Program-made: the position numbers and the translations under genes
Origin: a virus
Lineage: Duplodnaviria > Caudoviricetes
IMG/VR virus record: IMGVR_UViG_3300008255_000162
Location: 1-52,841 of that record
DNA length: 52,841 nt
Strand: one strand, 5' to 3'
Notes under the pieces: generated by a model
Told to the model about the DNA's origin: nothing
Database searches by the model: none
The model's input: only the letters and a program-made list of their open reading frames with translations
In this document: positions 1 through 52,841 of the stretch, piece after piece
Position numbering within the stretch: the stretch's first letter is position 1
How the letters are laid out: each line of letters starts with the position of its first letter

Positions 1-133
1 AACGGGTTGAATACCTGCGCAAGGTGCTACGGGCGCCTGCGTGGATTCTGCCGAGGTGAGGTCAGCTGGCGCTGGCTCCTGATGCTCGCCATGAAGTGAG
101 CCCTGTATCGTACCCAACTCAACGATCGTACCC

Positions 134-162
134 AACCCCCGGACCGTAAGGTCCGGGGGTTT
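134..162 (+). terminator. Intrinsic terminator-like hairpin
   Basis: AACCCCCGGACC-GTAA-GGTCCGGGGGTT: 12-bp perfect stem with GNRA loop and a short T tract; preceded by a 12-bp direct repeat ATCGTACCCAAC (107-118, 125-136). Confidence 0.75.
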
Positions 163-702
163 CTGCGTTGCGCCCCATCCGATCGGATACTAACCAGCGG
201 AGGTAGAATGCTCAGCTACGGGTCATCTATGCGCGCGCGAGGGTCGGCCGGACATCCCGATGAACTCGACGGAGCGGAGCGCAATTCCGAGGATGTCCAG
301 CAGGTGCTTCGGCTCTCCGAGTACCCCCCTCCCCTACCTCGCTCGGGCGCGTGCTTCGGCCGGTCAAGGTGCTCGGGCTGGGAGGGTGCCTGGTACCCCA
401 GGCCCCGTCCCGGTGCGCCTCCGGCGAGGTCAGCTGGGGATGGGTCTACGACCCATCCCCCCTTGAAGGATCCAACGCTGATCTTAAGGGGACCCTAAGG
501 ACTCATAAGGAAAGAATGTAATGGGCGGTCGAGAAGAGTCGGCTCCGTGTATAGATTTGACCTACCCCAAAGGGGACCCCGCTGATAATACATAGAGAAA
601 AGCACCCGGCGGCATTGCCCGAAATGGAGCCACCGCTTATATATAGAAGGCCAGAAGGGAATGATTCCCAAACGCAAACACAACCAGCAAGAGGAAACTA
701 CG

Positions 703-1413
703 ATGGAACTGCTCGTCATCGAAGGGCGGGTCGCCGCCAACACCTACCGCGCGATGGTCTACGCGAAGCACGAGGGGGCTCTGTTCGTCGTCTGTCAGCG
801 CGCCGTCACCAAGGGGACGCGAGATGAGATCGCCCCCCAGAACCTCGCTCTGGCTCACGTCGAGGCCGTGAACCTGATGCGCGGTCGGGAGTTCCGATCG
901 TTCCTCCAAGACAACCTGAACCTGGCCTGGGAACCGCTGATGCGGTCCAGCGGGCGCTCGATCGAGACCGCGGCCAACGCTCTGATCGCGGATGCTGGTT
1001 CTTCGGCCATGACCGAACTGGCCGAAGCCATGGCCAAGATGCCGACCGGACTGAGCGAGAACGTGCTCACTGCGACCACCACTGCCATCGCCAGCCAGAT
1101 CGCTGCCAACCGCGGACTGAAGTGGTCGGCCAAGAAGGGCTTCTACGGAGACAACAGCACCGCCTACCAGATGCTCGAAATCCGTGAGGTCACTTACGGC
1201 AAGAGCAAGATCAAGGTGCTCGCTCTCCAGTCCGACGATCTCTCCGACATCTACTGCGAGGTCGAAGCCACGGAGCACAACGCTCCGACCAGCGAGTCCT
1301 CTGATGAGGTCGACCAGGACTGCACCGACGACAGCGACTACGACGCCGAGACGAGCGAGGACGAGTCCGAGAAGACGACCGCCGACCCGGATGACATCCC
1401 GTTCGTCGAGTAG
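703..1413 (+). CDS. Hypothetical protein with acidic SSB-like C-terminal tail (DDIPFVE)
   Basis: ORF 661..1413; ATG at 703 follows GAGGA; strongly C/G3-biased codons; D/E-rich tail; followed by a terminator. Confidence 0.75.
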   Translation: MELLVIEGRVAANTYRAMVYAKHEGALFVVCQRAVTKGTRDEIAPQNLALAHVEAVNLMRGREFRSFLQDNLNLAWEPLMRSSGRSIETAANALIADAGSSAMTELAEAMAKMPTGLSENVLTATTTAIASQIAANRGLKWSAKKGFYGDNSTAYQMLEIREVTYGKSKIKVLALQSDDLSDIYCEVEATEHNAPTSESSDEVDQDCTDDSDYDAETSEDESEKTTADPDDIPFVE

Positions 1414-1456
1414 ACACCTACGAGTGGTAGCCGTTCGATGCGGCCATGACCACCCT

Positions 1457-1492
1457 ACCCCCCCGATCGCAAGATCGGGGGGGTTCTTTCTT
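1457..1492 (+). terminator. Rho-independent terminator
   Basis: ACCCCCCCGATC-GCAA-GATCGGGGGGGT followed by TCTTTCTT. Confidence 0.85.
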
Positions 1493-1501
1493 GGAGAAAG
1501 A

Positions 1502-2449
1502 ATGGATAAGCCCTGGGAACGCGGTCGGGATCTTCGACGGAACTATACCGGACTGTACTCGATTACGAATATGCTCCCGGAACGTGAATGGTCCCCGCCC
1601 CTAAGACATTTCCCCGACCGGAGAGTGCGCATATTCCTCCCGGAAGACACAGCGCAGGTCGGGATCCACACGGACCTATCTCTACAGATGATCGAACTCA
1701 ACCCCTATCTTGGGGTCGAACGTCATTTCATTCCCGACTGGATGCAACCAATCGGCTTACCCCTCGGGCGTGTCGAGGACTACTATCGGTCCAGAGATGA
1801 CGGCACACAGAGGATCAGGCAAGTCGTAGACACCAACGTCTACGAAATGCTACTCGCGTCTCGTTACGTCCGTGCGAACGCAAGCAAGTACAAAGTGAAC
1901 GTGCAGTCTGCACCGATCGCGGAATGGTGGCTCCTCGGTGTAAGCTCGACCATCCTCGCAAAAGTCCTGACCTGGCCGGAATACGATCTCGAACGGACGA
2001 GAGGACAGATCGCATTCTGGCTCCGCACCATTACACACCCGAACATCATCGAAGCCGTACGTAGTGGAATCGCAGGCGACGGACGGTGGCTTCTAAAGCG
2101 CATCCCATTCGTTCCAACCGTAGGAGCGAAACTAGCGAAGTTCGACCGCATGTCCATCTTCCATCCGAAGGCTCGGGAACTCTTAACGACCGTCGAAGGA
2201 ATCATTACGAGAGTGACAACCTGGAACATCGCGGGAGTCGAAACGGACAGGTGGCTCAGACAGTACACCGAGGAATACCCACGGGAAGCCAGCGACTATC
2301 GCACTCGAATGACCGATCTCTTCTCCGAAACTGCACCGACCATCGCAGCGATCCTACCCCCCACCGATATTCCACGGATAGAACGGATCGGAAAGAGCAT
2401 GGATTTACGACCTCTAATCGAGGCGATGAAGGCCAAACTCAGCCGATGA
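1502..2449 (+). CDS. Hypothetical protein (about 315 aa)
   Basis: 3' part of ORF 1184..2449; ATG at 1502 after GGAGAAAGA, just downstream of the terminator; no recognisable motif. Confidence 0.7.
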   Translation: MDKPWERGRDLRRNYTGLYSITNMLPEREWSPPLRHFPDRRVRIFLPEDTAQVGIHTDLSLQMIELNPYLGVERHFIPDWMQPIGLPLGRVEDYYRSRDDGTQRIRQVVDTNVYEMLLASRYVRANASKYKVNVQSAPIAEWWLLGVSSTILAKVLTWPEYDLERTRGQIAFWLRTITHPNIIEAVRSGIAGDGRWLLKRIPFVPTVGAKLAKFDRMSIFHPKARELLTTVEGIITRVTTWNIAGVETDRWLRQYTEEYPREASDYRTRMTDLFSETAPTIAAILPPTDIPRIERIGKSMDLRPLIEAMKAKLSR

Positions 2450-2817
2450 TGTAGCCGAGTGTAGCCTCCTGCGAGATGTAGCCGGGATGTAGCCTAGTGT
2501 AGTGTACCCTCCGGGTAACTGTTTCGATTCTCAACTTCGTGAGGATCAAAGCGGAATATCCCGAGATGTAGCCCGAATGCACCCCCCGAAAAGCCAGGTT
2601 GATCCTCGATGTAGCCAAAATGTAGTCGTTAGTGTAGCCATTATTCCCTATTAGAACCTGGCTTTTCGCCCAGAATGTAGGGGTGTGTAGTCACCAGGAG
2701 AGGACTATACTACTACAACTATTTTCCAGTATATTAAACAATAGCTGGCGGCTACACTACACTACATGCATGAAGAGTCCGATTTAGAGATCCGGAGATG
2801 ACTACACTGGACTACAC
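2450..2817. repeat. Iteron-like array A (convergent TGTAGY / RCTACA repeats around an AT-rich core); candidate replication origin
   Basis: About 12 TGTAG(C/T/G)/TGTACC units on the left and about 6 inverted (G/A)CTACA units on the right of TATTAAACAATA; 14-bp inverted repeat CGAAAAGCCAGGTT (2587-2600 / 2655-2668); non-coding. Confidence 0.75.
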
Positions 2818-2884
2818 ACCGGAACGGCCACCCCGGAGCGCGCGAGTCTCGGGCTGACGCCACCCCCCCAACCCGGTGCCCCCC

Positions 2885-2913
2885 TTGTACTTGTCGGTTG
2901 ATCGTGCTACACT
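2885..2913 (+). promoter_or_regulatory. Sigma70-type promoter candidate for the packaging operon
   Basis: TTGTAC-17 nt-TACACT with extended -10 TG, just upstream of ORF 2926. Confidence 0.5.
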
Positions 2914-2925
2914 GGATGAAAGGGA

Positions 2926-3372
2926 TTGTCCGTGGCCAAGAACAGAGAGCCAAAGCCGGAGCCGATTGTAGTTGCGCTGCCGGATCGTCTGCTCGCTCTC
3001 CTCGCAGAGGGTCAGATCACCGACCCTCAACGCTACCGCGACCTGGCTTCCGCTCTGATGGAGGCCGCGCTGTTGGGTGCCATCCCTTCGAGTCGTACAG
3101 GATTCATTAGAGAAATGATGGCAATGATGCGTGACTCGCTCATGACGAAGACGGGGAGCGATAGCCCGAACGTCATTCTGAACACGCTGTTTTCGATGAG
3201 TCAGGACAGTGGAGCGAAGCGAGTCGGCGTGTACGATGTGAATCTTGATGAGCCGGAAGAAGAGGTCAAACGCCCCGAGAAGATCGAGCGTGCATCCTCT
3301 TCCGAACTGCGTGAACGGCAGATCAAGGAGATCCCGTTCGATTCAAGGATGTTCGAGCGCGAGAGCGCATAG
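2926..3372 (+). CDS. Hypothetical protein, possible terminase small subunit
   Basis: First gene of the operon upstream of TerL; 148 aa; assignment is positional only. Confidence 0.5.
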   Translation: MSVAKNREPKPEPIVVALPDRLLALLAEGQITDPQRYRDLASALMEAALLGAIPSSRTGFIREMMAMMRDSLMTKTGSDSPNVILNTLFSMSQDSGAKRVGVYDVNLDEPEEEVKRPEKIERASSSELRERQIKEIPFDSRMFERESA

Positions 3373-3380
3373 AGGAAATC

Positions 3381-3920
3381 ATGGAAAAGCGCAAGGGTAG
3401 GAAGAACACTGCGAGCATGACCCCCACCGAACTGATCAAGGAAATGGTCATCGAGGAACCGGCCGCGCAGCCGGTAGAGGAACCGAAGGAAGCCTCTCGT
3501 GATCTGATCGAAGACACGCTCACCCTGTTCTTCACCTACCACCGACCGAAGAACGCGGCGCAGTCTGATCTCTACAGCAGGATCCGCATACAGGAGGAGA
3601 TCGCGCACAGTGAGTTCGAGCGGATCTGGCTGACCATCCGTGCAGGGGAGACCCTCAGTTCCGAAGCCCCGACCGTCTTCGATCGAATCAACGGGGTATG
3701 CCGCGAGTTCGCCCGCGTGATCTTGACGAAATGCGCGGACTTTTCTTCTACGACCATGGCGTTCGAGCACGTGTGCAACGCTCGGATGCTGGCCAACGAG
3801 GGAGTCGCGACCTGGAGTGGGCACAACTTCCAACTCGCGCACGATCAGCTCCTTCTGGCTCGCCTGTGCGCGAGTCGCTCCGTCGCTATCGCCGGCGTGC
3901 TGAGCGAGCCGAGCGAATAG
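3381..3920 (+). CDS. Acb2/Tad1-like hairpin-domain protein (putative nucleotide-signal sponge)
   Basis: FTYHRP...Q...Y.RIR and F..VI...C.......A......ARM.AN.GVA pattern resembles the phage FTYHxP hairpin family; GAGGA RBS. Confidence 0.55.
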   Translation: MEKRKGRKNTASMTPTELIKEMVIEEPAAQPVEEPKEASRDLIEDTLTLFFTYHRPKNAAQSDLYSRIRIQEEIAHSEFERIWLTIRAGETLSSEAPTVFDRINGVCREFARVILTKCADFSSTTMAFEHVCNARMLANEGVATWSGHNFQLAHDQLLLARLCASRSVAIAGVLSEPSE

Positions 3921-3937
3921 ACCAATCGGAGGTCTCC

Positions 3938-4285
3938 GTGGAAGAACTGATCGCTCACCTGTTCGGGGATTACGTCCTTCAGGCGCATCGCATGGCAGTG
4001 AGGAAGGTCGACTCCGCGACGTGGGCGGTCATCCATGGAGCGTTCTACACGATTCCCTTCCTCCTGCTCACGCAGAGTGTAGTCGCTCTCTCTGTGATCT
4101 TCTTGACTCATGTCGTGATCGATCACTGGCGGATCGCGAGCCGCCTGAAAGCTCGGTATGAACGACTGTGGTCGGGATCCATGCGGGAGTTCTCCTCGGC
4201 GCCAGCCTGGATCGCAGTGTGGGTCACGATCATCATCGACAACAGCTTCCATCTGCTGATCAATCATCTCGCGTTGATGCTATGA
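3938..4285 (+). CDS. DUF3307-like membrane protein
   Basis: LIAHLFGDYVLQ...H...Y...TH..ID motif with hydrophobic segments; GTG start after GGAGG. Confidence 0.75.
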   Translation: MEELIAHLFGDYVLQAHRMAVRKVDSATWAVIHGAFYTIPFLLLTQSVVALSVIFLTHVVIDHWRIASRLKARYERLWSGSMREFSSAPAWIAVWVTIIIDNSFHLLINHLALML

Positions 4286-4782
4286 AGCAGGATGGTCAGG
4301 TCCGACTCATCGTAGTCCCGTGTAGTCGGGATCCCGCACTCGTGTACCTGCGTAAGGTGCATCGACATCACGGCCGACCACAAGGATTCAAGTTGGCCTT
4401 AGCTTGCCTGGAAGAGGCGACCGGTAGAGTCTGTGGGGTCGCAATGCTCGGGCGTCCGATCGCTCGTGGGTTGGATGATGGCTACACGTGGGAGGTGGTT
4501 CGCCTCGCGACAGACGGTACGCCCAATGCGTGCAGTGCGCTTCTGGGGGCCTGTGCGCGCCTGTGCCGCGTGCTGCGTCTCCGGGTGGTGACGTACACCC
4601 TACCCGAGGAGGGGGGAGCCTCGCTGCGTGCGGCCGGCTGGGAGCACCGGGCTCGAACTCACCGTACGCCGGAGCGAACTTGGGCCAACCGTCCCGACCG
4701 TGAGGATTGGGTTGGGGGCGACAAAGATCGGTGGGGATTGGATTTCCGCCCGACTGACTTGCCAAAGTTGGTTTGGGAATGA
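4282..4782 (+). CDS. XF1762/Mom-like GNAT-fold DNA modification protein
   Basis: HRHH, GVAMLGRP.AR.LDDG.T.EV.RLATDGTPNACS.L, TYTL..E.GASLRAAGW motifs; ATGA overlaps on both sides. Confidence 0.75.
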   Translation: MKQDGQVRLIVVPCSRDPALVYLRKVHRHHGRPQGFKLALACLEEATGRVCGVAMLGRPIARGLDDGYTWEVVRLATDGTPNACSALLGACARLCRVLRLRVVTYTLPEEGGASLRAAGWEHRARTHRTPERTWANRPDREDWVGGDKDRWGLDFRPTDLPKLVWE

Positions 4783-6494
4783 ACAAGGCGATTGCTAGTG
4801 CGATTCAACTTCTGCGTCAGCCTGACTTGGCATTGCAGAAGTTCGGGCAGGTGATCGATCAGAAGACAGGGAAGTTCGTTCCCTATGATCCTTACCGCCT
4901 GACCCACCAGTTGCAGAGTACGATCGTAGCGTACTACTCCCACCCGCCGGTCACCTCCGACGACCAGACGATCTTCCTGAATGTACTCGGATACAGACAG
5001 GGGGGGAAGTCGGTATGCGGTGAGTACGCTGGATATGTGAAGACAGCGTATAATCCCGGGTGGGATCATGTATGCTACGCCGACGTACGCCCACGTGCCG
5101 AATACCTTCACGGTCGCGTGCATCACCTACACGCTCGGTGGCCGGAAGCGGTACGTTCCCCCACAATGCACACGCGCGAGTCGTTGCAGCTCACATTCGA
5201 TCGCCGCATCGGTGGCAAGATGCGTGTCCTCTCTGCGGATAAGGGCTTTGAGGGTGTTGGTCAGAGTCCTGACAGTTTGCACGCGTCGGAAGTCTTCGTA
5301 TGGAAGGATATGGCGACCAGCTATTCCTTCCTTCTCCCTTCGATGATCAATCGAGATCATGCCCTGTGGCTGACTGAATCAACTCCAGGAAATGCCGGGA
5401 GCGATTGGCACGACCACTACAGAGCGGGGAAATGGCACACCGATCGCTTTCGCTCGGTATTCTTCCCATTCTGGGACGGCGTATTGAACACCCGGCCCTG
5501 GCCGGAGGGGGAGGTGCCGACCAATGAGGAGTTGCGTCTGATCGAGAAGTATGGTCGGAAGGGGCTGTCTCTCGACAACCTTGCATTCCGCCGGCTCATG
5601 CTCAGTTCGGACACGGAGATCCGCCGACGCCCCGAACTCTTCGGGATGTACTACCCCTTCGATGACGTGACCTGCTGGGTGTCGCAGGGATCTAGCGCGA
5701 TTCCATCACACGCATTGGATAGACACCTTAAAGGTGACCTGGTTGAATGGAAGTACGGCGATGACTACGTGGAGTATCTGTCACCCAACCCGAATGCTAC
5801 CTATGTAATCGGCGTTGATCCATCCGGGTACGCGGCTCGCGATCATGTGGCCTTCCAGGTCCTCGAAGTCTGGTCCGATGCGATCATTCAAGCCGCGACG
5901 TTCGCTGCACACCGGAATCCGATTGATGCATGGAGGAGCATTCAACATGCGGGGTACCGATACAACAAGGCACTCCTCGGAATAGAATCCAAGGGTGTAG
6001 GTCAGGGTATCTTGACTCTCGCTGACAGTCAGGAATACCCTAACGTCCTGGAACTGAAGGTGGGGAATCCGGGCATCGCGGTCGGACCGCACAACATCGA
6101 ACAGTTAACCGCGCAGTTGATCGATGCTCTCATGGACAGACTGATCCTATACGACTCCGATCTGGTGGATCAGCTCGGAACGTACAAGGGTGACAAGGCG
6201 ACGGAGCAGACTGCCCGGGCAGAAATGCTCGGGAGAATCGCTCGCGGCGGTCGGAGAGACCGGCACCATTGGGATAAAGTCTCCGCGCTCATGATGGCCG
6301 TGGAGACAGTCAAGTACGCTCCGACGAGAATCCGATCTGGTTTTCGTCGAATCGAGTCTGACAATGCCGTTCTCTTCCCCGGGATGACATGGGAGCATTG
6401 GGAAAAGTTGCAGCGCGAGCAGGCCGAGGAGGTTGCTTCCCGCGGGCGCGCGCGCTATGGTGTGAATGTCCCCCACACGAAACGCCGATGGTAG
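4779..6494 (+). CDS. terL: Terminase large subunit
   Basis: YRQGGKS Walker A, LHASE Walker B, ESTP coupling motif, IGVDPSG RNase H-like nuclease, C-terminal HWD.VSA. Confidence 0.92.
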   Translation: MNKAIASAIQLLRQPDLALQKFGQVIDQKTGKFVPYDPYRLTHQLQSTIVAYYSHPPVTSDDQTIFLNVLGYRQGGKSVCGEYAGYVKTAYNPGWDHVCYADVRPRAEYLHGRVHHLHARWPEAVRSPTMHTRESLQLTFDRRIGGKMRVLSADKGFEGVGQSPDSLHASEVFVWKDMATSYSFLLPSMINRDHALWLTESTPGNAGSDWHDHYRAGKWHTDRFRSVFFPFWDGVLNTRPWPEGEVPTNEELRLIEKYGRKGLSLDNLAFRRLMLSSDTEIRRRPELFGMYYPFDDVTCWVSQGSSAIPSHALDRHLKGDLVEWKYGDDYVEYLSPNPNATYVIGVDPSGYAARDHVAFQVLEVWSDAIIQAATFAAHRNPIDAWRSIQHAGYRYNKALLGIESKGVGQGILTLADSQEYPNVLELKVGNPGIAVGPHNIEQLTAQLIDALMDRLILYDSDLVDQLGTYKGDKATEQTARAEMLGRIARGGRRDRHHWDKVSALMMAVETVKYAPTRIRSGFRRIESDNAVLFPGMTWEHWEKLQREQAEEVASRGRARYGVNVPHTKRRW

Positions 6495-6507
6495 GCTGTA
6501 GGACTGA

Positions 6508-8241
6508 ATGCACCCGATAGTCATACAGGAGCTACTGAAAGGGCACAAGCAACGTGTCGAGCGGATCGAAGTACGATACCGCCGGTACATGCAGTGGCTG
6601 CATGGTGACTTCTGGGCGGACGACCCAGCCGACCCGGAAGCAGAAGGTCTTGCCGACACCAACTATTCGTACGCATTTCTCGACTCCATGGTCGCTGGCA
6701 TCGTCCCGACCAACCCGAGGGTGACGATCACGGACCTCGTTGGGAAGAACGAGAAAGCTGCGAAGATGCGACAGGCGGTTGCGAATGCGACCCTGCGGCA
6801 GACCGACGCGACCCGTCTCCTCTGGCGTGCGGCAACGCAGACGGGCGTACGCGGATCGTCCTTCCTACGCGCCGACTTCAGTCGGAAGCAGGAACGCATT
6901 CGCTTCTCCGTGCGCGGTCCCCAGCACGTGTGGCACGACCAGCAGGCCGACTCCTGGGATCAGATTCGCTATCTGATCGAGGTTGTTCCGATCTACGCAA
7001 GTCAGTTCAGGCAGCGACAGGAGAAGAAGAACGGGTATAGGAAGGACGCAAGTCCGGCATCGCAGATGCAGTACCCGGACTGGCTCCTACCGGTCGTACA
7101 GGAGGAGATCGACGCGGCGATGACCGCCGTGGAGTGGGTTGTGATCTATGAGGTCTACGACTTCGTAGATCACAAGTATTACCACGTACTGGAAGACGTG
7201 GAGAAGCCACTGTTCGAGCACGACCGGTTCCCCCTCGAAGAGATCGGGAACAGGTTCTTCCCCATCATCTTCAACGACGCGATCGATGCTCTCGCCGGGA
7301 TCAGCGATATCAAGCTGATCGAACGGCTCCAAACGTACCTGAACGAACTCGATACGGTCGCCCTTCAGCACGCGCAATCTTCCATTCCCATCCCGGTGGT
7401 GGATACGAAGGGTCTGGACAATCCAGACGACTTTATCAAGAACTACGCGAGGGCAACATCACCGCGGGATGTGATCCCCGCGCAGATCAAGGGGGCGAAG
7501 ACTCTCGCCGACGTACTGACCTACTCGAAGTCCCCTCCGATCTCGCTGGACATGCAGCGGATTCGGGACACATTCGAGCGGGCGATTCACTTCATTCTCG
7601 CCCTTCCGCTATACGAACGCGGAGTTGTCGGGCAGGCCGACATTGCGACCGAAGTCGCTCTGGCGCAAGAAGGGGTCAAGACACGCAACGGTCGCCGTTA
7701 CGTCACGGTCAACAACTCGGTACGCTGGATGGGGAGGGTGTCTGGAACGATCGCTGCGTATCGGTTCACCAGTACCAAGTACGTGCGTGACTCGGATGGC
7801 AAGCCCCTGGCGATCGAGCCCAGAGTCATGGGCAAGGTCCCCATGAACAGGGACGAGGACATCTATGACTACGACGTGACTCCGTTCTCCCCCCCGGAGG
7901 ATTCAGTCGCGACGAAGCTCCGAAACGCCGAGAAGATTCTTGACCGTGCTCTCCAACGGGGAGACGTGATCAAGGTGCGGGAACTCTTCGTCGAGATGTT
8001 CGACCTACTCGGCTTCGATCCGTCTAAGTTCGTCATGTCTCCCGAGGAAATGGCGCAGGCCGCTCAGGCAGCGGCGGTAGCGGCTGGCGGTGGGCAACCG
8101 GGCGCGGGTGCCCCCCCACCCCCTGGTGCCGATCAGATCAACCCTGACTACGGAGTTCTCCCCGGTCCCGGTGGAGAAGTTCCCGGGATTCCGACTGGAA
8201 ACTCAATGCCCCCTGGTGTTGCAGGCGGTCCTGGAGTATAA
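6508..8241 (+). CDS. Portal protein
   Basis: 577 aa directly after TerL; ATEV motif and Q/A/G/P-rich tail typical of P22/T7-like portals. Confidence 0.85.
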   Translation: MHPIVIQELLKGHKQRVERIEVRYRRYMQWLHGDFWADDPADPEAEGLADTNYSYAFLDSMVAGIVPTNPRVTITDLVGKNEKAAKMRQAVANATLRQTDATRLLWRAATQTGVRGSSFLRADFSRKQERIRFSVRGPQHVWHDQQADSWDQIRYLIEVVPIYASQFRQRQEKKNGYRKDASPASQMQYPDWLLPVVQEEIDAAMTAVEWVVIYEVYDFVDHKYYHVLEDVEKPLFEHDRFPLEEIGNRFFPIIFNDAIDALAGISDIKLIERLQTYLNELDTVALQHAQSSIPIPVVDTKGLDNPDDFIKNYARATSPRDVIPAQIKGAKTLADVLTYSKSPPISLDMQRIRDTFERAIHFILALPLYERGVVGQADIATEVALAQEGVKTRNGRRYVTVNNSVRWMGRVSGTIAAYRFTSTKYVRDSDGKPLAIEPRVMGKVPMNRDEDIYDYDVTPFSPPEDSVATKLRNAEKILDRALQRGDVIKVRELFVEMFDLLGFDPSKFVMSPEEMAQAAQAAAVAAGGGQPGAGAPPPPGADQINPDYGVLPGPGGEVPGIPTGNSMPPGVAGGPGV

Positions 8242-8242
8242 G

Positions 8243-8698
8243 ATGAAAGAAGATAAGGTGATCGTTCTGGAACGTCCCAAACTTACGGGTCCGGGCAGAC
8301 TCATCGTCCCTCCGGCGGTCAGTACAGAGGTCGCACGAGAAGTGCAGGCTTCGGTGGAAGAACGACTCCTCGAAGTGGATCTGGGGTGGTCCGACCTCAT
8401 CGATCGTATCTCTCAGCGCGCTCCGGGAGCACCGACTTCGCTGGATGTTCGTGCCTTCGTCTTCCACTTCGTCTCGATGATCCAGGCGTTCACTCCGGCG
8501 ATCTGGATCCGTGATGAAGCGGTACTGCACGCCCGCACGGCCGGGATCGCGCTCGTCGAGTACACCGACTATTCCCCGAGGGTTGAGGTGAGCGATACGA
8601 CGATGCGTGCGCTCCTGCTGATCGACATCGCAAAGCAGGAGATGATCAAGGCTCGGCTTGTCTGCCTGATCGCGATCGAACAGGGAGCGCAGAAGTAG
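8243..8698 (+). CDS. Hypothetical protein, possible paralog of 3381..3920
   Basis: ATG right after the portal stop within ORF 8090..8698; helical pattern similar to the 3381 protein. Confidence 0.65.
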   Translation: MKEDKVIVLERPKLTGPGRLIVPPAVSTEVAREVQASVEERLLEVDLGWSDLIDRISQRAPGAPTSLDVRAFVFHFVSMIQAFTPAIWIRDEAVLHARTAGIALVEYTDYSPRVEVSDTTMRALLLIDIAKQEMIKARLVCLIAIEQGAQK

Positions 8699-9103
8699 AT
8701 GCCGATGTACGACTACTATTGCCCTACGTGTGAGGAGTTCGATGAGACGTTCGAGCATCATGCAGTAGTCGATCTGCACTGTCCGAAGTGCAATTCCTCT
8801 GCATTCAAGGTCCTCGGCGGGCTGACCGTCATCGGGATCACTCCGTCGAAGCCGCTAGAGATCAAGTCTCGTGGAGTTCGATTCGATAGCGAATCCGACT
8901 TCAAACGCTGGCAGAAGGTAAACCCCGAACCCCTGATCTTCCCCGGAACGCAGAAGATGAAGGAAGTTCAGGAGTACGCGCGGGATGAGTCCGACACCAT
9001 CGCGCGTAGGATCGGATTCAACAACATCGAAGATTACCAGCGGTTCCAACGGGGCCGACTGAAGGAGCAAGCACGTGGCTACCGCGACCGATACGAAAAG
9101 TGA
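8699..9103 (+). CDS. FmdB-family zinc-ribbon protein
   Basis: MPMYDYYCPTC...CPKC motif. Confidence 0.85.
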   Translation: MPMYDYYCPTCEEFDETFEHHAVVDLHCPKCNSSAFKVLGGLTVIGITPSKPLEIKSRGVRFDSESDFKRWQKVNPEPLIFPGTQKMKEVQEYARDESDTIARRIGFNNIEDYQRFQRGRLKEQARGYRDRYEK

Positions 9104-9458
9104 TGACCTTCAGGGAATGATCGATTCCGGCCTCGACGAGATCGGAAAGAAGCTGCACCCCGGGTCTTCGACTCCCCTTCCGGTTCCCGCAGACGGTGGA
9201 GTGTCCCCACCGTCCGACACGGATGATGGGGCGGGTACACCGACCGCGGGTGGCCCGGCGGGTCGTGACGTAGAGAAGGTGATCGACGAGGCTCTGATCG
9301 GTGGCGTGCAGTCCGCTTCGGACCTGATCGCAGCAATTCGGAGTGCGGGGTACGAGATCGTTCCCGCCCCTGCCGAGAGTGGTCCGCTGCCCATGTCCCC
9401 CAGAGAAGGATTCGACGCCGATCGAGCGTCGGCTATTCAGCAAGCACTGAACGGATAG
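9075..9458 (+). CDS. Hypothetical head-module protein
   Basis: GTG start after AAGGAG; lies between the zinc-ribbon and scaffold genes. Confidence 0.65.
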   Translation: MATATDTKSDDLQGMIDSGLDEIGKKLHPGSSTPLPVPADGGVSPPSDTDDGAGTPTAGGPAGRDVEKVIDEALIGGVQSASDLIAAIRSAGYEIVPAPAESGPLPMSPREGFDADRASAIQQALNG

Positions 9459-9468
9459 GAGATCACAG

Positions 9469-10380
9469 ATGACCCCCGAAACAATGCCTCACAGTGAGAC
9501 TTCTGCCGGAGGAACGACCAGCGGCACCAGCGGTGCGACTGGCGGTAGTGATGCCGGTGGATCCGGTGGTGGTGGTGCCAGTACAGGTTCGGGGGGTGGA
9601 ACTCCTGGTGGTGACACTGGAGGATCCGGCGGGATGCCCCTCGGTGAACCGAACGGGGGGTCTTCGGTCGGAACGGAGGACGCGTTCGACTTCGAGCAAT
9701 GGGATTTGTCCAAGGAATCCCTCCCCGCAGCGCATCATCCGGTATACGACCGGTTGTACGGCCACCTGACTTCACAGCACTCCGAGGAACTACGTCAACT
9801 CCAGTCGGAACTGGACGTGTGGAAGGCTCTCGGGAGCGGTGATGAGGCTGCGAACACGCAGGCGAAGATCGACGCCATTCGTTCCGAGTACGCGGCGAAG
9901 ACTTCTGACCACGCGGAGCAGATCAAGTCGTGGGAGCAGAAGTTGGCCGAAGCGACCGCCGGTCGGGGCGACGCGGAGGCGATCATCGAACGGTACCTTC
10001 AAGACGAAGCCGAACGCTTCGCGCGCACGAATGCGGATGTCTTGAAGGATCCGGAGAAGAAGGCGGTACTGATGTACTGCACCGAAGGGAACATCGATCC
10101 GTACGACGCACTCGATCTCGTGAACTACCCGAAGGAAGTCGCAGCCCTGGCGATCTGGCACGTCAAGAACGGAGTCGCTTCAAGCTCAGCGGTACGACTC
10201 GCCATCGCCGATTCGACCGAGCAGACCGCGACCGGAGCGAACCCGGCCGACGAGATCGCGTCTGGTGTGGATGATACCCCGTCGCCCGGAATGGCCGGGA
10301 AGGGGCAGAAGCCTGCAATTGAGAAGCTCCCACTGGCGGACGCGAGGCACAGGGCTGCTATCGAGGCGCTGGGTGGGTGA
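9469..10380 (+). CDS. Capsid scaffolding protein
   Basis: G/S/T low-complexity N-terminus, acidic coiled-coil body, directly upstream of the major capsid gene; AGGAG RBS. Confidence 0.7.
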   Translation: MTPETMPHSETSAGGTTSGTSGATGGSDAGGSGGGGASTGSGGGTPGGDTGGSGGMPLGEPNGGSSVGTEDAFDFEQWDLSKESLPAAHHPVYDRLYGHLTSQHSEELRQLQSELDVWKALGSGDEAANTQAKIDAIRSEYAAKTSDHAEQIKSWEQKLAEATAGRGDAEAIIERYLQDEAERFARTNADVLKDPEKKAVLMYCTEGNIDPYDALDLVNYPKEVAALAIWHVKNGVASSSAVRLAIADSTEQTATGANPADEIASGVDDTPSPGMAGKGQKPAIEKLPLADARHRAAIEALGG

Positions 10381-10408
10381 AAACGTAGGGTCGTGTCAAC
10401 ATACGGGC

Positions 10409-10437
10409 TTGACGCGGACCTCCCTACGTAGTAGCTT
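10409..10437 (+). promoter_or_regulatory. Sigma70-type promoter for the major capsid gene
   Basis: TTGACG-17 nt-TAGCTT upstream of an AGGAGG RBS. Confidence 0.6.
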
Positions 10438-10456
10438 CACAGAGTAGGAGGCTTCC

Positions 10457-11581
10457 ATGGCCGTCGATACCGGCAAGACCCCACAGCAGATCCTGACCGA
10501 CAGCATGTCGACCATGCTGCCCAAGTATGAGGTGCTGTTCGCGCAGCACAGTCCAGTTCTCGGAAAGATCCTGACCGGCGGGAACGTCAAGGATCACACC
10601 GACAAGACTCCGTACATGGAGTTCCGGATCGTCGATGAGAAGGGATCTGGGCAGGTCGTGCAGATCGTCACGACCAACGAGGTGTTCCCGTACACTCAGG
10701 CCGAGATTGCGGACAAGGGGTACACCTTTGCGACCCGTGATCTGTACACCTGGTCGGTTCCGATCCCCGAGATGATCCAGGCGAACACGCCGGAGGGGAT
10801 TGAACACCTGCACAAGATGTACCCCGAGATCAACTTCATGCACTTCACGCAGAAGCTGATCCGCCAGTTCCTGATCGCGTCCGGCGAGATGCCCGGATTC
10901 TGCACACTCGACGGATCCGCGACCTACAACCCGAACGGTACCGCCGTGGACGGGGTGTTCGAGGCTCTGGCAGGTCCGTCTCAGAACAACACCGTGTTCG
11001 GAGTCGGGAAGCCCTCCGCGACGATCAATCCGAAGACGAACTGGTACCACCAGTATGGACACGTCACGTCCATGTCGTCGCTGACCGACGGCGAGTTCAA
11101 GATCCTGGAGCCGTACACGATCGCCTCGGCCAAGGGTCAGCCGATGATGGGTCCGGTCGACATCATGGTCGCGGATCTGCTCAGCGTGCTGACCTACATC
11201 GCGATCAAGGGCACCGAGGTCATTCAGCAGGGAACTCTGAAGGGCTCCGGGGGTTCGGAGAACCTCGCCCGCGATGGGATCAAGTACCAGGGCGCGACCC
11301 TCTACGCTGACCTCTTCCTTGACAGCGCCAACGCGACCGTCGTCGCCAACGCCGGCATGTGCTATGGGCTCAAGACCGAGACGTGGCACTTCTGGCGCAG
11401 GGCGGAACCCTCGGTCGACGGCAACATCAAGCAGCAGAACAAGGGCAAGCTGTTCACCCTGCGCGGTCCGATCCGTGTCCCCAACCAGGACAAGTACGCG
11501 TGGGAGTACGTGTTCGACGGGCAGGTCTTCTGCACCTTCCTACCGGCCAACTTCCTCGTGACCGGGATGCAGAACGCGTAA
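10457..11581 (+). CDS. Major capsid protein
   Basis: 374 aa after the scaffold; strongly biased codons; strong RBS; HK97-like size and C-terminal beta pattern. Confidence 0.8.
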   Translation: MAVDTGKTPQQILTDSMSTMLPKYEVLFAQHSPVLGKILTGGNVKDHTDKTPYMEFRIVDEKGSGQVVQIVTTNEVFPYTQAEIADKGYTFATRDLYTWSVPIPEMIQANTPEGIEHLHKMYPEINFMHFTQKLIRQFLIASGEMPGFCTLDGSATYNPNGTAVDGVFEALAGPSQNNTVFGVGKPSATINPKTNWYHQYGHVTSMSSLTDGEFKILEPYTIASAKGQPMMGPVDIMVADLLSVLTYIAIKGTEVIQQGTLKGSGGSENLARDGIKYQGATLYADLFLDSANATVVANAGMCYGLKTETWHFWRRAEPSVDGNIKQQNKGKLFTLRGPIRVPNQDKYAWEYVFDGQVFCTFLPANFLVTGMQNA

Positions 11582-11652
11582 GCGTTCCGCCTCCTGATCC
11601 ATACAGGTCGCTATGCGACCCAACCATCTTCTGAGATCAACCTGGAGGATCC

Positions 11653-12165
11653 ATGAGCGTCCTGACCTTCCCCGAAACCGGTCTGCTCGCGCAGGATGAC
11701 ACGCAGAAGTTCCCACTCGGGTTCGAGATCACGTTCCCAGCCGACTTCGCGCTCGTGGATGAGGACACGACCACCTACCCGATCGTCGATCGGGGCGCGC
11801 GGACGTTCGTCTACGTCTACAACGACTCTGGAGCGACGCTGGCCGCGCGCTACATGATGCGCCGGAAGGCCGGAGAGGCTAGGGCTCGCGCGCTGATCGG
11901 GGACGCAACGACCGAGCGTGAAGGGTTCCTCGGAATCCCCATGTGCGACATTGCGGATCTGAAGTACGGCTTCGTTCAGAAGAAGGGTCCGGCGTACTGG
12001 ATTGGTGACGCGGGGAACGATCAGGTCAACTCGGGTGTCATGTGCAATGCGGCCGGTGAGTGTGATGCTGCTGCTGGCGTGATGGTCGCCGGGCGGGTCC
12101 TCGGCTGGGCGTTCGCGTCGGACGGTGGTGCGGCAGTGGCCGTTCCGGTTCACATCGACATCTGA
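11653..12165 (+). CDS. Capsid decoration/cement protein
   Basis: Small A/G-rich beta protein right after the MCP (FVYVYN...GFVQKKG); GGAGG RBS. Confidence 0.6.
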   Translation: MSVLTFPETGLLAQDDTQKFPLGFEITFPADFALVDEDTTTYPIVDRGARTFVYVYNDSGATLAARYMMRRKAGEARARALIGDATTEREGFLGIPMCDIADLKYGFVQKKGPAYWIGDAGNDQVNSGVMCNAAGECDAAAGVMVAGRVLGWAFASDGGAAVAVPVHIDI

Positions 12166-12266
12166 TCCATCCCCCACCCCCCTGGTACCGAAGGAGAACT
12201 CCGTTCAAAGAGTCAGGACCGCTGCAATCCTGATCTTCTCCGGTGCCCCCCCTTCGGACGTGCAAC

Positions 12267-13733
12267 ATGAACAGGCTACAGCTTCGCGCTCGCATGTTCG
12301 CACAGTCCGACTACGCTCCAACCGCCTCGGACGAGGAGGTTACCCGAGCGAACGGGATGATCAATCAGTCTCTGGAAGAGATCGTGCTGGAGCAGCCGCA
12401 CCTCTTCCGAAAGAGAACGACTGTATTCCCCTTCGCGCCGATTGAGGGGGATGTAGAAGACCCGACTGACCGCATGAACGTGGTGAATACTGCGTTGGAG
12501 CAACTCGGGTACATCTGGGAGCTACAGGCTGCGGTTCAGCCCGTTTGGCCGACCGGTACCGATGAGTGGTCCTGGAACATGAAGGTCCAGGCAACTTCCG
12601 CGTACGACGGTCAGGTGCATGAAAGGCTGATCCGTGAGATGTGGACGGTCGGGGGGAAGATTCGCCTGTCACTTTCGGCGCCCTGGCCGAAAGTGGACGA
12701 GACTAATCTTGAATACAAGATTTACCAACCGTTCATCTGGCTCCCGCCCGATCTCGTGCAGATCGAGAGTGCGTTTGCGTGGCCGTCAGGAACGGGAGTC
12801 GCCTCTTGGGCCGGATACGGCCCCGCTGAGTTCATGGCCGGTCGCTGGACGGCGGTAGGGCGCGCGGACGTATTCAACGAGTACGGAATCGACTTTCAGA
12901 TCGGACCGACGTTCACTCCCCCTCCTCCCGAGAACGCACCAGACGTGCAACTGGTCGGGGAACAGGGAGGGCATCCGTGGGATGGACCGGATCCCGCTGG
13001 TGAGCTTGAGTACATCCTAACTCTCTGTATGGGTCGGCGTCCCGTCGATACATACTCGGGGAAGGGATTCAGAGAGCCCCTGTTCGAGTCGCATCCATCG
13101 CCTGCTTCGACCTCAATCGTCGTCGCGTTCGGGGGCCCGGGAGTTCAGATCAATCTGCCCAACATGGATTGGATGCTGAACTTCTACCCCGGACTTCCGA
13201 CGATCTTCGCACCAGATCGTGACACACGAGCGGGGACCTTCTGGCGGATCTACCGTCGAAGAAAGACCGCGACCATTGACAATCCACCGACGAATCTCGT
13301 ACTGCCAACGATGGTGTTCACGCCGGACGCGTTTGAACTTCTTGCCGAAGTGCAAACGCACGAGACCGTGTTCTACGACCAGGGACACGACATTACCGAC
13401 AAGACCGTTCGCCTGAAGCCGCACCAGTCGTATAGAAGCATCCTTCTGACTCAGCCGGTTGCCGATGATCTTCGGATCGAAGTCGTAGGCATCGTCGCCC
13501 CCCCACCCCTGGTACACGACACGGATGTTGCTGAGATCCCAATCGAAGCAATGCCCTTGCTGGTCGCGAAGTGCCTCAGGTATTGGGCGGCGCACATTGG
13601 CGATCGGGATCTCGTGAATGATGCGAAGGAAGACGCCCGCGCAGCATCCGACGTGATCAGTCAAACCTTCGGAACGCTTGTGGACGGCATCCGTAGAAAA
13701 GAAAATCCACGTCGAAGATTCCCTAGAAGATAA
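12267..13733 (+). CDS. Head-tail adaptor / tail tubular protein A-like, with large insertion
   Basis: N-terminal helical LRARM...N.MINQSL.EI and C-terminal L..DTDV.EIP....LLV pattern of podovirus adaptors. Confidence 0.55.
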   Translation: MNRLQLRARMFAQSDYAPTASDEEVTRANGMINQSLEEIVLEQPHLFRKRTTVFPFAPIEGDVEDPTDRMNVVNTALEQLGYIWELQAAVQPVWPTGTDEWSWNMKVQATSAYDGQVHERLIREMWTVGGKIRLSLSAPWPKVDETNLEYKIYQPFIWLPPDLVQIESAFAWPSGTGVASWAGYGPAEFMAGRWTAVGRADVFNEYGIDFQIGPTFTPPPPENAPDVQLVGEQGGHPWDGPDPAGELEYILTLCMGRRPVDTYSGKGFREPLFESHPSPASTSIVVAFGGPGVQINLPNMDWMLNFYPGLPTIFAPDRDTRAGTFWRIYRRRKTATIDNPPTNLVLPTMVFTPDAFELLAEVQTHETVFYDQGHDITDKTVRLKPHQSYRSILLTQPVADDLRIEVVGIVAPPPLVHDTDVAEIPIEAMPLLVAKCLRYWAAHIGDRDLVNDAKEDARAASDVISQTFGTLVDGIRRKENPRRRFPRR

Positions 13734-13748
13734 GAAAGGAGGAACAAC

Positions 13749-14084
13749 ATGAGCGCGAAGCCGACCAATCCCAATCAGGACTGGCGCATGTACGGTGATG
13801 GGGATGAGGTTTCCAACCGTCCGACCCCCCTCTCAGTGTGGCAGCGCAAGACGCCGGACACGAACGGAGAGGATGAGGTCTTCACCGTGATCTCGATCGC
13901 CGGATCCAAGAAGGGTTCCTGGCGTGCGTCGATCTTCACTCCCCGACTCGGCATGACCGTGCTGGACAGTCGCACGTTCCCGTTCGGGGACTACGAGGAG
14001 ATCGATCCAGCGGTGTTCACGGAGTACAAGCAGCGGCGGATTCTCTTGCGACAGAAGGCGGTCGACGCGCTGTTTGGTGACTGA
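13749..14084 (+). CDS. Hypothetical protein
   Basis: AGGAGG RBS; stop overlaps the next start. Confidence 0.7.
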   Translation: MSAKPTNPNQDWRMYGDGDEVSNRPTPLSVWQRKTPDTNGEDEVFTVISIAGSKKGSWRASIFTPRLGMTVLDSRTFPFGDYEEIDPAVFTEYKQRRILLRQKAVDALFGD

Positions 14085-16105
14085 TGGCGAGGTTGGAGTT
14101 CGGACCGGTCGTCTATAGAGGTGAGGCGGACAGCCTGATCTCGGTGATCGATATTGCCGAACGGGTTTCCAACTTCAAGATCGGACCAGAGAACAGTCTT
14201 GTTCCGGTTTCCGGGCCGGCGCCGTACGTTCCAAGTTATGGTGCAGGTCTGCCCACGTACGATACGGTACATGGTGTGTTTCAGGGGGAGTTCGGCCCTC
14301 CAGACGGACGTAGGGAACTGATCCTCGCGCATGTCGGGTCGGAACTGTGGGAGTTCCTTCCGCACAAGAGGATCTGGCGTACGGTCATAGGATCAGGGGG
14401 GCAACTCGGGGATGCCCTTCCTGATACAGCAGACGCGCAGTTCCCGACACAGTTTGAGGTCGTAGACAGTGGAGTCGTGATCTGTCCGAAGGGGCACTTT
14501 CCTCTGTTCTATGACGGTCGTATTGTATCCAGTCTCGGGTACAACATGGTGCCACCGGCACCGACGCAACTCTACAGACACAATCTTCTCGGTTTGAATA
14601 AGTCTCGGGGGGGTGCGTCCCTGACGTACTTCGGCAATGGTGTACTCGGTACCGTAGAGACTTCGACATCTGGAGATGGAAGTAAATACCGCCGTCGTGC
14701 GGGGTCGATCCTGTACAAGTACGCGTGGATCGATGAGTGGGGGAACAGCTCGCCGCTCAGTTCACCGTTGGTCGTGCGACTTCCCTACGATACGGACCCC
14801 AACGATCCGGATCGTACACTCTCCGAAGTTGGACTCGGGGGGGTCGCCGTTGGGAGGAAGCCAACGCGAGGGCGGCAGGTATACCGCTCTCTGGATGTGA
14901 TCAATCAAGGAACCCTGAAGCTATTCGAGATCATCAAGGCAGGATCTCCCGAGGCTACGATCAGCGATAATGTATCCTCAGCGTGGACGGACGCCATCGA
15001 CAACGGAGAGTTGGGAGCGGAAGCTCCCGAGTACATCTCCGTTCCGCAAGCGCGTCTCGCACGATTAGGGAACGGTCGCTTGTGGCTTGCAAACAGTCGG
15101 GACGAACCGGGTCTTCTCGCTGCGTCGGAGGTGGGTAGATACGGCACCTTCGCGAAGTCGATGAAGTTCTACCCCGATGCGTCAGGTGGGCAGATTACCG
15201 GGATCTGGAGGCATCCAGTCGGTATGCTCATCACGTCCCCCAACGCTCTATTCCTTGCTTCGGAGGGGGATCAGGGTGGGGGGTATCGTGTAGAGCCCAT
15301 TCAATCCGATGCGGGAAGTGACTCTCCATCGACGTTTGCGTCACTCCCGACCGGCGAACCGATCTGGTTGTCCTCTCGGGGATTCATGCTGTTCGACGGT
15401 CAGAAGGCCGTGCCGATCAGCCGGCAGATCGAGGGTAGGTTCCGCCGGTTGAATCACTCTCGCCTATCACAGGCAGTGGCGGCCGTGGATCCTCGAACGG
15501 GAGAGTATCGCTGTTGGGTTCCGTCGCAAGGCTCTACTGATAACGACCTCTGTCTCGTTTTCGACGGGCAGAACTGGCGAGAGCGTGACGGGGAGATATA
15601 CCGATCCATCTGTGTTACTAACACACGTCCGAATAGGATGATCGCTGGAGGCAAGATCAACTCAACTGAGGGCGTTTGGGTTGTCGATCACGCAGACCCG
15701 ACGTACACCCAACCGTCGCGGCAGTACGTTATCGAAACAAGTTGGATCGGATCCTCTCAACTTTCGTTCACGACAGGATTGGTCGTTCATATCTGGCTGC
15801 GCGAACGTACCGCAGGTAGCATTCAGATCGATGCGTTTCGTGACTACCGCTACGGTGAAGTCGTATCCAATCCTGTAATGGCGAATCAGGCGACGGCACG
15901 CCCCCCATCATCGTGGAGCAGAACCACACTCGGTTCGAGTGCAAGATGGATGCGGCGCGGTGTGTTCAAGACGAAGGTGTCTATCGGCATTCCCGGGTGT
16001 GAGGTGTTCAAGATCCGCATGGCGAGCAGTGTTCCATACGAGCCGATCGCGATCTCCTATGACATTGCGGCGCATTCTCACCGTGGTCGGGGGGAGGGGG
16101 CGTAA
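14084..16105 (+). CDS. Tail nozzle / DNA stabilisation protein (P22 gp10 / T7 gp12-like)
   Basis: 673-aa beta-rich protein; RLWLA, WLSSRG...FDG....IS..I patterns; position after the adaptor. Confidence 0.65.
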   Translation: MARLEFGPVVYRGEADSLISVIDIAERVSNFKIGPENSLVPVSGPAPYVPSYGAGLPTYDTVHGVFQGEFGPPDGRRELILAHVGSELWEFLPHKRIWRTVIGSGGQLGDALPDTADAQFPTQFEVVDSGVVICPKGHFPLFYDGRIVSSLGYNMVPPAPTQLYRHNLLGLNKSRGGASLTYFGNGVLGTVETSTSGDGSKYRRRAGSILYKYAWIDEWGNSSPLSSPLVVRLPYDTDPNDPDRTLSEVGLGGVAVGRKPTRGRQVYRSLDVINQGTLKLFEIIKAGSPEATISDNVSSAWTDAIDNGELGAEAPEYISVPQARLARLGNGRLWLANSRDEPGLLAASEVGRYGTFAKSMKFYPDASGGQITGIWRHPVGMLITSPNALFLASEGDQGGGYRVEPIQSDAGSDSPSTFASLPTGEPIWLSSRGFMLFDGQKAVPISRQIEGRFRRLNHSRLSQAVAAVDPRTGEYRCWVPSQGSTDNDLCLVFDGQNWRERDGEIYRSICVTNTRPNRMIAGGKINSTEGVWVVDHADPTYTQPSRQYVIETSWIGSSQLSFTTGLVVHIWLRERTAGSIQIDAFRDYRYGEVVSNPVMANQATARPPSSWSRTTLGSSARWMRRGVFKTKVSIGIPGCEVFKIRMASSVPYEPIAISYDIAAHSHRGRGEGA

Positions 16106-16677
16106 TGTGGGCTTGGATGCCAGAACTGTTGCAGGCGGACGATGTGATGGACCCGTGGGAGTTCTACGAGATCCTCTGCGACTTTCTGGACGTGGGATTA
16201 AATCTCACGGAGCACAACTTCAACTCGTCTGCCTTCGACAACACTACGACACACCCGTCGATCGTAGTCGCGACGCTGACCGAAACCATCGTGGATCCGG
16301 GGATAACCGCTACGTCGGATTTCATTGGGGCGAACGGAACTCGCTGTGACGGAATCGCGTACTGGAAGTCCATCGCATCAAAGTCATACACGAGTCGTGG
16401 AGGGCACGTACTCTGTATCGGGCAGGTTCAGTTCGGGATCGACGTGCTGGGAATCGAGATGGACAAGGTGGATGTCCTTCTCGCGATCGACGGGAATCCC
16501 GAAAAGGGATCCGGCCCGTCGAAGGTGTACTCAGATGGAGTCGCGCACGTCACGATGGAGTGGATCTTCTTCCCGACTCCGGGTGAGCACGTCTATTCAA
16601 TCGTGCTACAGACTCCGAACAACTCGAAGGCTCACTATTACGGTACCATGCTCGGATTGTTGGAGTTTCGCGCATAA
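16105..16677 (+). CDS. Putative tail/virion structural protein
   Basis: Translationally coupled (TAATG) in the tail module; beta-rich. Confidence 0.6.
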   Translation: MWAWMPELLQADDVMDPWEFYEILCDFLDVGLNLTEHNFNSSAFDNTTTHPSIVVATLTETIVDPGITATSDFIGANGTRCDGIAYWKSIASKSYTSRGGHVLCIGQVQFGIDVLGIEMDKVDVLLAIDGNPEKGSGPSKVYSDGVAHVTMEWIFFPTPGEHVYSIVLQTPNNSKAHYYGTMLGLLEFRA

Positions 16678-17396
16678 TGGCCCTTCCCCCGCTGGAACCT
16701 GGAAATGCGCTCATCGCGAGCACGCTGAACAATGCGTTTTCCGGTACGACGTATGACCTTTCTCACGTGGGGGAGGACATGATCCGTGCTCGATCTCTGA
16801 ACATGGATCAGTTCGAGTCGCAAGTAGTTCACTTCGATTCCGGGAGTAGTCAGAAGGAGATCGCCGATACCGTGATGCACGCCTATACGGCTCTGTACGT
16901 AGACATGAATACATGGGGTGCGAATACACATATTGACCCCGCCGGTGGCGGTGGTGGGACTCCGCTCACTCTCGATCTCGGCGCTATCTACGACAATACG
17001 ACTCCAGAACTCGCCGGTGTCCTGATCGAGTTGGACACTTCGATCGCGATGCTTCGCGACGAGGCTGGAGCCCCTGACCCCGCTTCTGACTTCCTTGCAG
17101 CGTTCGTCATCCTGACAAGTCCAGATGCCGTTACCTGGACTTCGGTGAAGCACTCGTACGGAGTCGAACGTGGAGTAACATTCGTCGGCTCCGTCTCTAT
17201 ACAGAGTCGTAACCCTTACATTCCGGTCGCCCTACGAGGATTGATCACCGGGGACTTGCTGCAAACGAATCCTGTACGCTATGTGCGTGGTGCGGTCGCT
17301 CTCGTCGATCGAGATGGCGGCGCTCCGAAATCTCCAGTCGTTAGGTTGCGCGGTACGGTACTGAGTGCGGTTCCCTTCCGCGGAGCGAGTGTATAA
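16677..17396 (+). CDS. Putative tail/virion structural protein
   Basis: Coupled; N-terminal G..L.ASTLNN.F typical of fibre attachment segments. Confidence 0.6.
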   Translation: MALPPLEPGNALIASTLNNAFSGTTYDLSHVGEDMIRARSLNMDQFESQVVHFDSGSSQKEIADTVMHAYTALYVDMNTWGANTHIDPAGGGGGTPLTLDLGAIYDNTTPELAGVLIELDTSIAMLRDEAGAPDPASDFLAAFVILTSPDAVTWTSVKHSYGVERGVTFVGSVSIQSRNPYIPVALRGLITGDLLQTNPVRYVRGAVALVDRDGGAPKSPVVRLRGTVLSAVPFRGASV

Positions 17397-18052
17397 TGGC
17401 GGTAACTGTAACGACTACTTTCACCGATGGGTCTGTCGCCACCGCCGCGTCGGTGAATACGAACGTATATGCTCCGTCTATCGCGAAAGGGAGTCTCGCT
17501 GCGGTGAACTCCCGACTCGACAAGAGTGAGTTGGTCGCGGGCTACAAGGTCGTCTACAATAAGATCCGCATCTTCGAGCTGTTCAGACCATACCAGGTTG
17601 GATCACGGCACCACCTGCACTTTCTGAGCGATACGTTCCGAGAGGGAGGATCCGCGGCAGCTTCGGAATCGTATATTCCCATTTCGGACAACGGAATGGA
17701 GTTCTTCCTTGAAAGGCAAGCTCTCGTCAGACTGTCTTGGACCACGGAATACGCCACCGACGTACAGGATGATGACTCAGCCTGGCTCGGTCTGTTCATC
17801 GGATCCGCTTTGAAGGGTGGGACGGTACATCGGATCCCATCGGGATTGGAAGACGTAGCAGTTGGGAACGCGTGGCACCTCTCAATGTACCGCTGGTATT
17901 GCGGGCACTACTGGTTCGTAGGTAGTGCCGGTTGGAACTCGGCGGGGATTCGGGTCTTTGGCGACCGGAACACCGCGAGCCGCTACGTTGTACGGGTGCA
18001 GAGACGCAGCTTCCGTGTTATGGTGATGCGGTGGGATGCTCAGCAGCAGTGA
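17396..18052 (+). CDS. Putative tail fibre/spike-like protein
   Basis: N-terminal TFTDG.VATAASVNTN motif typical of fibre N-termini; coupled. Confidence 0.6.
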   Translation: MAVTVTTTFTDGSVATAASVNTNVYAPSIAKGSLAAVNSRLDKSELVAGYKVVYNKIRIFELFRPYQVGSRHHLHFLSDTFREGGSAAASESYIPISDNGMEFFLERQALVRLSWTTEYATDVQDDDSAWLGLFIGSALKGGTVHRIPSGLEDVAVGNAWHLSMYRWYCGHYWFVGSAGWNSAGIRVFGDRNTASRYVVRVQRRSFRVMVMRWDAQQQ

Positions 18053-18060
18053 GGTAAGCT

Positions 18061-18522
18061 ATGGGTTTCGCTCGGAAAGAGGAAAAGCGGCTCCTGAAGC
18101 AGGATGCTCAGTCGTTGGGTCAGGATGTCCTGAGTCGCACCGAGCGGGAGGCGTACGGTCGCGAACAGGCGCAGGGTGCTGCTGCTCAGGGGAGATCGTT
18201 GTACTCCGACGTAGCTCGACGGGTGCTCGGATCCGGTGGCGGGGCATCGGCACTCGTACAAGGTCAGGGGGGCGAAGCCCTCCAGCAGATCAACCGGCAG
18301 ACTGGTGAAGTCGCCGCGCGAGGGCGCAAGGAAGCCCTCGACCTGAATCGACAACTCGTAGAGGCTCGCCGTCAGGAGTTCCTGGCCCGTCTTGCACAGA
18401 GAGGGGCAGCCGACTGGAAACGTACGAAATACTGGACCCAACCGGTACAGACCTTCGCCAATAACGCCGCCGGCAGTGCCGGAAGGGCCGTCGGCACAGC
18501 AGTCGGAACCGCTGCCGTGTAG
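18061..18522 (+). CDS. Putative internal virion (ejection) protein
   Basis: A/G/Q-rich helical protein, first of three genes of increasing size. Confidence 0.55.
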   Translation: MGFARKEEKRLLKQDAQSLGQDVLSRTEREAYGREQAQGAAAQGRSLYSDVARRVLGSGGGASALVQGQGGEALQQINRQTGEVAARGRKEALDLNRQLVEARRQEFLARLAQRGAADWKRTKYWTQPVQTFANNAAGSAGRAVGTAVGTAAV

Positions 18523-18530
18523 GAGAGGAC

Positions 18531-20120
18531 ATGCCCGCATCGAAGGCACAACGCGAAGCAATCCGCCCGGACGTTCAGACGACCATCACGCAGGATCCGA
18601 ACGCAAACGAGCTGGTCGAACTGATCAGGAAGTACCGCCGTGGTCGTCGAGCGAACATCGCCTCCATTGCCCTCGGTGGCAGTCGTGTTTTCGCCCCACC
18701 GCCAACGGTCGATCCCCTGGACTATGCGAACGCGCGTGGAAAGGTCGAAGACCGCCGGATCGAAATCGCGAAGCTCATGGATTCGATCAAGAATGCCGAC
18801 GCCGATACTGCCAAGGGGCGATTCGAGTTGGCCAAGGCGCAATCCGACCTCCTGAAGACCATGTTCCAGGAGGCTGCGAACAACCTTCGGGCCTCGGGAA
18901 CCGATTATGCACAGGTACTCGCTCAGCGTCTCGATACCCTCGGGAGCCTGGAAAAGTCGTACGGTGACGACCTCCAGCGAATCACCATCACGAACGACAC
19001 GACCGCAGGGAAGTTCTACCAGGAGGATCTGACCAAGATTCCCGCTCGTGGTCTTCCCATCAAGGACACGCAGGATTTCCTCGCGCAGATCCTGGAGCAC
19101 ACACAGGCACTGGCAGGGGATGACCAATACGCCTACTTGGAGAACATGAACGCCGAAGTGCTCAGTCGGTACGGGAAGTCTCTGGCGGAACTCACGGCTG
19201 ACTCCATGGACGACCCGACCGTGATCGAAACTAAGCAGACGGGGACCGCCACCGAACTGGCACGGTTCCTCCCTACGCTGGGAGATCGGTCGGCACGGTT
19301 GGCCGCACTCGAAGCTAGAAGCAATCTGACCTTCGAGCAGCTCCGCGATGATATCAAGAAGGAAGGGGGAGTCGCCGGTCTTCCCAAGGCGACGCGCGAC
19401 GTGATCACGTCGGTCGAAAAGATGCGGGCCGCCGGCCTGTGGGATCCGGAGGAGATCGCCCACCCGACGTACAAGACCGGTGAGGGTGACGACAAGACCG
19501 CAGGGCAAGCAGAACTCGCCTACCTCGCCGGCCTGGACCAGAGCGCACGAGATGAACTCGCGCGACTCGCAACGCCGAATCGACCGATCCGGTCAGAGGA
19601 AGACGCACGTCGGAAGCTACGTGGCTCCACCGGATTTCAGAATCTGGCAGCCAAGGCGCTCGATCAAGGAGTCAGTGAGGATCAGTTGATCCAGAACCTG
19701 ATTCGCGAACAGCGCAAGCTGCAATCAGGATCTGTGCTGGGTGGTCAGGATCCCCGACTTCTCGAAACCGTACGCAACGCGAACGATGTACGAGGCGAGT
19801 TCGAGGATCCCCCAATCGAAGAGCAGATTCCCGCTGAGCTTCCTGAGAGTTCGGTGCCATCGAGCGCGCCCGTGTACATCCCGCAGCAGCAGGCGCCCGT
19901 GCACGAGCGACCGGCCTCCTCGGCCGAAGGGGATCTCGGTCAGGCGGAAGGGGAACCTCAAGAAGGAAGGTCAGATACTCCGGGTTACAACAACCCGACT
20001 GCCGCCGCAGAGAAGACACAGAATCTGGCAGGCGCAAGGATCCGTGCGTTCTTGAAGAAGTTCGCTGAGGGTTCCGGTAGCGAGGGTGCAGCACTTCCAC
20101 AGAAGGAAGACGTGGCTTGA
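18531..20120 (+). CDS. Putative internal virion (ejection) protein
   Basis: 529-aa helical protein between the tail genes and the giant ORF. Confidence 0.6.
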   Translation: MPASKAQREAIRPDVQTTITQDPNANELVELIRKYRRGRRANIASIALGGSRVFAPPPTVDPLDYANARGKVEDRRIEIAKLMDSIKNADADTAKGRFELAKAQSDLLKTMFQEAANNLRASGTDYAQVLAQRLDTLGSLEKSYGDDLQRITITNDTTAGKFYQEDLTKIPARGLPIKDTQDFLAQILEHTQALAGDDQYAYLENMNAEVLSRYGKSLAELTADSMDDPTVIETKQTGTATELARFLPTLGDRSARLAALEARSNLTFEQLRDDIKKEGGVAGLPKATRDVITSVEKMRAAGLWDPEEIAHPTYKTGEGDDKTAGQAELAYLAGLDQSARDELARLATPNRPIRSEEDARRKLRGSTGFQNLAAKALDQGVSEDQLIQNLIREQRKLQSGSVLGGQDPRLLETVRNANDVRGEFEDPPIEEQIPAELPESSVPSSAPVYIPQQQAPVHERPASSAEGDLGQAEGEPQEGRSDTPGYNNPTAAAEKTQNLAGARIRAFLKKFAEGSGSEGAALPQKEDVA

Positions 20121-23100
20121 CCGCAAAGTCGCCAGCAGAACTCGCGTACGAAGAGAGCATTCGTCGAGTCGAGGAGGGTGAGAAGGCAGCAGACGTTGCC
20201 CGAGAGGGTTTGGAGTCTACTCGATTCCTCCGACAAGATCCGAACATCCCAGCCAACTTCCCGGCACTCGGGGCACCGACCGAAGCGGGACAGGAAGCCC
20301 TCGGCGTCGGTGCAGACGGGCAGCCGGTCGGATCTCCGCTCCCCCCCACCCCTGGTACTGATCAGGTCGGTACCGGGGGTGGGGTGGAGATTCCTGAAGC
20401 TGACCTACCCGAAGTTCCCTCCGCACTGATCGGTCCGAACGACGACGTGACTGAAGTACGCCGTCGCTACGCGAATATCAAGGCGGTTCCTCCAGACGAT
20501 CGGGATCTCGTGATCAACCTTGCGGTGCATCTCCGCGCGCAGGGTGATGACGACGCAATGAACGAGTTCATTGCGAAGATCGATTCCCAACCGAAGGCCC
20601 CCCGCGCGCAGGAGAGAGTCGATGCGGCAATCGCGATTGCCCGGCAACTTCCTCTCGGAACGAAACGGGATGCTGCCGATGCCATCCGTGCCGTGATCGC
20701 CACGCAGGAAGAGTCGTTCGGCCCGAATGGAGGTTCCTTCACGGTTCCTCTGACGCGAGATCCCAATACGGGTAGAGTTGCCGTCGACCTTGTCACCGCA
20801 GAGCGCGACCTACAGAATGAATGGTTCTCGGCGTTAGCGCGCGAAGCAGGGTACGCCAGCTTCGACATGCTGCCTCCGAACACGCGTACGGAACTTCGAC
20901 GGCAGGCGGAAGAGAAGGCCCGCGCTGACTTGTGGAAGGTCGCCGCAAACGCGCAGGGCGTTCCTCTCTTGGAAGATCGAGGAAAGCTGGAAAGGGATCT
21001 TCAGGACGAGTGGCTACCTTACGCGGTGCTCCGATCGACCCTCTCGAAGCACACGACTTCCAGTGCGTTCACGCCGACTGCACACGAGATGGCGCAGGAG
21101 AACGCGCAGACGGCAGTCGCCAGAGTCGCCACGACGGGTCTCCTCGATCTTGTCGCTCCGTGGGAACGGCAGTTGCGGATTCAACTCGGCGGTGCCGTGA
21201 CCGGGGAGGATCGAAACGTCGCCGCCGCTCTGTCTGCGAGTACCTTTGCTGGAATGGACCCGGGATACCAGGATTTTCGGAACCGTGTTGTCCACGACTA
21301 CTTGGAGAACCAGGTCGCCTACGATGAGTCGCGTAGGGTGTACGGAACGATTCACGGTTCGGTCGCGGAGGCTTTCGGAGCCAGCCCCGAGGAGGCCGCG
21401 CGAATCGCGAATGACTCCGCTGAGTCCTGGCAGGCGTACGTAGTCGGATTCGTGCCGGAGATGTTCAATGTCTCCCTCGTCGATCTTGCCACCGCCGGAC
21501 TGAGCAAGGGCATTCGGGTAGGTCAGCGCGCACTGGCAGTACGCAATCTCTACAAGACCTCGGAGCACCTGATCGAAGCAGCAGCCCGCCCGGAGGATCT
21601 GGCGAAGGTGCTGACCACTCTGGAAAAGGAGGATTTCACTTCAGCGAAAATCCTCGAAGCTCGGATCAACGAAGCGACCGCTGAAGAAGTAGGAAAGACA
21701 TTCTCCCCGTCGCACTATCAACACATCGTCGGGAATGTCGCAGATGCAGAGAGGGAACTGGAGGAACAGTCGGGGCTGCTCGGGAAATCCCTGGGGAGGA
21801 AGTCGGATGACTCCTCCATTCTCGATTTCGATTCCGTTACCGATCTGAAGGCGAGCGGAGTCGAACAGGCGATTCCGAAGGTGTCCGAAGAGGCTGGTCG
21901 CGCGCTTGTGGTAGAGGCGCAGCTTTCCGCGAAGGAGGCGCAACTGAACGCAGCGCGTGAGTTGAACAAGAAGCACACGGCGCAGACCGTGAAGCGTGCT
22001 GCTAGTGCAAAGAAGATCGCTGAGGCCAATCAGGCTGTACAGGATCTTGCACATGCGAATCCTCGTGTAGCAGACGCATTCCAGGCCGATGTTGCACGAA
22101 CGGCCATCCGGTCAGAGATTCGTGCCCGTGCGGTCGAGCAGGCGAGCTTGGAACAAGCTCTGGGAAAGGTCCCAGACTCTACAAAGTCCGCAGTGCAGAC
22201 GCAGATCGACGCGCACAAGCGGATGACCAAGCAGCTTCGGGGTGACCTCAAGACGTGGGAGGACAAGTACAAGATCGCAATCGACTCCGCGGGGGAGGAT
22301 GCTGGCAAGCTCTACGCGGATCGGATGCGTCAATGGAAGTCCGCGATGACGACCAATGAACGTCTCGCTCGCGAGCTTGGATACGCACCTGCGGCAGTCG
22401 ATCCCGCGCTGGTCACTCGTCTGACCGCTGAGGTGGAATCTCTCGACAACATGGCGAAGATGCACTCCATCCGCGCGCATAGCATGGCGCGGAGGTTGGT
22501 CATCGTCGATGCTAAGTGGGTCGCTACGCATCTCGACGAGATGGATCCCCATGTGGCTGCGCTATTCAGCGCGGGGGGGAAGGGTCCCCTTCGCAAGATG
22601 GCACAAGCAGCGAAGAAGGCAGCGGAGGGGAAGGCGCTCGGCATCGCGGCCGATCAGATGAAACGACTTGCCGCGGATCTCGTAGCCGGCGCGACTGAGA
22701 TCACGAAGCGTACGATCCCCCCCATGTTCTTGGGAATCCCCTTCGCCGGGATCAAGAAAGGGCTCCCCCCTGACGAGTTCAGTCGGGTTACTCCGATCGC
22801 GCAGAAACTGGTCAAGCACGATGGGGGGAAGTTCCTACTCGACCCGGAGAAGTACAAGGCTGCACTCCTGACCGAATACGGAGAGGGTGTATTCGCTGAG
22901 TCACTGGCGAGCGCGATAGAGCACCAGGGCGCGGCTGAGGCGCGCGAGGCAATCCTTACCGTTGATGAGGAGGGCAAGCGGCTCGCGCGCCAACTGAAGG
23001 GCGTAGTGGGCGCGCGTGAGGCAGAACCGGCGTCGTTCATCTTCCTCCGGGCGGTGAACCCCCCCACCTCTGGTACCACCGTTGAACTGACCGGTTCACA

Positions 23101-25933
23101 GCTCGATCAGTTGACATCCTTCGAGCGATCGTTTGGAGTTACCGCTCGGCGTCTTCGTGCAAATGAGGATCAGTTCCGGTTGGTGATGGTCGTATTGCAG
23201 GGCAATCACGATATTCCTTATGGAGGAGCGCGCGGATCCGTTCGTATCCTCTCCAATGCTCGAAGGCTGGTCGAGAACTGGTGGAAGCAGTTCGGAAACA
23301 TCGGGGGCCGTATCGGAAACGTCGCGGAGAAGATGCGGGACACCCTTCGGTACACTGAGAATCTCTCCGATCGATACCAGGACGAACTGATCGAAGTCGC
23401 AAACCGTGCCGCGCGGAGTGGGAAGAATCCCATTGACGCGATGACGGCGTACATCGACCGCGTCGCGCCGGTTAAGTTGAATAACGGATCCTCGATCCTG
23501 AACTCCCTTGGGAGCAAGACAATCTGGGAGCGGGGGAAGCGAGCGATCCTATCTGACCCTCGAACGGCGACCGGTCTTGGTGAAGGTGTGACGGTCGGTA
23601 CGTCCGAACAGGCATTGTCCGCTGGTGGGAACTTCAATCTTCCTCTGCTCGGTCTTGCGCGAATGTGGATTCGCGGTGCGACCGATGCTCAGTCGAAGAT
23701 CCTGTACGCCCGTGCGTACGACTTGCTCAGTAAGTCGGGTTCCTGGCAGGAGTTCTCGGGGAAGATGCGCGCGGCGACGATCGGTGTAGTCGGTCGTGGA
23801 TTTGAGGGGATCGATCAGCGATCGGTCCATGCGTACGCGTTGGGCGCCCGCGCGATGGCACATGCCGCGATGTTCGATGACCTTGCGTACATTACCGGAC
23901 GGGAACTCTTCGGAGTTCTCGATGAGAAAACGGCGAACGCGATCAATCATTTCTTGGGGGTAGGTTCCGGTCTTCGTGATGCTCGCGATGTTGCGCGAGC
24001 GGTCAATGCGATGGTAGAACTCGGCATCTCCCCCGGACAGTCGGTCGTTCGACAGGCTTCTCGTAGTGCAGCAGCGCGCCTTGCGGGTGGCGCAATGACC
24101 GATACTCTTCGGATGGTAGAGGCGGGGACCGTTCTTACCGGTAAGGCATCGTACGAATCGATCTTCCTCCCATCGGTCGTTCGTAGAGAAGTCGATCGGA
24201 AACTCGGCGGCATTATCAAGGAACTTGATACCTACTACGCTGCGGCTCCCAATGCGACCGCCGAGAAGATTCATAGGGGCTATCAGTGGATGATTCGTTT
24301 GTGGAAAACGGAGGCCACGACCGGTCTTCTGTTACCTCAACCGAAATACTTCCTCTGGAACTTCTGGGGGGACTGGACGCAGATGGCGGTGGAGATCGGA
24401 TTCATTCCGGCAACCACCGTACAGATCAGCAACGTGTGGGCACTGATCCCCGGGATCGGTCGGCCGATTCAGGACCTGATCGGTCGTACGGTCGGAAAGG
24501 CTGTAGGTGGTAAGCCCGGACTTCCAGGCGTGATCGAATCCTTCCTCAACCCAGCAGTTGGCCGTCTCTGGTCGGGTGCAGATGACGAAGTGATCCGACT
24601 CGGTCAGAACACGACGATGCTTGGAACTCTTCGTCGGCAGATGATCGAAACTGGAGTTGCGGACACGTTCATCTCAGAGGAGTTGCAGGACGCACTCCGC
24701 AACACCATGCGGTCCGTTCGAGATCGATACAGGCTGACCTCTCCACAGATGTACGCCGACCTCCTTGCAAACTGGCAGTCGCATATCAATGAGTTCGGAG
24801 TTGCCCTTCAACAGCGCCAGCGATCTGCAATGTGGATGCACCTCATGTCCCGAGGGGAAACCCCGGAGGAGGCTGCAAAGCACGTACGCAATGCGCTTTA
24901 CGACTGGGGACATGGAGTCGCGAAGGACGAACTCTGGGGGATCGGTAATAACTTCGCGTTCTATCGGTTCATGCGACTGTATCTCGGTCAGGTGTCAGAT
25001 GCAATGCTCGAATCGATCACGCGTCCCGATCTCGTGAAGATGTCTGACATCCTCATGGGAAGAACGAAGTTCTCTCGACTGCGGCGTCAGGCGGTATTCC
25101 TTCGAGATGGCGTTCCGGGATTGTGGAACTCGATTCGGTCGGATGATAGTGCTTCCGACGAGCAGGCTGCAAGGCGGCAGTTCGCGGAGGCAATGCGTCC
25201 GATCTGGTCACGCCAATGGCCGGCGGCAGGGATGGGACCGATCGATCCGAAGACAGTCGATTACATGTGGAAGTTCTACGGGGATAAGACTCCGACTGCG
25301 AAGTACACGATCCTCCCACCAGCATTGGCCGTGGACGGGTTGGAACTCGCACTGACTCCAATCAAGGTGATGACGCTCCTCGGTCTGCGCGCACTCGGAG
25401 AGGATCAAGTCGCTGACGTGTGGCGCGGACAGCTCCTCGATCCGATTGGAGGAATGCTGTCTCCTCACTACAGAGAAATGTACAAGTCGATCATCGACAA
25501 GATGACCGGTGAGGGGGGATCGGGGGGGAAGGGTGAGTGGCGCATCAGACCCGAAGAATACAAGGTCATGTCTTCTCTTCCGTTCATCAAGGAGTTCACG
25601 CGAAAGGGAGAGGGGCTTGGGGAGTTCTACGCAACTCAATCAGCGATAGTCGCGACGAGAATGTTCCCCCTCGTGATCGGCCGACTGTCTCAGCTTGTGA
25701 AATACTGGAAGTATCAGAACCCCGACTCGGCCGAGTCCATGTCGGCTGGACTCCTGTACTTCGCTCGTCAGTTCGCTGGGATCGGGCGTGAATACTACTT
25801 CGACCCCGCTACAGAGCTTGTCAACAGAGAGAAGCAGATCAATCGAGGAATCAAGTCAGCGGTCGATCGCGCCCGAGCGCGGGCTGTTCCCGGGGCGGAA
25901 GACCTTCCAGACTACTACAACCTGAAGCCTTGA
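20117..25933 (+). CDS. Large internal virion / DNA ejection protein (1938 aa)
   Basis: TTG start overlapping the previous stop; Ala-rich helical and coiled-coil; T7 gp16-like position. Confidence 0.7.
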   Translation: MTAKSPAELAYEESIRRVEEGEKAADVAREGLESTRFLRQDPNIPANFPALGAPTEAGQEALGVGADGQPVGSPLPPTPGTDQVGTGGGVEIPEADLPEVPSALIGPNDDVTEVRRRYANIKAVPPDDRDLVINLAVHLRAQGDDDAMNEFIAKIDSQPKAPRAQERVDAAIAIARQLPLGTKRDAADAIRAVIATQEESFGPNGGSFTVPLTRDPNTGRVAVDLVTAERDLQNEWFSALAREAGYASFDMLPPNTRTELRRQAEEKARADLWKVAANAQGVPLLEDRGKLERDLQDEWLPYAVLRSTLSKHTTSSAFTPTAHEMAQENAQTAVARVATTGLLDLVAPWERQLRIQLGGAVTGEDRNVAAALSASTFAGMDPGYQDFRNRVVHDYLENQVAYDESRRVYGTIHGSVAEAFGASPEEAARIANDSAESWQAYVVGFVPEMFNVSLVDLATAGLSKGIRVGQRALAVRNLYKTSEHLIEAAARPEDLAKVLTTLEKEDFTSAKILEARINEATAEEVGKTFSPSHYQHIVGNVADAERELEEQSGLLGKSLGRKSDDSSILDFDSVTDLKASGVEQAIPKVSEEAGRALVVEAQLSAKEAQLNAARELNKKHTAQTVKRAASAKKIAEANQAVQDLAHANPRVADAFQADVARTAIRSEIRARAVEQASLEQALGKVPDSTKSAVQTQIDAHKRMTKQLRGDLKTWEDKYKIAIDSAGEDAGKLYADRMRQWKSAMTTNERLARELGYAPAAVDPALVTRLTAEVESLDNMAKMHSIRAHSMARRLVIVDAKWVATHLDEMDPHVAALFSAGGKGPLRKMAQAAKKAAEGKALGIAADQMKRLAADLVAGATEITKRTIPPMFLGIPFAGIKKGLPPDEFSRVTPIAQKLVKHDGGKFLLDPEKYKAALLTEYGEGVFAESLASAIEHQGAAEAREAILTVDEEGKRLARQLKGVVGAREAEPASFIFLRAVNPPTSGTTVELTGSQLDQLTSFERSFGVTARRLRANEDQFRLVMVVLQGNHDIPYGGARGSVRILSNARRLVENWWKQFGNIGGRIGNVAEKMRDTLRYTENLSDRYQDELIEVANRAARSGKNPIDAMTAYIDRVAPVKLNNGSSILNSLGSKTIWERGKRAILSDPRTATGLGEGVTVGTSEQALSAGGNFNLPLLGLARMWIRGATDAQSKILYARAYDLLSKSGSWQEFSGKMRAATIGVVGRGFEGIDQRSVHAYALGARAMAHAAMFDDLAYITGRELFGVLDEKTANAINHFLGVGSGLRDARDVARAVNAMVELGISPGQSVVRQASRSAAARLAGGAMTDTLRMVEAGTVLTGKASYESIFLPSVVRREVDRKLGGIIKELDTYYAAAPNATAEKIHRGYQWMIRLWKTEATTGLLLPQPKYFLWNFWGDWTQMAVEIGFIPATTVQISNVWALIPGIGRPIQDLIGRTVGKAVGGKPGLPGVIESFLNPAVGRLWSGADDEVIRLGQNTTMLGTLRRQMIETGVADTFISEELQDALRNTMRSVRDRYRLTSPQMYADLLANWQSHINEFGVALQQRQRSAMWMHLMSRGETPEEAAKHVRNALYDWGHGVAKDELWGIGNNFAFYRFMRLYLGQVSDAMLESITRPDLVKMSDILMGRTKFSRLRRQAVFLRDGVPGLWNSIRSDDSASDEQAARRQFAEAMRPIWSRQWPAAGMGPIDPKTVDYMWKFYGDKTPTAKYTILPPALAVDGLELALTPIKVMTLLGLRALGEDQVADVWRGQLLDPIGGMLSPHYREMYKSIIDKMTGEGGSGGKGEWRIRPEEYKVMSSLPFIKEFTRKGEGLGEFYATQSAIVATRMFPLVIGRLSQLVKYWKYQNPDSAESMSAGLLYFARQFAGIGREYYFDPATELVNREKQINRGIKSAVDRARARAVPGAEDLPDYYNLKP

Positions 25934-25958
25934 CAGTGAGAAGCGCACGAGCTACGCT
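25930..25958 (+). promoter_or_regulatory. Sigma70-type promoter for the late/lysis genes
   Basis: TTGACA-17 nt-TACGCT. Confidence 0.6.
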
Positions 25959-25973
25959 GTTTCAGAGGTGCGT

Positions 25974-26399
25974 ATGAACCCTCCCAATGAAGTCGAGCGG
26001 CACTTCATCGTGCTCATGGCCAACATCGACAACACGAAGGTCTACGAACTCGACTTCGGTTCACGGCTGACCGGAGCGAACAACGTGTCCCGTGACCTGT
26101 GGGACCTGATCTACTTCGGAATGGAGGTTGCCGCCGGTGGTACGGGAGTGACGTACGATCCGAAGGTCAGTGAAACGAACCCTCCGGCAGCGACCGACGA
26201 GGAGTGCCGTCTGAACTACGCGGCACCCATCGCGGTAGCGACGATCACGCGCGACCAGTTCGACCCACCGACTCCTTTCGCGGTCACCCCGGGGGGTAAG
26301 CTGTACTTCGCTCCGAGATTCGACGCCGGGGCGGACAACAACGGAGTAGCTGTCCTGCGATTCCGCGCCCGTAGGGGCCTCGCCATCATGGTGTCCTGA
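25974..26399 (+). CDS. Hypothetical (possibly virion) protein
   Basis: ORF 25968..26399; ATG at 25974 after GAGGTG. Confidence 0.7.
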   Translation: MNPPNEVERHFIVLMANIDNTKVYELDFGSRLTGANNVSRDLWDLIYFGMEVAAGGTGVTYDPKVSETNPPAATDEECRLNYAAPIAVATITRDQFDPPTPFAVTPGGKLYFAPRFDAGADNNGVAVLRFRARRGLAIMVS

Positions 26400-26572
26400 T
26401 GTCCATCTATCGGTGGGTCGGGGGGGTTCTCACGTCTGTAGCCATTACGGCTGCTGCACCGACTGCCGCTCTTGCTTCGATCTCCGACTCACTGTGGATC
26501 AAGCAGATCAATCTCGACAGTAGTAGGTCGCGAGCTGTACAGTCGGTCGGTCGAACCGGGGTGTTCGCATGA
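26399..26572 (+). CDS. Small hypothetical protein (57 aa), absent from the ORF track
   Basis: MSIYRWVGGVLTSVAITAAAP...; TGATG overlap upstream and ATGA overlap downstream. Confidence 0.6.
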   Translation: MSIYRWVGGVLTSVAITAAAPTAALASISDSLWIKQINLDSSRSRAVQSVGRTGVFA

Positions 26573-27081
26573 ACCCCACCATTCACGTAGTTCGTGATCA
26601 GTTCGGCTCGAACCCTTCGGGGGTACAAACGACCCTCGGGATCGTCGCATGGGAGGGATTACCCTTCGGCTATTCGTGCGAGGACGAAGACCGCGGATTG
26701 CAGTCGACCATGCCGATTGAGGAGATACGTCGGATCAAGATTCCGCATCTGACGTGCATCCCGACCGGACTGTACCGCGTACAGATGCACCCGAGCGTCA
26801 AGCATGGACGTGAGGTTCCATGGATTCTGAACGTACCGGGCTTCCAGTACATACAGATCCATCCCGGAAACACCGCGGGTGATACGGACGGCTGTCTACT
26901 CCCCGGCACCCGTAGGGACATCTCTCGCATGGTAATTACACACTCCCGCCCGGCGTGTGACTGGTTGTACACGCAGATCGAGAAGATGGAAGCTGACGGG
27001 AAGCCCGTGACGATCCTGATCCAACGAGATGAATCAGCGTTTCAGATGTACCGCGCTCACCGTGGTCTCGGTGGAGCGTGA
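26569..27081 (+). CDS. DUF5675-family protein (putative endolysin, L,D-transpeptidase-like fold)
   Basis: TLG...YSCED, CIPTG.Y, VPGF..I.IHPGNT..DTDGCLLPG motifs. Confidence 0.85.
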   Translation: MNPTIHVVRDQFGSNPSGVQTTLGIVAWEGLPFGYSCEDEDRGLQSTMPIEEIRRIKIPHLTCIPTGLYRVQMHPSVKHGREVPWILNVPGFQYIQIHPGNTAGDTDGCLLPGTRRDISRMVITHSRPACDWLYTQIEKMEADGKPVTILIQRDESAFQMYRAHRGLGGA

Positions 27082-27082
27082 C

Positions 27083-27496
27083 GTGGAGCCACGTATGGTC
27101 GCACTCATCGTTGCCGCTTGTGCCGGATGGCTCGTCGCCGGCGGCCTCGTGGTAGTCGCGGTCAAGAAGGACAACACAGGCGAGGTTGTCGAACAGGTAG
27201 CTGCAAGCATCGACTCGGCAAACGCACCACTTCTCGCGGAACTCGGGAACATCTCGACTGTACTCGATTCGGATCGTCTCGACAAGCACTGCACCAAGCC
27301 TACGGCAGGTACCATCGACGCGCAGTATCTATGGTGCCTTGCAGCCGACTGCTGGCAGCAGCAGAGCGCCCAGGGGCAGAACGCGTCGGAAACGTGTGGC
27401 AAGATTCGCGACCTGGCCGATTCGGTCACTCGCTGCGAAATGCAAACCACACAAGAGATGCAGGAGACTTGCATCTCCAAGCTGGTGCCCAGATGA
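27083..27496 (+). CDS. Membrane-anchored Cys-rich protein (lysis module, spanin-like?)
   Basis: N-terminal TM helix; several Cys; directly follows the lysin. Confidence 0.55.
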   Translation: MEPRMVALIVAACAGWLVAGGLVVVAVKKDNTGEVVEQVAASIDSANAPLLAELGNISTVLDSDRLDKHCTKPTAGTIDAQYLWCLAADCWQQQSAQGQNASETCGKIRDLADSVTRCEMQTTQEMQETCISKLVPR

Positions 27497-27795
27497 CCAG
27501 ACCGTGGTGGATTCTCGTCATTCTTCTCTTGATCGCTTGCAGTGCTGCCCAAGCTACCGGAGCAGCCGACCTCGACCTTGGCGCGGGTACGGCAGTGCGC
27601 CTACCCATCGAATCCATCTCCTGGCCAGTCGCGATCCTGGTCGTCGGGCTTAAACTCGGCGCAGCGGTGCGTCTGCTTGCCAGTTCTGTGTCCGGGCTCA
27701 CGCTGAAACTGGAGGTTGTCCACAAGTGGGATGGCAAGCCGTTGATGAACTGTCCGTGGGACGGAGCCGAACGAAGAAGCCCAAGGGGCTCCTGA
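27493..27795 (+). CDS. Membrane/lipoprotein (holin- or spanin-like)
   Basis: ATGA overlap; signal peptide with LIAC lipobox-like motif and a second hydrophobic segment. Confidence 0.55.
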   Translation: MTRPWWILVILLLIACSAAQATGAADLDLGAGTAVRLPIESISWPVAILVVGLKLGAAVRLLASSVSGLTLKLEVVHKWDGKPLMNCPWDGAERRSPRGS

Positions 27796-27798
27796 CCG

Positions 27799-28140
27799 TC
27801 AACGAACGATGACACGCCCTCCGTATCCGCAGGTCGCGTGAACTTCCCACCGGGAAGCCGCGTGCTGCATCCATACGTTGGTGGGATTGATCGTTCCGTA
27901 CCCGTCACTGTTGTAACAGGTCACGATCAAACACGGAGGCGCCTCGATGTCTCCAAAGACGAAGAACGCATGTTCGCAGGTCGGCTCACCTCCTGAACAC
28001 GACCAGCGTACATCTTCGTCTCCTGCGTGAAGATAGCCGTCACCGGTGTCATCTTGACCGAAATCGCCGCAGTTGATGACTAGCAAGCAGAGTACAACCG
28101 CGGAGGGAATCGGCCGGAAAGTCTCAATCCGGGTGGTCAT
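27799..28140 (-). CDS. Putative Cys-rich lipoprotein
   Basis: Hydrophobic N-terminus ending VINC; GAGGA RBS; last gene of the minus arm. Confidence 0.55.
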   Translation of the reverse strand: MTTRIETFRPIPSAVVLCLLVINCGDFGQDDTGDGYLHAGDEDVRWSCSGGEPTCEHAFFVFGDIEAPPCLIVTCYNSDGYGTINPTNVWMQHAASRWEVHATCGYGGRVIVR

Positions 28141-28157
28141 GACTTCCTCGATACCAG

Positions 28158-28547
28158 TTACGCCCAGCGTACGAGATTGATCACGGCGCGGATCCGTCCG
28201 TTCTCACGAATGGTTCGGTTCCGTGAGGTGTCGGGGGAGTACACGTTCTTCCTGTCTGGATCGCGCGTCTGGATCCACTCTCCGATCGCGGAGGAGACGA
28301 GGATCACTGTCTCCTTGTCTTCTGGGAGGCCGAGCACATGAGAAAAGACGTGGGAGGACTCGACCGCGATCTCGTCCTTTCCGAAGATGACCTGTGATCG
28401 GACAGACGGCTGATCGACTCCGTACGCCTGAAGTCCGCTGCGAGGGATGACGACTTCCCGACCGTCAGTGGTCTGGACGGTCACGTCATGGGGGGTCAGG
28501 TTCACGATCTTGTCGATGTTCATCTCATCATCTCCCTGTATGCTCAC
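28158..28547 (-). CDS. Conserved viral hypothetical protein (NLTPH family)
   Basis: IVNLTPHDV...P.SG...GLP......LVS...PDT...R..G.I pattern widespread in viruses; start may be a downstream Met. Confidence 0.7.
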   Translation of the reverse strand: MSIQGDDEMNIDKIVNLTPHDVTVQTTDGREVVIPRSGLQAYGVDQPSVRSQVIFGKDEIAVESSHVFSHVLGLPEDKETVILVSSAIGEWIQTRDPDRKNVYSPDTSRNRTIRENGRIRAVINLVRWA

Positions 28548-29922
28548 GCATACGCCGCTTGCGCGCGGTCATGACGAAAGTACGCAGGATAGCGGTAGCT
28601 ACTCGGTCGACTGCAAGCAGTGTAGAGTCTGCAATCGTCATGACCGACTTCCAATCGTCGATTGCTGCGTACTTTTGCATCTCTTGAATGGTGGCGTTCA
28701 TGTCGACCGCTGGACGTAGCAGTGTCGGAACCAGGAAACGCTTTACGTCCCCAATCGTGAAGGATAGCGCCGCCCCCTGCACCATTCGCGCGCGGATCTC
28801 CACGTCGGCCATGGTGATCGAGGAGTGGAGGCGAATCAGAAGTGCCTTCACCGAGTCATGGCTTTGCGGTGTGATCTCAAACGACCGCTCTGGACGGACG
28901 CACGGTCCGAGCGCCACGAGGAGGGGGCGTTCCAACCACGTCCACCACCAGCCGACACGGGGTCCAGGCGCGGAGAGCCAAGAGGAGCCGGGGAGTGCCT
29001 CGGCCGAACCGAGGAGCAGAGTAGAGCGCATCGGAGCCGGCGAGTCGAGCAGAACCGCACGTCCGGTCGGGAGGTTGCCTCCAACCTTCGGATTGGACGA
29101 TACAGTTGCCAGCTTGCGCAGTGGATGAGCAGCCTTCGCCTCGTGAAGATGCGATAGCACCTCAACCGCTCGCGCCCCGCCCCCGACCTCCAGCCCGCGG
29201 CACCAATCCATCTGATCGACCGTGAGCATGGAACCACCGGCGACCATTGCGTCGTACACAGCGGAGATCGAGTCAGGAACGATGTACTCGATTCGGGAAG
29301 GCCCCCCCCCACCCTGGTACCGATCCAAGAGAAGGAGGTAGCATAGGTTAGTCCCTTGCGTGACCTTCTCTCGAAAAGCCACAATCTTGAACGAACCGAA
29401 CCGTTCTTGCAACCAGCGGGTGAACTTCCTCCCCGCTTGTGTGAACGTCATGGAACGCGGAACGACCGCCGCAATCCCACCGCCTGGTTGTAACCATCGC
29501 GTAGACTGAGCGAGGAACGTCATCCAGATCGAGGGGAACGCGAACTTGAATCCAAGTTCCCGTTCGATCTGGACCATACGGTCCATGGTAGTCTTCCCGA
29601 CTCGACTGCGTTTGACATACGGCGGATTCGTCACGATCAGATCGAAGAGACGACGGGGTTCCACCCGGAGGAAATCTTTCCGCGCTGATCGAATCCACGG
29701 GCGATGCTGCTTCACACGATCGATTGCATCCGGGTCAGTATCCATCCCGGCTACAGTCGCATCCGTACCCTCCCAGACTTCGACTAAGTTCCCGGAGCCG
29801 ATGGACGGTTCCAGAATCATGCGCCGACCGGGGAACTCGCTCTTGATCAAATAGGACAGGAAGGGCTCACTGTAGTAGGAGCCCTCCCACCATTGACCCT
29901 GTTGGTCACTATTGGTCGTCAT
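28528..29922 (-). CDS. N6-adenine (amino) DNA methyltransferase, gamma class
   Basis: Motif X YYS, motif I LEPSIGSGNL, DFL, motif IV NPPY; C-terminal TRD-like region. Confidence 0.85.
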   Translation of the reverse strand: MTTNSDQQGQWWEGSYYSEPFLSYLIKSEFPGRRMILEPSIGSGNLVEVWEGTDATVAGMDTDPDAIDRVKQHRPWIRSARKDFLRVEPRRLFDLIVTNPPYVKRSRVGKTTMDRMVQIERELGFKFAFPSIWMTFLAQSTRWLQPGGGIAAVVPRSMTFTQAGRKFTRWLQERFGSFKIVAFREKVTQGTNLCYLLLLDRYQGGGGPSRIEYIVPDSISAVYDAMVAGGSMLTVDQMDWCRGLEVGGGARAVEVLSHLHEAKAAHPLRKLATVSSNPKVGGNLPTGRAVLLDSPAPMRSTLLLGSAEALPGSSWLSAPGPRVGWWWTWLERPLLVALGPCVRPERSFEITPQSHDSVKALLIRLHSSITMADVEIRARMVQGAALSFTIGDVKRFLVPTLLRPAVDMNATIQEMQKYAAIDDWKSVMTIADSTLLAVDRVATAILRTFVMTARKRRMREHTGR

Positions 29923-29950
29923 CTTACTTCTTTACCGGCAGTGCCGGGTA

Positions 29951-31336
29951 CTACGCAGGAGCACCCCACGCGATCACGCGGATGATGTCGTTTGCCTGCA
30001 CGTTGGGCGCGACGCCACCGCCGAAGGTAGCGAGGATCCCTCCGTTGTCGATCGTGTAGGCATCAGTGACCACACCGTTCTGGTACCGAGGGATACCGGC
30101 AGCGGTGTAGACTTCCAGGTGGAAGTCGGTCACGGTGAACACGAAGTCGAATCGGAACGTGTTCGTGATCATCGCGGCAGTGACCGTCACCTCCGCGATC
30201 CCGCGCGGGCGGGTTCCATTGGTCGAACCCTGAAGCGTGTTGACGTTCACGTTCCCGCAGCCCCAGATATCGCCGGGGTCGGTCACGTTCTCGGCAAGGA
30301 CGATCGACGGGTCACCCGGGACGACGTTCCCGCCCGGAGCGTTCGCGGTACGGAACCGAATGAAGGGACCGAGCGGATCCGCGAGCAGATCGAGTGTACC
30401 GTCTGCCAATGCGGGGGTCAGACCATCGGCCAGGGTGATGGTCGCATCCGCGGTTCCAACACCGTTGATGGCGTCGATCCAGTTCGTCCGCGTGTCCGCA
30501 GCAGCCGCACCGATCACGACTGCGATGTGCGCGTCGTCGTTGACCACGGTGTTGATCGCGGGGTCTACGAACTCGTAGACATCAGCCCCGACAGTCATGG
30601 TGTTACCATCGGCCGGCTGGTTGGGGAACAGCGCCAACCAGGAGGCCGGAGACCCCGCGTCCATAAGTGTGAGATCGACGGCGATCTCCGCGAACGCGCT
30701 CCCGACCTGATCCACCGCGTACCGCCCCGTGGTGTCGGTGAAGGTATCCGACCCCGCGGTCGTCGCGGCGAGATACAGTTCGTACAGTACCGTCTCCAGG
30801 TCGGTTCCGGTGAAGACCGTATGTGAATCCTCCACACCGATCATGGAAGCGCCCTTGGACGCTGTGGTAGCAGCGAGCAGGATCAGAATGAAGGGGGTCG
30901 GGTCCGGACGCGTGGTCAGGAACACGGCACCCGAGGAGGCGTGCTTGACTGCGACCATGCCGACGAGGATTCCGCTGGCACCGGGGTTGGTCGTAGTCCA
31001 CCCTCCAGGCACGGCGGGGTCCGCCCAAACCGGAGAGCCCTGAGCCGGAGCACCGCTGGTGTCCACACCGGACAGGACCACGAAGTCGGTCAGTCCCAGA
31101 TCGTGCGCTCGACTGTCGGCCGCCTGCGTACGACTCGCGATCAGGCGGACTTCCTTCCCGTGCACTGCCGGGTCGAAGGGTACGACCCGCAGGAATCCCC
31201 CGGCGGACGCCTGCCCGGTGATTGCGAGGATCTGCCCTCGGGTCACGTTGCTGGTGTTGACGACGCCGATTCGATTCCCGAGCAGTGAAGTCACGCCCGA
31301 GAGAACCTGTTCTTGGTGAATCCTGTTGCCGGCCAT
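29951..31336 (-). CDS. Putative capsid decoration / fibre protein on the reverse strand
   Basis: N-terminal DUF2190-like GSPVW...GGWTTT.P...VG.V pattern; GAS.IGVED...F..T.LE.VL.EL fibre motif; T/A/G/D-rich. Confidence 0.6.
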   Translation of the reverse strand: MAGNRIHQEQVLSGVTSLLGNRIGVVNTSNVTRGQILAITGQASAGGFLRVVPFDPAVHGKEVRLIASRTQAADSRAHDLGLTDFVVLSGVDTSGAPAQGSPVWADPAVPGGWTTTNPGASGILVGMVAVKHASSGAVFLTTRPDPTPFILILLAATTASKGASMIGVEDSHTVFTGTDLETVLYELYLAATTAGSDTFTDTTGRYAVDQVGSAFAEIAVDLTLMDAGSPASWLALFPNQPADGNTMTVGADVYEFVDPAINTVVNDDAHIAVVIGAAAADTRTNWIDAINGVGTADATITLADGLTPALADGTLDLLADPLGPFIRFRTANAPGGNVVPGDPSIVLAENVTDPGDIWGCGNVNVNTLQGSTNGTRPRGIAEVTVTAAMITNTFRFDFVFTVTDFHLEVYTAAGIPRYQNGVVTDAYTIDNGGILATFGGGVAPNVQANDIIRVIAWGAPA

Positions 31337-31380
31337 AGGTCATCTCCCTGTGGAGCAGTTGCCCTGCATTGGACACCAGA

Positions 31381-31409
31381 AGCGTAGCACGAGGAGATAG
31401 GAGCGACAA
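31381..31409 (-). promoter_or_regulatory. Sigma70-type promoter for 29951..31336
   Basis: On the minus strand TTGTCG-17 nt-TACGCT with extended -10 TG. Confidence 0.5.
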
Positions 31410-31428
31410 GTCTCCTACCTCCGGGAGG

Positions 31429-32478
31429 CTACTTCAAAGCAATGTAGGTCCACGGCCCCCTCTTAGGCACGCGAGTACCCGCGACCTGAATCAGGACCAG
31501 CCGGTCGGGAACGTCGTCGCGCTCGACTCGGGACATGAAGTCCTTCAGTCCGCGCTCTCCCCACTGGATGTCCGGCACGGTGAACACGAACGGACGGCGG
31601 ATCAGCGAGCTGACCAACCCGTAAGCGATCGAGACGCGCTCCATCCCGCAAGACGGGTACAGCTTCAAGTCGCCGCGCTGGATGTAGGTCGCTCCATCGT
31701 TCATGTCGATTCCCAGGCGATCGCCCGTCGCGAGGAAGCGACTGGCCAGGGACAGGTAGCGCGGGAGTTCTGCTTCAATCCTCGCCACCAGCGCGGCATC
31801 GGCCGCAGCGACCGCCTCCTTGGCGCGATCGATCTCCGGGGCGTAGTTCTGGACTTCCTGCGCTCGCTTGGACGTGAACTGAAAGATCCCGTACCGCTTC
31901 GCGAGCTTCATCGCAGCCTCATAGGCTTCGATCGCTCCGTTCACGTCACGGGTCACGATCCGCGCACGAAACTCCGCGTCGTACTTGAGCAGTTCAGAGG
32001 ACACGTCCGCACCGAGAATGGGAAGGGCGCTCGGTGCGTTCTCGTGGAGCTTCTTGAGAGCTGCCTTCTTGGCAGTCAACTCCTTGTGCGGCCCCTCCGC
32101 GATCATCGGTCCGAGCCAATCGATCAGCTTGGACCGCCCGGACAGGGCCTCACTGACCTCTCCGTACGCGTCCACGTACACGCGTGACTGCTCGAACTTC
32201 GGCTTCTTCCCCGGCTCGCCGCCAACCGTAGCGACGACCACCCCGGAATCCTCCTCCGCGATTTCGACGCGCAGACCCTCTTGCGGACCGATCAGGTGAA
32301 TCCTAGCGTCCTTGACCCGCGATCGCCACATCTCGTCAGCGATCGCCTTGCACAGTCCAGAGAGTACGGAGTTCACGATTGCGGTCTTTCCGGTCGCGTT
32401 GTCCCCCCAGATCAGGGTGTTTCGCCCGATCACGTACTCCTCGGTCAGTCCCTTCGCGTTGGTGGTCATACGGTACAT
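31429..32478 (-). CDS. SMC/Rad50-like (AAA_23) ATPase
   Basis: LIWGDNATGKT Walker A; short coiled coil; degenerate signature PSCGMER; ATG at 32478 after GGAGG. Confidence 0.65.
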   Translation of the reverse strand: MYRMTTNAKGLTEEYVIGRNTLIWGDNATGKTAIVNSVLSGLCKAIADEMWRSRVKDARIHLIGPQEGLRVEIAEEDSGVVVATVGGEPGKKPKFEQSRVYVDAYGEVSEALSGRSKLIDWLGPMIAEGPHKELTAKKAALKKLHENAPSALPILGADVSSELLKYDAEFRARIVTRDVNGAIEAYEAAMKLAKRYGIFQFTSKRAQEVQNYAPEIDRAKEAVAAADAALVARIEAELPRYLSLASRFLATGDRLGIDMNDGATYIQRGDLKLYPSCGMERVSIAYGLVSSLIRRPFVFTVPDIQWGERGLKDFMSRVERDDVPDRLVLIQVAGTRVPKRGPWTYIALK

Positions 32479-32864
32479 TTGATCCTCCTCTTGGGTGGTA
32501 GGGACCAAATAAGGCCCCGGGTTAGTTCCCCTTCACTGAAGGAGAATATGTAAGATGCTGTTGCGCCGACTGCCTCTCGAAGAACAGCGACTTCTACTCT
32601 GCTCCAGGGAGGCGGCGGAACGACATAGATCCGGTACTTCCGACCGGAACCGAACTGCGAGTTGCGACGAATCGTGTCACGTGCGAATGTCTCTGGGATC
32701 GGATCCCAATGACGATGATGCTCTGACCAGAGAGGCGTGACGAATATGGTGGGGGTACCCTTGATCATTGCACGGAGGTCGTGCTTGATCTTCCGAATCG
32801 TCTCCCCCTCCTCTTTCATAGAGAGGCGCAGGACTTCGACGAGAAAGAGCGTTCCGACTACCAT
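32466..32864 (-). CDS. Hypothetical protein
   Basis: Fills the gap in the minus-strand operon, with overlapping ends. Confidence 0.55.
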   Translation of the reverse strand: MVVGTLFLVEVLRLSMKEEGETIRKIKHDLRAMIKGTPTIFVTPLWSEHHRHWDPIPETFARDTIRRNSQFGSGRKYRIYVVPPPPWSRVEVAVLREAVGATASYIFSFSEGELTRGLIWSLPPKRRIKCTV

Positions 32865-33577
32865 ACCGTATCTCCATTAGATGATGGTGTCCAGTCGAGT
32901 AGGTTCATCTGCTCGAAGGGCAGGGCTCCGTGCCAACGTCTAGGACGGCGTTGGTGCGTGAGCACCCGTGTTGGAAAGCGTGAGAACTCTGGCCACCCCA
33001 CCACCCTGGTACCGACCGTGCTCGGTACATCCTCGACCGGACAGTCGAGGAACGGACGTAGCCGTGCAGGAGTTATCCGATACAAGTTCGTCCAGGCCCC
33101 GCCCATGCGTTCGGAGAGTGGAGTGCTCCAATCCTTGCCGTAGTCCCCGAAGTCGATTGCCAGATAGTCTACAATACGGGAGTCGAGAATGAGAATGGAC
33201 TTAACCATCGACTCGAACTTGTAAGTAAGATCCTTCTCTTGCATGTCTCCGACGCGACCAGCGGGTTTGTAGTGCACAAACGCGTAGAACAGGCGCGGTC
33301 GGTACACGGGCAGTGTTCCATTGTCACGAATCCAGTCGTACGACCGATGCTGTGTTACTCTCACGTAGAAGCGTTTGATCCCGGCCTTCACCTCGACCAT
33401 TGCTGTCTGGTCTTTCCAGAACAGGTCGGGGTACACGTATCCATCTTGATCATCGAATGGACAGGGTATGGGATGCGTGCGGGGCCACCGACGAGAGTTT
33501 GGAAGTACGCTCTGCACGAGGTCGGCAGCTAATGTACCGATCTTTCCACGTGCAGCGTGAGGACCCAAACGAGTCAT
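32858..33577 (-). CDS. PD-(D/E)XK restriction-endonuclease-like protein
   Basis: YPDLFW....VEVKAG motif; ATG at 33577 overlaps the MTase stop (ATGA). Confidence 0.6.
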   Translation of the reverse strand: MTRLGPHAARGKIGTLAADLVQSVLPNSRRWPRTHPIPCPFDDQDGYVYPDLFWKDQTAMVEVKAGIKRFYVRVTQHRSYDWIRDNGTLPVYRPRLFYAFVHYKPAGRVGDMQEKDLTYKFESMVKSILILDSRIVDYLAIDFGDYGKDWSTPLSERMGGAWTNLYRITPARLRPFLDCPVEDVPSTVGTRVVGWPEFSRFPTRVLTHQRRPRRWHGALPFEQMNLLDWTPSSNGDTVW

Positions 33578-34131
33578 TTCCATGCTCGCGGTCCAGTAAT
33601 CCAGATCAGCTTGGTACCAGGGGGTGGGGGGAGATCCCTCCTCCACACGTAGAATCCGTATTCTGTCATGTCGTTTCCCCCGTGAGTGAACGAGGGGCGA
33701 GGGGTTACAATGTAGATGGTGTGTGGGTTGTTCTCATTCCAGAAATCGACCCGTTTTCTCGCGGCGAGCAGGTTGATCCTGAGTAGGTAGGCGACCCCTA
33801 CCGTTGCAATGTCGAGTGCGTGCTGAATGTGATCTTGTACATCGGTGTACGGCGGGTTCCCAACGATCCAGTGTGGACGGTGCGCGTCGGGGAAACTCGC
33901 TCGCAGGAAGTCGGCATTCCGCGAGGCTTTGACCAGTTTCAGTCCCGCCGCGCCGGGATCGGTGTCGAGCGCCCATACATGCTCCGTCTTCTTCAAGAGT
34001 GGACGAACGAACGATCCGGATCCACATGACGGTTCGAGGGTGACTTGTCCCCTCTCGATAGGGAGGAGGCTGACCAGCGTTGCAGCCAGTTTCGGGGGGG
34101 TGTTGTAGATGTCTGCCGCTATTCTCGTCAT
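33574..34131 (-). CDS. Small phage amino-DNA methyltransferase
   Basis: D.YNTP, LEPSCGSGSF, DFL, VGNPPY, RPSF motifs. Confidence 0.85.
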   Translation of the reverse strand: MTRIAADIYNTPPKLAATLVSLLPIERGQVTLEPSCGSGSFVRPLLKKTEHVWALDTDPGAAGLKLVKASRNADFLRASFPDAHRPHWIVGNPPYTDVQDHIQHALDIATVGVAYLLRINLLAARKRVDFWNENNPHTIYIVTPRPSFTHGGNDMTEYGFYVWRRDLPPPPGTKLIWITGPRAWK

Positions 34132-34134
34132 CGA

Positions 34135-34464
34135 CTATTCCTTACCCATTCCGAGCGTCGCGATGATGACTCTCGACTGCTCTGCGGTGAGCCGGTCTCT
34201 CACGGCGTTGACCATCTGCACCGCCCAGAGCGCCAGTCTCCGGCGCGTCATCTCCGATCGGTCTTCGTCGGTCGCCGGGCGGATGCACCGTGAACGCCAT
34301 GAGGTGATAGCTCCACGCTCCCTCCCGTCCGCACGCCATGCGGTACCTCGGACAACCGGCAGCCCGCCCGACGTGACCCGATCGACGGTGATGAGGGCAT
34401 CCAGGTGCCCGTCGATCAGTATGACGACCTCCTGACCCACGTGCCAACTGATCTCGCTGCTCAT
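34135..34464 (-). CDS. Hypothetical protein
   Basis: 109 aa in operon; GAGGAG upstream. Confidence 0.65.
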   Translation of the reverse strand: MSSEISWHVGQEVVILIDGHLDALITVDRVTSGGLPVVRGTAWRADGRERGAITSWRSRCIRPATDEDRSEMTRRRLALWAVQMVNAVRDRLTAEQSRVIIATLGMGKE

Positions 34465-34467
34465 GGC

Positions 34468-35463
34468 CTACTCCTCGCTCCGGTTGGGGTCGTGCTCGCC
34501 GCGCTCGATTGCGCCGGCGATGTCAGCGGCGGTCACGCGCATCTGGTCCTTCGGGATCTGGAACCCAGGACATGCGCGTAGCCACGTCATGATCCGAGCC
34601 TCAGCCTGATCGGCAGTGTCAACGGCAATGGACAGGTGTCGCATCTCGACCGACATCTCGTCGATCACGATCCGAAGTCGCAGCACCTCACGCGCAAGCG
34701 TAGGTACCAGCACCATCACGTGTGCATCCTCGCGGCACGTGACCCGTGCCACAGTCCCTTCGCCGTTTTGGTCGAGAACTTCAGCCTCGTAGTGTCCGAG
34801 AGCACCGAGCATCCACTCGACCCGACTTGCCTCTTCTGGAGGTGAGTAGTCGCCGCGATCCTCGACGGTCCAGTTGAGGGCGAGTAGACTCTGAAGCCTC
34901 TCGATGGTCAGGTCAGTCACTGGCTCGACGACCGGTTGTGTCGAAGGCGTGTCGAATGCGAGACGGAAACTCAGGTCGTCGCCGCGGAGGGAAGGAACGT
35001 CCCTGTCGCGGAGGGCGACCCGCACAAGCGACGGGTCGTCGTACCAACCGCCGCCGCGGAGGACCCGAAGGGGACTCGCGATATCTGCGATCCAGCAGTA
35101 CGCAACTCCGAACAGATCGCGCACACCGTCCGCGTTGGGCGGGCACGGCGAGGTGCCCACGTCCGGCAGCTCTACCAGTGGCCACTCGTGGAAGTCGTGT
35201 GCGGGTACTGACTTCTCTACCGCGATCAGGTCAGCCTCGGTAGGTAGGTGGCCGCCGACCCATCGGCAGTAGGCGTCTGCGTCGTACCAGTCTACGGTCA
35301 CAACGGGTTGTTGCGGGCGTCCCTTGACCGTGCGCAGGTCGTTGCGGTTGGTGGTTCGGCAGAACGCTTCCCACTGCTCACACGTTACGAAGTCGGTCAG
35401 GTGCAACACGGTTCGCCTCCTTGTAGGATCTAACGGTTTCGACATTCGATCGAAGATCACCAC
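34468..35463 (-). CDS. FGE-sulfatase / C-type-lectin-fold protein with internal DGR-type variable region and C-terminal extension
   Basis: VT..QW..F, PVV.V.W.DA.AYCRW.GG.LPTEA, N..GV.DL.G, RVLRGGGW...SFRLA motifs. Confidence 0.85.
   Translation of the reverse strand: MVIFDRMSKPLDPTRRRTVLHLTDFVTCEQWEAFCRTTNRNDLRTVKGRPQQPVVTVDWYDADAYCRWVGGHLPTEADLIAVEKSVPAHDFHEWPLVELPDVGTSPCPPNADGVRDLFGVAYCWIADIASPLRVLRGGGWYDDPSLVRVALRDRDVPSLRGDDLSFRLAFDTPSTQPVVEPVTDLTIERLQSLLALNWTVEDRGDYSPPEEASRVEWMLGALGHYEAEVLDQNGEGTVARVTCREDAHVMVLVPTLAREVLRLRIVIDEMSVEMRHLSIAVDTADQAEARIMTWLRACPGFQIPKDQMRVTAADIAGAIERGEHDPNRSEE
34951..35067 (-). repeat. DGR-like variable repeat VR1
   Basis: 92/117 nt identical to 49480-49596; mismatches concentrated at codon positions 1-2 of NNC codons. 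Confidence 0.75.
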
Positions 35464-35467
35464 CTGA

Positions 35468-37990
35468 CTATCGCGCCCACTTCACGCCCCAACGAAGTTG
35501 AGGCTTGGCATCTGCATTGTATGGCATCCCTCGTCCGTTGAGTCGACGGCGAGACATGCACACGGTAAGTGCTTCGATCCACTCCTCGATCTCGAAGACT
35601 GAAACCTCTAAGAGTAGGGCGTCGTGTGCTTGGTTGACGACACCAACTCGCTCTTGGAAGTCGAAAGCAAACGGACGAACGATCGTAGACTTGTCCAGGC
35701 GTTCTGTTGCAAAGATGTACCGCTGCGCCCCCATGAGATCCATCGTGGCCTCGTGGACGAGAGCGGAGCCGCCAGCTTGAATCGGAGGATTGACCAGCTT
35801 CGACCGCTCTGCACCACCGGGATAATACCGCTTGCGCCCCCACAGTGGATCCTCGACGTACCCGTGATCGTTGTAGAAGTCTTCAATATGATCCCACCAT
35901 CGCGGTATGTGAGGGAACGCCTTCGCTCTGGCTCTCATTGCATCGCGTATAACATCGATCGGACGTGTTGCATAGGGATAAGAGACGATTCCCGTCTTAT
36001 TATCCCTGACGGATACGCGCGACACTTGGTCGCGTACGGTCTTCAGCCCGGCTCCGTACTGCCAGGCATACCCCACGTTCTTGACGATCCCACGTGCATC
36101 ATCGAAGTCGGAGCCCTCCGTCGCTTTCCCCCTCCGGTCGGATGGCGCACCGGATAGGTCCCACACCTCGGGTCCGTATGTGAGTTCCATGGACTCGTTG
36201 TGAAGATCCAACCCGTCTAGGACCATCTGGATTACAATGTCTTCACCAGCTTCCTCACTGATCAGACGCAACTCCAGTTGCGACTCATCGGCGTAGACGA
36301 AGCAATGTCCTTCCTCCGGGACATATATACGTCGTACGAAATAGGGTTGGTTCTGGAAGTTGGGATCACTGGAGTTGTACCTCCCTGATGATGGTAGGCG
36401 ATTGTAAGAAGCATGTACCCTGCCATCACGTCCGACCAGCGTACCATCAAGAATCCCCTTCAAGTAGGTTCCGCGCAGCTTGCCATACTCTCGACAGTCG
36501 AGGACGCCGCGAATCAGCATCTCTTGATCCGCATCCAATATGTCGGAGACCAACCACGTCCGAAGCGACTTCTCGTCGGCGGATTCATTCCCCGTCTTTG
36601 CACTGAAACTGACCGCCGGGAGATTCCATTGATCAAAGAATAGCTTCTGTAGCTGCGGGTGACTGTTGGGATTCAATCCCGGTCGTACCTTGTGAACATT
36701 GGCGAGTGCCAACGCCTCAGACGCCGCAAGCTCCCTGTCCAGCTTCCGCGCTTCGTCGATGTCTACCCTGATCCCCAACTGTTGCATACTAACACCGAAC
36801 TGATGCAACCAGTTTTCTTGCGGTTCAAGGTGAGGCGACCCCCGCGTCTTTAGCGACTCGCGAAGACTCTTGTGTACTGAGATGCCGGTCGCAATGTCGT
36901 CTCCATTGTACGACCAAAGCTCAATGTCGGATTGTGTATTCAGCGCAACGTGATCCGCCTTCCAGGCATCTAGCATTGGAGTACGCCATGCTGCTAGGAA
37001 ACCTAAACGATGACGTAAACCATCCCCAAGAAGGAGATGCTCGATCAGTGTGTCATGTTTGAATAGGAAATCCATTCCGTATCGTAGGAGAACCTGACGG
37101 TCGTAATGGTTTGCGTTGTGCCCAATAAGACGATGAGCATTCTTCAGAATCCACGTGCAGACTGCATCGAACAGTGCCTTGTCATTCAGTCCCCATAGTG
37201 CATGACCCTTCACCGATCGGTATGGAATAATGGCAGCGAACTTCTCGTTGCCGATACCGATGCAACGCAGTCGGCAAGTCATTGGATCCTTACCGTCTGT
37301 TTCTACATCAAGTTCCAGTTCCTCGTCAGGATCCCACTGAGCACAGGCGTAGTCGAAGCTACGCACATTCTTGACTATCAGCTTCTTTGGCTTCAGCGGT
37401 TCGAGCTTCTTGGTGAACCAGTCGATTCCCTTCTGTATTCCATCTCGAAACACCTCCGGCCATTCAGGAGTGCGCAACACGAACGCAGGATGCACGGAAT
37501 AGAAATACTTGACTCCGTTCCGTTCCTCCCCGCATCCGTGCATTGCCATGATCGACGTTTGCTTTCCGCGAACAGCCGATGCAGCCTCCCCCCCCATGAC
37601 CAACACATGCCGGAATCCTTCCAGATCCCGAAGCATCCGACCGCGACAGGCATCAATCGGATCGCGCAGACCCCTGCCCTTTGCCCATGTGCGGATGATA
37701 CCCAACTGGTCTTCGGGTGGTCGGCACGCTGCCGCATTTAAGATACGCACGTTCTTCCGCTTGACGTGTGCTGCCTCTAATGCGGGCTGAAGTACCTCCT
37801 GCCCGCACTTGCCACAGAAGTTCCGACCCTCGATTGTCTCCGTACGACCAGGAGTTTCCCCCAACAGTGCGATCTTGTCGTCTATGTGACACGTAACCAA
37901 CACAGGGATAGGCTCACGCTCCTCAACCTTGTTGTACCACGCGCGCAAGGCGCAATGTTCACAGTCGGCACCAGTTGGGGGTTGGAACAT
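35468..37990 (-). CDS. polA: Family A DNA polymerase with N-terminal family-4 uracil-DNA-glycosylase-like domain (SPO1-like)
   Basis: UDG: CxxC, GETPG..E, NA..CRP, HPAFVLR; exonuclease: DVET, HNA.YD, YN.DD; polymerase motifs A DESQLELR, B RGIVKNVGYAWQYG, C AHDAL. Confidence 0.95.
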   Translation of the reverse strand: MFQPPTGADCEHCALRAWYNKVEEREPIPVLVTCHIDDKIALLGETPGRTETIEGRNFCGKCGQEVLQPALEAAHVKRKNVRILNAAACRPPEDQLGIIRTWAKGRGLRDPIDACRGRMLRDLEGFRHVLVMGGEAASAVRGKQTSIMAMHGCGEERNGVKYFYSVHPAFVLRTPEWPEVFRDGIQKGIDWFTKKLEPLKPKKLIVKNVRSFDYACAQWDPDEELELDVETDGKDPMTCRLRCIGIGNEKFAAIIPYRSVKGHALWGLNDKALFDAVCTWILKNAHRLIGHNANHYDRQVLLRYGMDFLFKHDTLIEHLLLGDGLRHRLGFLAAWRTPMLDAWKADHVALNTQSDIELWSYNGDDIATGISVHKSLRESLKTRGSPHLEPQENWLHQFGVSMQQLGIRVDIDEARKLDRELAASEALALANVHKVRPGLNPNSHPQLQKLFFDQWNLPAVSFSAKTGNESADEKSLRTWLVSDILDADQEMLIRGVLDCREYGKLRGTYLKGILDGTLVGRDGRVHASYNRLPSSGRYNSSDPNFQNQPYFVRRIYVPEEGHCFVYADESQLELRLISEEAGEDIVIQMVLDGLDLHNESMELTYGPEVWDLSGAPSDRRGKATEGSDFDDARGIVKNVGYAWQYGAGLKTVRDQVSRVSVRDNKTGIVSYPYATRPIDVIRDAMRARAKAFPHIPRWWDHIEDFYNDHGYVEDPLWGRKRYYPGGAERSKLVNPPIQAGGSALVHEATMDLMGAQRYIFATERLDKSTIVRPFAFDFQERVGVVNQAHDALLLEVSVFEIEEWIEALTVCMSRRRLNGRGMPYNADAKPQLRWGVKWAR

Positions 37991-38102
37991 TACGGCTTAC
38001 TCGCCCCGAGAGTTCGATCGTCGTAGGACAAACCATTGTAGTACACCGGGGGACCGACCCGCCGGCGTTCTAACTCAGCGATGCGCTCGGAGTCGGTAGG
38101 CA

Positions 38103-38477
38103 CTATTCCCCTCCGATTGCGATCTGTTGGAGCTGATGCAGTCGTCTCTCCGCGATTTTGAGGCGTTTCCGCAGCATCTTGACGTGGTATGCACGCTTCG
38201 CGATAGCTCGCTGCACGGCAGATTCTTTCGTGCGCTGTGCGAACCTGGATACCAGCCTGACCCATTTCGGCGGGTCCTGCACATGACCGCCGGGGTACCG
38301 CTGAATCCAAGCGCCTGCCGAAGTGACTCGCGTCACAGTCCATTCCTCGCATCGAACATTCGCGTGGGAGTATCTCCGCCCCATCCATTCTCCAGAAAGG
38401 TCGAACTCCCCTCGGTAGACCGCCGCATCGACTACACGGTATAGCACCTGCCCCAGGACGTACGGATCGGTAGGCAT
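38103..38477 (-). CDS. Hypothetical protein
   Basis: 124 aa; GAGGGG RBS. Confidence 0.65.
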   Translation of the reverse strand: MPTDPYVLGQVLYRVVDAAVYRGEFDLSGEWMGRRYSHANVRCEEWTVTRVTSAGAWIQRYPGGHVQDPPKWVRLVSRFAQRTKESAVQRAIAKRAYHVKMLRKRLKIAERRLHQLQQIAIGGE

Positions 38478-38480
38478 GAC

Positions 38481-38684
38481 TTACCCCCTCGCGCCTGTAG
38501 AGGGACGAGACAGGATGACGATCTTGTCGTACTGTGCGATGTGTTCGAGACGGAAGAAGTACCCGGACGGGAACAGCACGGCCTGGACGATCAGGCGTGC
38601 GAGATGCGACTTGCCGCTCCCCGGTGCTCCACGGATCTCGATGGTCATGATCGGGCGGCCGTCTTCGTTCTTGACACGCATCAC
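38481..38684 (-). CDS. Small protein with P-loop-like motif
   Basis: IEIRGAPGSGKS in 67 aa; overlaps the upstream stop. Confidence 0.55.
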   Translation of the reverse strand: MMRVKNEDGRPIMTIEIRGAPGSGKSHLARLIVQAVLFPSGYFFRLEHIAQYDKIVILSRPSTGARG

Positions 38685-38914
38685 AGCACCACCACTTCAG
38701 CCGAGTTGGCTGCACTGAAGTCTCCGCGTTCGTCCCAGGTCACGTCGTTGACGATCCAGTCGATCGCCTGACCTACACTCAGACTGAGGAGCTTCCTCTC
38801 GTTGTGGTAGAGTGTGACTTCCAGTGAAGAGAGTTTGACCTCGCCGTCTTCGTACCCACGAAGGCCGTCCGCGATGTCTTGAAGTAGCCTGTTTGCATGT
38901 CGATAGTAGTTCAT
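38681..38914 (-). CDS. Hypothetical protein
   Basis: 77 aa; GGGAG RBS. Confidence 0.6.
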   Translation of the reverse strand: MNYYRHANRLLQDIADGLRGYEDGEVKLSSLEVTLYHNERKLLSLSVGQAIDWIVNDVTWDERGDFSAANSAEVVVL

Positions 38915-39172
38915 CTTATTTCTCCCTGATGGGTCGGGGCATCGAGTTAGCTGTCTACCTTCGATTCCGATTATATCGGTTGCCCCGTTATTCTTCTCGG
39001 TCGAGCCGAGTGCTGTTCAGTCTGCGATGTAACCGGGTGGAGTCACCCTCATCTTCTTCACTCCGGGGTGCAAACCGCCCGGTTGCCTATTGCCGGACGG
39101 ATTGCGGGGGAGAGATGGGGAGTACCGACCGTGATGATGGAATCGGTCGGCACCCCCCACCCCCGGTACCGA

Positions 39173-39748
39173 CTAAGTGTCCAGGAACGCCAGGGCGTTG
39201 TCGTCGGCGTCATCGTCGGAGTCGGTGTCGTCGGTGGACTCGACCTCCGGTTCGATCTCGGCGTCGGGGTCGGGCTCCGGGGTCTTCGTTTTCGTCGCCG
39301 TCTTGGTCGGCTTGACCGGCTTCTCTTCCGGCGTGACCTCGATGTCGTCGTCGTCGGTGTTGTCGCTGTTGGAGATCGCCTTCTCGTACTGCGACTTGGT
39401 CAGCCACGAGAAGTGGGGGAACCCTCCCTCCTCGCTCGGCGGGGCATAGTCGAAGTACACGGAGCGCTTGGCATCGATCAGCTTCTTCGCGAGCTTTTCG
39501 GGATCGACCCGCTTCTTCAGTGCCTCCTTGGGATAGCCGCCGCTGACGAACATCGCCATCAGGTACGGCGCTCCAGAGGGCATCGAGAAGCCCTCTCCAA
39601 CCAGACCCTCAGGGGTCGAGATCGAGAACTGGTAGCGATCCTTCTCGGCCTTGTAGGTACACCCGACCATGATCCCCTTCTTCGGACCCTTGGTCAGAAC
39701 GACGTAGCCCTGCGCGGGCTCGGTGTTGGTGAAATCGACGGTGGGCAT
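39173..39748 (-). CDS. Putative single-stranded DNA-binding protein
   Basis: ATG at 39748 after GGAGG; long acidic tail ending AFLDT; follows the Sak4-like ATPase and exonuclease. Confidence 0.6.
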   Translation of the reverse strand: MPTVDFTNTEPAQGYVVLTKGPKKGIMVGCTYKAEKDRYQFSISTPEGLVGEGFSMPSGAPYLMAMFVSGGYPKEALKKRVDPEKLAKKLIDAKRSVYFDYAPPSEEGGFPHFSWLTKSQYEKAISNSDNTDDDDIEVTPEEKPVKPTKTATKTKTPEPDPDAEIEPEVESTDDTDSDDDADDNALAFLDT

Positions 39749-39824
39749 GACCCATCCTCCTTGTTGGTTGTTCCCCCTTTGACTTTTGACCTTCCAACCG
39801 GGGGGAGTCGGAGGTGTACTGAAA

Positions 39825-40709
39825 TCAGATGTCGGCCAACCCACCGATCAGTCGGTTGACCCAGTTGTCGGCGTCGCTCGCAAAGTACGTGCGCGCGTAC
39901 CCGGTGAAGAGAGCGTACCCGATTCGGCCGCGCGCTCCTTTGTGATCCTTCGCGAGCTTAGCGGCCCACGACTTGAACACGTCCTCCTGTTCAGGATTCT
40001 CATTCAAGTCCTGCATGATCTGATCCGCAACCTTGTCGATCCAGGTCAGGTCTGCCGGCCAAGCGATCTCGTAGCCCTGAGCACGTAGGAGTTCTCCCAG
40101 GTGTCCGGGGCATACAGGAGTTCCAACTGCACCGCGGTCCCGTGCAATGAAGTCGTCGCTGGTTCCGAAGTCGATCCAGTATTTCCAGAACAGTTTGCCC
40201 TCGACCGGAACCATTCGCCCGATCGCTTGCATCAACCCCGCGAAATCCTCCGCAGAGTTTCCGCTGATCTTGGGGCCTCCCCGCCGGAGTCGGATTCCGA
40301 AGTTGGGCTTCTCGGGATCGTCCTGGAACTTCATCGCGCGTTCGTGAACGATGATTACGACGTGCCCTCCGGCTTCGTTGACCTTCACGCACGCGCGCCC
40401 GAGCGCGCCCACGATGTCAGCGATCTTGTTCAGCTTCGTGTACCCTATGACTCCCGAGGTATCGTCGTCGATCATGTAGTTCAGGTCGTCGATCAGGTAG
40501 AAGGGCACTCCGGGCTTCAGCGCAGCCGTGACCTTTCGAGCTGAATGTACGACCGCCCTTCGTGCGTCGAACCCGAAGATCCGACGAGCGGGGTCCGCAC
40601 CATCTTCATTGTAGAGAAAGGCAACCCCTCCTGACCCGACCAGGGTTGCTCCCGCAGTTGTCTTCCCGCTACCCGGGGGAGAGTACAAACAGATCGTCTT
40701 GCCCTTCAC
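39825..40709 (-). CDS. AAA_24 / Sak4-like ATPase (recombination)
   Basis: LYSPPGSGKTT, LIDDL, IIVHE, PKISG, ARDR motifs. Confidence 0.75.
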   Translation of the reverse strand: MKGKTICLYSPPGSGKTTAGATLVGSGGVAFLYNEDGADPARRIFGFDARRAVVHSARKVTAALKPGVPFYLIDDLNYMIDDDTSGVIGYTKLNKIADIVGALGRACVKVNEAGGHVVIIVHERAMKFQDDPEKPNFGIRLRRGGPKISGNSAEDFAGLMQAIGRMVPVEGKLFWKYWIDFGTSDDFIARDRGAVGTPVCPGHLGELLRAQGYEIAWPADLTWIDKVADQIMQDLNENPEQEDVFKSWAAKLAKDHKGARGRIGYALFTGYARTYFASDADNWVNRLIGGLADI

Positions 40710-41581
40710 TTGTCACCTCGAAATGGAAGCATCCCGGTCAGGCAGTACCCGACAAGATCACACGGACGATACCGATCGCGACACGTGTGCTGTGTGAACG
40801 ACGCCGGCTGTTTCTGCCAGGGTAGATGCGCGAGAGAATCGCGCAGGTCGTCCCAGAACGAGAGTGTTGCGATCGCATCTTCTACGGCTTGGTCAGCATC
40901 GGGAAGCGGGTCGAATGCAGTGGCCCTCTCCCGATTATTTCCGGTATACCGTTTGTTCACTCGCCCGATGATGACGCCGCCGAAGTTCTCTTTCCAGAGT
41001 ATCTTTCCGAACAGCCGGTACAGAATCATCTGAATATCTGCCACGTACTGATCGAGAGTCTGCCCACTAATCTCGAAAGCTGTCTTGTGATCGAGAATCC
41101 AGTACCGACCGTATGGATCACGCATTACGAGATCCGCGCGTCCGGTAAGTAGCCGCGCCTTTCCATGCGACTTGACCTTGAACCGGTACTCCTTCTCGAT
41201 TGCTATGATCGTCCACTTGCCGTAGTAGTCCTGCCATGCTGGTAGGTAGAATCCAAGCCATCGACGGCAGTCGTCATAGCCCTTCTGCGCGGGTCGCTTC
41301 CCCACCTCTTCGATCGAGAGGTGAGCTTTCAGCCGCATCGCCTCTTGACCGGGCATGACATCTACGCCGGCGAGGCGAGCCAGGTCGTGCGCAATGCCGA
41401 GATGGAACAGGCCACCCGCGTACAGCGCCTGTGCTGAAATCGTGATCACACCTGCGCGTGCTGCGGCAGCCTTCCGAAGGCACAGCATATCCATAGCGTA
41501 GCCGTGACTTCCCCGTTCGGATGGCCCCGGGTCGATCAACCCGTTCGGCCCGACTGTTACCTCGCAGTGCACTTTACCCAT
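40706..41581 (-). CDS. PD-(D/E)XK (RecB/Cas4-like) exonuclease
   Basis: G..FH, IEKE, GRADLV, LDHKT, Q...Y and C-terminal Cys cluster; ATG at 41581 after AGGTGA. Confidence 0.85.
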   Translation of the reverse strand: MGKVHCEVTVGPNGLIDPGPSERGSHGYAMDMLCLRKAAAARAGVITISAQALYAGGLFHLGIAHDLARLAGVDVMPGQEAMRLKAHLSIEEVGKRPAQKGYDDCRRWLGFYLPAWQDYYGKWTIIAIEKEYRFKVKSHGKARLLTGRADLVMRDPYGRYWILDHKTAFEISGQTLDQYVADIQMILYRLFGKILWKENFGGVIIGRVNKRYTGNNRERATAFDPLPDADQAVEDAIATLSFWDDLRDSLAHLPWQKQPASFTQHTCRDRYRPCDLVGYCLTGMLPFRGDK

Positions 41582-41606
41582 TTCACCTAACCGTTTAACT
41601 GTAAGC

Positions 41607-41635
41607 AGTTTAGCCGGATGGCCCACTGCTGTCAA
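41607..41635 (-). promoter_or_regulatory. Sigma70-type promoter for the recombination operon
   Basis: Minus strand TTGACA-17 nt-TAAACT. Confidence 0.7.
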
Positions 41636-41646
41636 GTGCGTACGGA

Positions 41647-41868
41647 TTACTTCTTGAAGTCAGCTTTCCGCATGAGTAGGTCGAGAATCGGATGAGAATC
41701 CATCGCCCTCTCTGAAAGCCGACGAGTGAAATCCTGCGACATCTCGTCGTCTCTTCTCGTACCGGTCGGTAAATCAGCCGTCATGCCGACAACGATGCAG
41801 CCGACCACGAACAGTACCAGGGGGGTGGGGGGCCGTTCGGCCCACGGATCACGGATTGCTCGTGTCAC
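41647..41868 (-). CDS. Small membrane protein
   Basis: One hydrophobic segment; GGAGG upstream. Confidence 0.55.
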   Translation of the reverse strand: MTRAIRDPWAERPPTPLVLFVVGCIVVGMTADLPTGTRRDDEMSQDFTRRLSERAMDSHPILDLLMRKADFKK

Positions 41869-42556
41869 CTTGCACCTCCGGTTCCTTCGTGGCGAGATGC
41901 GCTACGTGTTCCAGGTCGAGAAGCGGATCGACTTCAACCAGAAGACCGGTCAGAAGTCGCGCGAGGTCCTCTTCGCTATGCTCTCCGATGTCCCGCACAC
42001 CGTTGCACAAGCGCGCGATGACCGCACCGAGCGAGTCGAGAGGGATCCGGTAGCCGCGTTGGTAGAACTTGAGTACACGAAGCATCGACCCACCGGCATC
42101 CTCGTTGCGAGCGGGACTCGTGTAGATCAGGCGCTTCGCGGCGAGGTCGGCGTAGTAGGTGGGATCGCAGATCCCGATCCACTTGTCACCGTTGAACCAG
42201 ATCGCCGCCTTGGCGATGGTGAAGTCGAATGATTCGACCGCCTGGTACGGCGTGTCGAACGTCCACCTGTGGATGACCTGAACCGGCGGACGGAAATCGA
42301 TCGTAGAGGCGTTCGCGGTCTTGTAAACGCGCTTCCCCGCGGCCAGTTCGTTCACCAGCGCGTGTGCGTCTTCTTCTGATGCGACCAAGATGTCGATGTC
42401 GTTGACCGACTCGTTCGTGATCGCACACCGGATGAATCCACCTGCGATGAACGTGCGACTCGGGCGGGATTCGAGAGCCAGTCGGACGGCGCGAGGGAGG
42501 CGCCGAATGGCCCAGGAGATATCGCGCCAGTGTAGAGTTTCCATTTCGGATGTCAT
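41849..42556 (-). CDS. Poly(A)-polymerase/CCA-adding-type nucleotidyltransferase (head domain)
   Basis: FIAGGFIR, NDIDI, FDFTIAK, R.LKF..RGY motifs; start at 42556 lies inside the 38-bp repeat. Confidence 0.8.
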   Translation of the reverse strand: MTSEMETLHWRDISWAIRRLPRAVRLALESRPSRTFIAGGFIRCAITNESVNDIDILVASEEDAHALVNELAAGKRVYKTANASTIDFRPPVQVIHRWTFDTPYQAVESFDFTIAKAAIWFNGDKWIGICDPTYYADLAAKRLIYTSPARNEDAGGSMLRVLKFYQRGYRIPLDSLGAVIARLCNGVRDIGEHSEEDLARLLTGLLVEVDPLLDLEHVAHLATKEPEVQGDTSNP

Positions 42557-42579
42557 GACTTCTTTCCTCTCATGAGTTG
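42542..42579 (-). repeat. 38-bp direct repeat, copy 1 (RBS + MTSEM start)
   Basis: CATTTCGGATGTCATGACTTCTTTCCTCTCATGAGTTG, identical to 43057-43094. Confidence 0.95.
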
Positions 42580-42582
42580 CGC

Positions 42583-43071
42583 TCAGTGTTTTCCATTCTT
42601 TCTGTAGACCTTGAAGGTCTTCATGGTATGTCCCATCGCCGTATCGTACAGCCCCGTGAACTCGATGCGGAGAGTCTCTCCGATATTGATCTCGGAGGTC
42701 TCGACCGTATCGATCAGTTGCGTTCCCGTGACGTAGAAAGTTTCTTCCTCGACATGTAGGAGCACACGGGAATACTCTCCGTACATGCCCTCGGCTACGC
42801 GAAGCCCTCCGAACACACCAGTCAGGCATTCCCCCGATGTGCGCGGATTCCATGCACGGGGGGCCTTTACTTCCGACCAGTTGGATGCGCCCGTCTTCTC
42901 AACGTGTCGGATTTTGCCCTTCGCTGCGGCGAGGGCATTCCTCACGTTCGCGTAGCTTCGCGAGGTCTGGATCTCTTCTCCGTCCTTGCTCGCCGTGTAC
43001 GACACGCGGCCACTCTCGGTGAGGAAGCACTTGATCGTCCAGCTACGGTATTCGTGCATTTCGGATGTCAT
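42583..43071 (-). CDS. Hypothetical protein with putative OB-fold ssDNA-binding C-terminal domain
   Basis: WNP...GE.L.G...G.YG...IGE.LRI.F.G.....G..MK.FKV pattern typical of phage OB-fold proteins. Confidence 0.6.
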   Translation of the reverse strand: MTSEMHEYRSWTIKCFLTESGRVSYTASKDGEEIQTSRSYANVRNALAAAKGKIRHVEKTGASNWSEVKAPRAWNPRTSGECLTGVFGGLRVAEGMYGEYSRVLLHVEEETFYVTGTQLIDTVETSEINIGETLRIEFTGLYDTAMGHTMKTFKVYRKNGKH

Positions 43072-43094
43072 GACTTCTTTCCTCTCATGAGTTG
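43057..43094 (-). repeat. 38-bp direct repeat, copy 2
   Basis: Identical to 42542-42579. Confidence 0.95.
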
Positions 43095-43169
43095 TGCGTA
43101 GTCGTCCAGGATGAACTGCCTTCCACTCAAGTAGTCACGTTTCCCGCGTGTTCTGACTCATCATCTGCT

Positions 43170-43550
43170 CTAAGGAATGAGAGAGTCAATCTCTTCAAAC
43201 GTAGGGAATATTCCCTCGAACCTGAAGCCGCGGTCGTCGATATAAAGATGCGCGTACGGTTTGCCGGCGCCGGTCCACCAGTCGAGTTGATTCACGACTT
43301 GGTAGGAGAATCCGTTACTGATCATCCACTGCCGGAGAGCACCGATGATCACGAACGGATTGGGGGTACGCACACCCTCGAACGTGCCTTGCTGAAGTCG
43401 TGCTGTGTGTACGATCACGTCGTAATGGATGACCGCCTTCGCGAGGAAGTTGATTACACCGAGAACGGGCGAGCCCTCCAGTGTCGTGACTCCAAGCCAT
43501 TCCCCGCCGTAGATCACGCCGTCGAAGTCGATGGCCAGGACCCTTCTCAC
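43170..43550 (-). CDS. HAD-superfamily phosphatase
   Basis: IDFDGVI, HTAR, GKP...YIDDR motifs. Confidence 0.85.
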   Translation of the reverse strand: MRRVLAIDFDGVIYGGEWLGVTTLEGSPVLGVINFLAKAVIHYDVIVHTARLQQGTFEGVRTPNPFVIIGALRQWMISNGFSYQVVNQLDWWTGAGKPYAHLYIDDRGFRFEGIFPTFEEIDSLIP

Positions 43551-45271
43551 ACTGCTCTCCTTGCCGTTTCGACGAGTCGCCTCAGCATGTCGGACTGACT
43601 CCGAGTACCTGAAAGAGCCTGCTCGATCGCTGCGGCCTCTTCATCACCGACCACCTCTGCGACAGTCGGTAGCTTGTCCAGCAGCGACTCGTGAATGATC
43701 TCTTCCACGCTGCCTCGAATGAGCGGATACCGCACGAGTACCGGGCGGGTTTGTCCGAGCCTGCTTACACGTCCTTCCCATTGAATAATATGCCGGGGCG
43801 TCCATGGCAACATGACGACGTAAAGAATATCAGTGTCCTGCAAGTTCAGATACTCACCCCAAGCGTACCCGGTCCCCACGAGAATACATCCCCCTCTGTG
43901 ATCCATATAGGCGTGTCGAATCCTTGTACGTTCCTGACTCGGTGTAGACCCATGAGCCATCCAGACTGGAACCTGAGAGCTTACCGCGCTGACCTTCTTT
44001 GCAATCTCTTCCCCCAGGCGTTCGCAGTCTTCCACCCGCCCGGTGAACACCAGCACCTTTGCTCCTCCGAGGGCATCGCGCACCGCGTTTTGCACCGTCC
44101 AGCTTCGCTTACGGCTGGCCGTCTCGCAGACGGCGGCCTCTGTAATGGACTGCTCGTCTCCAGAGCGCACAGCGGCACGGCGAGCCTGTGTAGCCTCCCG
44201 ACTCGCCCCGTTCAACTCGACGGGGGACAACCAGATCAACTGCCGGCGCTTTGGAGGTAGCGCGGCGTTGATGACCGAAGCGGGAACCGTCTTGACCAGC
44301 GTAGCCAATCGCTTGTTCAGTTGCCGCGTGTTCGATCGTCCCTCATAGCGGAACCCGTAACCGTCATGCTCTCCCGCGCAGTAATGCAGACCGAATCCGT
44401 GCTTGTTCCCCCAAGCCATCGGTTCGAGCAGGTCAAGCTGAGCGAAGAGATCGATCAGCAGGTTGCTGATCGGAGTAGCCGTGAGTTCAAGCCGGTTGCT
44501 TGCATTGCGCGCAAGCACCATAGTCGCCGCCGTGCGTGTCTCTTTCAGACGGTAGTCGGTTTCTCCGTCCTCATCGACTACCTCCGTCCACCGTGACGGG
44601 TTCTTCGCGTAATGCGTTTCGTCGAATGTGATGGCGAAGGGCGCGAGATTCTCACTGATCCACGCCCACCACCCCAGATAGAAATCGCCACGACTGCCAG
44701 GATGTAATGTCTCCCAACCGACGAGATACACAGTCGGATGCTCAACCGGGCGTACTTCTACATTCGGGAGCCATGCGCCTGACCGCTTTCGCACCGCGCC
44801 TCGAACGCCTTCGAGTACGACGGTATCGAACGCAGTGCACTGACGTATCTCCTCCCGCCAAGTGTCGATTGCACCGCCCGGGACGGCGACTACCATCCGT
44901 CGTCCGCTCATCCACAAACGGAGAAGCTGCACAAGCGCGACGACAGTCTTTCCACCGCCAGGTTTGATCCAAGTTGCCCACGACGGAACCGAAGACATAC
45001 CGGCAACGATGTCTGCCTGGTAGTCCTTCAGTTCCCACGGCGCGGACCAGTGTGCCGACTTATCCAACATGCGGCGCAGTCGGTCACGATCGAAAGCCGG
45101 TGGTCTCCAACCCCCCACCCCTGGTACTACACCGGAAAGGTTCTTTGGTACTTTCCAGATTCTCCCCCACTTACGGACGCCCGGAATCGACTGAAACCGA
45201 GCGTCCAGTTCTCGAAGGAAGTTCCAGTTTCTTCTGTCTTCTGGTCCCTCGAAAGGGACTTTGATCGGCAT
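43547..45271 (-). CDS. SF2 (SNF2-like) DNA helicase
   Basis: YQ, PGGGKT, FDETH, LTATP, Q.EGRVSRLGQ motifs. Confidence 0.9.
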   Translation of the reverse strand: MPIKVPFEGPEDRRNWNFLRELDARFQSIPGVRKWGRIWKVPKNLSGVVPGVGGWRPPAFDRDRLRRMLDKSAHWSAPWELKDYQADIVAGMSSVPSWATWIKPGGGKTVVALVQLLRLWMSGRRMVVAVPGGAIDTWREEIRQCTAFDTVVLEGVRGAVRKRSGAWLPNVEVRPVEHPTVYLVGWETLHPGSRGDFYLGWWAWISENLAPFAITFDETHYAKNPSRWTEVVDEDGETDYRLKETRTAATMVLARNASNRLELTATPISNLLIDLFAQLDLLEPMAWGNKHGFGLHYCAGEHDGYGFRYEGRSNTRQLNKRLATLVKTVPASVINAALPPKRRQLIWLSPVELNGASREATQARRAAVRSGDEQSITEAAVCETASRKRSWTVQNAVRDALGGAKVLVFTGRVEDCERLGEEIAKKVSAVSSQVPVWMAHGSTPSQERTRIRHAYMDHRGGCILVGTGYAWGEYLNLQDTDILYVVMLPWTPRHIIQWEGRVSRLGQTRPVLVRYPLIRGSVEEIIHESLLDKLPTVAEVVGDEEAAAIEQALSGTRSQSDMLRRLVETARRAV

Positions 45272-45280
45272 GCAGACCTC

Positions 45281-46144
45281 TCAGGATTTCGGGGCCGACT
45301 TCCTGGCGGGTCCTTCGGATCCGACTCGCTTCATCAGGGCTTCGGCCAGCCAATCGGCAATCATGCTGGTGTCCCGCAGGTACCCGACCCCCTCGACGGT
45401 CAGGCCGGGAGCGGCCTTGAACACATCGGCCACCGCTCGATTGACGACAGTGGGATCCTTGGTGTGAATCCCCGTCCGCCGAAAGAACGGCCGGCTAGTC
45501 AGGAACTCGACCGCCTTCTTGGCTTCAGGCGTCTGCCCGGCGGACAGGTCGATGGTGGAATCCGACTCCTCCAACCCTGACTCGTCGGCGGGCGGCCTGA
45601 ACGACTGGATCATCCTTGCTTCTCTCGAACCCGGAGCTTGAATGGACTCTCCGAGTTCTTCAGGCGCACCGTCCGACTTGTCTGAGTCGGTCGGCTTCAG
45701 GGCGTTCTCGGCGGCCTTGCGCCGATCGGCTGCCAGCGTCTCGCGCGTGACTGCCGGTTCGATCCTGAGTTCCTTGACGATGGCGTTGTACGCGGTCGTT
45801 CCCTTCTTCGGCCTGTAACCGGCGTGCGTACGCCCGGTCGGGTCCTTGATGATGATGATCTTGTCACCGTTGTACGCGTACTCATAGCCGCCGAATCCCT
45901 TCTTCGTCTGATATCCCTCGGGAGTCTCATACCCACGAGGTTCGGGAGACGAGTCGTCGGTACCAGGGGTGGGGGGCTCCTCACCGTCCCCCCAGGCTGC
46001 CCGCTGTTTCTCGACCTCCTGCACGGCCGGTTTGACCCGGGTGGTGTCGAGATCGAACGGACGAGATCCTCCCGACCGGCGGATCTTCCCCTCGTTGCGG
46101 GCTCGCACGGCGGCCTCCTTCAGTGCTTTGTAGTCTTGACTCAT
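45281..46144 (-). CDS. Hypothetical protein (287 aa)
   Basis: AAGGAGG RBS; strongly biased codons; own promoter candidate. Confidence 0.75.
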   Translation of the reverse strand: MSQDYKALKEAAVRARNEGKIRRSGGSRPFDLDTTRVKPAVQEVEKQRAAWGDGEEPPTPGTDDSSPEPRGYETPEGYQTKKGFGGYEYAYNGDKIIIIKDPTGRTHAGYRPKKGTTAYNAIVKELRIEPAVTRETLAADRRKAAENALKPTDSDKSDGAPEELGESIQAPGSREARMIQSFRPPADESGLEESDSTIDLSAGQTPEAKKAVEFLTSRPFFRRTGIHTKDPTVVNRAVADVFKAAPGLTVEGVGYLRDTSMIADWLAEALMKRVGSEGPARKSAPKS

Positions 46145-46162
46145 CGGTACCTCCTTTCTCGA

Positions 46163-46191
46163 AATCTACCCTACGCGTTGTCGTTTGTCCA
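46163..46191 (-). promoter_or_regulatory. Sigma70-type promoter candidate
   Basis: Minus strand TGGACA-17 nt-TAGATT. Confidence 0.5.
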
Positions 46192-46298
46192 GAGCGCTTC
46201 GGCGCTTCCCCCCATAGTAGCTGAAGAATGGGTGCATCATCTCACCGTATACGTGTGTGTTACGATCTTCACATACGACCCAACGTAGTGCAGAACGG

Positions 46299-48425
46299 TC
46301 ACTCTCTCGATCTCCGTCCGATCGCAATCCCGGACCACCAGATCCCGTCTGCCTTTCGAGGAAGTTGAGTCACACCACGGTCGGATAGGGCTTCCTTGAA
46401 GCGCCGGTTCGACCACGGATTCTCCCTTCGGTTGGTCGCCCACTCCTTGTACGCATCGTATATCTCAGCGGCCTTGCACTTCTGGTCGCCACCGAGACGG
46501 CAACAATCGGAAATGAAGGATCCGATGATGTCTTGCGATTCACGGTACGCTAAGGTCGCGGCGTCGACCAAGTCGAACTTGGGCAACCTGCTCGCATACC
46601 ATGCCACCGCGCCGCGAACCATCCAGGCGAGGATACCTTGACCCTCCGCAAGCAGCTTGGCCTGTAGGTCATCGTCCTTCTTCTCGGGAGGAATCGTGAC
46701 CGTGAAGGGAAGCAACTTGATCCGACGCCAGATCGCCAGGTCCGTCCCCATGATCTCCGGGCGATGATTGGACGAGAGCCATATCTTACCAGTCGGGCGG
46801 AACTCAAAGAACTCCTTGTATAGGAACCGAGCGGGTACCGTGTCCTGTCCGGTGAGCTGCTTCACGACCTGCTCGTCGAGGCGTCCTCTAGCTTTGCCCT
46901 CAGACGCAACGACGAACCGCGCACCGACCAACCTCGCCAGGTCGTTGCGCGGTCCATCGTTGCGTGTTTCCATGAACGAGTTGAAGTCCGCCTGTCGGGC
47001 GTAGTCGGCCATGACATGGCGTACGACTTCGAGGAACGTGCTCTTTCCGTTCTGGCCTGTTCCATGCATGAGAAACATGACCTGTTCGGATGTCTCACCT
47101 GTCAGGCTGTACCCGAGCGCGACTTGAAGGAAGCGCGCGTACTCCTTGTCGCCATTCAGAATCTCGCTCAGGAACTTTCCCCACAGTGGACACTTGGCTT
47201 GTGGGTTGTAGGCGACCGGGGACTGATTCGTGATCAGGAGGTCGCGATTGTGAGGGTACAACTTCCCGTTTCGCAGATCGACGAGCCCGTTGCTACAACC
47301 GAACAGATGCAAGTCTTGGTCGAGATCGCTGGCCACGACCGGCACACCCACTTCGGTCTCGGCCACTCGCACCATCGCGGACAGAGCGCCGGCGGACTCC
47401 GACTTAGAAGCCCACTTACGCATGGCCTTGGCAAGATCGGTGTCGGTCACGTGTGCAGCATGATCTTTGATCATACCCGGAACGGTCTTGGCGAAGCGAT
47501 GGATCTCTCCGTCTTCGTCCCCCACCCACCTGGTACCGTCCCAGATCAGCCAACGCTGAGCAGACACGTTGAATCGAATGCGACCGCCGAACACACGGAC
47601 CAAGCGGCGCGCATTGCCGAGGTCACTGAGCGGCGCGAAGTTCGCATCGTATCCAGCCATCGACTGCGCGATGGCTACGATTTCATCCTCTGCCAAGGGG
47701 GGGTCACACAACCGCGTATTGACCGCGAGTAGCACCTCCTCGATCAGCTCAGGTCCGGCACCGCGCCCGCGGAGCCAACCGCCTATCTTGGCAAGTTCGC
47801 TGTTGCGAGCGCCGGAGGGAATGATCTCGGATAGGTCGGTCGTCGCGTCGAGATAGACATCCTCTCTCGCCTTGCGAGACAGCGCGTCGAGGAGCCACTG
47901 TGGAATGTCCGCGAGTTGGGTCGGATCTCCTCGAAGGGTCGTGTACTTCTGCCCGCTACGATGAAGCGTCGGGGGCGCGACCGCGATGTTGCCGGTCGAG
48001 AGGAACTCGATTCCCGACCATGGTTTGCACGCCCGAGGCATCTCCATGCCGTTCGGTACGTTGAACCAGAAGTGTGCGCCGCCCCCTCCGGTTTGTACCA
48101 GGTGGGTGGGGGGGAACTTCCCATACTGATCAGTGAGTTCTCGAAGCGACTTGAACCCCCCCGACTTCTTGTCAACATCCAGCACGACGATTCGACTGTC
48201 CTTTCCTGGAGCAACGCCGATCCCCGCATTGGGAAACGACCGCCACCAATCACGGATAGTCGTCTCGTCACGTGTTGCCGATTTCCACCCGCCCTGCACG
48301 CGCGGATGCTTGGCTGCGTGCCCACAGTCTTTGCCGGCCGCGCAAGCGCAGCGGTCGCCTTTCCACTCGAATAGCGGAACGACTGCAACTCCAGCCTTGG
48401 CGAGGGCCAATGCAGCGCGGAGCAT
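46299..48425 (-). CDS. Bifunctional primase-polymerase fused to PriCT, D5_N and P4-family SF3 helicase
   Basis: KHP, LDVD, TGGGG.H, VAPPTLH.SG..Y (primpol); GARN; DLGNARR; GTGQNGKST, VKQLTG.D...AR, AIWRRI. Confidence 0.95.
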   Translation of the reverse strand: MLRAALALAKAGVAVVPLFEWKGDRCACAAGKDCGHAAKHPRVQGGWKSATRDETTIRDWWRSFPNAGIGVAPGKDSRIVVLDVDKKSGGFKSLRELTDQYGKFPPTHLVQTGGGGAHFWFNVPNGMEMPRACKPWSGIEFLSTGNIAVAPPTLHRSGQKYTTLRGDPTQLADIPQWLLDALSRKAREDVYLDATTDLSEIIPSGARNSELAKIGGWLRGRGAGPELIEEVLLAVNTRLCDPPLAEDEIVAIAQSMAGYDANFAPLSDLGNARRLVRVFGGRIRFNVSAQRWLIWDGTRWVGDEDGEIHRFAKTVPGMIKDHAAHVTDTDLAKAMRKWASKSESAGALSAMVRVAETEVGVPVVASDLDQDLHLFGCSNGLVDLRNGKLYPHNRDLLITNQSPVAYNPQAKCPLWGKFLSEILNGDKEYARFLQVALGYSLTGETSEQVMFLMHGTGQNGKSTFLEVVRHVMADYARQADFNSFMETRNDGPRNDLARLVGARFVVASEGKARGRLDEQVVKQLTGQDTVPARFLYKEFFEFRPTGKIWLSSNHRPEIMGTDLAIWRRIKLLPFTVTIPPEKKDDDLQAKLLAEGQGILAWMVRGAVAWYASRLPKFDLVDAATLAYRESQDIIGSFISDCCRLGGDQKCKAAEIYDAYKEWATNRRENPWSNRRFKEALSDRGVTQLPRKADGIWWSGIAIGRRSRE

Positions 48426-48427
48426 GA

Positions 48428-48640
48428 CTACTCCGCGATGATGTTGTACAGTTCTTCGGGCTCAGTGTAGATGCGCATGAAGGCGCTTTGGTACTTGACC
48501 CCCACGGCGCGCACGAGCGTATCGATCGCTTGAGACCGGTCGATCCCGAATGCACGTTGGATCACGTCTAGTGTTTCCATGGCAGTTCGAGACAGTCTGA
48601 CTGTAGCCTGCTTGTCTCTGACTTCTTCACTGTTAGACAT
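48428..48640 (-). CDS. Small DNA-binding protein (ribbon-helix-helix-like)
   Basis: TVRLS....E.LD.I....GI.RSQAI..LV pattern; GGAG RBS; sits between array B and the primase. Confidence 0.6.
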   Translation of the reverse strand: MSNSEEVRDKQATVRLSRTAMETLDVIQRAFGIDRSQAIDTLVRAVGVKYQSAFMRIYTEPEELYNIIAE

Positions 48641-48688
48641 TGCTATCTCCCGTTGGGTACTGTAACACGGCGTTGAATGGACGGCCAG

Positions 48689-48844
48689 TGTAGCCGAGAT
48701 GTAGCCGTGCGATCGTCGAAAGCGAGCGTTGAATGCCGCATACTCGAAGAATGTACCCGTATGTAGCCACCGAGAGAGGAGTCCTTCAGTATATACTCTG
48801 ATCCGATCTATTAAACAATACCAGACGGCTACACTACACTACAC
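48689..48844. repeat. Iteron-like array B, homologous to array A
   Basis: TGTAGCC x3 and TGTACCC, then TATTAAACAATA, then GGCTACACTACACTACA, as at 2686-2766. Confidence 0.75.
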
Positions 48845-49270
48845 TGCCACGAGGTCATTCCAGGCGTCCTCATAGTCGCGCGCGTCTACCCTCCAGAGTA
48901 TACAGTAGTTGTACAGTACGGCGCGTTGCAGCGACTCGGGAAGCTCGTCGAACATGATGCGACGACCGAGAATGGCGTGCATCCTTCCATACGCCGGGGG
49001 CCATCGCCTTCCACAGTTGCCCCTATAGACATCAGTATCAATCGAGACTGCACCGTGATACAGTTTAGACGCGCAAGTCGCATCTAAAGAATACTGGTCG
49101 TACCTCGTGTGTGGGACTTCCACACCGAAAGAATAGTCATTCCGCATCCTATCTTTCTTGTACGCTCCGGTATAGACCACTGTGTAACAATGGTCGTTTC
49201 GGTACACGCGTACCCATCGAGGGCACCCGGTTGGAAGCAGTCGCGCTCGACGCTCATCCGTGTCTTTCAT
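48839..49270 (-). CDS. Hypothetical protein
   Basis: 143 aa; GGAGG upstream. Confidence 0.65.
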   Translation of the reverse strand: MKDTDERRARLLPTGCPRWVRVYRNDHCYTVVYTGAYKKDRMRNDYSFGVEVPHTRYDQYSLDATCASKLYHGAVSIDTDVYRGNCGRRWPPAYGRMHAILGRRIMFDELPESLQRAVLYNYCILWRVDARDYEDAWNDLVAV

Positions 49271-49473
49271 TCACCTGTCCTCCGTAAGTGATCAATATAG
49301 CGATCAAACTCGACCGTTCCTGTACGGAACTCCAAGTAATCTGCGTTCGCATCGACGATTGCGACCTTGTTCTGATACGGCAGTGCACCTGCCACGAACT
49401 TCATGGCGTCCAGCAATGACTGTTCCTTCTGTATGAAAGCAGTTTCCTCAATGTATACTGTGTTGGCATTGCA

Positions 49474-49935
49474 CTACCTGTCGAACGCAAGGCGGAAACC
49501 CAGGAAGAAGTCGCGGCGGGAAGGATCGATCCAGTTGCGGAGGGCGACCCGCACCCACGACGGGTCGCTGTTCCAGCCGCCGCCGCGGCAGACGCGGTCG
49601 GTACCTGAAGTGGTACTCGTCCACTGATGCACGAAACCGATCAGTCCGTATATTCCATCCGCGGTCACGATCTCCTCGTGAGAGTCGACTTCCGGTAGAA
49701 TATCAAGGGGCCAAGTCGAGAAGTTGGGTTCTCTACTCCACACTTCATGCTTGATCAGCTCCTCCTCTGAGGGGAGCCGGCCGTTTACGAATGCTGCGTA
49801 CAGCATCGAGTCGTTCCAAGACACGTTGACGACCGGACAACGCGGGTGGTGTCCGTGGTCGTCAGGCGTCTCCAATCCTGCCCACGTCAGGAAGTATTCG
49901 TACTCTTCTACTGTGACCAGATATGGCGATAACAT
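49474..49935 (-). CDS. FGE-sulfatase / C-type-lectin-fold protein with C-terminal DGR-type variable region
   Basis: VT.EEY..F, PVVNVSWND, RLPSEEE, GIYGL.G.V.QW, RVCRGGGW...GFRLA. Confidence 0.85.
   Translation of the reverse strand: MLSPYLVTVEEYEYFLTWAGLETPDDHGHHPRCPVVNVSWNDSMLYAAFVNGRLPSEEELIKHEVWSREPNFSTWPLDILPEVDSHEEIVTADGIYGLIGFVHQWTSTTSGTDRVCRGGGWNSDPSWVRVALRNWIDPSRRDFFLGFRLAFDR
49480..49596 (-). repeat. DGR-like variable repeat VR2
   Basis: Homologous to 34951-35067, with an NNC-type mismatch pattern. Confidence 0.75.
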
Positions 49936-50031
49936 GAAACGCTCCTGACCTTCGATGGCGAGTATCGACCACGCAGGTACTCGATACGAACTTCAGACGC
50001 AGCCGGCCTTGCTGCCCCGTTCCTCGACCGC

Positions 50032-50247
50032 CTACTGGATCCAGTCCCTCTCCGACTTCGGTGAGCACTGTTGAGGTGCCGTCCATTCCCGAGCGCGTCC
50101 GGACAGGATATGATCAGAGATGCAGTCATCGACGAAGTTGTTCCACGACTCTGACCGCATCGGGTAGTCGGGAGTTCCGTTCTCGATCTCACGGAAGGTT
50201 TCGAGATAGTCCGTCCACCAGAGGTTGATTGCTTCACGCTTGTTCAT
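50032..50247 (-). CDS. Hypothetical protein
   Basis: 71 aa in operon. Confidence 0.65.
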   Translation of the reverse strand: MNKREAINLWWTDYLETFREIENGTPDYPMRSESWNNFVDDCISDHILSGRAREWTAPQQCSPKSERDWIQ

Positions 50248-50248
50248 C

Positions 50249-50623
50249 CTACTTCCCCTTGTCTTTGACCAGAATGGTCAGTGTGTCTCTTTGTTCTTCT
50301 TCTTCGTACCAGGTAGATATCTTATCCCCGTTGCTGAATGAAACCGACTTCCTTTCTCTATCGGCAATCCACATGGGCCGGTATGCGCCCGAGTGGTGAC
50401 GGAACGCGCCGGACCACTTTTCCACTTCGCGTTGGTCGGGCAACCGCATTTCATACCAAGCGGCCATGAGCATTGCGTCCGACCAAGATATCCGCGCCTC
50501 GCTGCCTACTCTCTCCTGACTCCGAATAGGCTCTCGAAGAGTCTCGGCGCAGTAATCCTCGAAGTCTTCGACCGTGATCGGTCCGAGGATATGCAATCTG
50601 GGTCGGCTTCTGCACCTACTCAT
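50249..50623 (-). CDS. Degenerate FGE-sulfatase-like paralog lacking the variable region
   Basis: ITVEDFEDY...ISWSDAM..AAW...RLPDQRE; ATG at 50623 overlaps the upstream stop. Confidence 0.55.
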   Translation of the reverse strand: MSRCRSRPRLHILGPITVEDFEDYCAETLREPIRSQERVGSEARISWSDAMLMAAWYEMRLPDQREVEKWSGAFRHHSGAYRPMWIADRERKSVSFSNGDKISTWYEEEEQRDTLTILVKDKGK

Positions 50624-50919
50624 CGAGGTCTTCTTCGCTGACCAGGAGTAGATTCCTCGACCGCACCGAGAGGGTCTATGACCGTCATCGGTACATCCGA
50701 GAATATCGGCCTCGCCAACCACTCGAATAGTACGGTAGCGTCCATGAACTCAGTCACGAACTGCCTGTGATTGCTCCCATCCATATGGAATACGGCGATT
50801 GCACCCGGGCCAGCATTAAGTAGAATCTCGATAGACCTGACCTCTGCGCTGTACCGCCGGATCCAGGATAGATTGTTTACCGAATGGTAGTTACCCGCTA
50901 TGTCATACCAACCATTCAT
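50620..50919 (-). CDS. Hypothetical protein
   Basis: 99 aa; ATGA-coupled on both sides. Confidence 0.65.
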   Translation of the reverse strand: MNGWYDIAGNYHSVNNLSWIRRYSAEVRSIEILLNAGPGAIAVFHMDGSNHRQFVTEFMDATVLFEWLARPIFSDVPMTVIDPLGAVEESTPGQRRRPR

Positions 50920-51386
50920 TCTCTCACCTTCACGATTCGACCCTCACTGATCAGTCGTCCGGCAAACGATAGTCTGTCCGCGACCTTCATGAGCATCTCA
51001 GGTCCACCGTTAATGGCGGTATCATGATCCTTGTAATGACGCATTCGGTAGGGGATATCTCCGACCATTCTATCCATGCGGAGAAGGATCTCTTTAGCCC
51101 GATCCGGTATGGTCGGTCTCGGGTTACGCCGGTGAGACACGGAACCTACAACGCGGAAGTTATCACAGAAGGATTCGATCGAATCCGGGCTGGGGTACGA
51201 CTTGAGTGCGAGTACCAACCCGTTGTACTGCGCCAGAAGTTCGGCCATCGTGTTCCCGGTCGTATTCAACGGGCCGAACCCATCGAGCAGAGGGTCGCCC
51301 GTTCCAGCGGGAATGACCAGGGCGCCCCACCCGCCGGCATTCTGTCGCCAGGATCCATCGGCATAGATTTTCAGGTGTACACTCAC
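50916..51386 (-). CDS. Ribonuclease HI-like protein
   Basis: IYADGS, GGWG, N.MAEL.A, CDN, ADRLS catalytic pattern. Confidence 0.8.
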   Translation of the reverse strand: MSVHLKIYADGSWRQNAGGWGALVIPAGTGDPLLDGFGPLNTTGNTMAELLAQYNGLVLALKSYPSPDSIESFCDNFRVVGSVSHRRNPRPTIPDRAKEILLRMDRMVGDIPYRMRHYKDHDTAINGGPEMLMKVADRLSFAGRLISEGRIVKVRE

Positions 51387-51613
51387 AGCAGGTCACTCCC
51401 GAACTCGTCTACGACCGCCACTTGAATAGAGCCGAGGAACTCAATCTCGCGTTGCCAGTGCCTATTGGTATGCAGCGTCCGTCGATCACCACTGCTACAC
51501 ACGAGCGTCTGAACTGCACCGAGTAGGTCGGGAATGGTTCGATACGTTGTCTTTGCACCATCGATCCATGCGACATGCCCGGCCATTATAACTCCTCGAT
51601 TAGCGTCGACCAC
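51383..51613 (-). CDS. Hypothetical protein
   Basis: Small ORF coupled to RNase H; start uncertain. Confidence 0.5.
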   Translation of the reverse strand: MVDANRGVIMAGHVAWIDGAKTTYRTIPDLLGAVQTLVCSSGDRRTLHTNRHWQREIEFLGSIQVAVVDEFGSDLL

Positions 51614-51933
51614 GAATCCGTGTCGATCTGTATGCAGTCAGCAATGCCATCAATATGAACGATCATCGTTGGTACTATCTGCTTGCGTACCTGTCTAAGA
51701 GGAATAGCATACAGATCCGACTTGACGCCCAAGAACGTGACACGAAGCGGATCGCGTTCACCGTTCGACTCGATTGTGATAGACACCGAGTATTGACCTG
51801 ACCCTAAGCAGACAATCACGATGTTCACAATGCGCTTTGAACAGCGGAGTTCATGTCTAATCTCTCCGAGACTACTGGTCGTGTAGTCAATGGATCCTGA
51901 CATGATCACCGATTCCCCGATTCTCGTGCGCAC
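51586..51933 (-). CDS. Hypothetical protein
   Basis: ORF in the minus operon; start uncertain. Confidence 0.5.
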   Translation of the reverse strand: MRTRIGESVIMSGSIDYTTSSLGEIRHELRCSKRIVNIVIVCLGSGQYSVSITIESNGERDPLRVTFLGVKSDLYAIPLRQVRKQIVPTMIVHIDGIADCIQIDTDSWSTLIEEL

Positions 51934-52033
51934 GATCGACGGCGTGCATACCGGCGATCACCAGACACGTTCCCATCCCCAAAGCGATCAGCAGGATCAC
52001 GATCGCCCATACATACGGAAGGTACTTGACCAT

Positions 52034-52393
52034 CTATTCGTCCTCGAATGGAATGTTATCCTCACCGAGCAGTAAGTCGGCAAAGGCGTTGGAGTCGTAC
52101 TCCTCTGTCGTCCCGAACTGGTCGATCACGCGGTACGTCTTTCCCGGAACGATCGGAACATCGTCCAGTTTAGGTAGCGAGCCGCATACTCTCCAGTTCT
52201 TTATCTGTGCGTAGACTCCCACGCCCTCTCCGGGGAGACAACCATAGTAGTCGAACTCGACGTATACATGATCGTCATACACGACGATCAAGATCGGAGA
52301 GAGAGCCCAGATAGGATGCGTGTTGCCTCGCATGATACCGACCAACGCTTGCCCGTCGTACCTAGTTCGCTCGTATGACGGATGCTCTTTCAT
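52034..52393 (-). CDS. Hypothetical protein with acidic IPF tail
   Basis: GAGGT RBS; ends EDNIPFEDE. Confidence 0.65.
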   Translation of the reverse strand: MKEHPSYERTRYDGQALVGIMRGNTHPIWALSPILIVVYDDHVYVEFDYYGCLPGEGVGVYAQIKNWRVCGSLPKLDDVPIVPGKTYRVIDQFGTTEEYDSNAFADLLLGEDNIPFEDE

Positions 52394-52690
52394 GAATCTA
52401 CCTCTTGCTACTCGCAGTTAGGATCTTGCACAGGTTGGTCAGGTCGGTACCAGGTTGGGGGGGCTGCCTCGAATGCTGGTCGTCCGCGATTCGGCGGTGA
52501 ACCGTTCCTCCTGGACCTTCGGGGCGCGCACCCGAGGAGGGGGGCACGAACATCCTCTGTCTATACAGCACGAACCGGACTTGGGACCGGCGTTGTGGTT
52601 TAACAGGCGGGTTCAGGTCTTATTCATCTGCCTTCTGGTCGTAGCCCATTGCCATTCGAGCTACGCGTGACCATCCCGCCCGCCCCTCGC

Positions 52691-52840
52691 CTAAAGCATG
52701 TCCTCCAGGTCGTCAGCGCCGAGGAGGATCGTCACGTCTTCGCCCGCCTCCAGGATGCGAGCCGCCTCGTCGAGCGACTTGCGCAACTCAGAGAGGTCGC
52801 TACCGATCGCATTCTCGATCGCTTCGGCATTCTGGATCTC
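52691..52840 (-). CDS. Truncated 3' end of a hypothetical protein
   Basis: Open frame from the window edge: EIQNAEAIEN...DDLEDML-stop. Confidence 0.5.
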   Translation of the reverse strand, partial: EIQNAEAIENAIGSDLSELRKSLDEAARILEAGEDVTILLGADDLEDML

Positions 52841-52841
52841 G

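Follow-up and report, generated by a model that had tools for sequence, protein, structure and literature searches.

A dispersed two-part DNA word private to a groundwater phage lineage, and its candidate readers

Copies of the word and their genomic setting

The window, which is the whole 52,841-nt stretch of DNA of an uncultured groundwater phage that was analysed, contains 16 matches to CCCCCCACCCCTGGTAC at ≤3 mismatches, including four exact ones, with ten copies on the + strand and six on the − strand, spread over 44 kb. In the ORF list of the analysis, 13 of the 16 copies lie within ORFs, and the genes that harbor them include the portal, an SNF2 helicase, the primase (two copies) and both methyltransferases; the other three copies (12172, 39153 and 52447) are intergenic, and the frames and directions differ between copies. 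The copies, together with a degenerate variant and a candidate reader, are as follows.

2863..2880, + strand: degenerate variant C7-AA-CCC-GGTGCC, found only with >3 mismatches or an indel
8113..8129, + strand: copy with 3 mismatches (GGTGC variant) at aa 536 of 577 of the portal, within its Gly/Pro-rich C-terminal tail, PPPPGA
12172..12188, + strand: copy with 2 mismatches, intergenic, 54 nt upstream of the 12243 start
13499..13515, + strand: exact copy in gene 12243–13733, aa 419, PPPLVH; gapless alignment to RPxxLxxD in 5/5 relatives
20342..20358, + strand: exact copy forming the left half of a head-to-head pair, within a linker of the 1938-aa protein, PPTPGT
20370..20386, − strand: copy with 2 mismatches forming the right half of that pair, the sole − copy of the left genome arm
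23060..23076, + strand: copy with 1 mismatch in the 1938-aa protein, aa 982, PPTSGT
29304..29320, + strand: copy with 2 mismatches, antisense within the M.TaqI-like methyltransferase 28528–29922, YQGGGG
32996..33012, + strand: copy with 3 mismatches, antisense in ORF 32858–33646, TRVVGW
33614..33630, − strand: copy with 2 mismatches, sense, at the C-terminus of the small methyltransferase 33574–34131, which there overlaps the next ORF, PPPPGT
39153..39169, + strand: copy with 1 mismatch (C for T), intergenic
41814..41830, − strand: copy with 2 mismatches at the start of small ORF 41647–41868
45111..45127, + strand: exact copy, antisense, SNF2 helicase aa 49, VPGVGG; inside a 4-residue insertion relative to 2/2 aligned relatives
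45960..45976, − strand: exact copy in ORF 45281–46144, PPTPGT; 100% complementary to 45111–45127
47520..47536, + strand: copy with 3 mismatches, antisense, primase aa 297, GTRWVG; over conserved DGxRW
48095..48111, − strand: copy with 3 mismatches, sense, primase aa 105, PPTHLV; over conserved LPxT; 18 nt 100% complementary to 47519–47536
52447..52463, − strand: copy with 3 mismatches, intergenic, 53 nt upstream of the ATG of the first right-arm gene (52393)
46299..48425, − strand: putative reader, a 708-aa primase-helicase with Prim-Pol, PriCT_1 helix bundle, D5_N and DUF5906 P-loop helicase domains

The word comprises two parts over 17–22 nt, namely a fixed 3' element, TGGTAC(C)(GACC), and a 5' tract of 11–15 nt composed exclusively of C and A, apart from one T, in which the A shifts position between copies. 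GG is present in 16/16 copies and TAC in 15–16/16, the base before GG is T in 14/16 and C in the other two, and GGTACC is complete in 10/16, in line with the bipartite motif and frequently completed hexamer described in the earlier note. The folding energy of the copies is no different from background (P 0.57), so that the copies are unstructured, and the arms of the head-to-head pair 20342 (+)/20370 (−) are separated by a spacer of 11 nt. The at least 17 near-matches counted previously come to 16 at ≤3 mismatches, the seventeenth (2863–2880) being recovered only as a degenerate GGTGC variant that lacks the T. The left arm carries 5/6 of its copies on the + strand, or 6/7 when this degenerate copy is counted, and the right arm is divided 5 to 5, which reproduces the reported 6/7 of one orientation in the structural arm and the mixed right arm; relative to the local genes, ten copies run along and six against. 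The spacing of the ten + copies is more even than chance (CV 0.43, P ~0.009) in a post hoc test chosen after the data had been seen, and the same test reached significance neither on the full set of 16 (P 0.13) nor on the − copies (P 0.28).

Selection on the DNA and origin of the copies

The number of copies far exceeds expectation, as 100 dinucleotide shuffles averaged 0.10 matches at ≤3 mismatches and never yielded more than 2, which bears out the genome-wide asymmetric motif of the earlier note, and CTGGTAC occurs 21 times in the window vs 3.78 expected. A synonymous-codon shuffle of the window, in which 92.4% of bases were treated as coding and the intergenic copies were kept fixed, gave over 500 runs a mean of 5.31 (sd 1.25, maximum 9) vs 16 observed at ≤3 mismatches, and a mean of 2.6 (maximum 6) vs 11 observed at ≤2 mismatches. 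As the excess over codon shuffles is accompanied by varied frames, directions and peptides, the constraint lies on the DNA and not on the protein, as had been claimed from the peptides PPPPGA, PPPLVH, PPTPGT, YQGGGG, TRVVGW, VPGVGG, TRWVGD and PPTHLV, all of which were reproduced along with the placement of most copies in coding sequences and of the others between genes. The chance that the word is an artefact of composition, Pro/Gly-rich coding or assembly is negligible: five coding copies do share a common frame, PP(T/P)(P/S)G(T/A), but both kinds of shuffle rule this explanation out, the remaining coding copies stand in other frames or antisense, three copies are intergenic, and the Logan contigs of four runs display no other letters, insertions or deletions at nine sites, with patchy coverage in three of these. 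Positions at which molecules start or stop were likewise not reported for these contigs. What is under selection is a signal in the DNA, private to the phage lineage, whose sequence is read as such, most plausibly by the replication machinery of the phage itself.

The primase residues beneath the copies, P105/T107 and W295/G297/R299/W300/D303, are each at least 90% conserved among 30 sequences, and no alignment gap was observed at gp12243 aa 419 (5/5 relatives), primase aa 297 or primase aa 105. On these alignments, the copies are shown to have been made by point substitution onto conserved peptides and not by insertion. Mobile insertion of a MITE-like element or in-frame repeat is ruled out by the gapless gp12243 and primase alignments; the SNF2 copy at aa 49 is the one that falls in a short insertion, and at the 8113 copy the variability of the portal C-terminus leaves no basis for telling insertion from substitution.

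Among the matches listed, multiple copies in another public genome occur only as tRNA-Met 3' ends with attachment-site duplicates, and a single copy was found in 118/120 genome loci listed (the other two each having a tRNA end and its duplicate), in 14/14 viral contigs and in 75/75 metagenome contigs. These single copies weigh against a host-derived word, either an uptake-type or repeat word or a mimic or complement of the host tRNA-Met 3' end, which is highly improbable even though tRNA-Met(CAT) genes terminate in the 15-mer CCCCACCCCTGGTAC at 12 of the 120 genome loci listed, two of these with an attachment-site-like duplicate; the matching tRNA genes occur largely in low-GC candidate-phyla bacteria vs 59% GC in the phage, and the base opposite tRNA A76 is T in only 2/16 copies. 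No description of such a motif was found among the papers listed by a full-text literature search and judged by title and abstract, supporting a dispersed signal not previously described; this part of the earlier note stands, and the analogues it named mostly fail, as for the orientation and location of stoperators.

The nearest relatives of the phage exhibit identities of only about 50% (TerL) and 45% (primase), and this primase is absent from 4/5 whole relatives. A different word, CCCYGGGC, is enriched in three of the four primase-lacking relatives (G003–G005) and more weakly in G002 (P 0.003), with no enrichment in the window or in G006, which carries a D5-type helicase part, has in common with the primase only residues 266–687 and has no strong word of its own. 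CCCYGGGC is one-stranded in G004 (18:3) and G005 (17:1), whatever the gene direction, and direct terminal repeats were observed in G004.

The primase-helicase as candidate reader

The product of 46299–48425 encompasses PF09250 (E 9.8e-36), PF08708 (1.2e-07), PF08706 (1.9e-32) and PF19263 (3e-11), and the reading ranked first, which the earlier note had not considered, is that the copies may be start or loading sites of this pRN1/P4-type primase-helicase, a tentative proposal drawn by analogy and given a probability of about 0.3. pRN1 ORF904 (Prim_Pol, helix bundle, helicase) requires a fixed template motif, makes its primer 5' of that motif and slips on homopolymer templates (PMC8076596). RSF1010 RepB' illustrates that helix-bundle primases are able to act at long specific sites, of which each strand has one. 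The proposal draws on the 3' fixed element and 5' variable tract, which match the ORF904 layout in anatomy, on the pRN1-type set of Prim-Pol, helix bundle and helicase encoded in the window, on a signal that lies on the DNA with copies placed gaplessly over conserved residues, on the association of the word with the replication module (the whole relatives lacking this primase have the other word instead), on the post hoc even spacing of the + copies, and on a two-strand function, which is natural for priming. Both known systems share with the window the domain set, a fixed template element that directly follows the copied stretch in the 5'-to-3' direction, and sites that work on either strand; pRN1 differs in reading 3 nt (5'-GTG-3') where the conserved element here has 6–11 nt, and RSF1010 in that ssiA and ssiB are 40-nt structured sites in one origin, compared with 16 scattered, unstructured copies.

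Under the primase-helicase proposal, the fixed word would serve as a template recognition element, read by the helix-bundle (PriCT) domain on a single-stranded C-rich template, and primer synthesis would begin across from the T that immediately precedes GG. The C tract would be the primed stretch, a primer along it yielding a very stable G-rich primer-template hybrid, and the single A would hold the primer in register by blocking slippage on a pure C run. The + copies would direct leftward and the − copies rightward priming, the head-to-head pair 20342/20370 would prime divergently, and such a long private word would confine priming to phage DNA, so that the genome would have to retain a site at intervals of a few kb.

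Several observations count against this proposal. Known primase words have 3–5 nt and are frequent, and one site per 5–9 kb per strand is sparse for lagging-strand synthesis. The family relatives L349, L364 and L371 carry clustered iterons right after the primase gene (6–12 copies of 8–10 nt within ~300 bp), and since no repeat cluster occurs in the window at 44800–49400, the known DNA reading of the family is of a different kind. P4-type origin iterons, which go with the same protein family, were rejected for the lack of such a cluster beside the primase-helicase gene, the copies here being widely dispersed. The left-arm copies are all leftward-priming except 20370, so that an added assumption on the fork start is needed, and the comparison that ties the word to the primase covers six genomes, of which G006 combines part of the primase with the lack of a strong word.

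Alternative readers of the word

The copies might instead be duplex-DNA docking sites of a phage DNA-binding protein (regulator, roadblock or architectural), perhaps one in which the C tract and GGTACCGACC are each recognised by a domain of their own, a possible but rather doubtful reading that accommodates a long, asymmetric, two-part word in either direction and the closely spaced head-to-head pair. Stoperators have 13 nt and lie in promoters and short intergenic gaps of temperate phages, oriented with transcription, and stoperator identity was rejected on the six copies against the local genes and the 13/16 copies within ORFs. The analogy with Cluster A mycobacteriophages (L5 gp71, TipsytheTRex repressor) consists of an asymmetric word in >15 copies genome-wide and a monomeric repressor with two DNA-binding domains on asymmetric 13-mers at >20 sites, so that two-part reading by one protein is possible (PMC9283540). 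A small ORF (48428–48640), called RHH in the earlier note, directly precedes the primase, but it and its neighbours have no DNA-binding family in Pfam, PHROGs, PADLOC or NCBIfam; the shifting A and varying tract length poorly fit base-specific duplex contacts at fixed spacing, six copies oppose transcription, and no integrase, repressor or other lysogeny gene was recognised among 59 ORFs, many of them without any family, making an immunity system unlikely. Promoters of the T7-group single-subunit RNA polymerases, with ~20 conserved nt, 10–17 copies, some of them in genes, and a G-rich start, resemble the word in all these respects, but they all point with the genes and their polymerase is phage-encoded, neither of which holds here. 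A promoter or start site of an unrecognised phage or host RNA polymerase, for which the G-rich strand would supply GGTCGGTACC as the upstream part together with an A/G-rich start, is very unlikely: only 6/16 copies run along genes from a G-rich start vs 10/16 from the C-rich strand, most are buried well within ORFs, none of the 59 ORFs was assigned to an RNA polymerase family, and searches of Pfam and of PDB sequences gave no match for the 1938-aa protein, so that a phage RNA-polymerase promoter set was rejected for mixed direction and lack of a polymerase family. In its favor are the promoter-like conserved length, the copies at 52447 and 12172 just upstream of genes, and a sigma-70-type scan that returned 0 promoter-like sites in 1–20000 vs 6.9 expected, a result that also gives no support to the −35 previously placed beside 2863–2880.

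Recognition sites of a phage nicking system, as in the single-strand interruptions of T5, phiKMV-like phages and tf, are an unlikely identity for the copies. The genes of tf form two convergent arms, its genome has terminal repeats, and its 14 nicks fall in a private word of 9 nt that is replaced by a variant in related phages; all nick words described are confined to one strand (PMC3517423). The resemblance comprises a private short consensus in a handful to 14 copies inside genes with lineage co-variation, and the same genome plan, shared by this phage family, with the terminal repeats of G004 and the one-strand CCCYGGGC of G004 and G005, independent of gene direction, as further support; the one-strand rule is contradicted by the 10 to 6 split, on which localized nick-site membership fails, the pair 20342/20370 would put nicks on both strands within ~45 bp, and no nuclease candidate was identified. 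Chi and KOPS words have 5–8 nt, and these and uptake words would be expected to be short and abundant in a host genome; the word here has 17–22 nt, and no multi-copy genome was found among the matches listed. A DNA-modification target or self-mark, or a Chi-like protection signal telling a nuclease phage from host DNA, is quite improbable, since protective methylation amounts to tolerance of a site and not to an at least 16-fold enrichment of a word of this length, and the right arm is mixed. Consistent with such a mark are the adenine in GGTAC, a Mom-like/XF1762 gene beside TerL, two M.TaqI-like N6-adenine methyltransferases and two FGE/EgtB-like proteins, and the G-rich strand of the outermost copies points inward from both genome ends.

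Count, anatomy and placement of the word

The word CCCCCCACCCCTGGTAC was observed 16 times in the whole window at up to three mismatches, with four exact copies, against a mean of 0.10 and a maximum of 2 in 100 dinucleotide shuffles, and CTGGTAC occurs 21 times where 3.78 are expected. Across the 16 aligned copies the GG is invariant, the T before it is present in 14/16 and the TAC after it in 15–16 of 16, followed by a weaker 3' extension of C (11/16), G (11/16), A (11/16), C (8/16) and C (12/16). The 5' tract of 11–15 nt contains only C and A, a single T excepted, and displays an A 3 to 7 nt before the GG, at 5 nt in seven copies. Compared with our ORF list, 13 copies fall within reading frames and the other 3 between genes; the coding copies occupy all three phases and both directions. 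Translation of the coding copies reproduced the unrelated peptides that the earlier note had listed, and its proposal of a constraint acting on the DNA was examined by shuffling synonymous codons within each gene, with protein and codon usage kept and the intergenic copies left fixed. The 500 shuffles gave 5.31 ± 1.25 copies (maximum 9) against the 16 observed, which places the constraint on the DNA, as had been proposed. The word is real and strongly selected, and a full-text literature search found no published description of such a word.

The genes of the window are arranged in two converging arms, as follows.

About 0.2 to 27.8 kb, rightward (+): Mom-like/XF1762 protein, TerL, portal, capsid-region genes and a 1938-aa protein
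52.4 to 27.8 kb, leftward (−), replication and repair: PrimPol-PriCT-D5 primase-helicase, SNF2 helicase, exonuclease, Sak4-like protein and PolA with a UDG domain
52.4 to 27.8 kb, leftward (−), further genes: two M.TaqI-like methyltransferases, SbcC/Rad50-like ATPase and two FGE/EgtB-like proteins

The ten + copies are more evenly spaced than chance (CV 0.43, P ~0.009 in a post hoc test), and the six − copies are confined to 20.4–52.4 kb. Three further patterns are not significant: four copies within 3 kb near the primase, strand alternation along the right arm, and the orientation of left-arm as against right-arm copies (Fisher P 0.31). The copy in the gene at 12243–13733 aligns without gaps to RPxxLxxD in 5/5 relatives, and two primase copies overlie LPxT and DGxRW, residues conserved at 90% or more in a 30-sequence alignment, and were completed through the choice of variable residues and codons around the conserved ones. 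The SNF2 copy alone is placed in a short insertion (4 residues, against 2/2 relatives), and the remaining copies are found in linkers or tails. These alignments argue that the copies arose through selection by substitution and not through the spread of a mobile insert. Two sets of inverted neighbours share exactly the same variant: 47519–47536 and 48095–48112 (18 nt, with two A's, 558 nt apart within the primase gene), and 45111–45127 and 45960–45976 (17 nt, 832 nt apart), an identity that may reflect copying or gene conversion from one neighbour to the other, or else a paired function.

Occurrence outside the window and in related phages

The 15-mer core was detected in 14 viral contigs, with a single match in each, and at no fewer than 120 loci in genomes, where 118 of the matches listed are single; the other two listed loci (L026 and L137) hold a tRNA-Met 3' end and a duplicate about 200 bp off, resembling an integration site. 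At 12 of these at least 120 genome loci, mostly in groundwater candidate-phyla bacteria, the core is the 3' end of tRNA-Met(CAT), spanning T-stem, acceptor strand and discriminator (L026, L034, L047, L054, L070, L084, L085, L088, L092, L135, L137 and L140). The 17-mer was found in 75 metagenome contigs, once apiece, none of which is related to the window. Matches outside the window, in the public collections and among the genome matches listed, are single chance matches only, the tRNA-Met ends with duplicates excepted. The idea of a tRNA primer-binding site was rejected, as a T faces A76 in only 2/16 copies, and a host-derived word likewise found no support.

The best matches found for TerL and the primase are 52% and 45% identical, respectively; no locus matched the portal, phage GenBank gave no DNA match to the window, and no close relatives were found for checking copy positions. 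Contigs from four sequencing runs over window 29200–49199 are >99% identical, and none of the 40 listed of the 46 run differences falls in the nine motif sites, although these sites cover only 153 of 20000 bases, so that the comparison is uninformative. Loose contig ends near 39.2 kb lie on a low-complexity GTC-rich stretch.

The word of the window is absent from all five whole related genomes (G002 to G006), which are 54–56 kb long with TerL ~50% identical, one of them having terminal repeats. Another word, CCCYGGGC, is present there in 32, 21 and 18 copies in G003, G004 and G005, against ~9, 2.6 and 2.5 expected under an order-2 Markov model, and more weakly in G002 (14 against ~6, P 0.003). 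It is almost wholly one-stranded in G004 (18:3) and G005 (17:1), and the strand bias in G004 is independent of gene direction. No enrichment was observed in the window (1 copy) or in G006 (7 against 7.2), and among the five relatives only G006 possesses a homologue of the primase-helicase, covering residues 266–687 only. The enrichment in relatives therefore presents dispersed words as a trait of this phage group, and on this small sample the words seem to change with the replication module. Some CCCYGGGC(A) copies in G003–G005 (L229–L237) are situated within CCGGG...CCCGG hairpins.

Loci with primases related to that of the window carry other repeats. In three of them, clustered iterons directly follow a P4-type primase-helicase gene and are probable origins; no such cluster follows the primase gene of the window.

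L349, 11490–11803: iterons of AAGTGTAACA
L364, 6452–6718: iterons of GTGACACA
L371, 6971–7220: iterons of ACCTGTCAC
L330 (viral contig), 1991–2380: seven direct repeats containing CTCCCCCACACGCGCGGGGAGGGATTG, period 61–62 nt, which look like a CRISPR array

Candidate readers of the word

The two-part anatomy of the word resembles that of a template-directed start site. As described in PMC8076596, the helix-bundle domain of the primase pRN1 ORF904 binds a fixed template motif, primer synthesis takes place on the template immediately 5' of this motif, and homopolymer templates lead to slippage. The 708-aa protein of the window (46299–48425, −) has the same build of Prim-Pol, helix-bundle and helicase, and the copies may be start or loading sites of this primase-helicase, with a probability of roughly 0.3. 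Against this reading, the sites would be few for lagging-strand synthesis, and the family is known to read DNA in another way, through clustered iterons. TGGTACC(GACC) would be the recognition element and the T before the GG the start position, the C tract would template a G-rich primer, and the wandering A would serve as a register lock and not as a contact, with priming leftward from + copies and rightward from − copies. Tentatively, the primase-helicase could in evolution have acquired a long private word in the template, TGGTACC with its flank, and so prime phage DNA only, self-only priming then acting as genome identity; the genome would be forced to carry start sites, each with a G-rich primer tract, inside its own genes at intervals of a few kb.

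Binding of the copies as duplex by a protein is another possible explanation, and searches with PADLOC, NCBIfam, PDB sequences and the ESM Atlas returned no DNA-binding protein or nuclease as a further reader candidate. Stoperators, which the earlier note had offered as an analogue, are 13-mers that sit in promoters and short gaps between genes and follow the direction of transcription (PMC9283540), and the analogy failed, since 6/16 copies of the window word run against genes and 13 lie in ORFs. Nick sites are unlikely: the nick words of tf, phiKMV and T5 occur on one strand only (PMC3517423), whereas the window word is split 10:6 with one head-to-head pair (20342/20370) 11 nt apart; the function of nick sites, according to the same paper, is still unknown after decades. 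That the copies are a modification or protection mark is more doubtful still, and a promoter of unrecognised kind is the most improbable of these explanations, as copy direction is mixed and no polymerase gene was found among the 59 ORFs, although the absence of sigma-70-type promoter-like sites from window 1–20000 (0 against 6.9 ± 2.4 in shuffles) speaks in its favor. Structured ssi-type (hairpin) sites were also rejected, the mean folding energy being −10.8 at motif windows and −10.2 in the background (P 0.57), and the 20342/20370 pair is the only motif site that folds. The word falls outside every described class that was tested.

To our knowledge, dispersed private words overriding protein coding are described for few systems only, namely stoperators, nick sites and polymerase promoters. 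Such words reveal a phage enzyme that recognises the DNA itself at numerous sites of the genome, and the anatomy here is unusually informative, with a fixed element and a tract tolerant of register shifts, the candidate reader belonging to a well-studied enzyme class. If the primase reading is true, a replication enzyme and its genome would be co-evolving a private code, which could link uncultured phages to their replication modules.

Gene content and other words of the window

The window is an entire IMG/VR virus record (52,841 bp, linear, G+C ~59%) with a completeness of 96% by CheckV, and near-identical sequences come from aquifer and groundwater metagenomes, with no RNA datasets listed among these matches. 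Its TerL (cluster P0001) and primase (cluster P0122) each also occur on a 67,716-nt contig, longer than the 52,841-nt window, so the record may be incomplete, or the other assembly may contain a concatemer or flanking DNA. The 59 ORFs gave no match to integrase, repressor or RNA polymerase families, and scans of the window detected no Rfam family and no tRNA gene.

Modification and metabolism genes are densely packed at 4168–4782, 28528–35463, 35468–37990, 41849–43550 and 49474–49935, comprising the Mom-like/XF1762 gene adjoining TerL, the two M.TaqI-like methyltransferases, the SbcC/Rad50-like ATPase, the two FGE/EgtB-like proteins, a nucleotidyltransferase, a SIS-domain protein and PolA fused to a UDG-like domain, and the virion DNA of this phage may be modified. 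The possibility that the C run of 33614 frameshifts a methyltransferase was rejected, as homologues span 98% of the 185-aa ORF in ~164 residues, which points to a whole small enzyme; the ORF that follows has no phage match.

GATC occurs 618 times (11.7 per kb against 3.7 from base composition), and AATT (10 against 115 expected) and CTAG (38 against 144, both strands counted for each) are strongly avoided, as are GTCGAC, TCCGGA, GTGCAC, GCATGC, CAGCTG and AGCGCT, a pattern that would fit restriction avoidance combined with a Dam-like methyltransferase of the phage. GATC is present in 9/16 motif windows and in 48% of random windows, and its association with the motif was rejected as genome background. 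A second C-rich word, ACCCCCCCGA, has seven exact copies and 11 at up to one mismatch (window 1457–1484, 14605, 14835, 26418, 34092, 48155 and others), two of which pair up in the 12-bp stem of a terminator-like hairpin (1457–1484), the sole strong one of the window.

Follow-up and report, generated by a model that had tools for sequence, protein, structure and literature searches.

An uncultured groundwater phage, known here from a genome fragment of 52,841 nt (the window, analysed over its whole length), carries two related genes that share a short block in which the differences are crowded into a few codons. This raises the question of whether both blocks were written by a DGR from one template (TR) and, if so, where the cassette encoding the TR and the reverse transcriptase (RT) resides.

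Two paralogous genes with a shared block

The genes and blocks concerned are the following.

34468..35463, minus strand: target gene A (P0001), FGE-sulfatase/CLec, Pfam PF03781 E = 1.5e-16
34951..35067, minus strand: variable-region-like block A, codons 133-171 of P0001, with its core (codons 134-166) at 34966-35064
49474..49935, minus strand: target gene B (P0002), 153 aa, Pfam PF03781 E = 3.2e-14
49480..49596, minus strand: variable-region-like block B, codons 114-152 of P0002, with its core at 49495-49593
50249..50722, minus strand: degenerate third FGE-like paralog (P0164), 157 aa, PF03781 six-frame E = 0.0015

The longest ORF of P0001 has 331 aa, and the recorded gene calls begin at codon 19 or 20, giving 312-313 aa. 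Its FGE-sulfatase/CLec domain (aa 25-172) is followed by a C-terminal part of 160 aa, for which there was no Pfam match and no usable Atlas match; block A is internal to its gene. P0002 consists of the FGE-sulfatase/CLec domain alone, whose C-terminal end carries the variable block. Both proteins score well above the curated PF03781 cut-off of 23.3 (61.3 bits for P0001 and 53.6 bits for P0002), with best stretches that are partial (62-117 and 42-118) in proteins of half the usual size. Catalytic FGE is marked by a pair of catalytic cysteines and a domain that in full spans about 255 positions; the catalytic residues are presumably absent from P0001 and P0002. A profile built from P0002 and its relatives matches TvpA (2y3c) exactly at the block (E = 8e-15), and the PDB profile matches include EgtB, FGE and TvpA. 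The AlphaFold model is too poor over the block to inform (pLDDT 35-48 at residues 111-140). The third paralog holds the motif of the N-terminal half only and has no variable block; its hmmscan match (E = 0.02) is under the cut-off.

Over 147 aa, P0001 and P0002 align without gaps at 41% protein identity, and their synonymous sites are saturated. Judged from this divergence, genes A and B are old paralogs. The block behaves differently. As the sequence-only reading had reported, blocks A and B are identical at 92/117 positions; their alignment has no gaps, and of the direct-repeat families in the window theirs is the longest. The counts drawn from the 25 mismatches were likewise reproduced: they fall at codon positions 1/2/3 as 10/9/6, that is, 19 at positions 1-2, and 9 of the 13 amino-acid changes are NNC versus NNC. 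Block codons 15-34 (P0001 147-166) hold 12 differences at positions 1 and 2 and none at the third. A stands at 7/25 mismatches in one copy and at 6/25 in the other, so that neither block can be the template of the other.

Within the core, the same codon is used for 18/19 identical residues other than M and W, where 5.39 would be expected from the phage's own codon usage (Poisson-binomial P = 5.7e-10). Upstream of the block, sharing is at chance level, with 13/31 identical residues having the same codon against 11.57 expected (P = 0.35). This contrast points to a young block within old paralogs. The core contains 13 non-synonymous codons and 1 synonymous codon, its mismatches are distributed over positions 1/2/3 as 10/9/2, and both positions 1 and 2 are changed in 6 of the 13 variable codons. 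At most 1-2 differences do not need a template adenine, among 78 invariant columns and 19 comparable codons. As far as the sequence pattern goes, the core differences are randomised codons rather than drift.

The base composition of the changes follows the same trend. The ts:tv ratio is 9:12 in the core versus 39:10 among the differences of contigs of sequencing run X1 (Fisher P = 0.004). Adenine occupies 4/92 invariant columns versus 23/143 identical columns upstream (Fisher P = 0.006), and it makes up 13/50 letters in the mismatch columns (P = 0.0003). A two-parameter fit gives 34 template adenines with 34% retention; the fit is exact by construction and shows only that the values are plausible. 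Against a DGR, positions 139 and 146 have third-position differences that would require unusual A-ending template codons.

Comparison with genuine DGRs

Positive controls were obtained by self-BLAST of 80 cellular FGE loci, which flagged 10 loci, 8 of them with a total of 10 clean A-biased TR/VR pairs. Two control loci, L073 and L079, have one TR and two VRs each, and their VR1/VR2 pairs were compared with the window pair. Identity is 86% in L073, 83% in L079 and 79% in the window, and position-3 mismatches number 0, 1 and 2, respectively. In the same order, identical and synonymous codons are 30/0, 28/1 and 18/1, NNC/NNC codon pairs 10, 9 and 9, ts:tv ratios 6:12, 11:12 and 9:12, and the share of A in invariant columns 12%, 7% and 4%. 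Moreover, the control TR translations have Asn at fixed positions with a spacing equal to that of the variable codons of the window, and 11/13 of these codons fall on control-TR Asn (AAC) positions when matched by eye. The proposal that a single adenine-rich template wrote both blocks is supported by the agreement with the VR1/VR2 controls and with the AAC positions of genuine TRs.

Taken together, the substitution pattern and the match to genuine DGRs suggest that both blocks, with their putative shared template, are very probably of DGR origin. A point against it is that the record shows no TR, the copy from which a VR should by definition depart solely at TR adenines. The adenines randomised in DGR targets are mostly the first two letters of AAC codons. 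In such a system, an error-prone RT would copy the TR RNA, misreading adenines, and a stretch of about 100 nt in both paralogous CLec genes would be replaced by the cDNA. Non-adenine positions would stay identical in both genes, and independent randomisation would strike about 34 adenines of the template, clustered in 13 codons, 7 of which reconstruct to AAC.

Whereabouts of the presumed cassette

The statement that the window has no TR, RT or Avd was borne out by every search. In six frames of the whole record, RVT_1 (PF00078) gave 0 matches at E<=1. The same search found a match in 5/5 genomes with genuine FGE-type DGRs (in loci L080 and L101 inside the locus range), which indicates that a DGR RT in the window would have been detected. 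No Y/F-x-DD motif in a plausible context was seen in the greedy ORFs of at least 150 aa of the record, and an NCBIfam search of 12 unassigned ORFs returned nothing; the 143-aa ORF downstream of target B received no family assignment. Avd, reported for 74% of DGRs (Wu et al. 2018, PMC5758913), gave 0 matches in the record with NF033474 and PF05635 at E<=1. Across the window, blastn at E<=10 finds just blocks A and B, and in a position-wise scan of both strands the best other site fits 47/92 invariant positions.

The target elements described 3′ of the VR in DGRs (Guo et al. 2011, PMC3240598) are an IMH that includes a GC-only stretch and, 4-34 bp downstream, a GC-rich hairpin whose 4-nt loop reads GRNA. 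No GC-rich GRNA-loop hairpin was found after block A or B, and control VRs of the same class are mostly without a stem. A perfect stem of at least 6 within about 120 nt 3′ of the blocks occurs in neither and is also missing at 8/10 control VRs; the folding energy 3′ of the blocks is no better than that of shuffled sequences (z = +1.07 and -0.27).

The further step of the sequence-only reading, which called the system orphan or trans-targeted, is unsupported, because the record is a fragment, and a missing RT here does not mean a phage without one. Proteins matching those of the record are also encoded on contigs of 56,720 and 67,716 nt, a Logan contig of run X1 extends 666 nt beyond position 52841, and one gene overruns the right end:

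52691..52840, minus strand: last 49 codons of a gene overrunning the right end of the record (ORF list)

The longer contigs and the gene crossing the right end show that the record is not the whole molecule, so that between 0.7 and about 15 kb of neighbouring DNA is unsampled, with room for a cassette. A cassette there would make this an ordinary multi-target DGR, the case that the sequence-only reading had itself set against its proposal. Our tentative preference is accordingly that both VRs derive from one TR and that TR and RT, with or without Avd, would be found in the stretch of this phage's genome that the record does not cover; the system would then be a phage DGR with several non-adjacent, non-structural targets. 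Several observations weigh against this placement. CheckV rates the record at 96% completeness which, if correct, leaves only about 2 kb missing. The only gene known past the right end is not an RT: in full it is P0187 (285 aa, encoded on the 67,716-nt contig), which has no Pfam or NCBIfam family. Finally, no cassette adjoins either target, which is rare in phage DGRs (two cases in Wu et al. 2018, PMC5758913).

Strain variation was judged from the assembled contigs of 4 runs, in which minority variants are invisible; no hypervariation was seen in these contigs, which drop such variants. Block A has one variant, 35061 G>A (L135F), in runs X1 and X2 and also in the proteins that the 56.7- and 67.7-kb contigs encode; it lies on a predicted variable column. 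An X1 contig covering 48531-50811 spans block B with zero differences inside the block.

Other observations concern contigs of run X1. In one that is GC-rich and foreign, the match to the window reaches 35061, at the start of block A, and the sequence beyond is unlike; a comparable partial match is found at 35223, within the N-terminal motif. For one X1 contig, two positions in the window fit.

It is unlikely that the blocks are fossil VRs, written by a former DGR whose TR/RT cassette has since been deleted, with alleles that are now fixed and evolve ordinarily. The lack of a cassette in a record rated nearly complete, the missing target-recognition hairpin, and the assemblies, where block B is unchanged in the X1 contig and block A differs by a single C/T change, would all fit such a history. 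Its rarity in print is no evidence, as RT-first pipelines are blind to orphans (Roux et al. 2021, PMC8144416). Nevertheless, the record is demonstrably incomplete, and the core has so few non-adenine differences that any cassette loss must be recent, within a few percent divergence. Furthermore, the sole strain variant within the 117 nt coincides with a column predicted to be variable, for which the chance is 0.026 (10 SNPs in 9,572 nt).

Diversification in trans, with TR and RT on another replicon (for instance the chromosome of the host, a prophage, a satellite or a co-infecting element) and the cDNA homing into the phage genes during infection, is quite unlikely. DGR parts do function in trans inside a cell (PMC5758913, PMC10907252), for instance with a plasmid expressing Avd, TR and RT (Wu et al., PMC5758913). 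The viral contig G003 holds five VR-like modules without an A-rich copy or RVT_1, but it is only 24% complete. The foreign X1 contig that matches up to the start of block A is a weak lead, and may represent a further FGE gene that shares the conserved motif, given the similar match at 35223. In the literature searched we found no precedent for phage targets dependent on a foreign cassette, and the survey of Wu et al. (PMC5758913) presents remote targets as unexpected for phage DGRs, since they would not be inherited together. The full form of this proposal, a complete phage genome without RT or TR whose early cytoplasmic CLec proteins are rewritten from another replicon, is equally improbable. 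Were it true, the phage would borrow a hypervariable repertoire of intracellular binders, for example against host defence proteins, and G003, which is unrelated, would be a second case with its template-less modules.

An origin without any retroelement, by a short gene-conversion tract that homogenised the paralogs followed by diversifying selection on 13 binding-site codons, is very improbable: TR and RT are indeed not seen, non-synonymous changes naturally fall at positions 1-2, and conservation in non-DGR enzymes (EgtB) and short homologs is likewise lowest at the variable positions, but 13 codons would have had to take up 19 position-1/2 substitutions, with no more than 1-2 of about 19 synonymous opportunities used, and such an origin leaves unexplained an A content that is low in invariant columns and in excess at variable ones, the ts:tv ratio near 1:1.3, the codon-for-codon fit to the AAC positions of real templates and the near-identity to the VR1/VR2 controls.

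Putative targets in the replication arm and known systems

The surroundings of gene A are marked by a replication gene that lies directly upstream.

35468..37990, minus strand: family A DNA polymerase carrying a UDG-superfamily domain at its N-terminus (PF00476 E = 4e-29, PF03167 E = 6e-12)

Gene A lies 4 nt downstream of this PolA-UDG gene, which marks the replication arm. The placement of both targets in that arm was confirmed by their minus-strand neighbours, which comprise PolA, an SNF2 helicase and a Prim-Pol/D5 primase. The N-termini of P0001 and P0002, read by eye, have no hydrophobic stretch. Among known phage DGR targets, tail and other structural proteins predominate. The present targets are unusual, being non-structural, with no evident signal peptide, and located beside DNA polymerase and primase genes. 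These small proteins most likely act inside the cell as binding proteins whose ligand face varies, a predicted function. If actively diversified, they would be candidate variable intracellular binders, possibly acting in counter-defence.

DGR surveys begin at the RT and seek nearby targets, and are thus blind to VRs whose cassette is distant, lost or foreign; indeed, RT-first searches are reported to miss remote targets (Roux et al. 2021, PMC8144416). Comparing one VR with another can reveal DGR activity without a template, and this locus yields quantitative yardsticks calibrated on genuine one-TR/two-VR systems. If the full genome truly had no cassette, it would be, to our knowledge, the first case of a phage dependent on a foreign DGR.

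TvpA of Treponema denticola, a surface lipoprotein, has the FGE-type CLec fold (2y3c) with the VR at its C-terminal end, as in P0002. The T. denticola DGR, reported to have seven non-adjacent targets (Wu et al., PMC5758913), differs in being cellular and chromosomal, with RT and TR known.

The phage DGRs in the survey of Wu et al. (2018, PMC5758913) resemble the arrangement that we favour. Their non-adjacent targets are reported within 50 kb, one TR may serve several targets kilobases from the RT in the same prophage, two phage DGRs have a non-adjacent target only, 20 kb off, and FGE-sulfatase/CLec VRs are the main class. By comparison with the DGRs described there, the window is without RT and TR, its targets lie among replication rather than tail genes, and one of its VRs is internal.

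In Thiohalocapsa sp. PB-PSB1, incomplete loci are reported to be diversified by another locus, some of them being active and one static (PMC10907252). As here, the targets have no RT or TR of their own, and their VRs match a remote TR at every site that is not an adenine (PMC10907252). That system has all its parts in one bacterial genome with the TR known, whereas here the setting is a phage and the template is reconstructed.

Bordetella phage BPP-1 is described (Guo et al. 2011, PMC3240598) as having a single structural target, the tail-fibre protein Mtd, beside avd-TR-brt, and an IMH with (GC)14 and a GRNA-loop hairpin, neither of which was found at the window blocks. It resembles the system proposed here in having a phage-borne DGR acting on a CLec-fold binding protein, and its homing is reported to require just 3′ target elements and short 5′ homology, which makes a second homologous gene a possible target (PMC3240598).

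Genome layout and the two FGE-sulfatase genes

The record, 52,841 nt and covered whole by the window, is labeled "linear," has a GC content of 58.6%, and is 96% complete according to CheckV. Metagenomes from groundwater and aquifers contain its DNA. Scanning the window for Rfam families and tRNAs returned no match and therefore gave no clue to the host.

Main features (coordinates, strand, description)
up to ~27.8 kb, plus: packaging and structural arm with a Mom-like gene, large terminase, virion protein, and a 1,938-aa ORF
27.8 to 52.4 kb, minus: replication arm with an Eco57I-like methylase, PolA fused to a UDG-superfamily domain, AAA_24, and exonuclease
27.8 to 52.4 kb, minus: replication arm, further genes: SNF2 helicase, Prim-Pol/D5 primase, and RNase H
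34468-35463, minus: P0001, FGE-sulfatase/CLec gene (target A), with block A (VR-A) at 34951-35067
49474-49935, minus: P0002 (target B), with block B (VR-B) at 49480-49596
50249-50722, minus: P0164, third FGE-like paralog

The gene map bears out the earlier remark that both targets lie in the replication arm, where P0001 follows the polymerase gene after 4 nt. Both proteins pass the FGE-sulfatase profile, and their ungapped alignment of 147 residues is 41% identical. P0002 consists of the domain alone (153 aa). P0001 carries 160 additional residues of no known family, and the Atlas held no usable match for its C-terminal part. This addition makes its variable region (VR) internal, which is the rarer layout among targets of diversity-generating retroelements (DGRs) according to Wu et al. 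(2018; PMC5758913). P0164, two genes upstream of target B, is a degenerate 157-aa protein with the N-terminal-half motif only and no VR block. Reading the translations of P0001 and P0002 by eye revealed no N-terminal hydrophobic stretch, and an AlphaFold2 model from a nine-row alignment had a mean pLDDT of 61.9, with values below 50 in the block. The two proteins are most likely intracellular binding proteins that present a variable face; any role in counter-defence would be speculation.

Other features of the record were observed. The polymerase is a single 840-aa ORF (35468-37990, minus) in which a family A DNA polymerase carries an N-terminal UDG-superfamily domain. A Mom-like DNA modification gene (4168-4782, plus) overlaps the 5' end of the large terminase gene, and an Eco57I-type methylase (28528-29922, minus) lies within the replication arm; from these two genes, the phage DNA may be modified. 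A 49-nt direct repeat (82%; 2718-2766 and 48795-48843) lies close to both genome ends; in two runs, it also shows up as a 35-nt joint and as loose ends. A 46-nt repeat (93%; 42542-42587 and 43057-43102) lies on either side of a divergent junction. Both repeats are probably regulatory sites.

Nucleotide pattern of the shared block and comparison with control DGRs

A recount agreed with the figures of the sequence-only reading: blocks A and B are identical at 92/117 positions, 19 of the 25 mismatches fall at codon positions 1-2, nine of the 13 amino-acid changes pair NNC with NNC, and block codons 15 to 34 hold 12 position-1/2 differences and none at position 3. With A at just 7/25 and 6/25 mismatches, neither copy is the template.

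Since the block covers the best-conserved motif in the FGE family as a whole, at which EgtB and FGE also align, protein identity alone says little, and it is the nucleotide pattern that decisively separates the block from motif conservation. Upstream of the block, identical residues share the same codon in 13/31 cases versus 11.6 expected from phage codon usage, which indicates saturated synonymous sites and an old duplication. Within the core (P0001 codons 134 to 166), 18/19 do so versus 5.4 expected (P=5.7e-10). With synonymous decay nearly absent there, no more than a few percent divergence can have passed since the last rewriting. The core contains 13 non-synonymous codons, with both first two positions changed in six, and its transition:transversion (ts:tv) ratio is 9:12 versus 39:10 for strain differences in the metagenome run X1 (P=0.004), a tally that takes in some foreign contigs.

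Adenine occupies 4/92 invariant columns of the block versus 23/143 upstream (P=0.006) and accounts for 13 of the 50 letters at variable columns (P=0.0003). With ~34 template adenines and a retention probability of 0.34 for each, a model recovers 25 mismatches and four shared A columns; having two parameters for two counts, it gives plausible values only. It predicts that both copies drew an identical non-A base at ~5 positions, leaving as many template adenines hidden among the 88 non-A invariant columns.

Controls were obtained by scanning genome_contigs with the short homolog P0029, which gave 80 cellular loci. Self-BLAST flagged 10 of these; L050 and L056 were excluded for mixed patterns, and the other eight hold 10 clean repeat pairs, which are template repeat (TR)/VR pairs because one copy has A at 89 to 100% of mismatches. 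The RVT_1 profile matched all five control genomes tested, inside the locus range for L080 and L101. At L073 and L079, a single TR is accompanied by two VRs.

VR-to-VR comparison in two control loci and in the window
Pair; identity; position-3 mismatches; same/synonymous codons; NNC/NNC pairs; ts:tv; A in invariant columns
L073 VR1 vs VR2; 86%; 0; 30/0; 10; 6:12; 12%
L079 VR1 vs VR2; 83%; 1; 28/1; 9; 11:12; 7%
Window pair; 79%; 2; 18/1; 9; 9:12; 4%

The template has A at 17/18 (L073) and 23/23 (L079) of the VR1/VR2 mismatch columns. Control TR translations place Asn at fixed positions around the RGG-W, R, P, and GFR landmarks, whose spacing equals that in the window blocks. Compared by reading, 11/13 variable codons of the window pair fall on control Asn positions and the other two adjoin such positions. 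Codon pattern, adenine counts, and controls thus agree in giving good support, without the template, to the proposal that both VRs derive from one TR. From these block statistics and the likeness to the control DGRs, a DGR very probably wrote both blocks from one template.

Variation in metagenome contigs

The variation data consist of assembled contigs, with a depth of ~18 in X1. The X1 contig over 33000-42571 has 10 differences from the window, including 35061 G>A, which changes Leu to Phe at codon 135, a predicted variable codon. The same change is found in a contig of run X2. P0001-like proteins occur in the protein collection on three contigs (52,841, 56,720, and 67,716 nt), and in the 313-aa proteins of the two longer ones it is the only difference. 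The chance of one among 10 SNPs falling on the 25 mismatch columns is 0.026; being a single C/T transition, the variant is suggestive at most. Among the differences listed (41/80), VR-B has none in the spanning X1 contig and VR-A varies little in the Logan contigs. Because contigs drop minority alleles, these data neither show nor exclude ongoing diversification.

Foreign X1 contigs align with the window either no further than 35061, at the 5' edge of block A, with a GC-rich continuation, or only from 35223, and a contig in X1 "fits two places" in the window. The foreign contigs could represent a different FGE gene or a sibling VR/TR. At 48428-48560, two alternative 133-nt X1 contigs (depths 7.3 and 10.8) have 10 differences in ~75 nt, 7/10 at third codon positions of the ORF at 48428-48640 (minus); this is a strain mosaic patch whose changes are not adenine-specific.

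Search for the cassette and its possible location

Profile, motif, and blastn searches agree with the initial statement that the window holds no TR, reverse transcriptase (RT), or avd. RVT_1 was not found in its six frames (E<=1), nor Avd with two profiles, nor an RT motif in ORFs of at least 150 aa, and 12 unassigned ORFs matched no NCBIfam family. Blastn of the VRs against the rest of the contig (E<=10), proposed earlier as a check, found no third copy of the block, and in a position-wise comparison the next-best place matches at most 47/92 invariant positions. By the criteria of Guo et al. (2011; PMC3240598), neither block is followed by a BPP-1-type hairpin/IMH; as 8/10 genuine control VRs also have none, this absence is not discriminating here. 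An 18-nt A-free stretch common to both blocks had 0 matches in viral_contigs, and a 30-nt pattern (27 bases fixed) had 0 in genome_contigs. This is a weak negative since, by a rough estimate, an exact 27-base probe matches a true TR ~1 time in 6. Groundwater hosts may also be missing from public collections.

Beyond records near-identical to the window, viral_contigs gave no close relatives of P0002, PolA, or P0157, and a metagenome_contigs scan that used the window's final gene as query gave two unrelated short loci only. The primase query found one distant phage (29% identity), which has neither FGE nor RT. Among GenBank phages (megablast, tblastn), the locus and P0002 were unmatched and PolA stayed below 25% identity. 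Among 1.84 billion representatives, HMMER found 5,492 FGE relatives, none closer than 45% identity. With a profile made from both VR peptides, a search of 5.8 billion proteins found no sibling VR above 58% identity beyond the phage's own clusters, which is weak evidence from 161 candidates scored in the "longer" length class. The three FGE-bearing viral contigs G001-G003, which are only 24 to 34% complete, gave no RVT_1 match.

One of these, G003, is an unrelated 105.5-kb contig, 24% complete and without an RVT_1 match, that carries five VR-like CLec modules (L013 at G003:24712-28161, and L007:811-924). Two modules differ at 21 mismatches (codon positions 1/2/3, 9/10/2) with same/synonymous/non-synonymous codons of 33/2/14, and no module of the five is A-rich. 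Block B has its nearest nucleotide relatives in these modules (72 to 74%), and one G003 FGE reading frame contains two in-frame TGA codons.

The right end of the window falls inside a minus-strand gene, the full product of which (P0187, 285 aa, of no known family and not an RT) is encoded on the 67,716-nt contig together with P0002, and a Logan contig extends 666 nt beyond this end. Given the longer contigs and the gene and Logan contig crossing the right end, 0.7 to ~15 kb of adjacent sequence lies outside the record; a TR together with an RT occupies less than 2 kb. The sequence-only reading had called the DGR orphan or trans-targeted: the cassette is indeed absent from the window, but the orphan or trans state is not established, the record being a fragment.

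We tentatively favor a cassette that would lie on a portion of this phage's genome not covered by the record. Recent loss of the cassette appears unlikely, and a cassette on another replicon slightly more so. A limited literature search found no phage with VRs and a cassette-free complete genome; supplements (Table S1 of Wu et al., for example) may list cases. Gene conversion followed by diversifying selection, with no DGR involved, is improbable, leaving the adenine bookkeeping, the ts:tv ratio, and the fit to control DGRs unexplained. A small remainder of the probability belongs to none of these four readings.

At present the interest of the system is moderate; a full genome shown to be cassette-free would make it high. 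The order of the readings above follows from the unseen adjoining DNA and from the remote phage DGR targets on record: Wu et al. (2018; PMC5758913) describe phage-associated DGRs whose targets lie as far as 50 kb from the RT, and two such DGRs have a non-adjacent target only.
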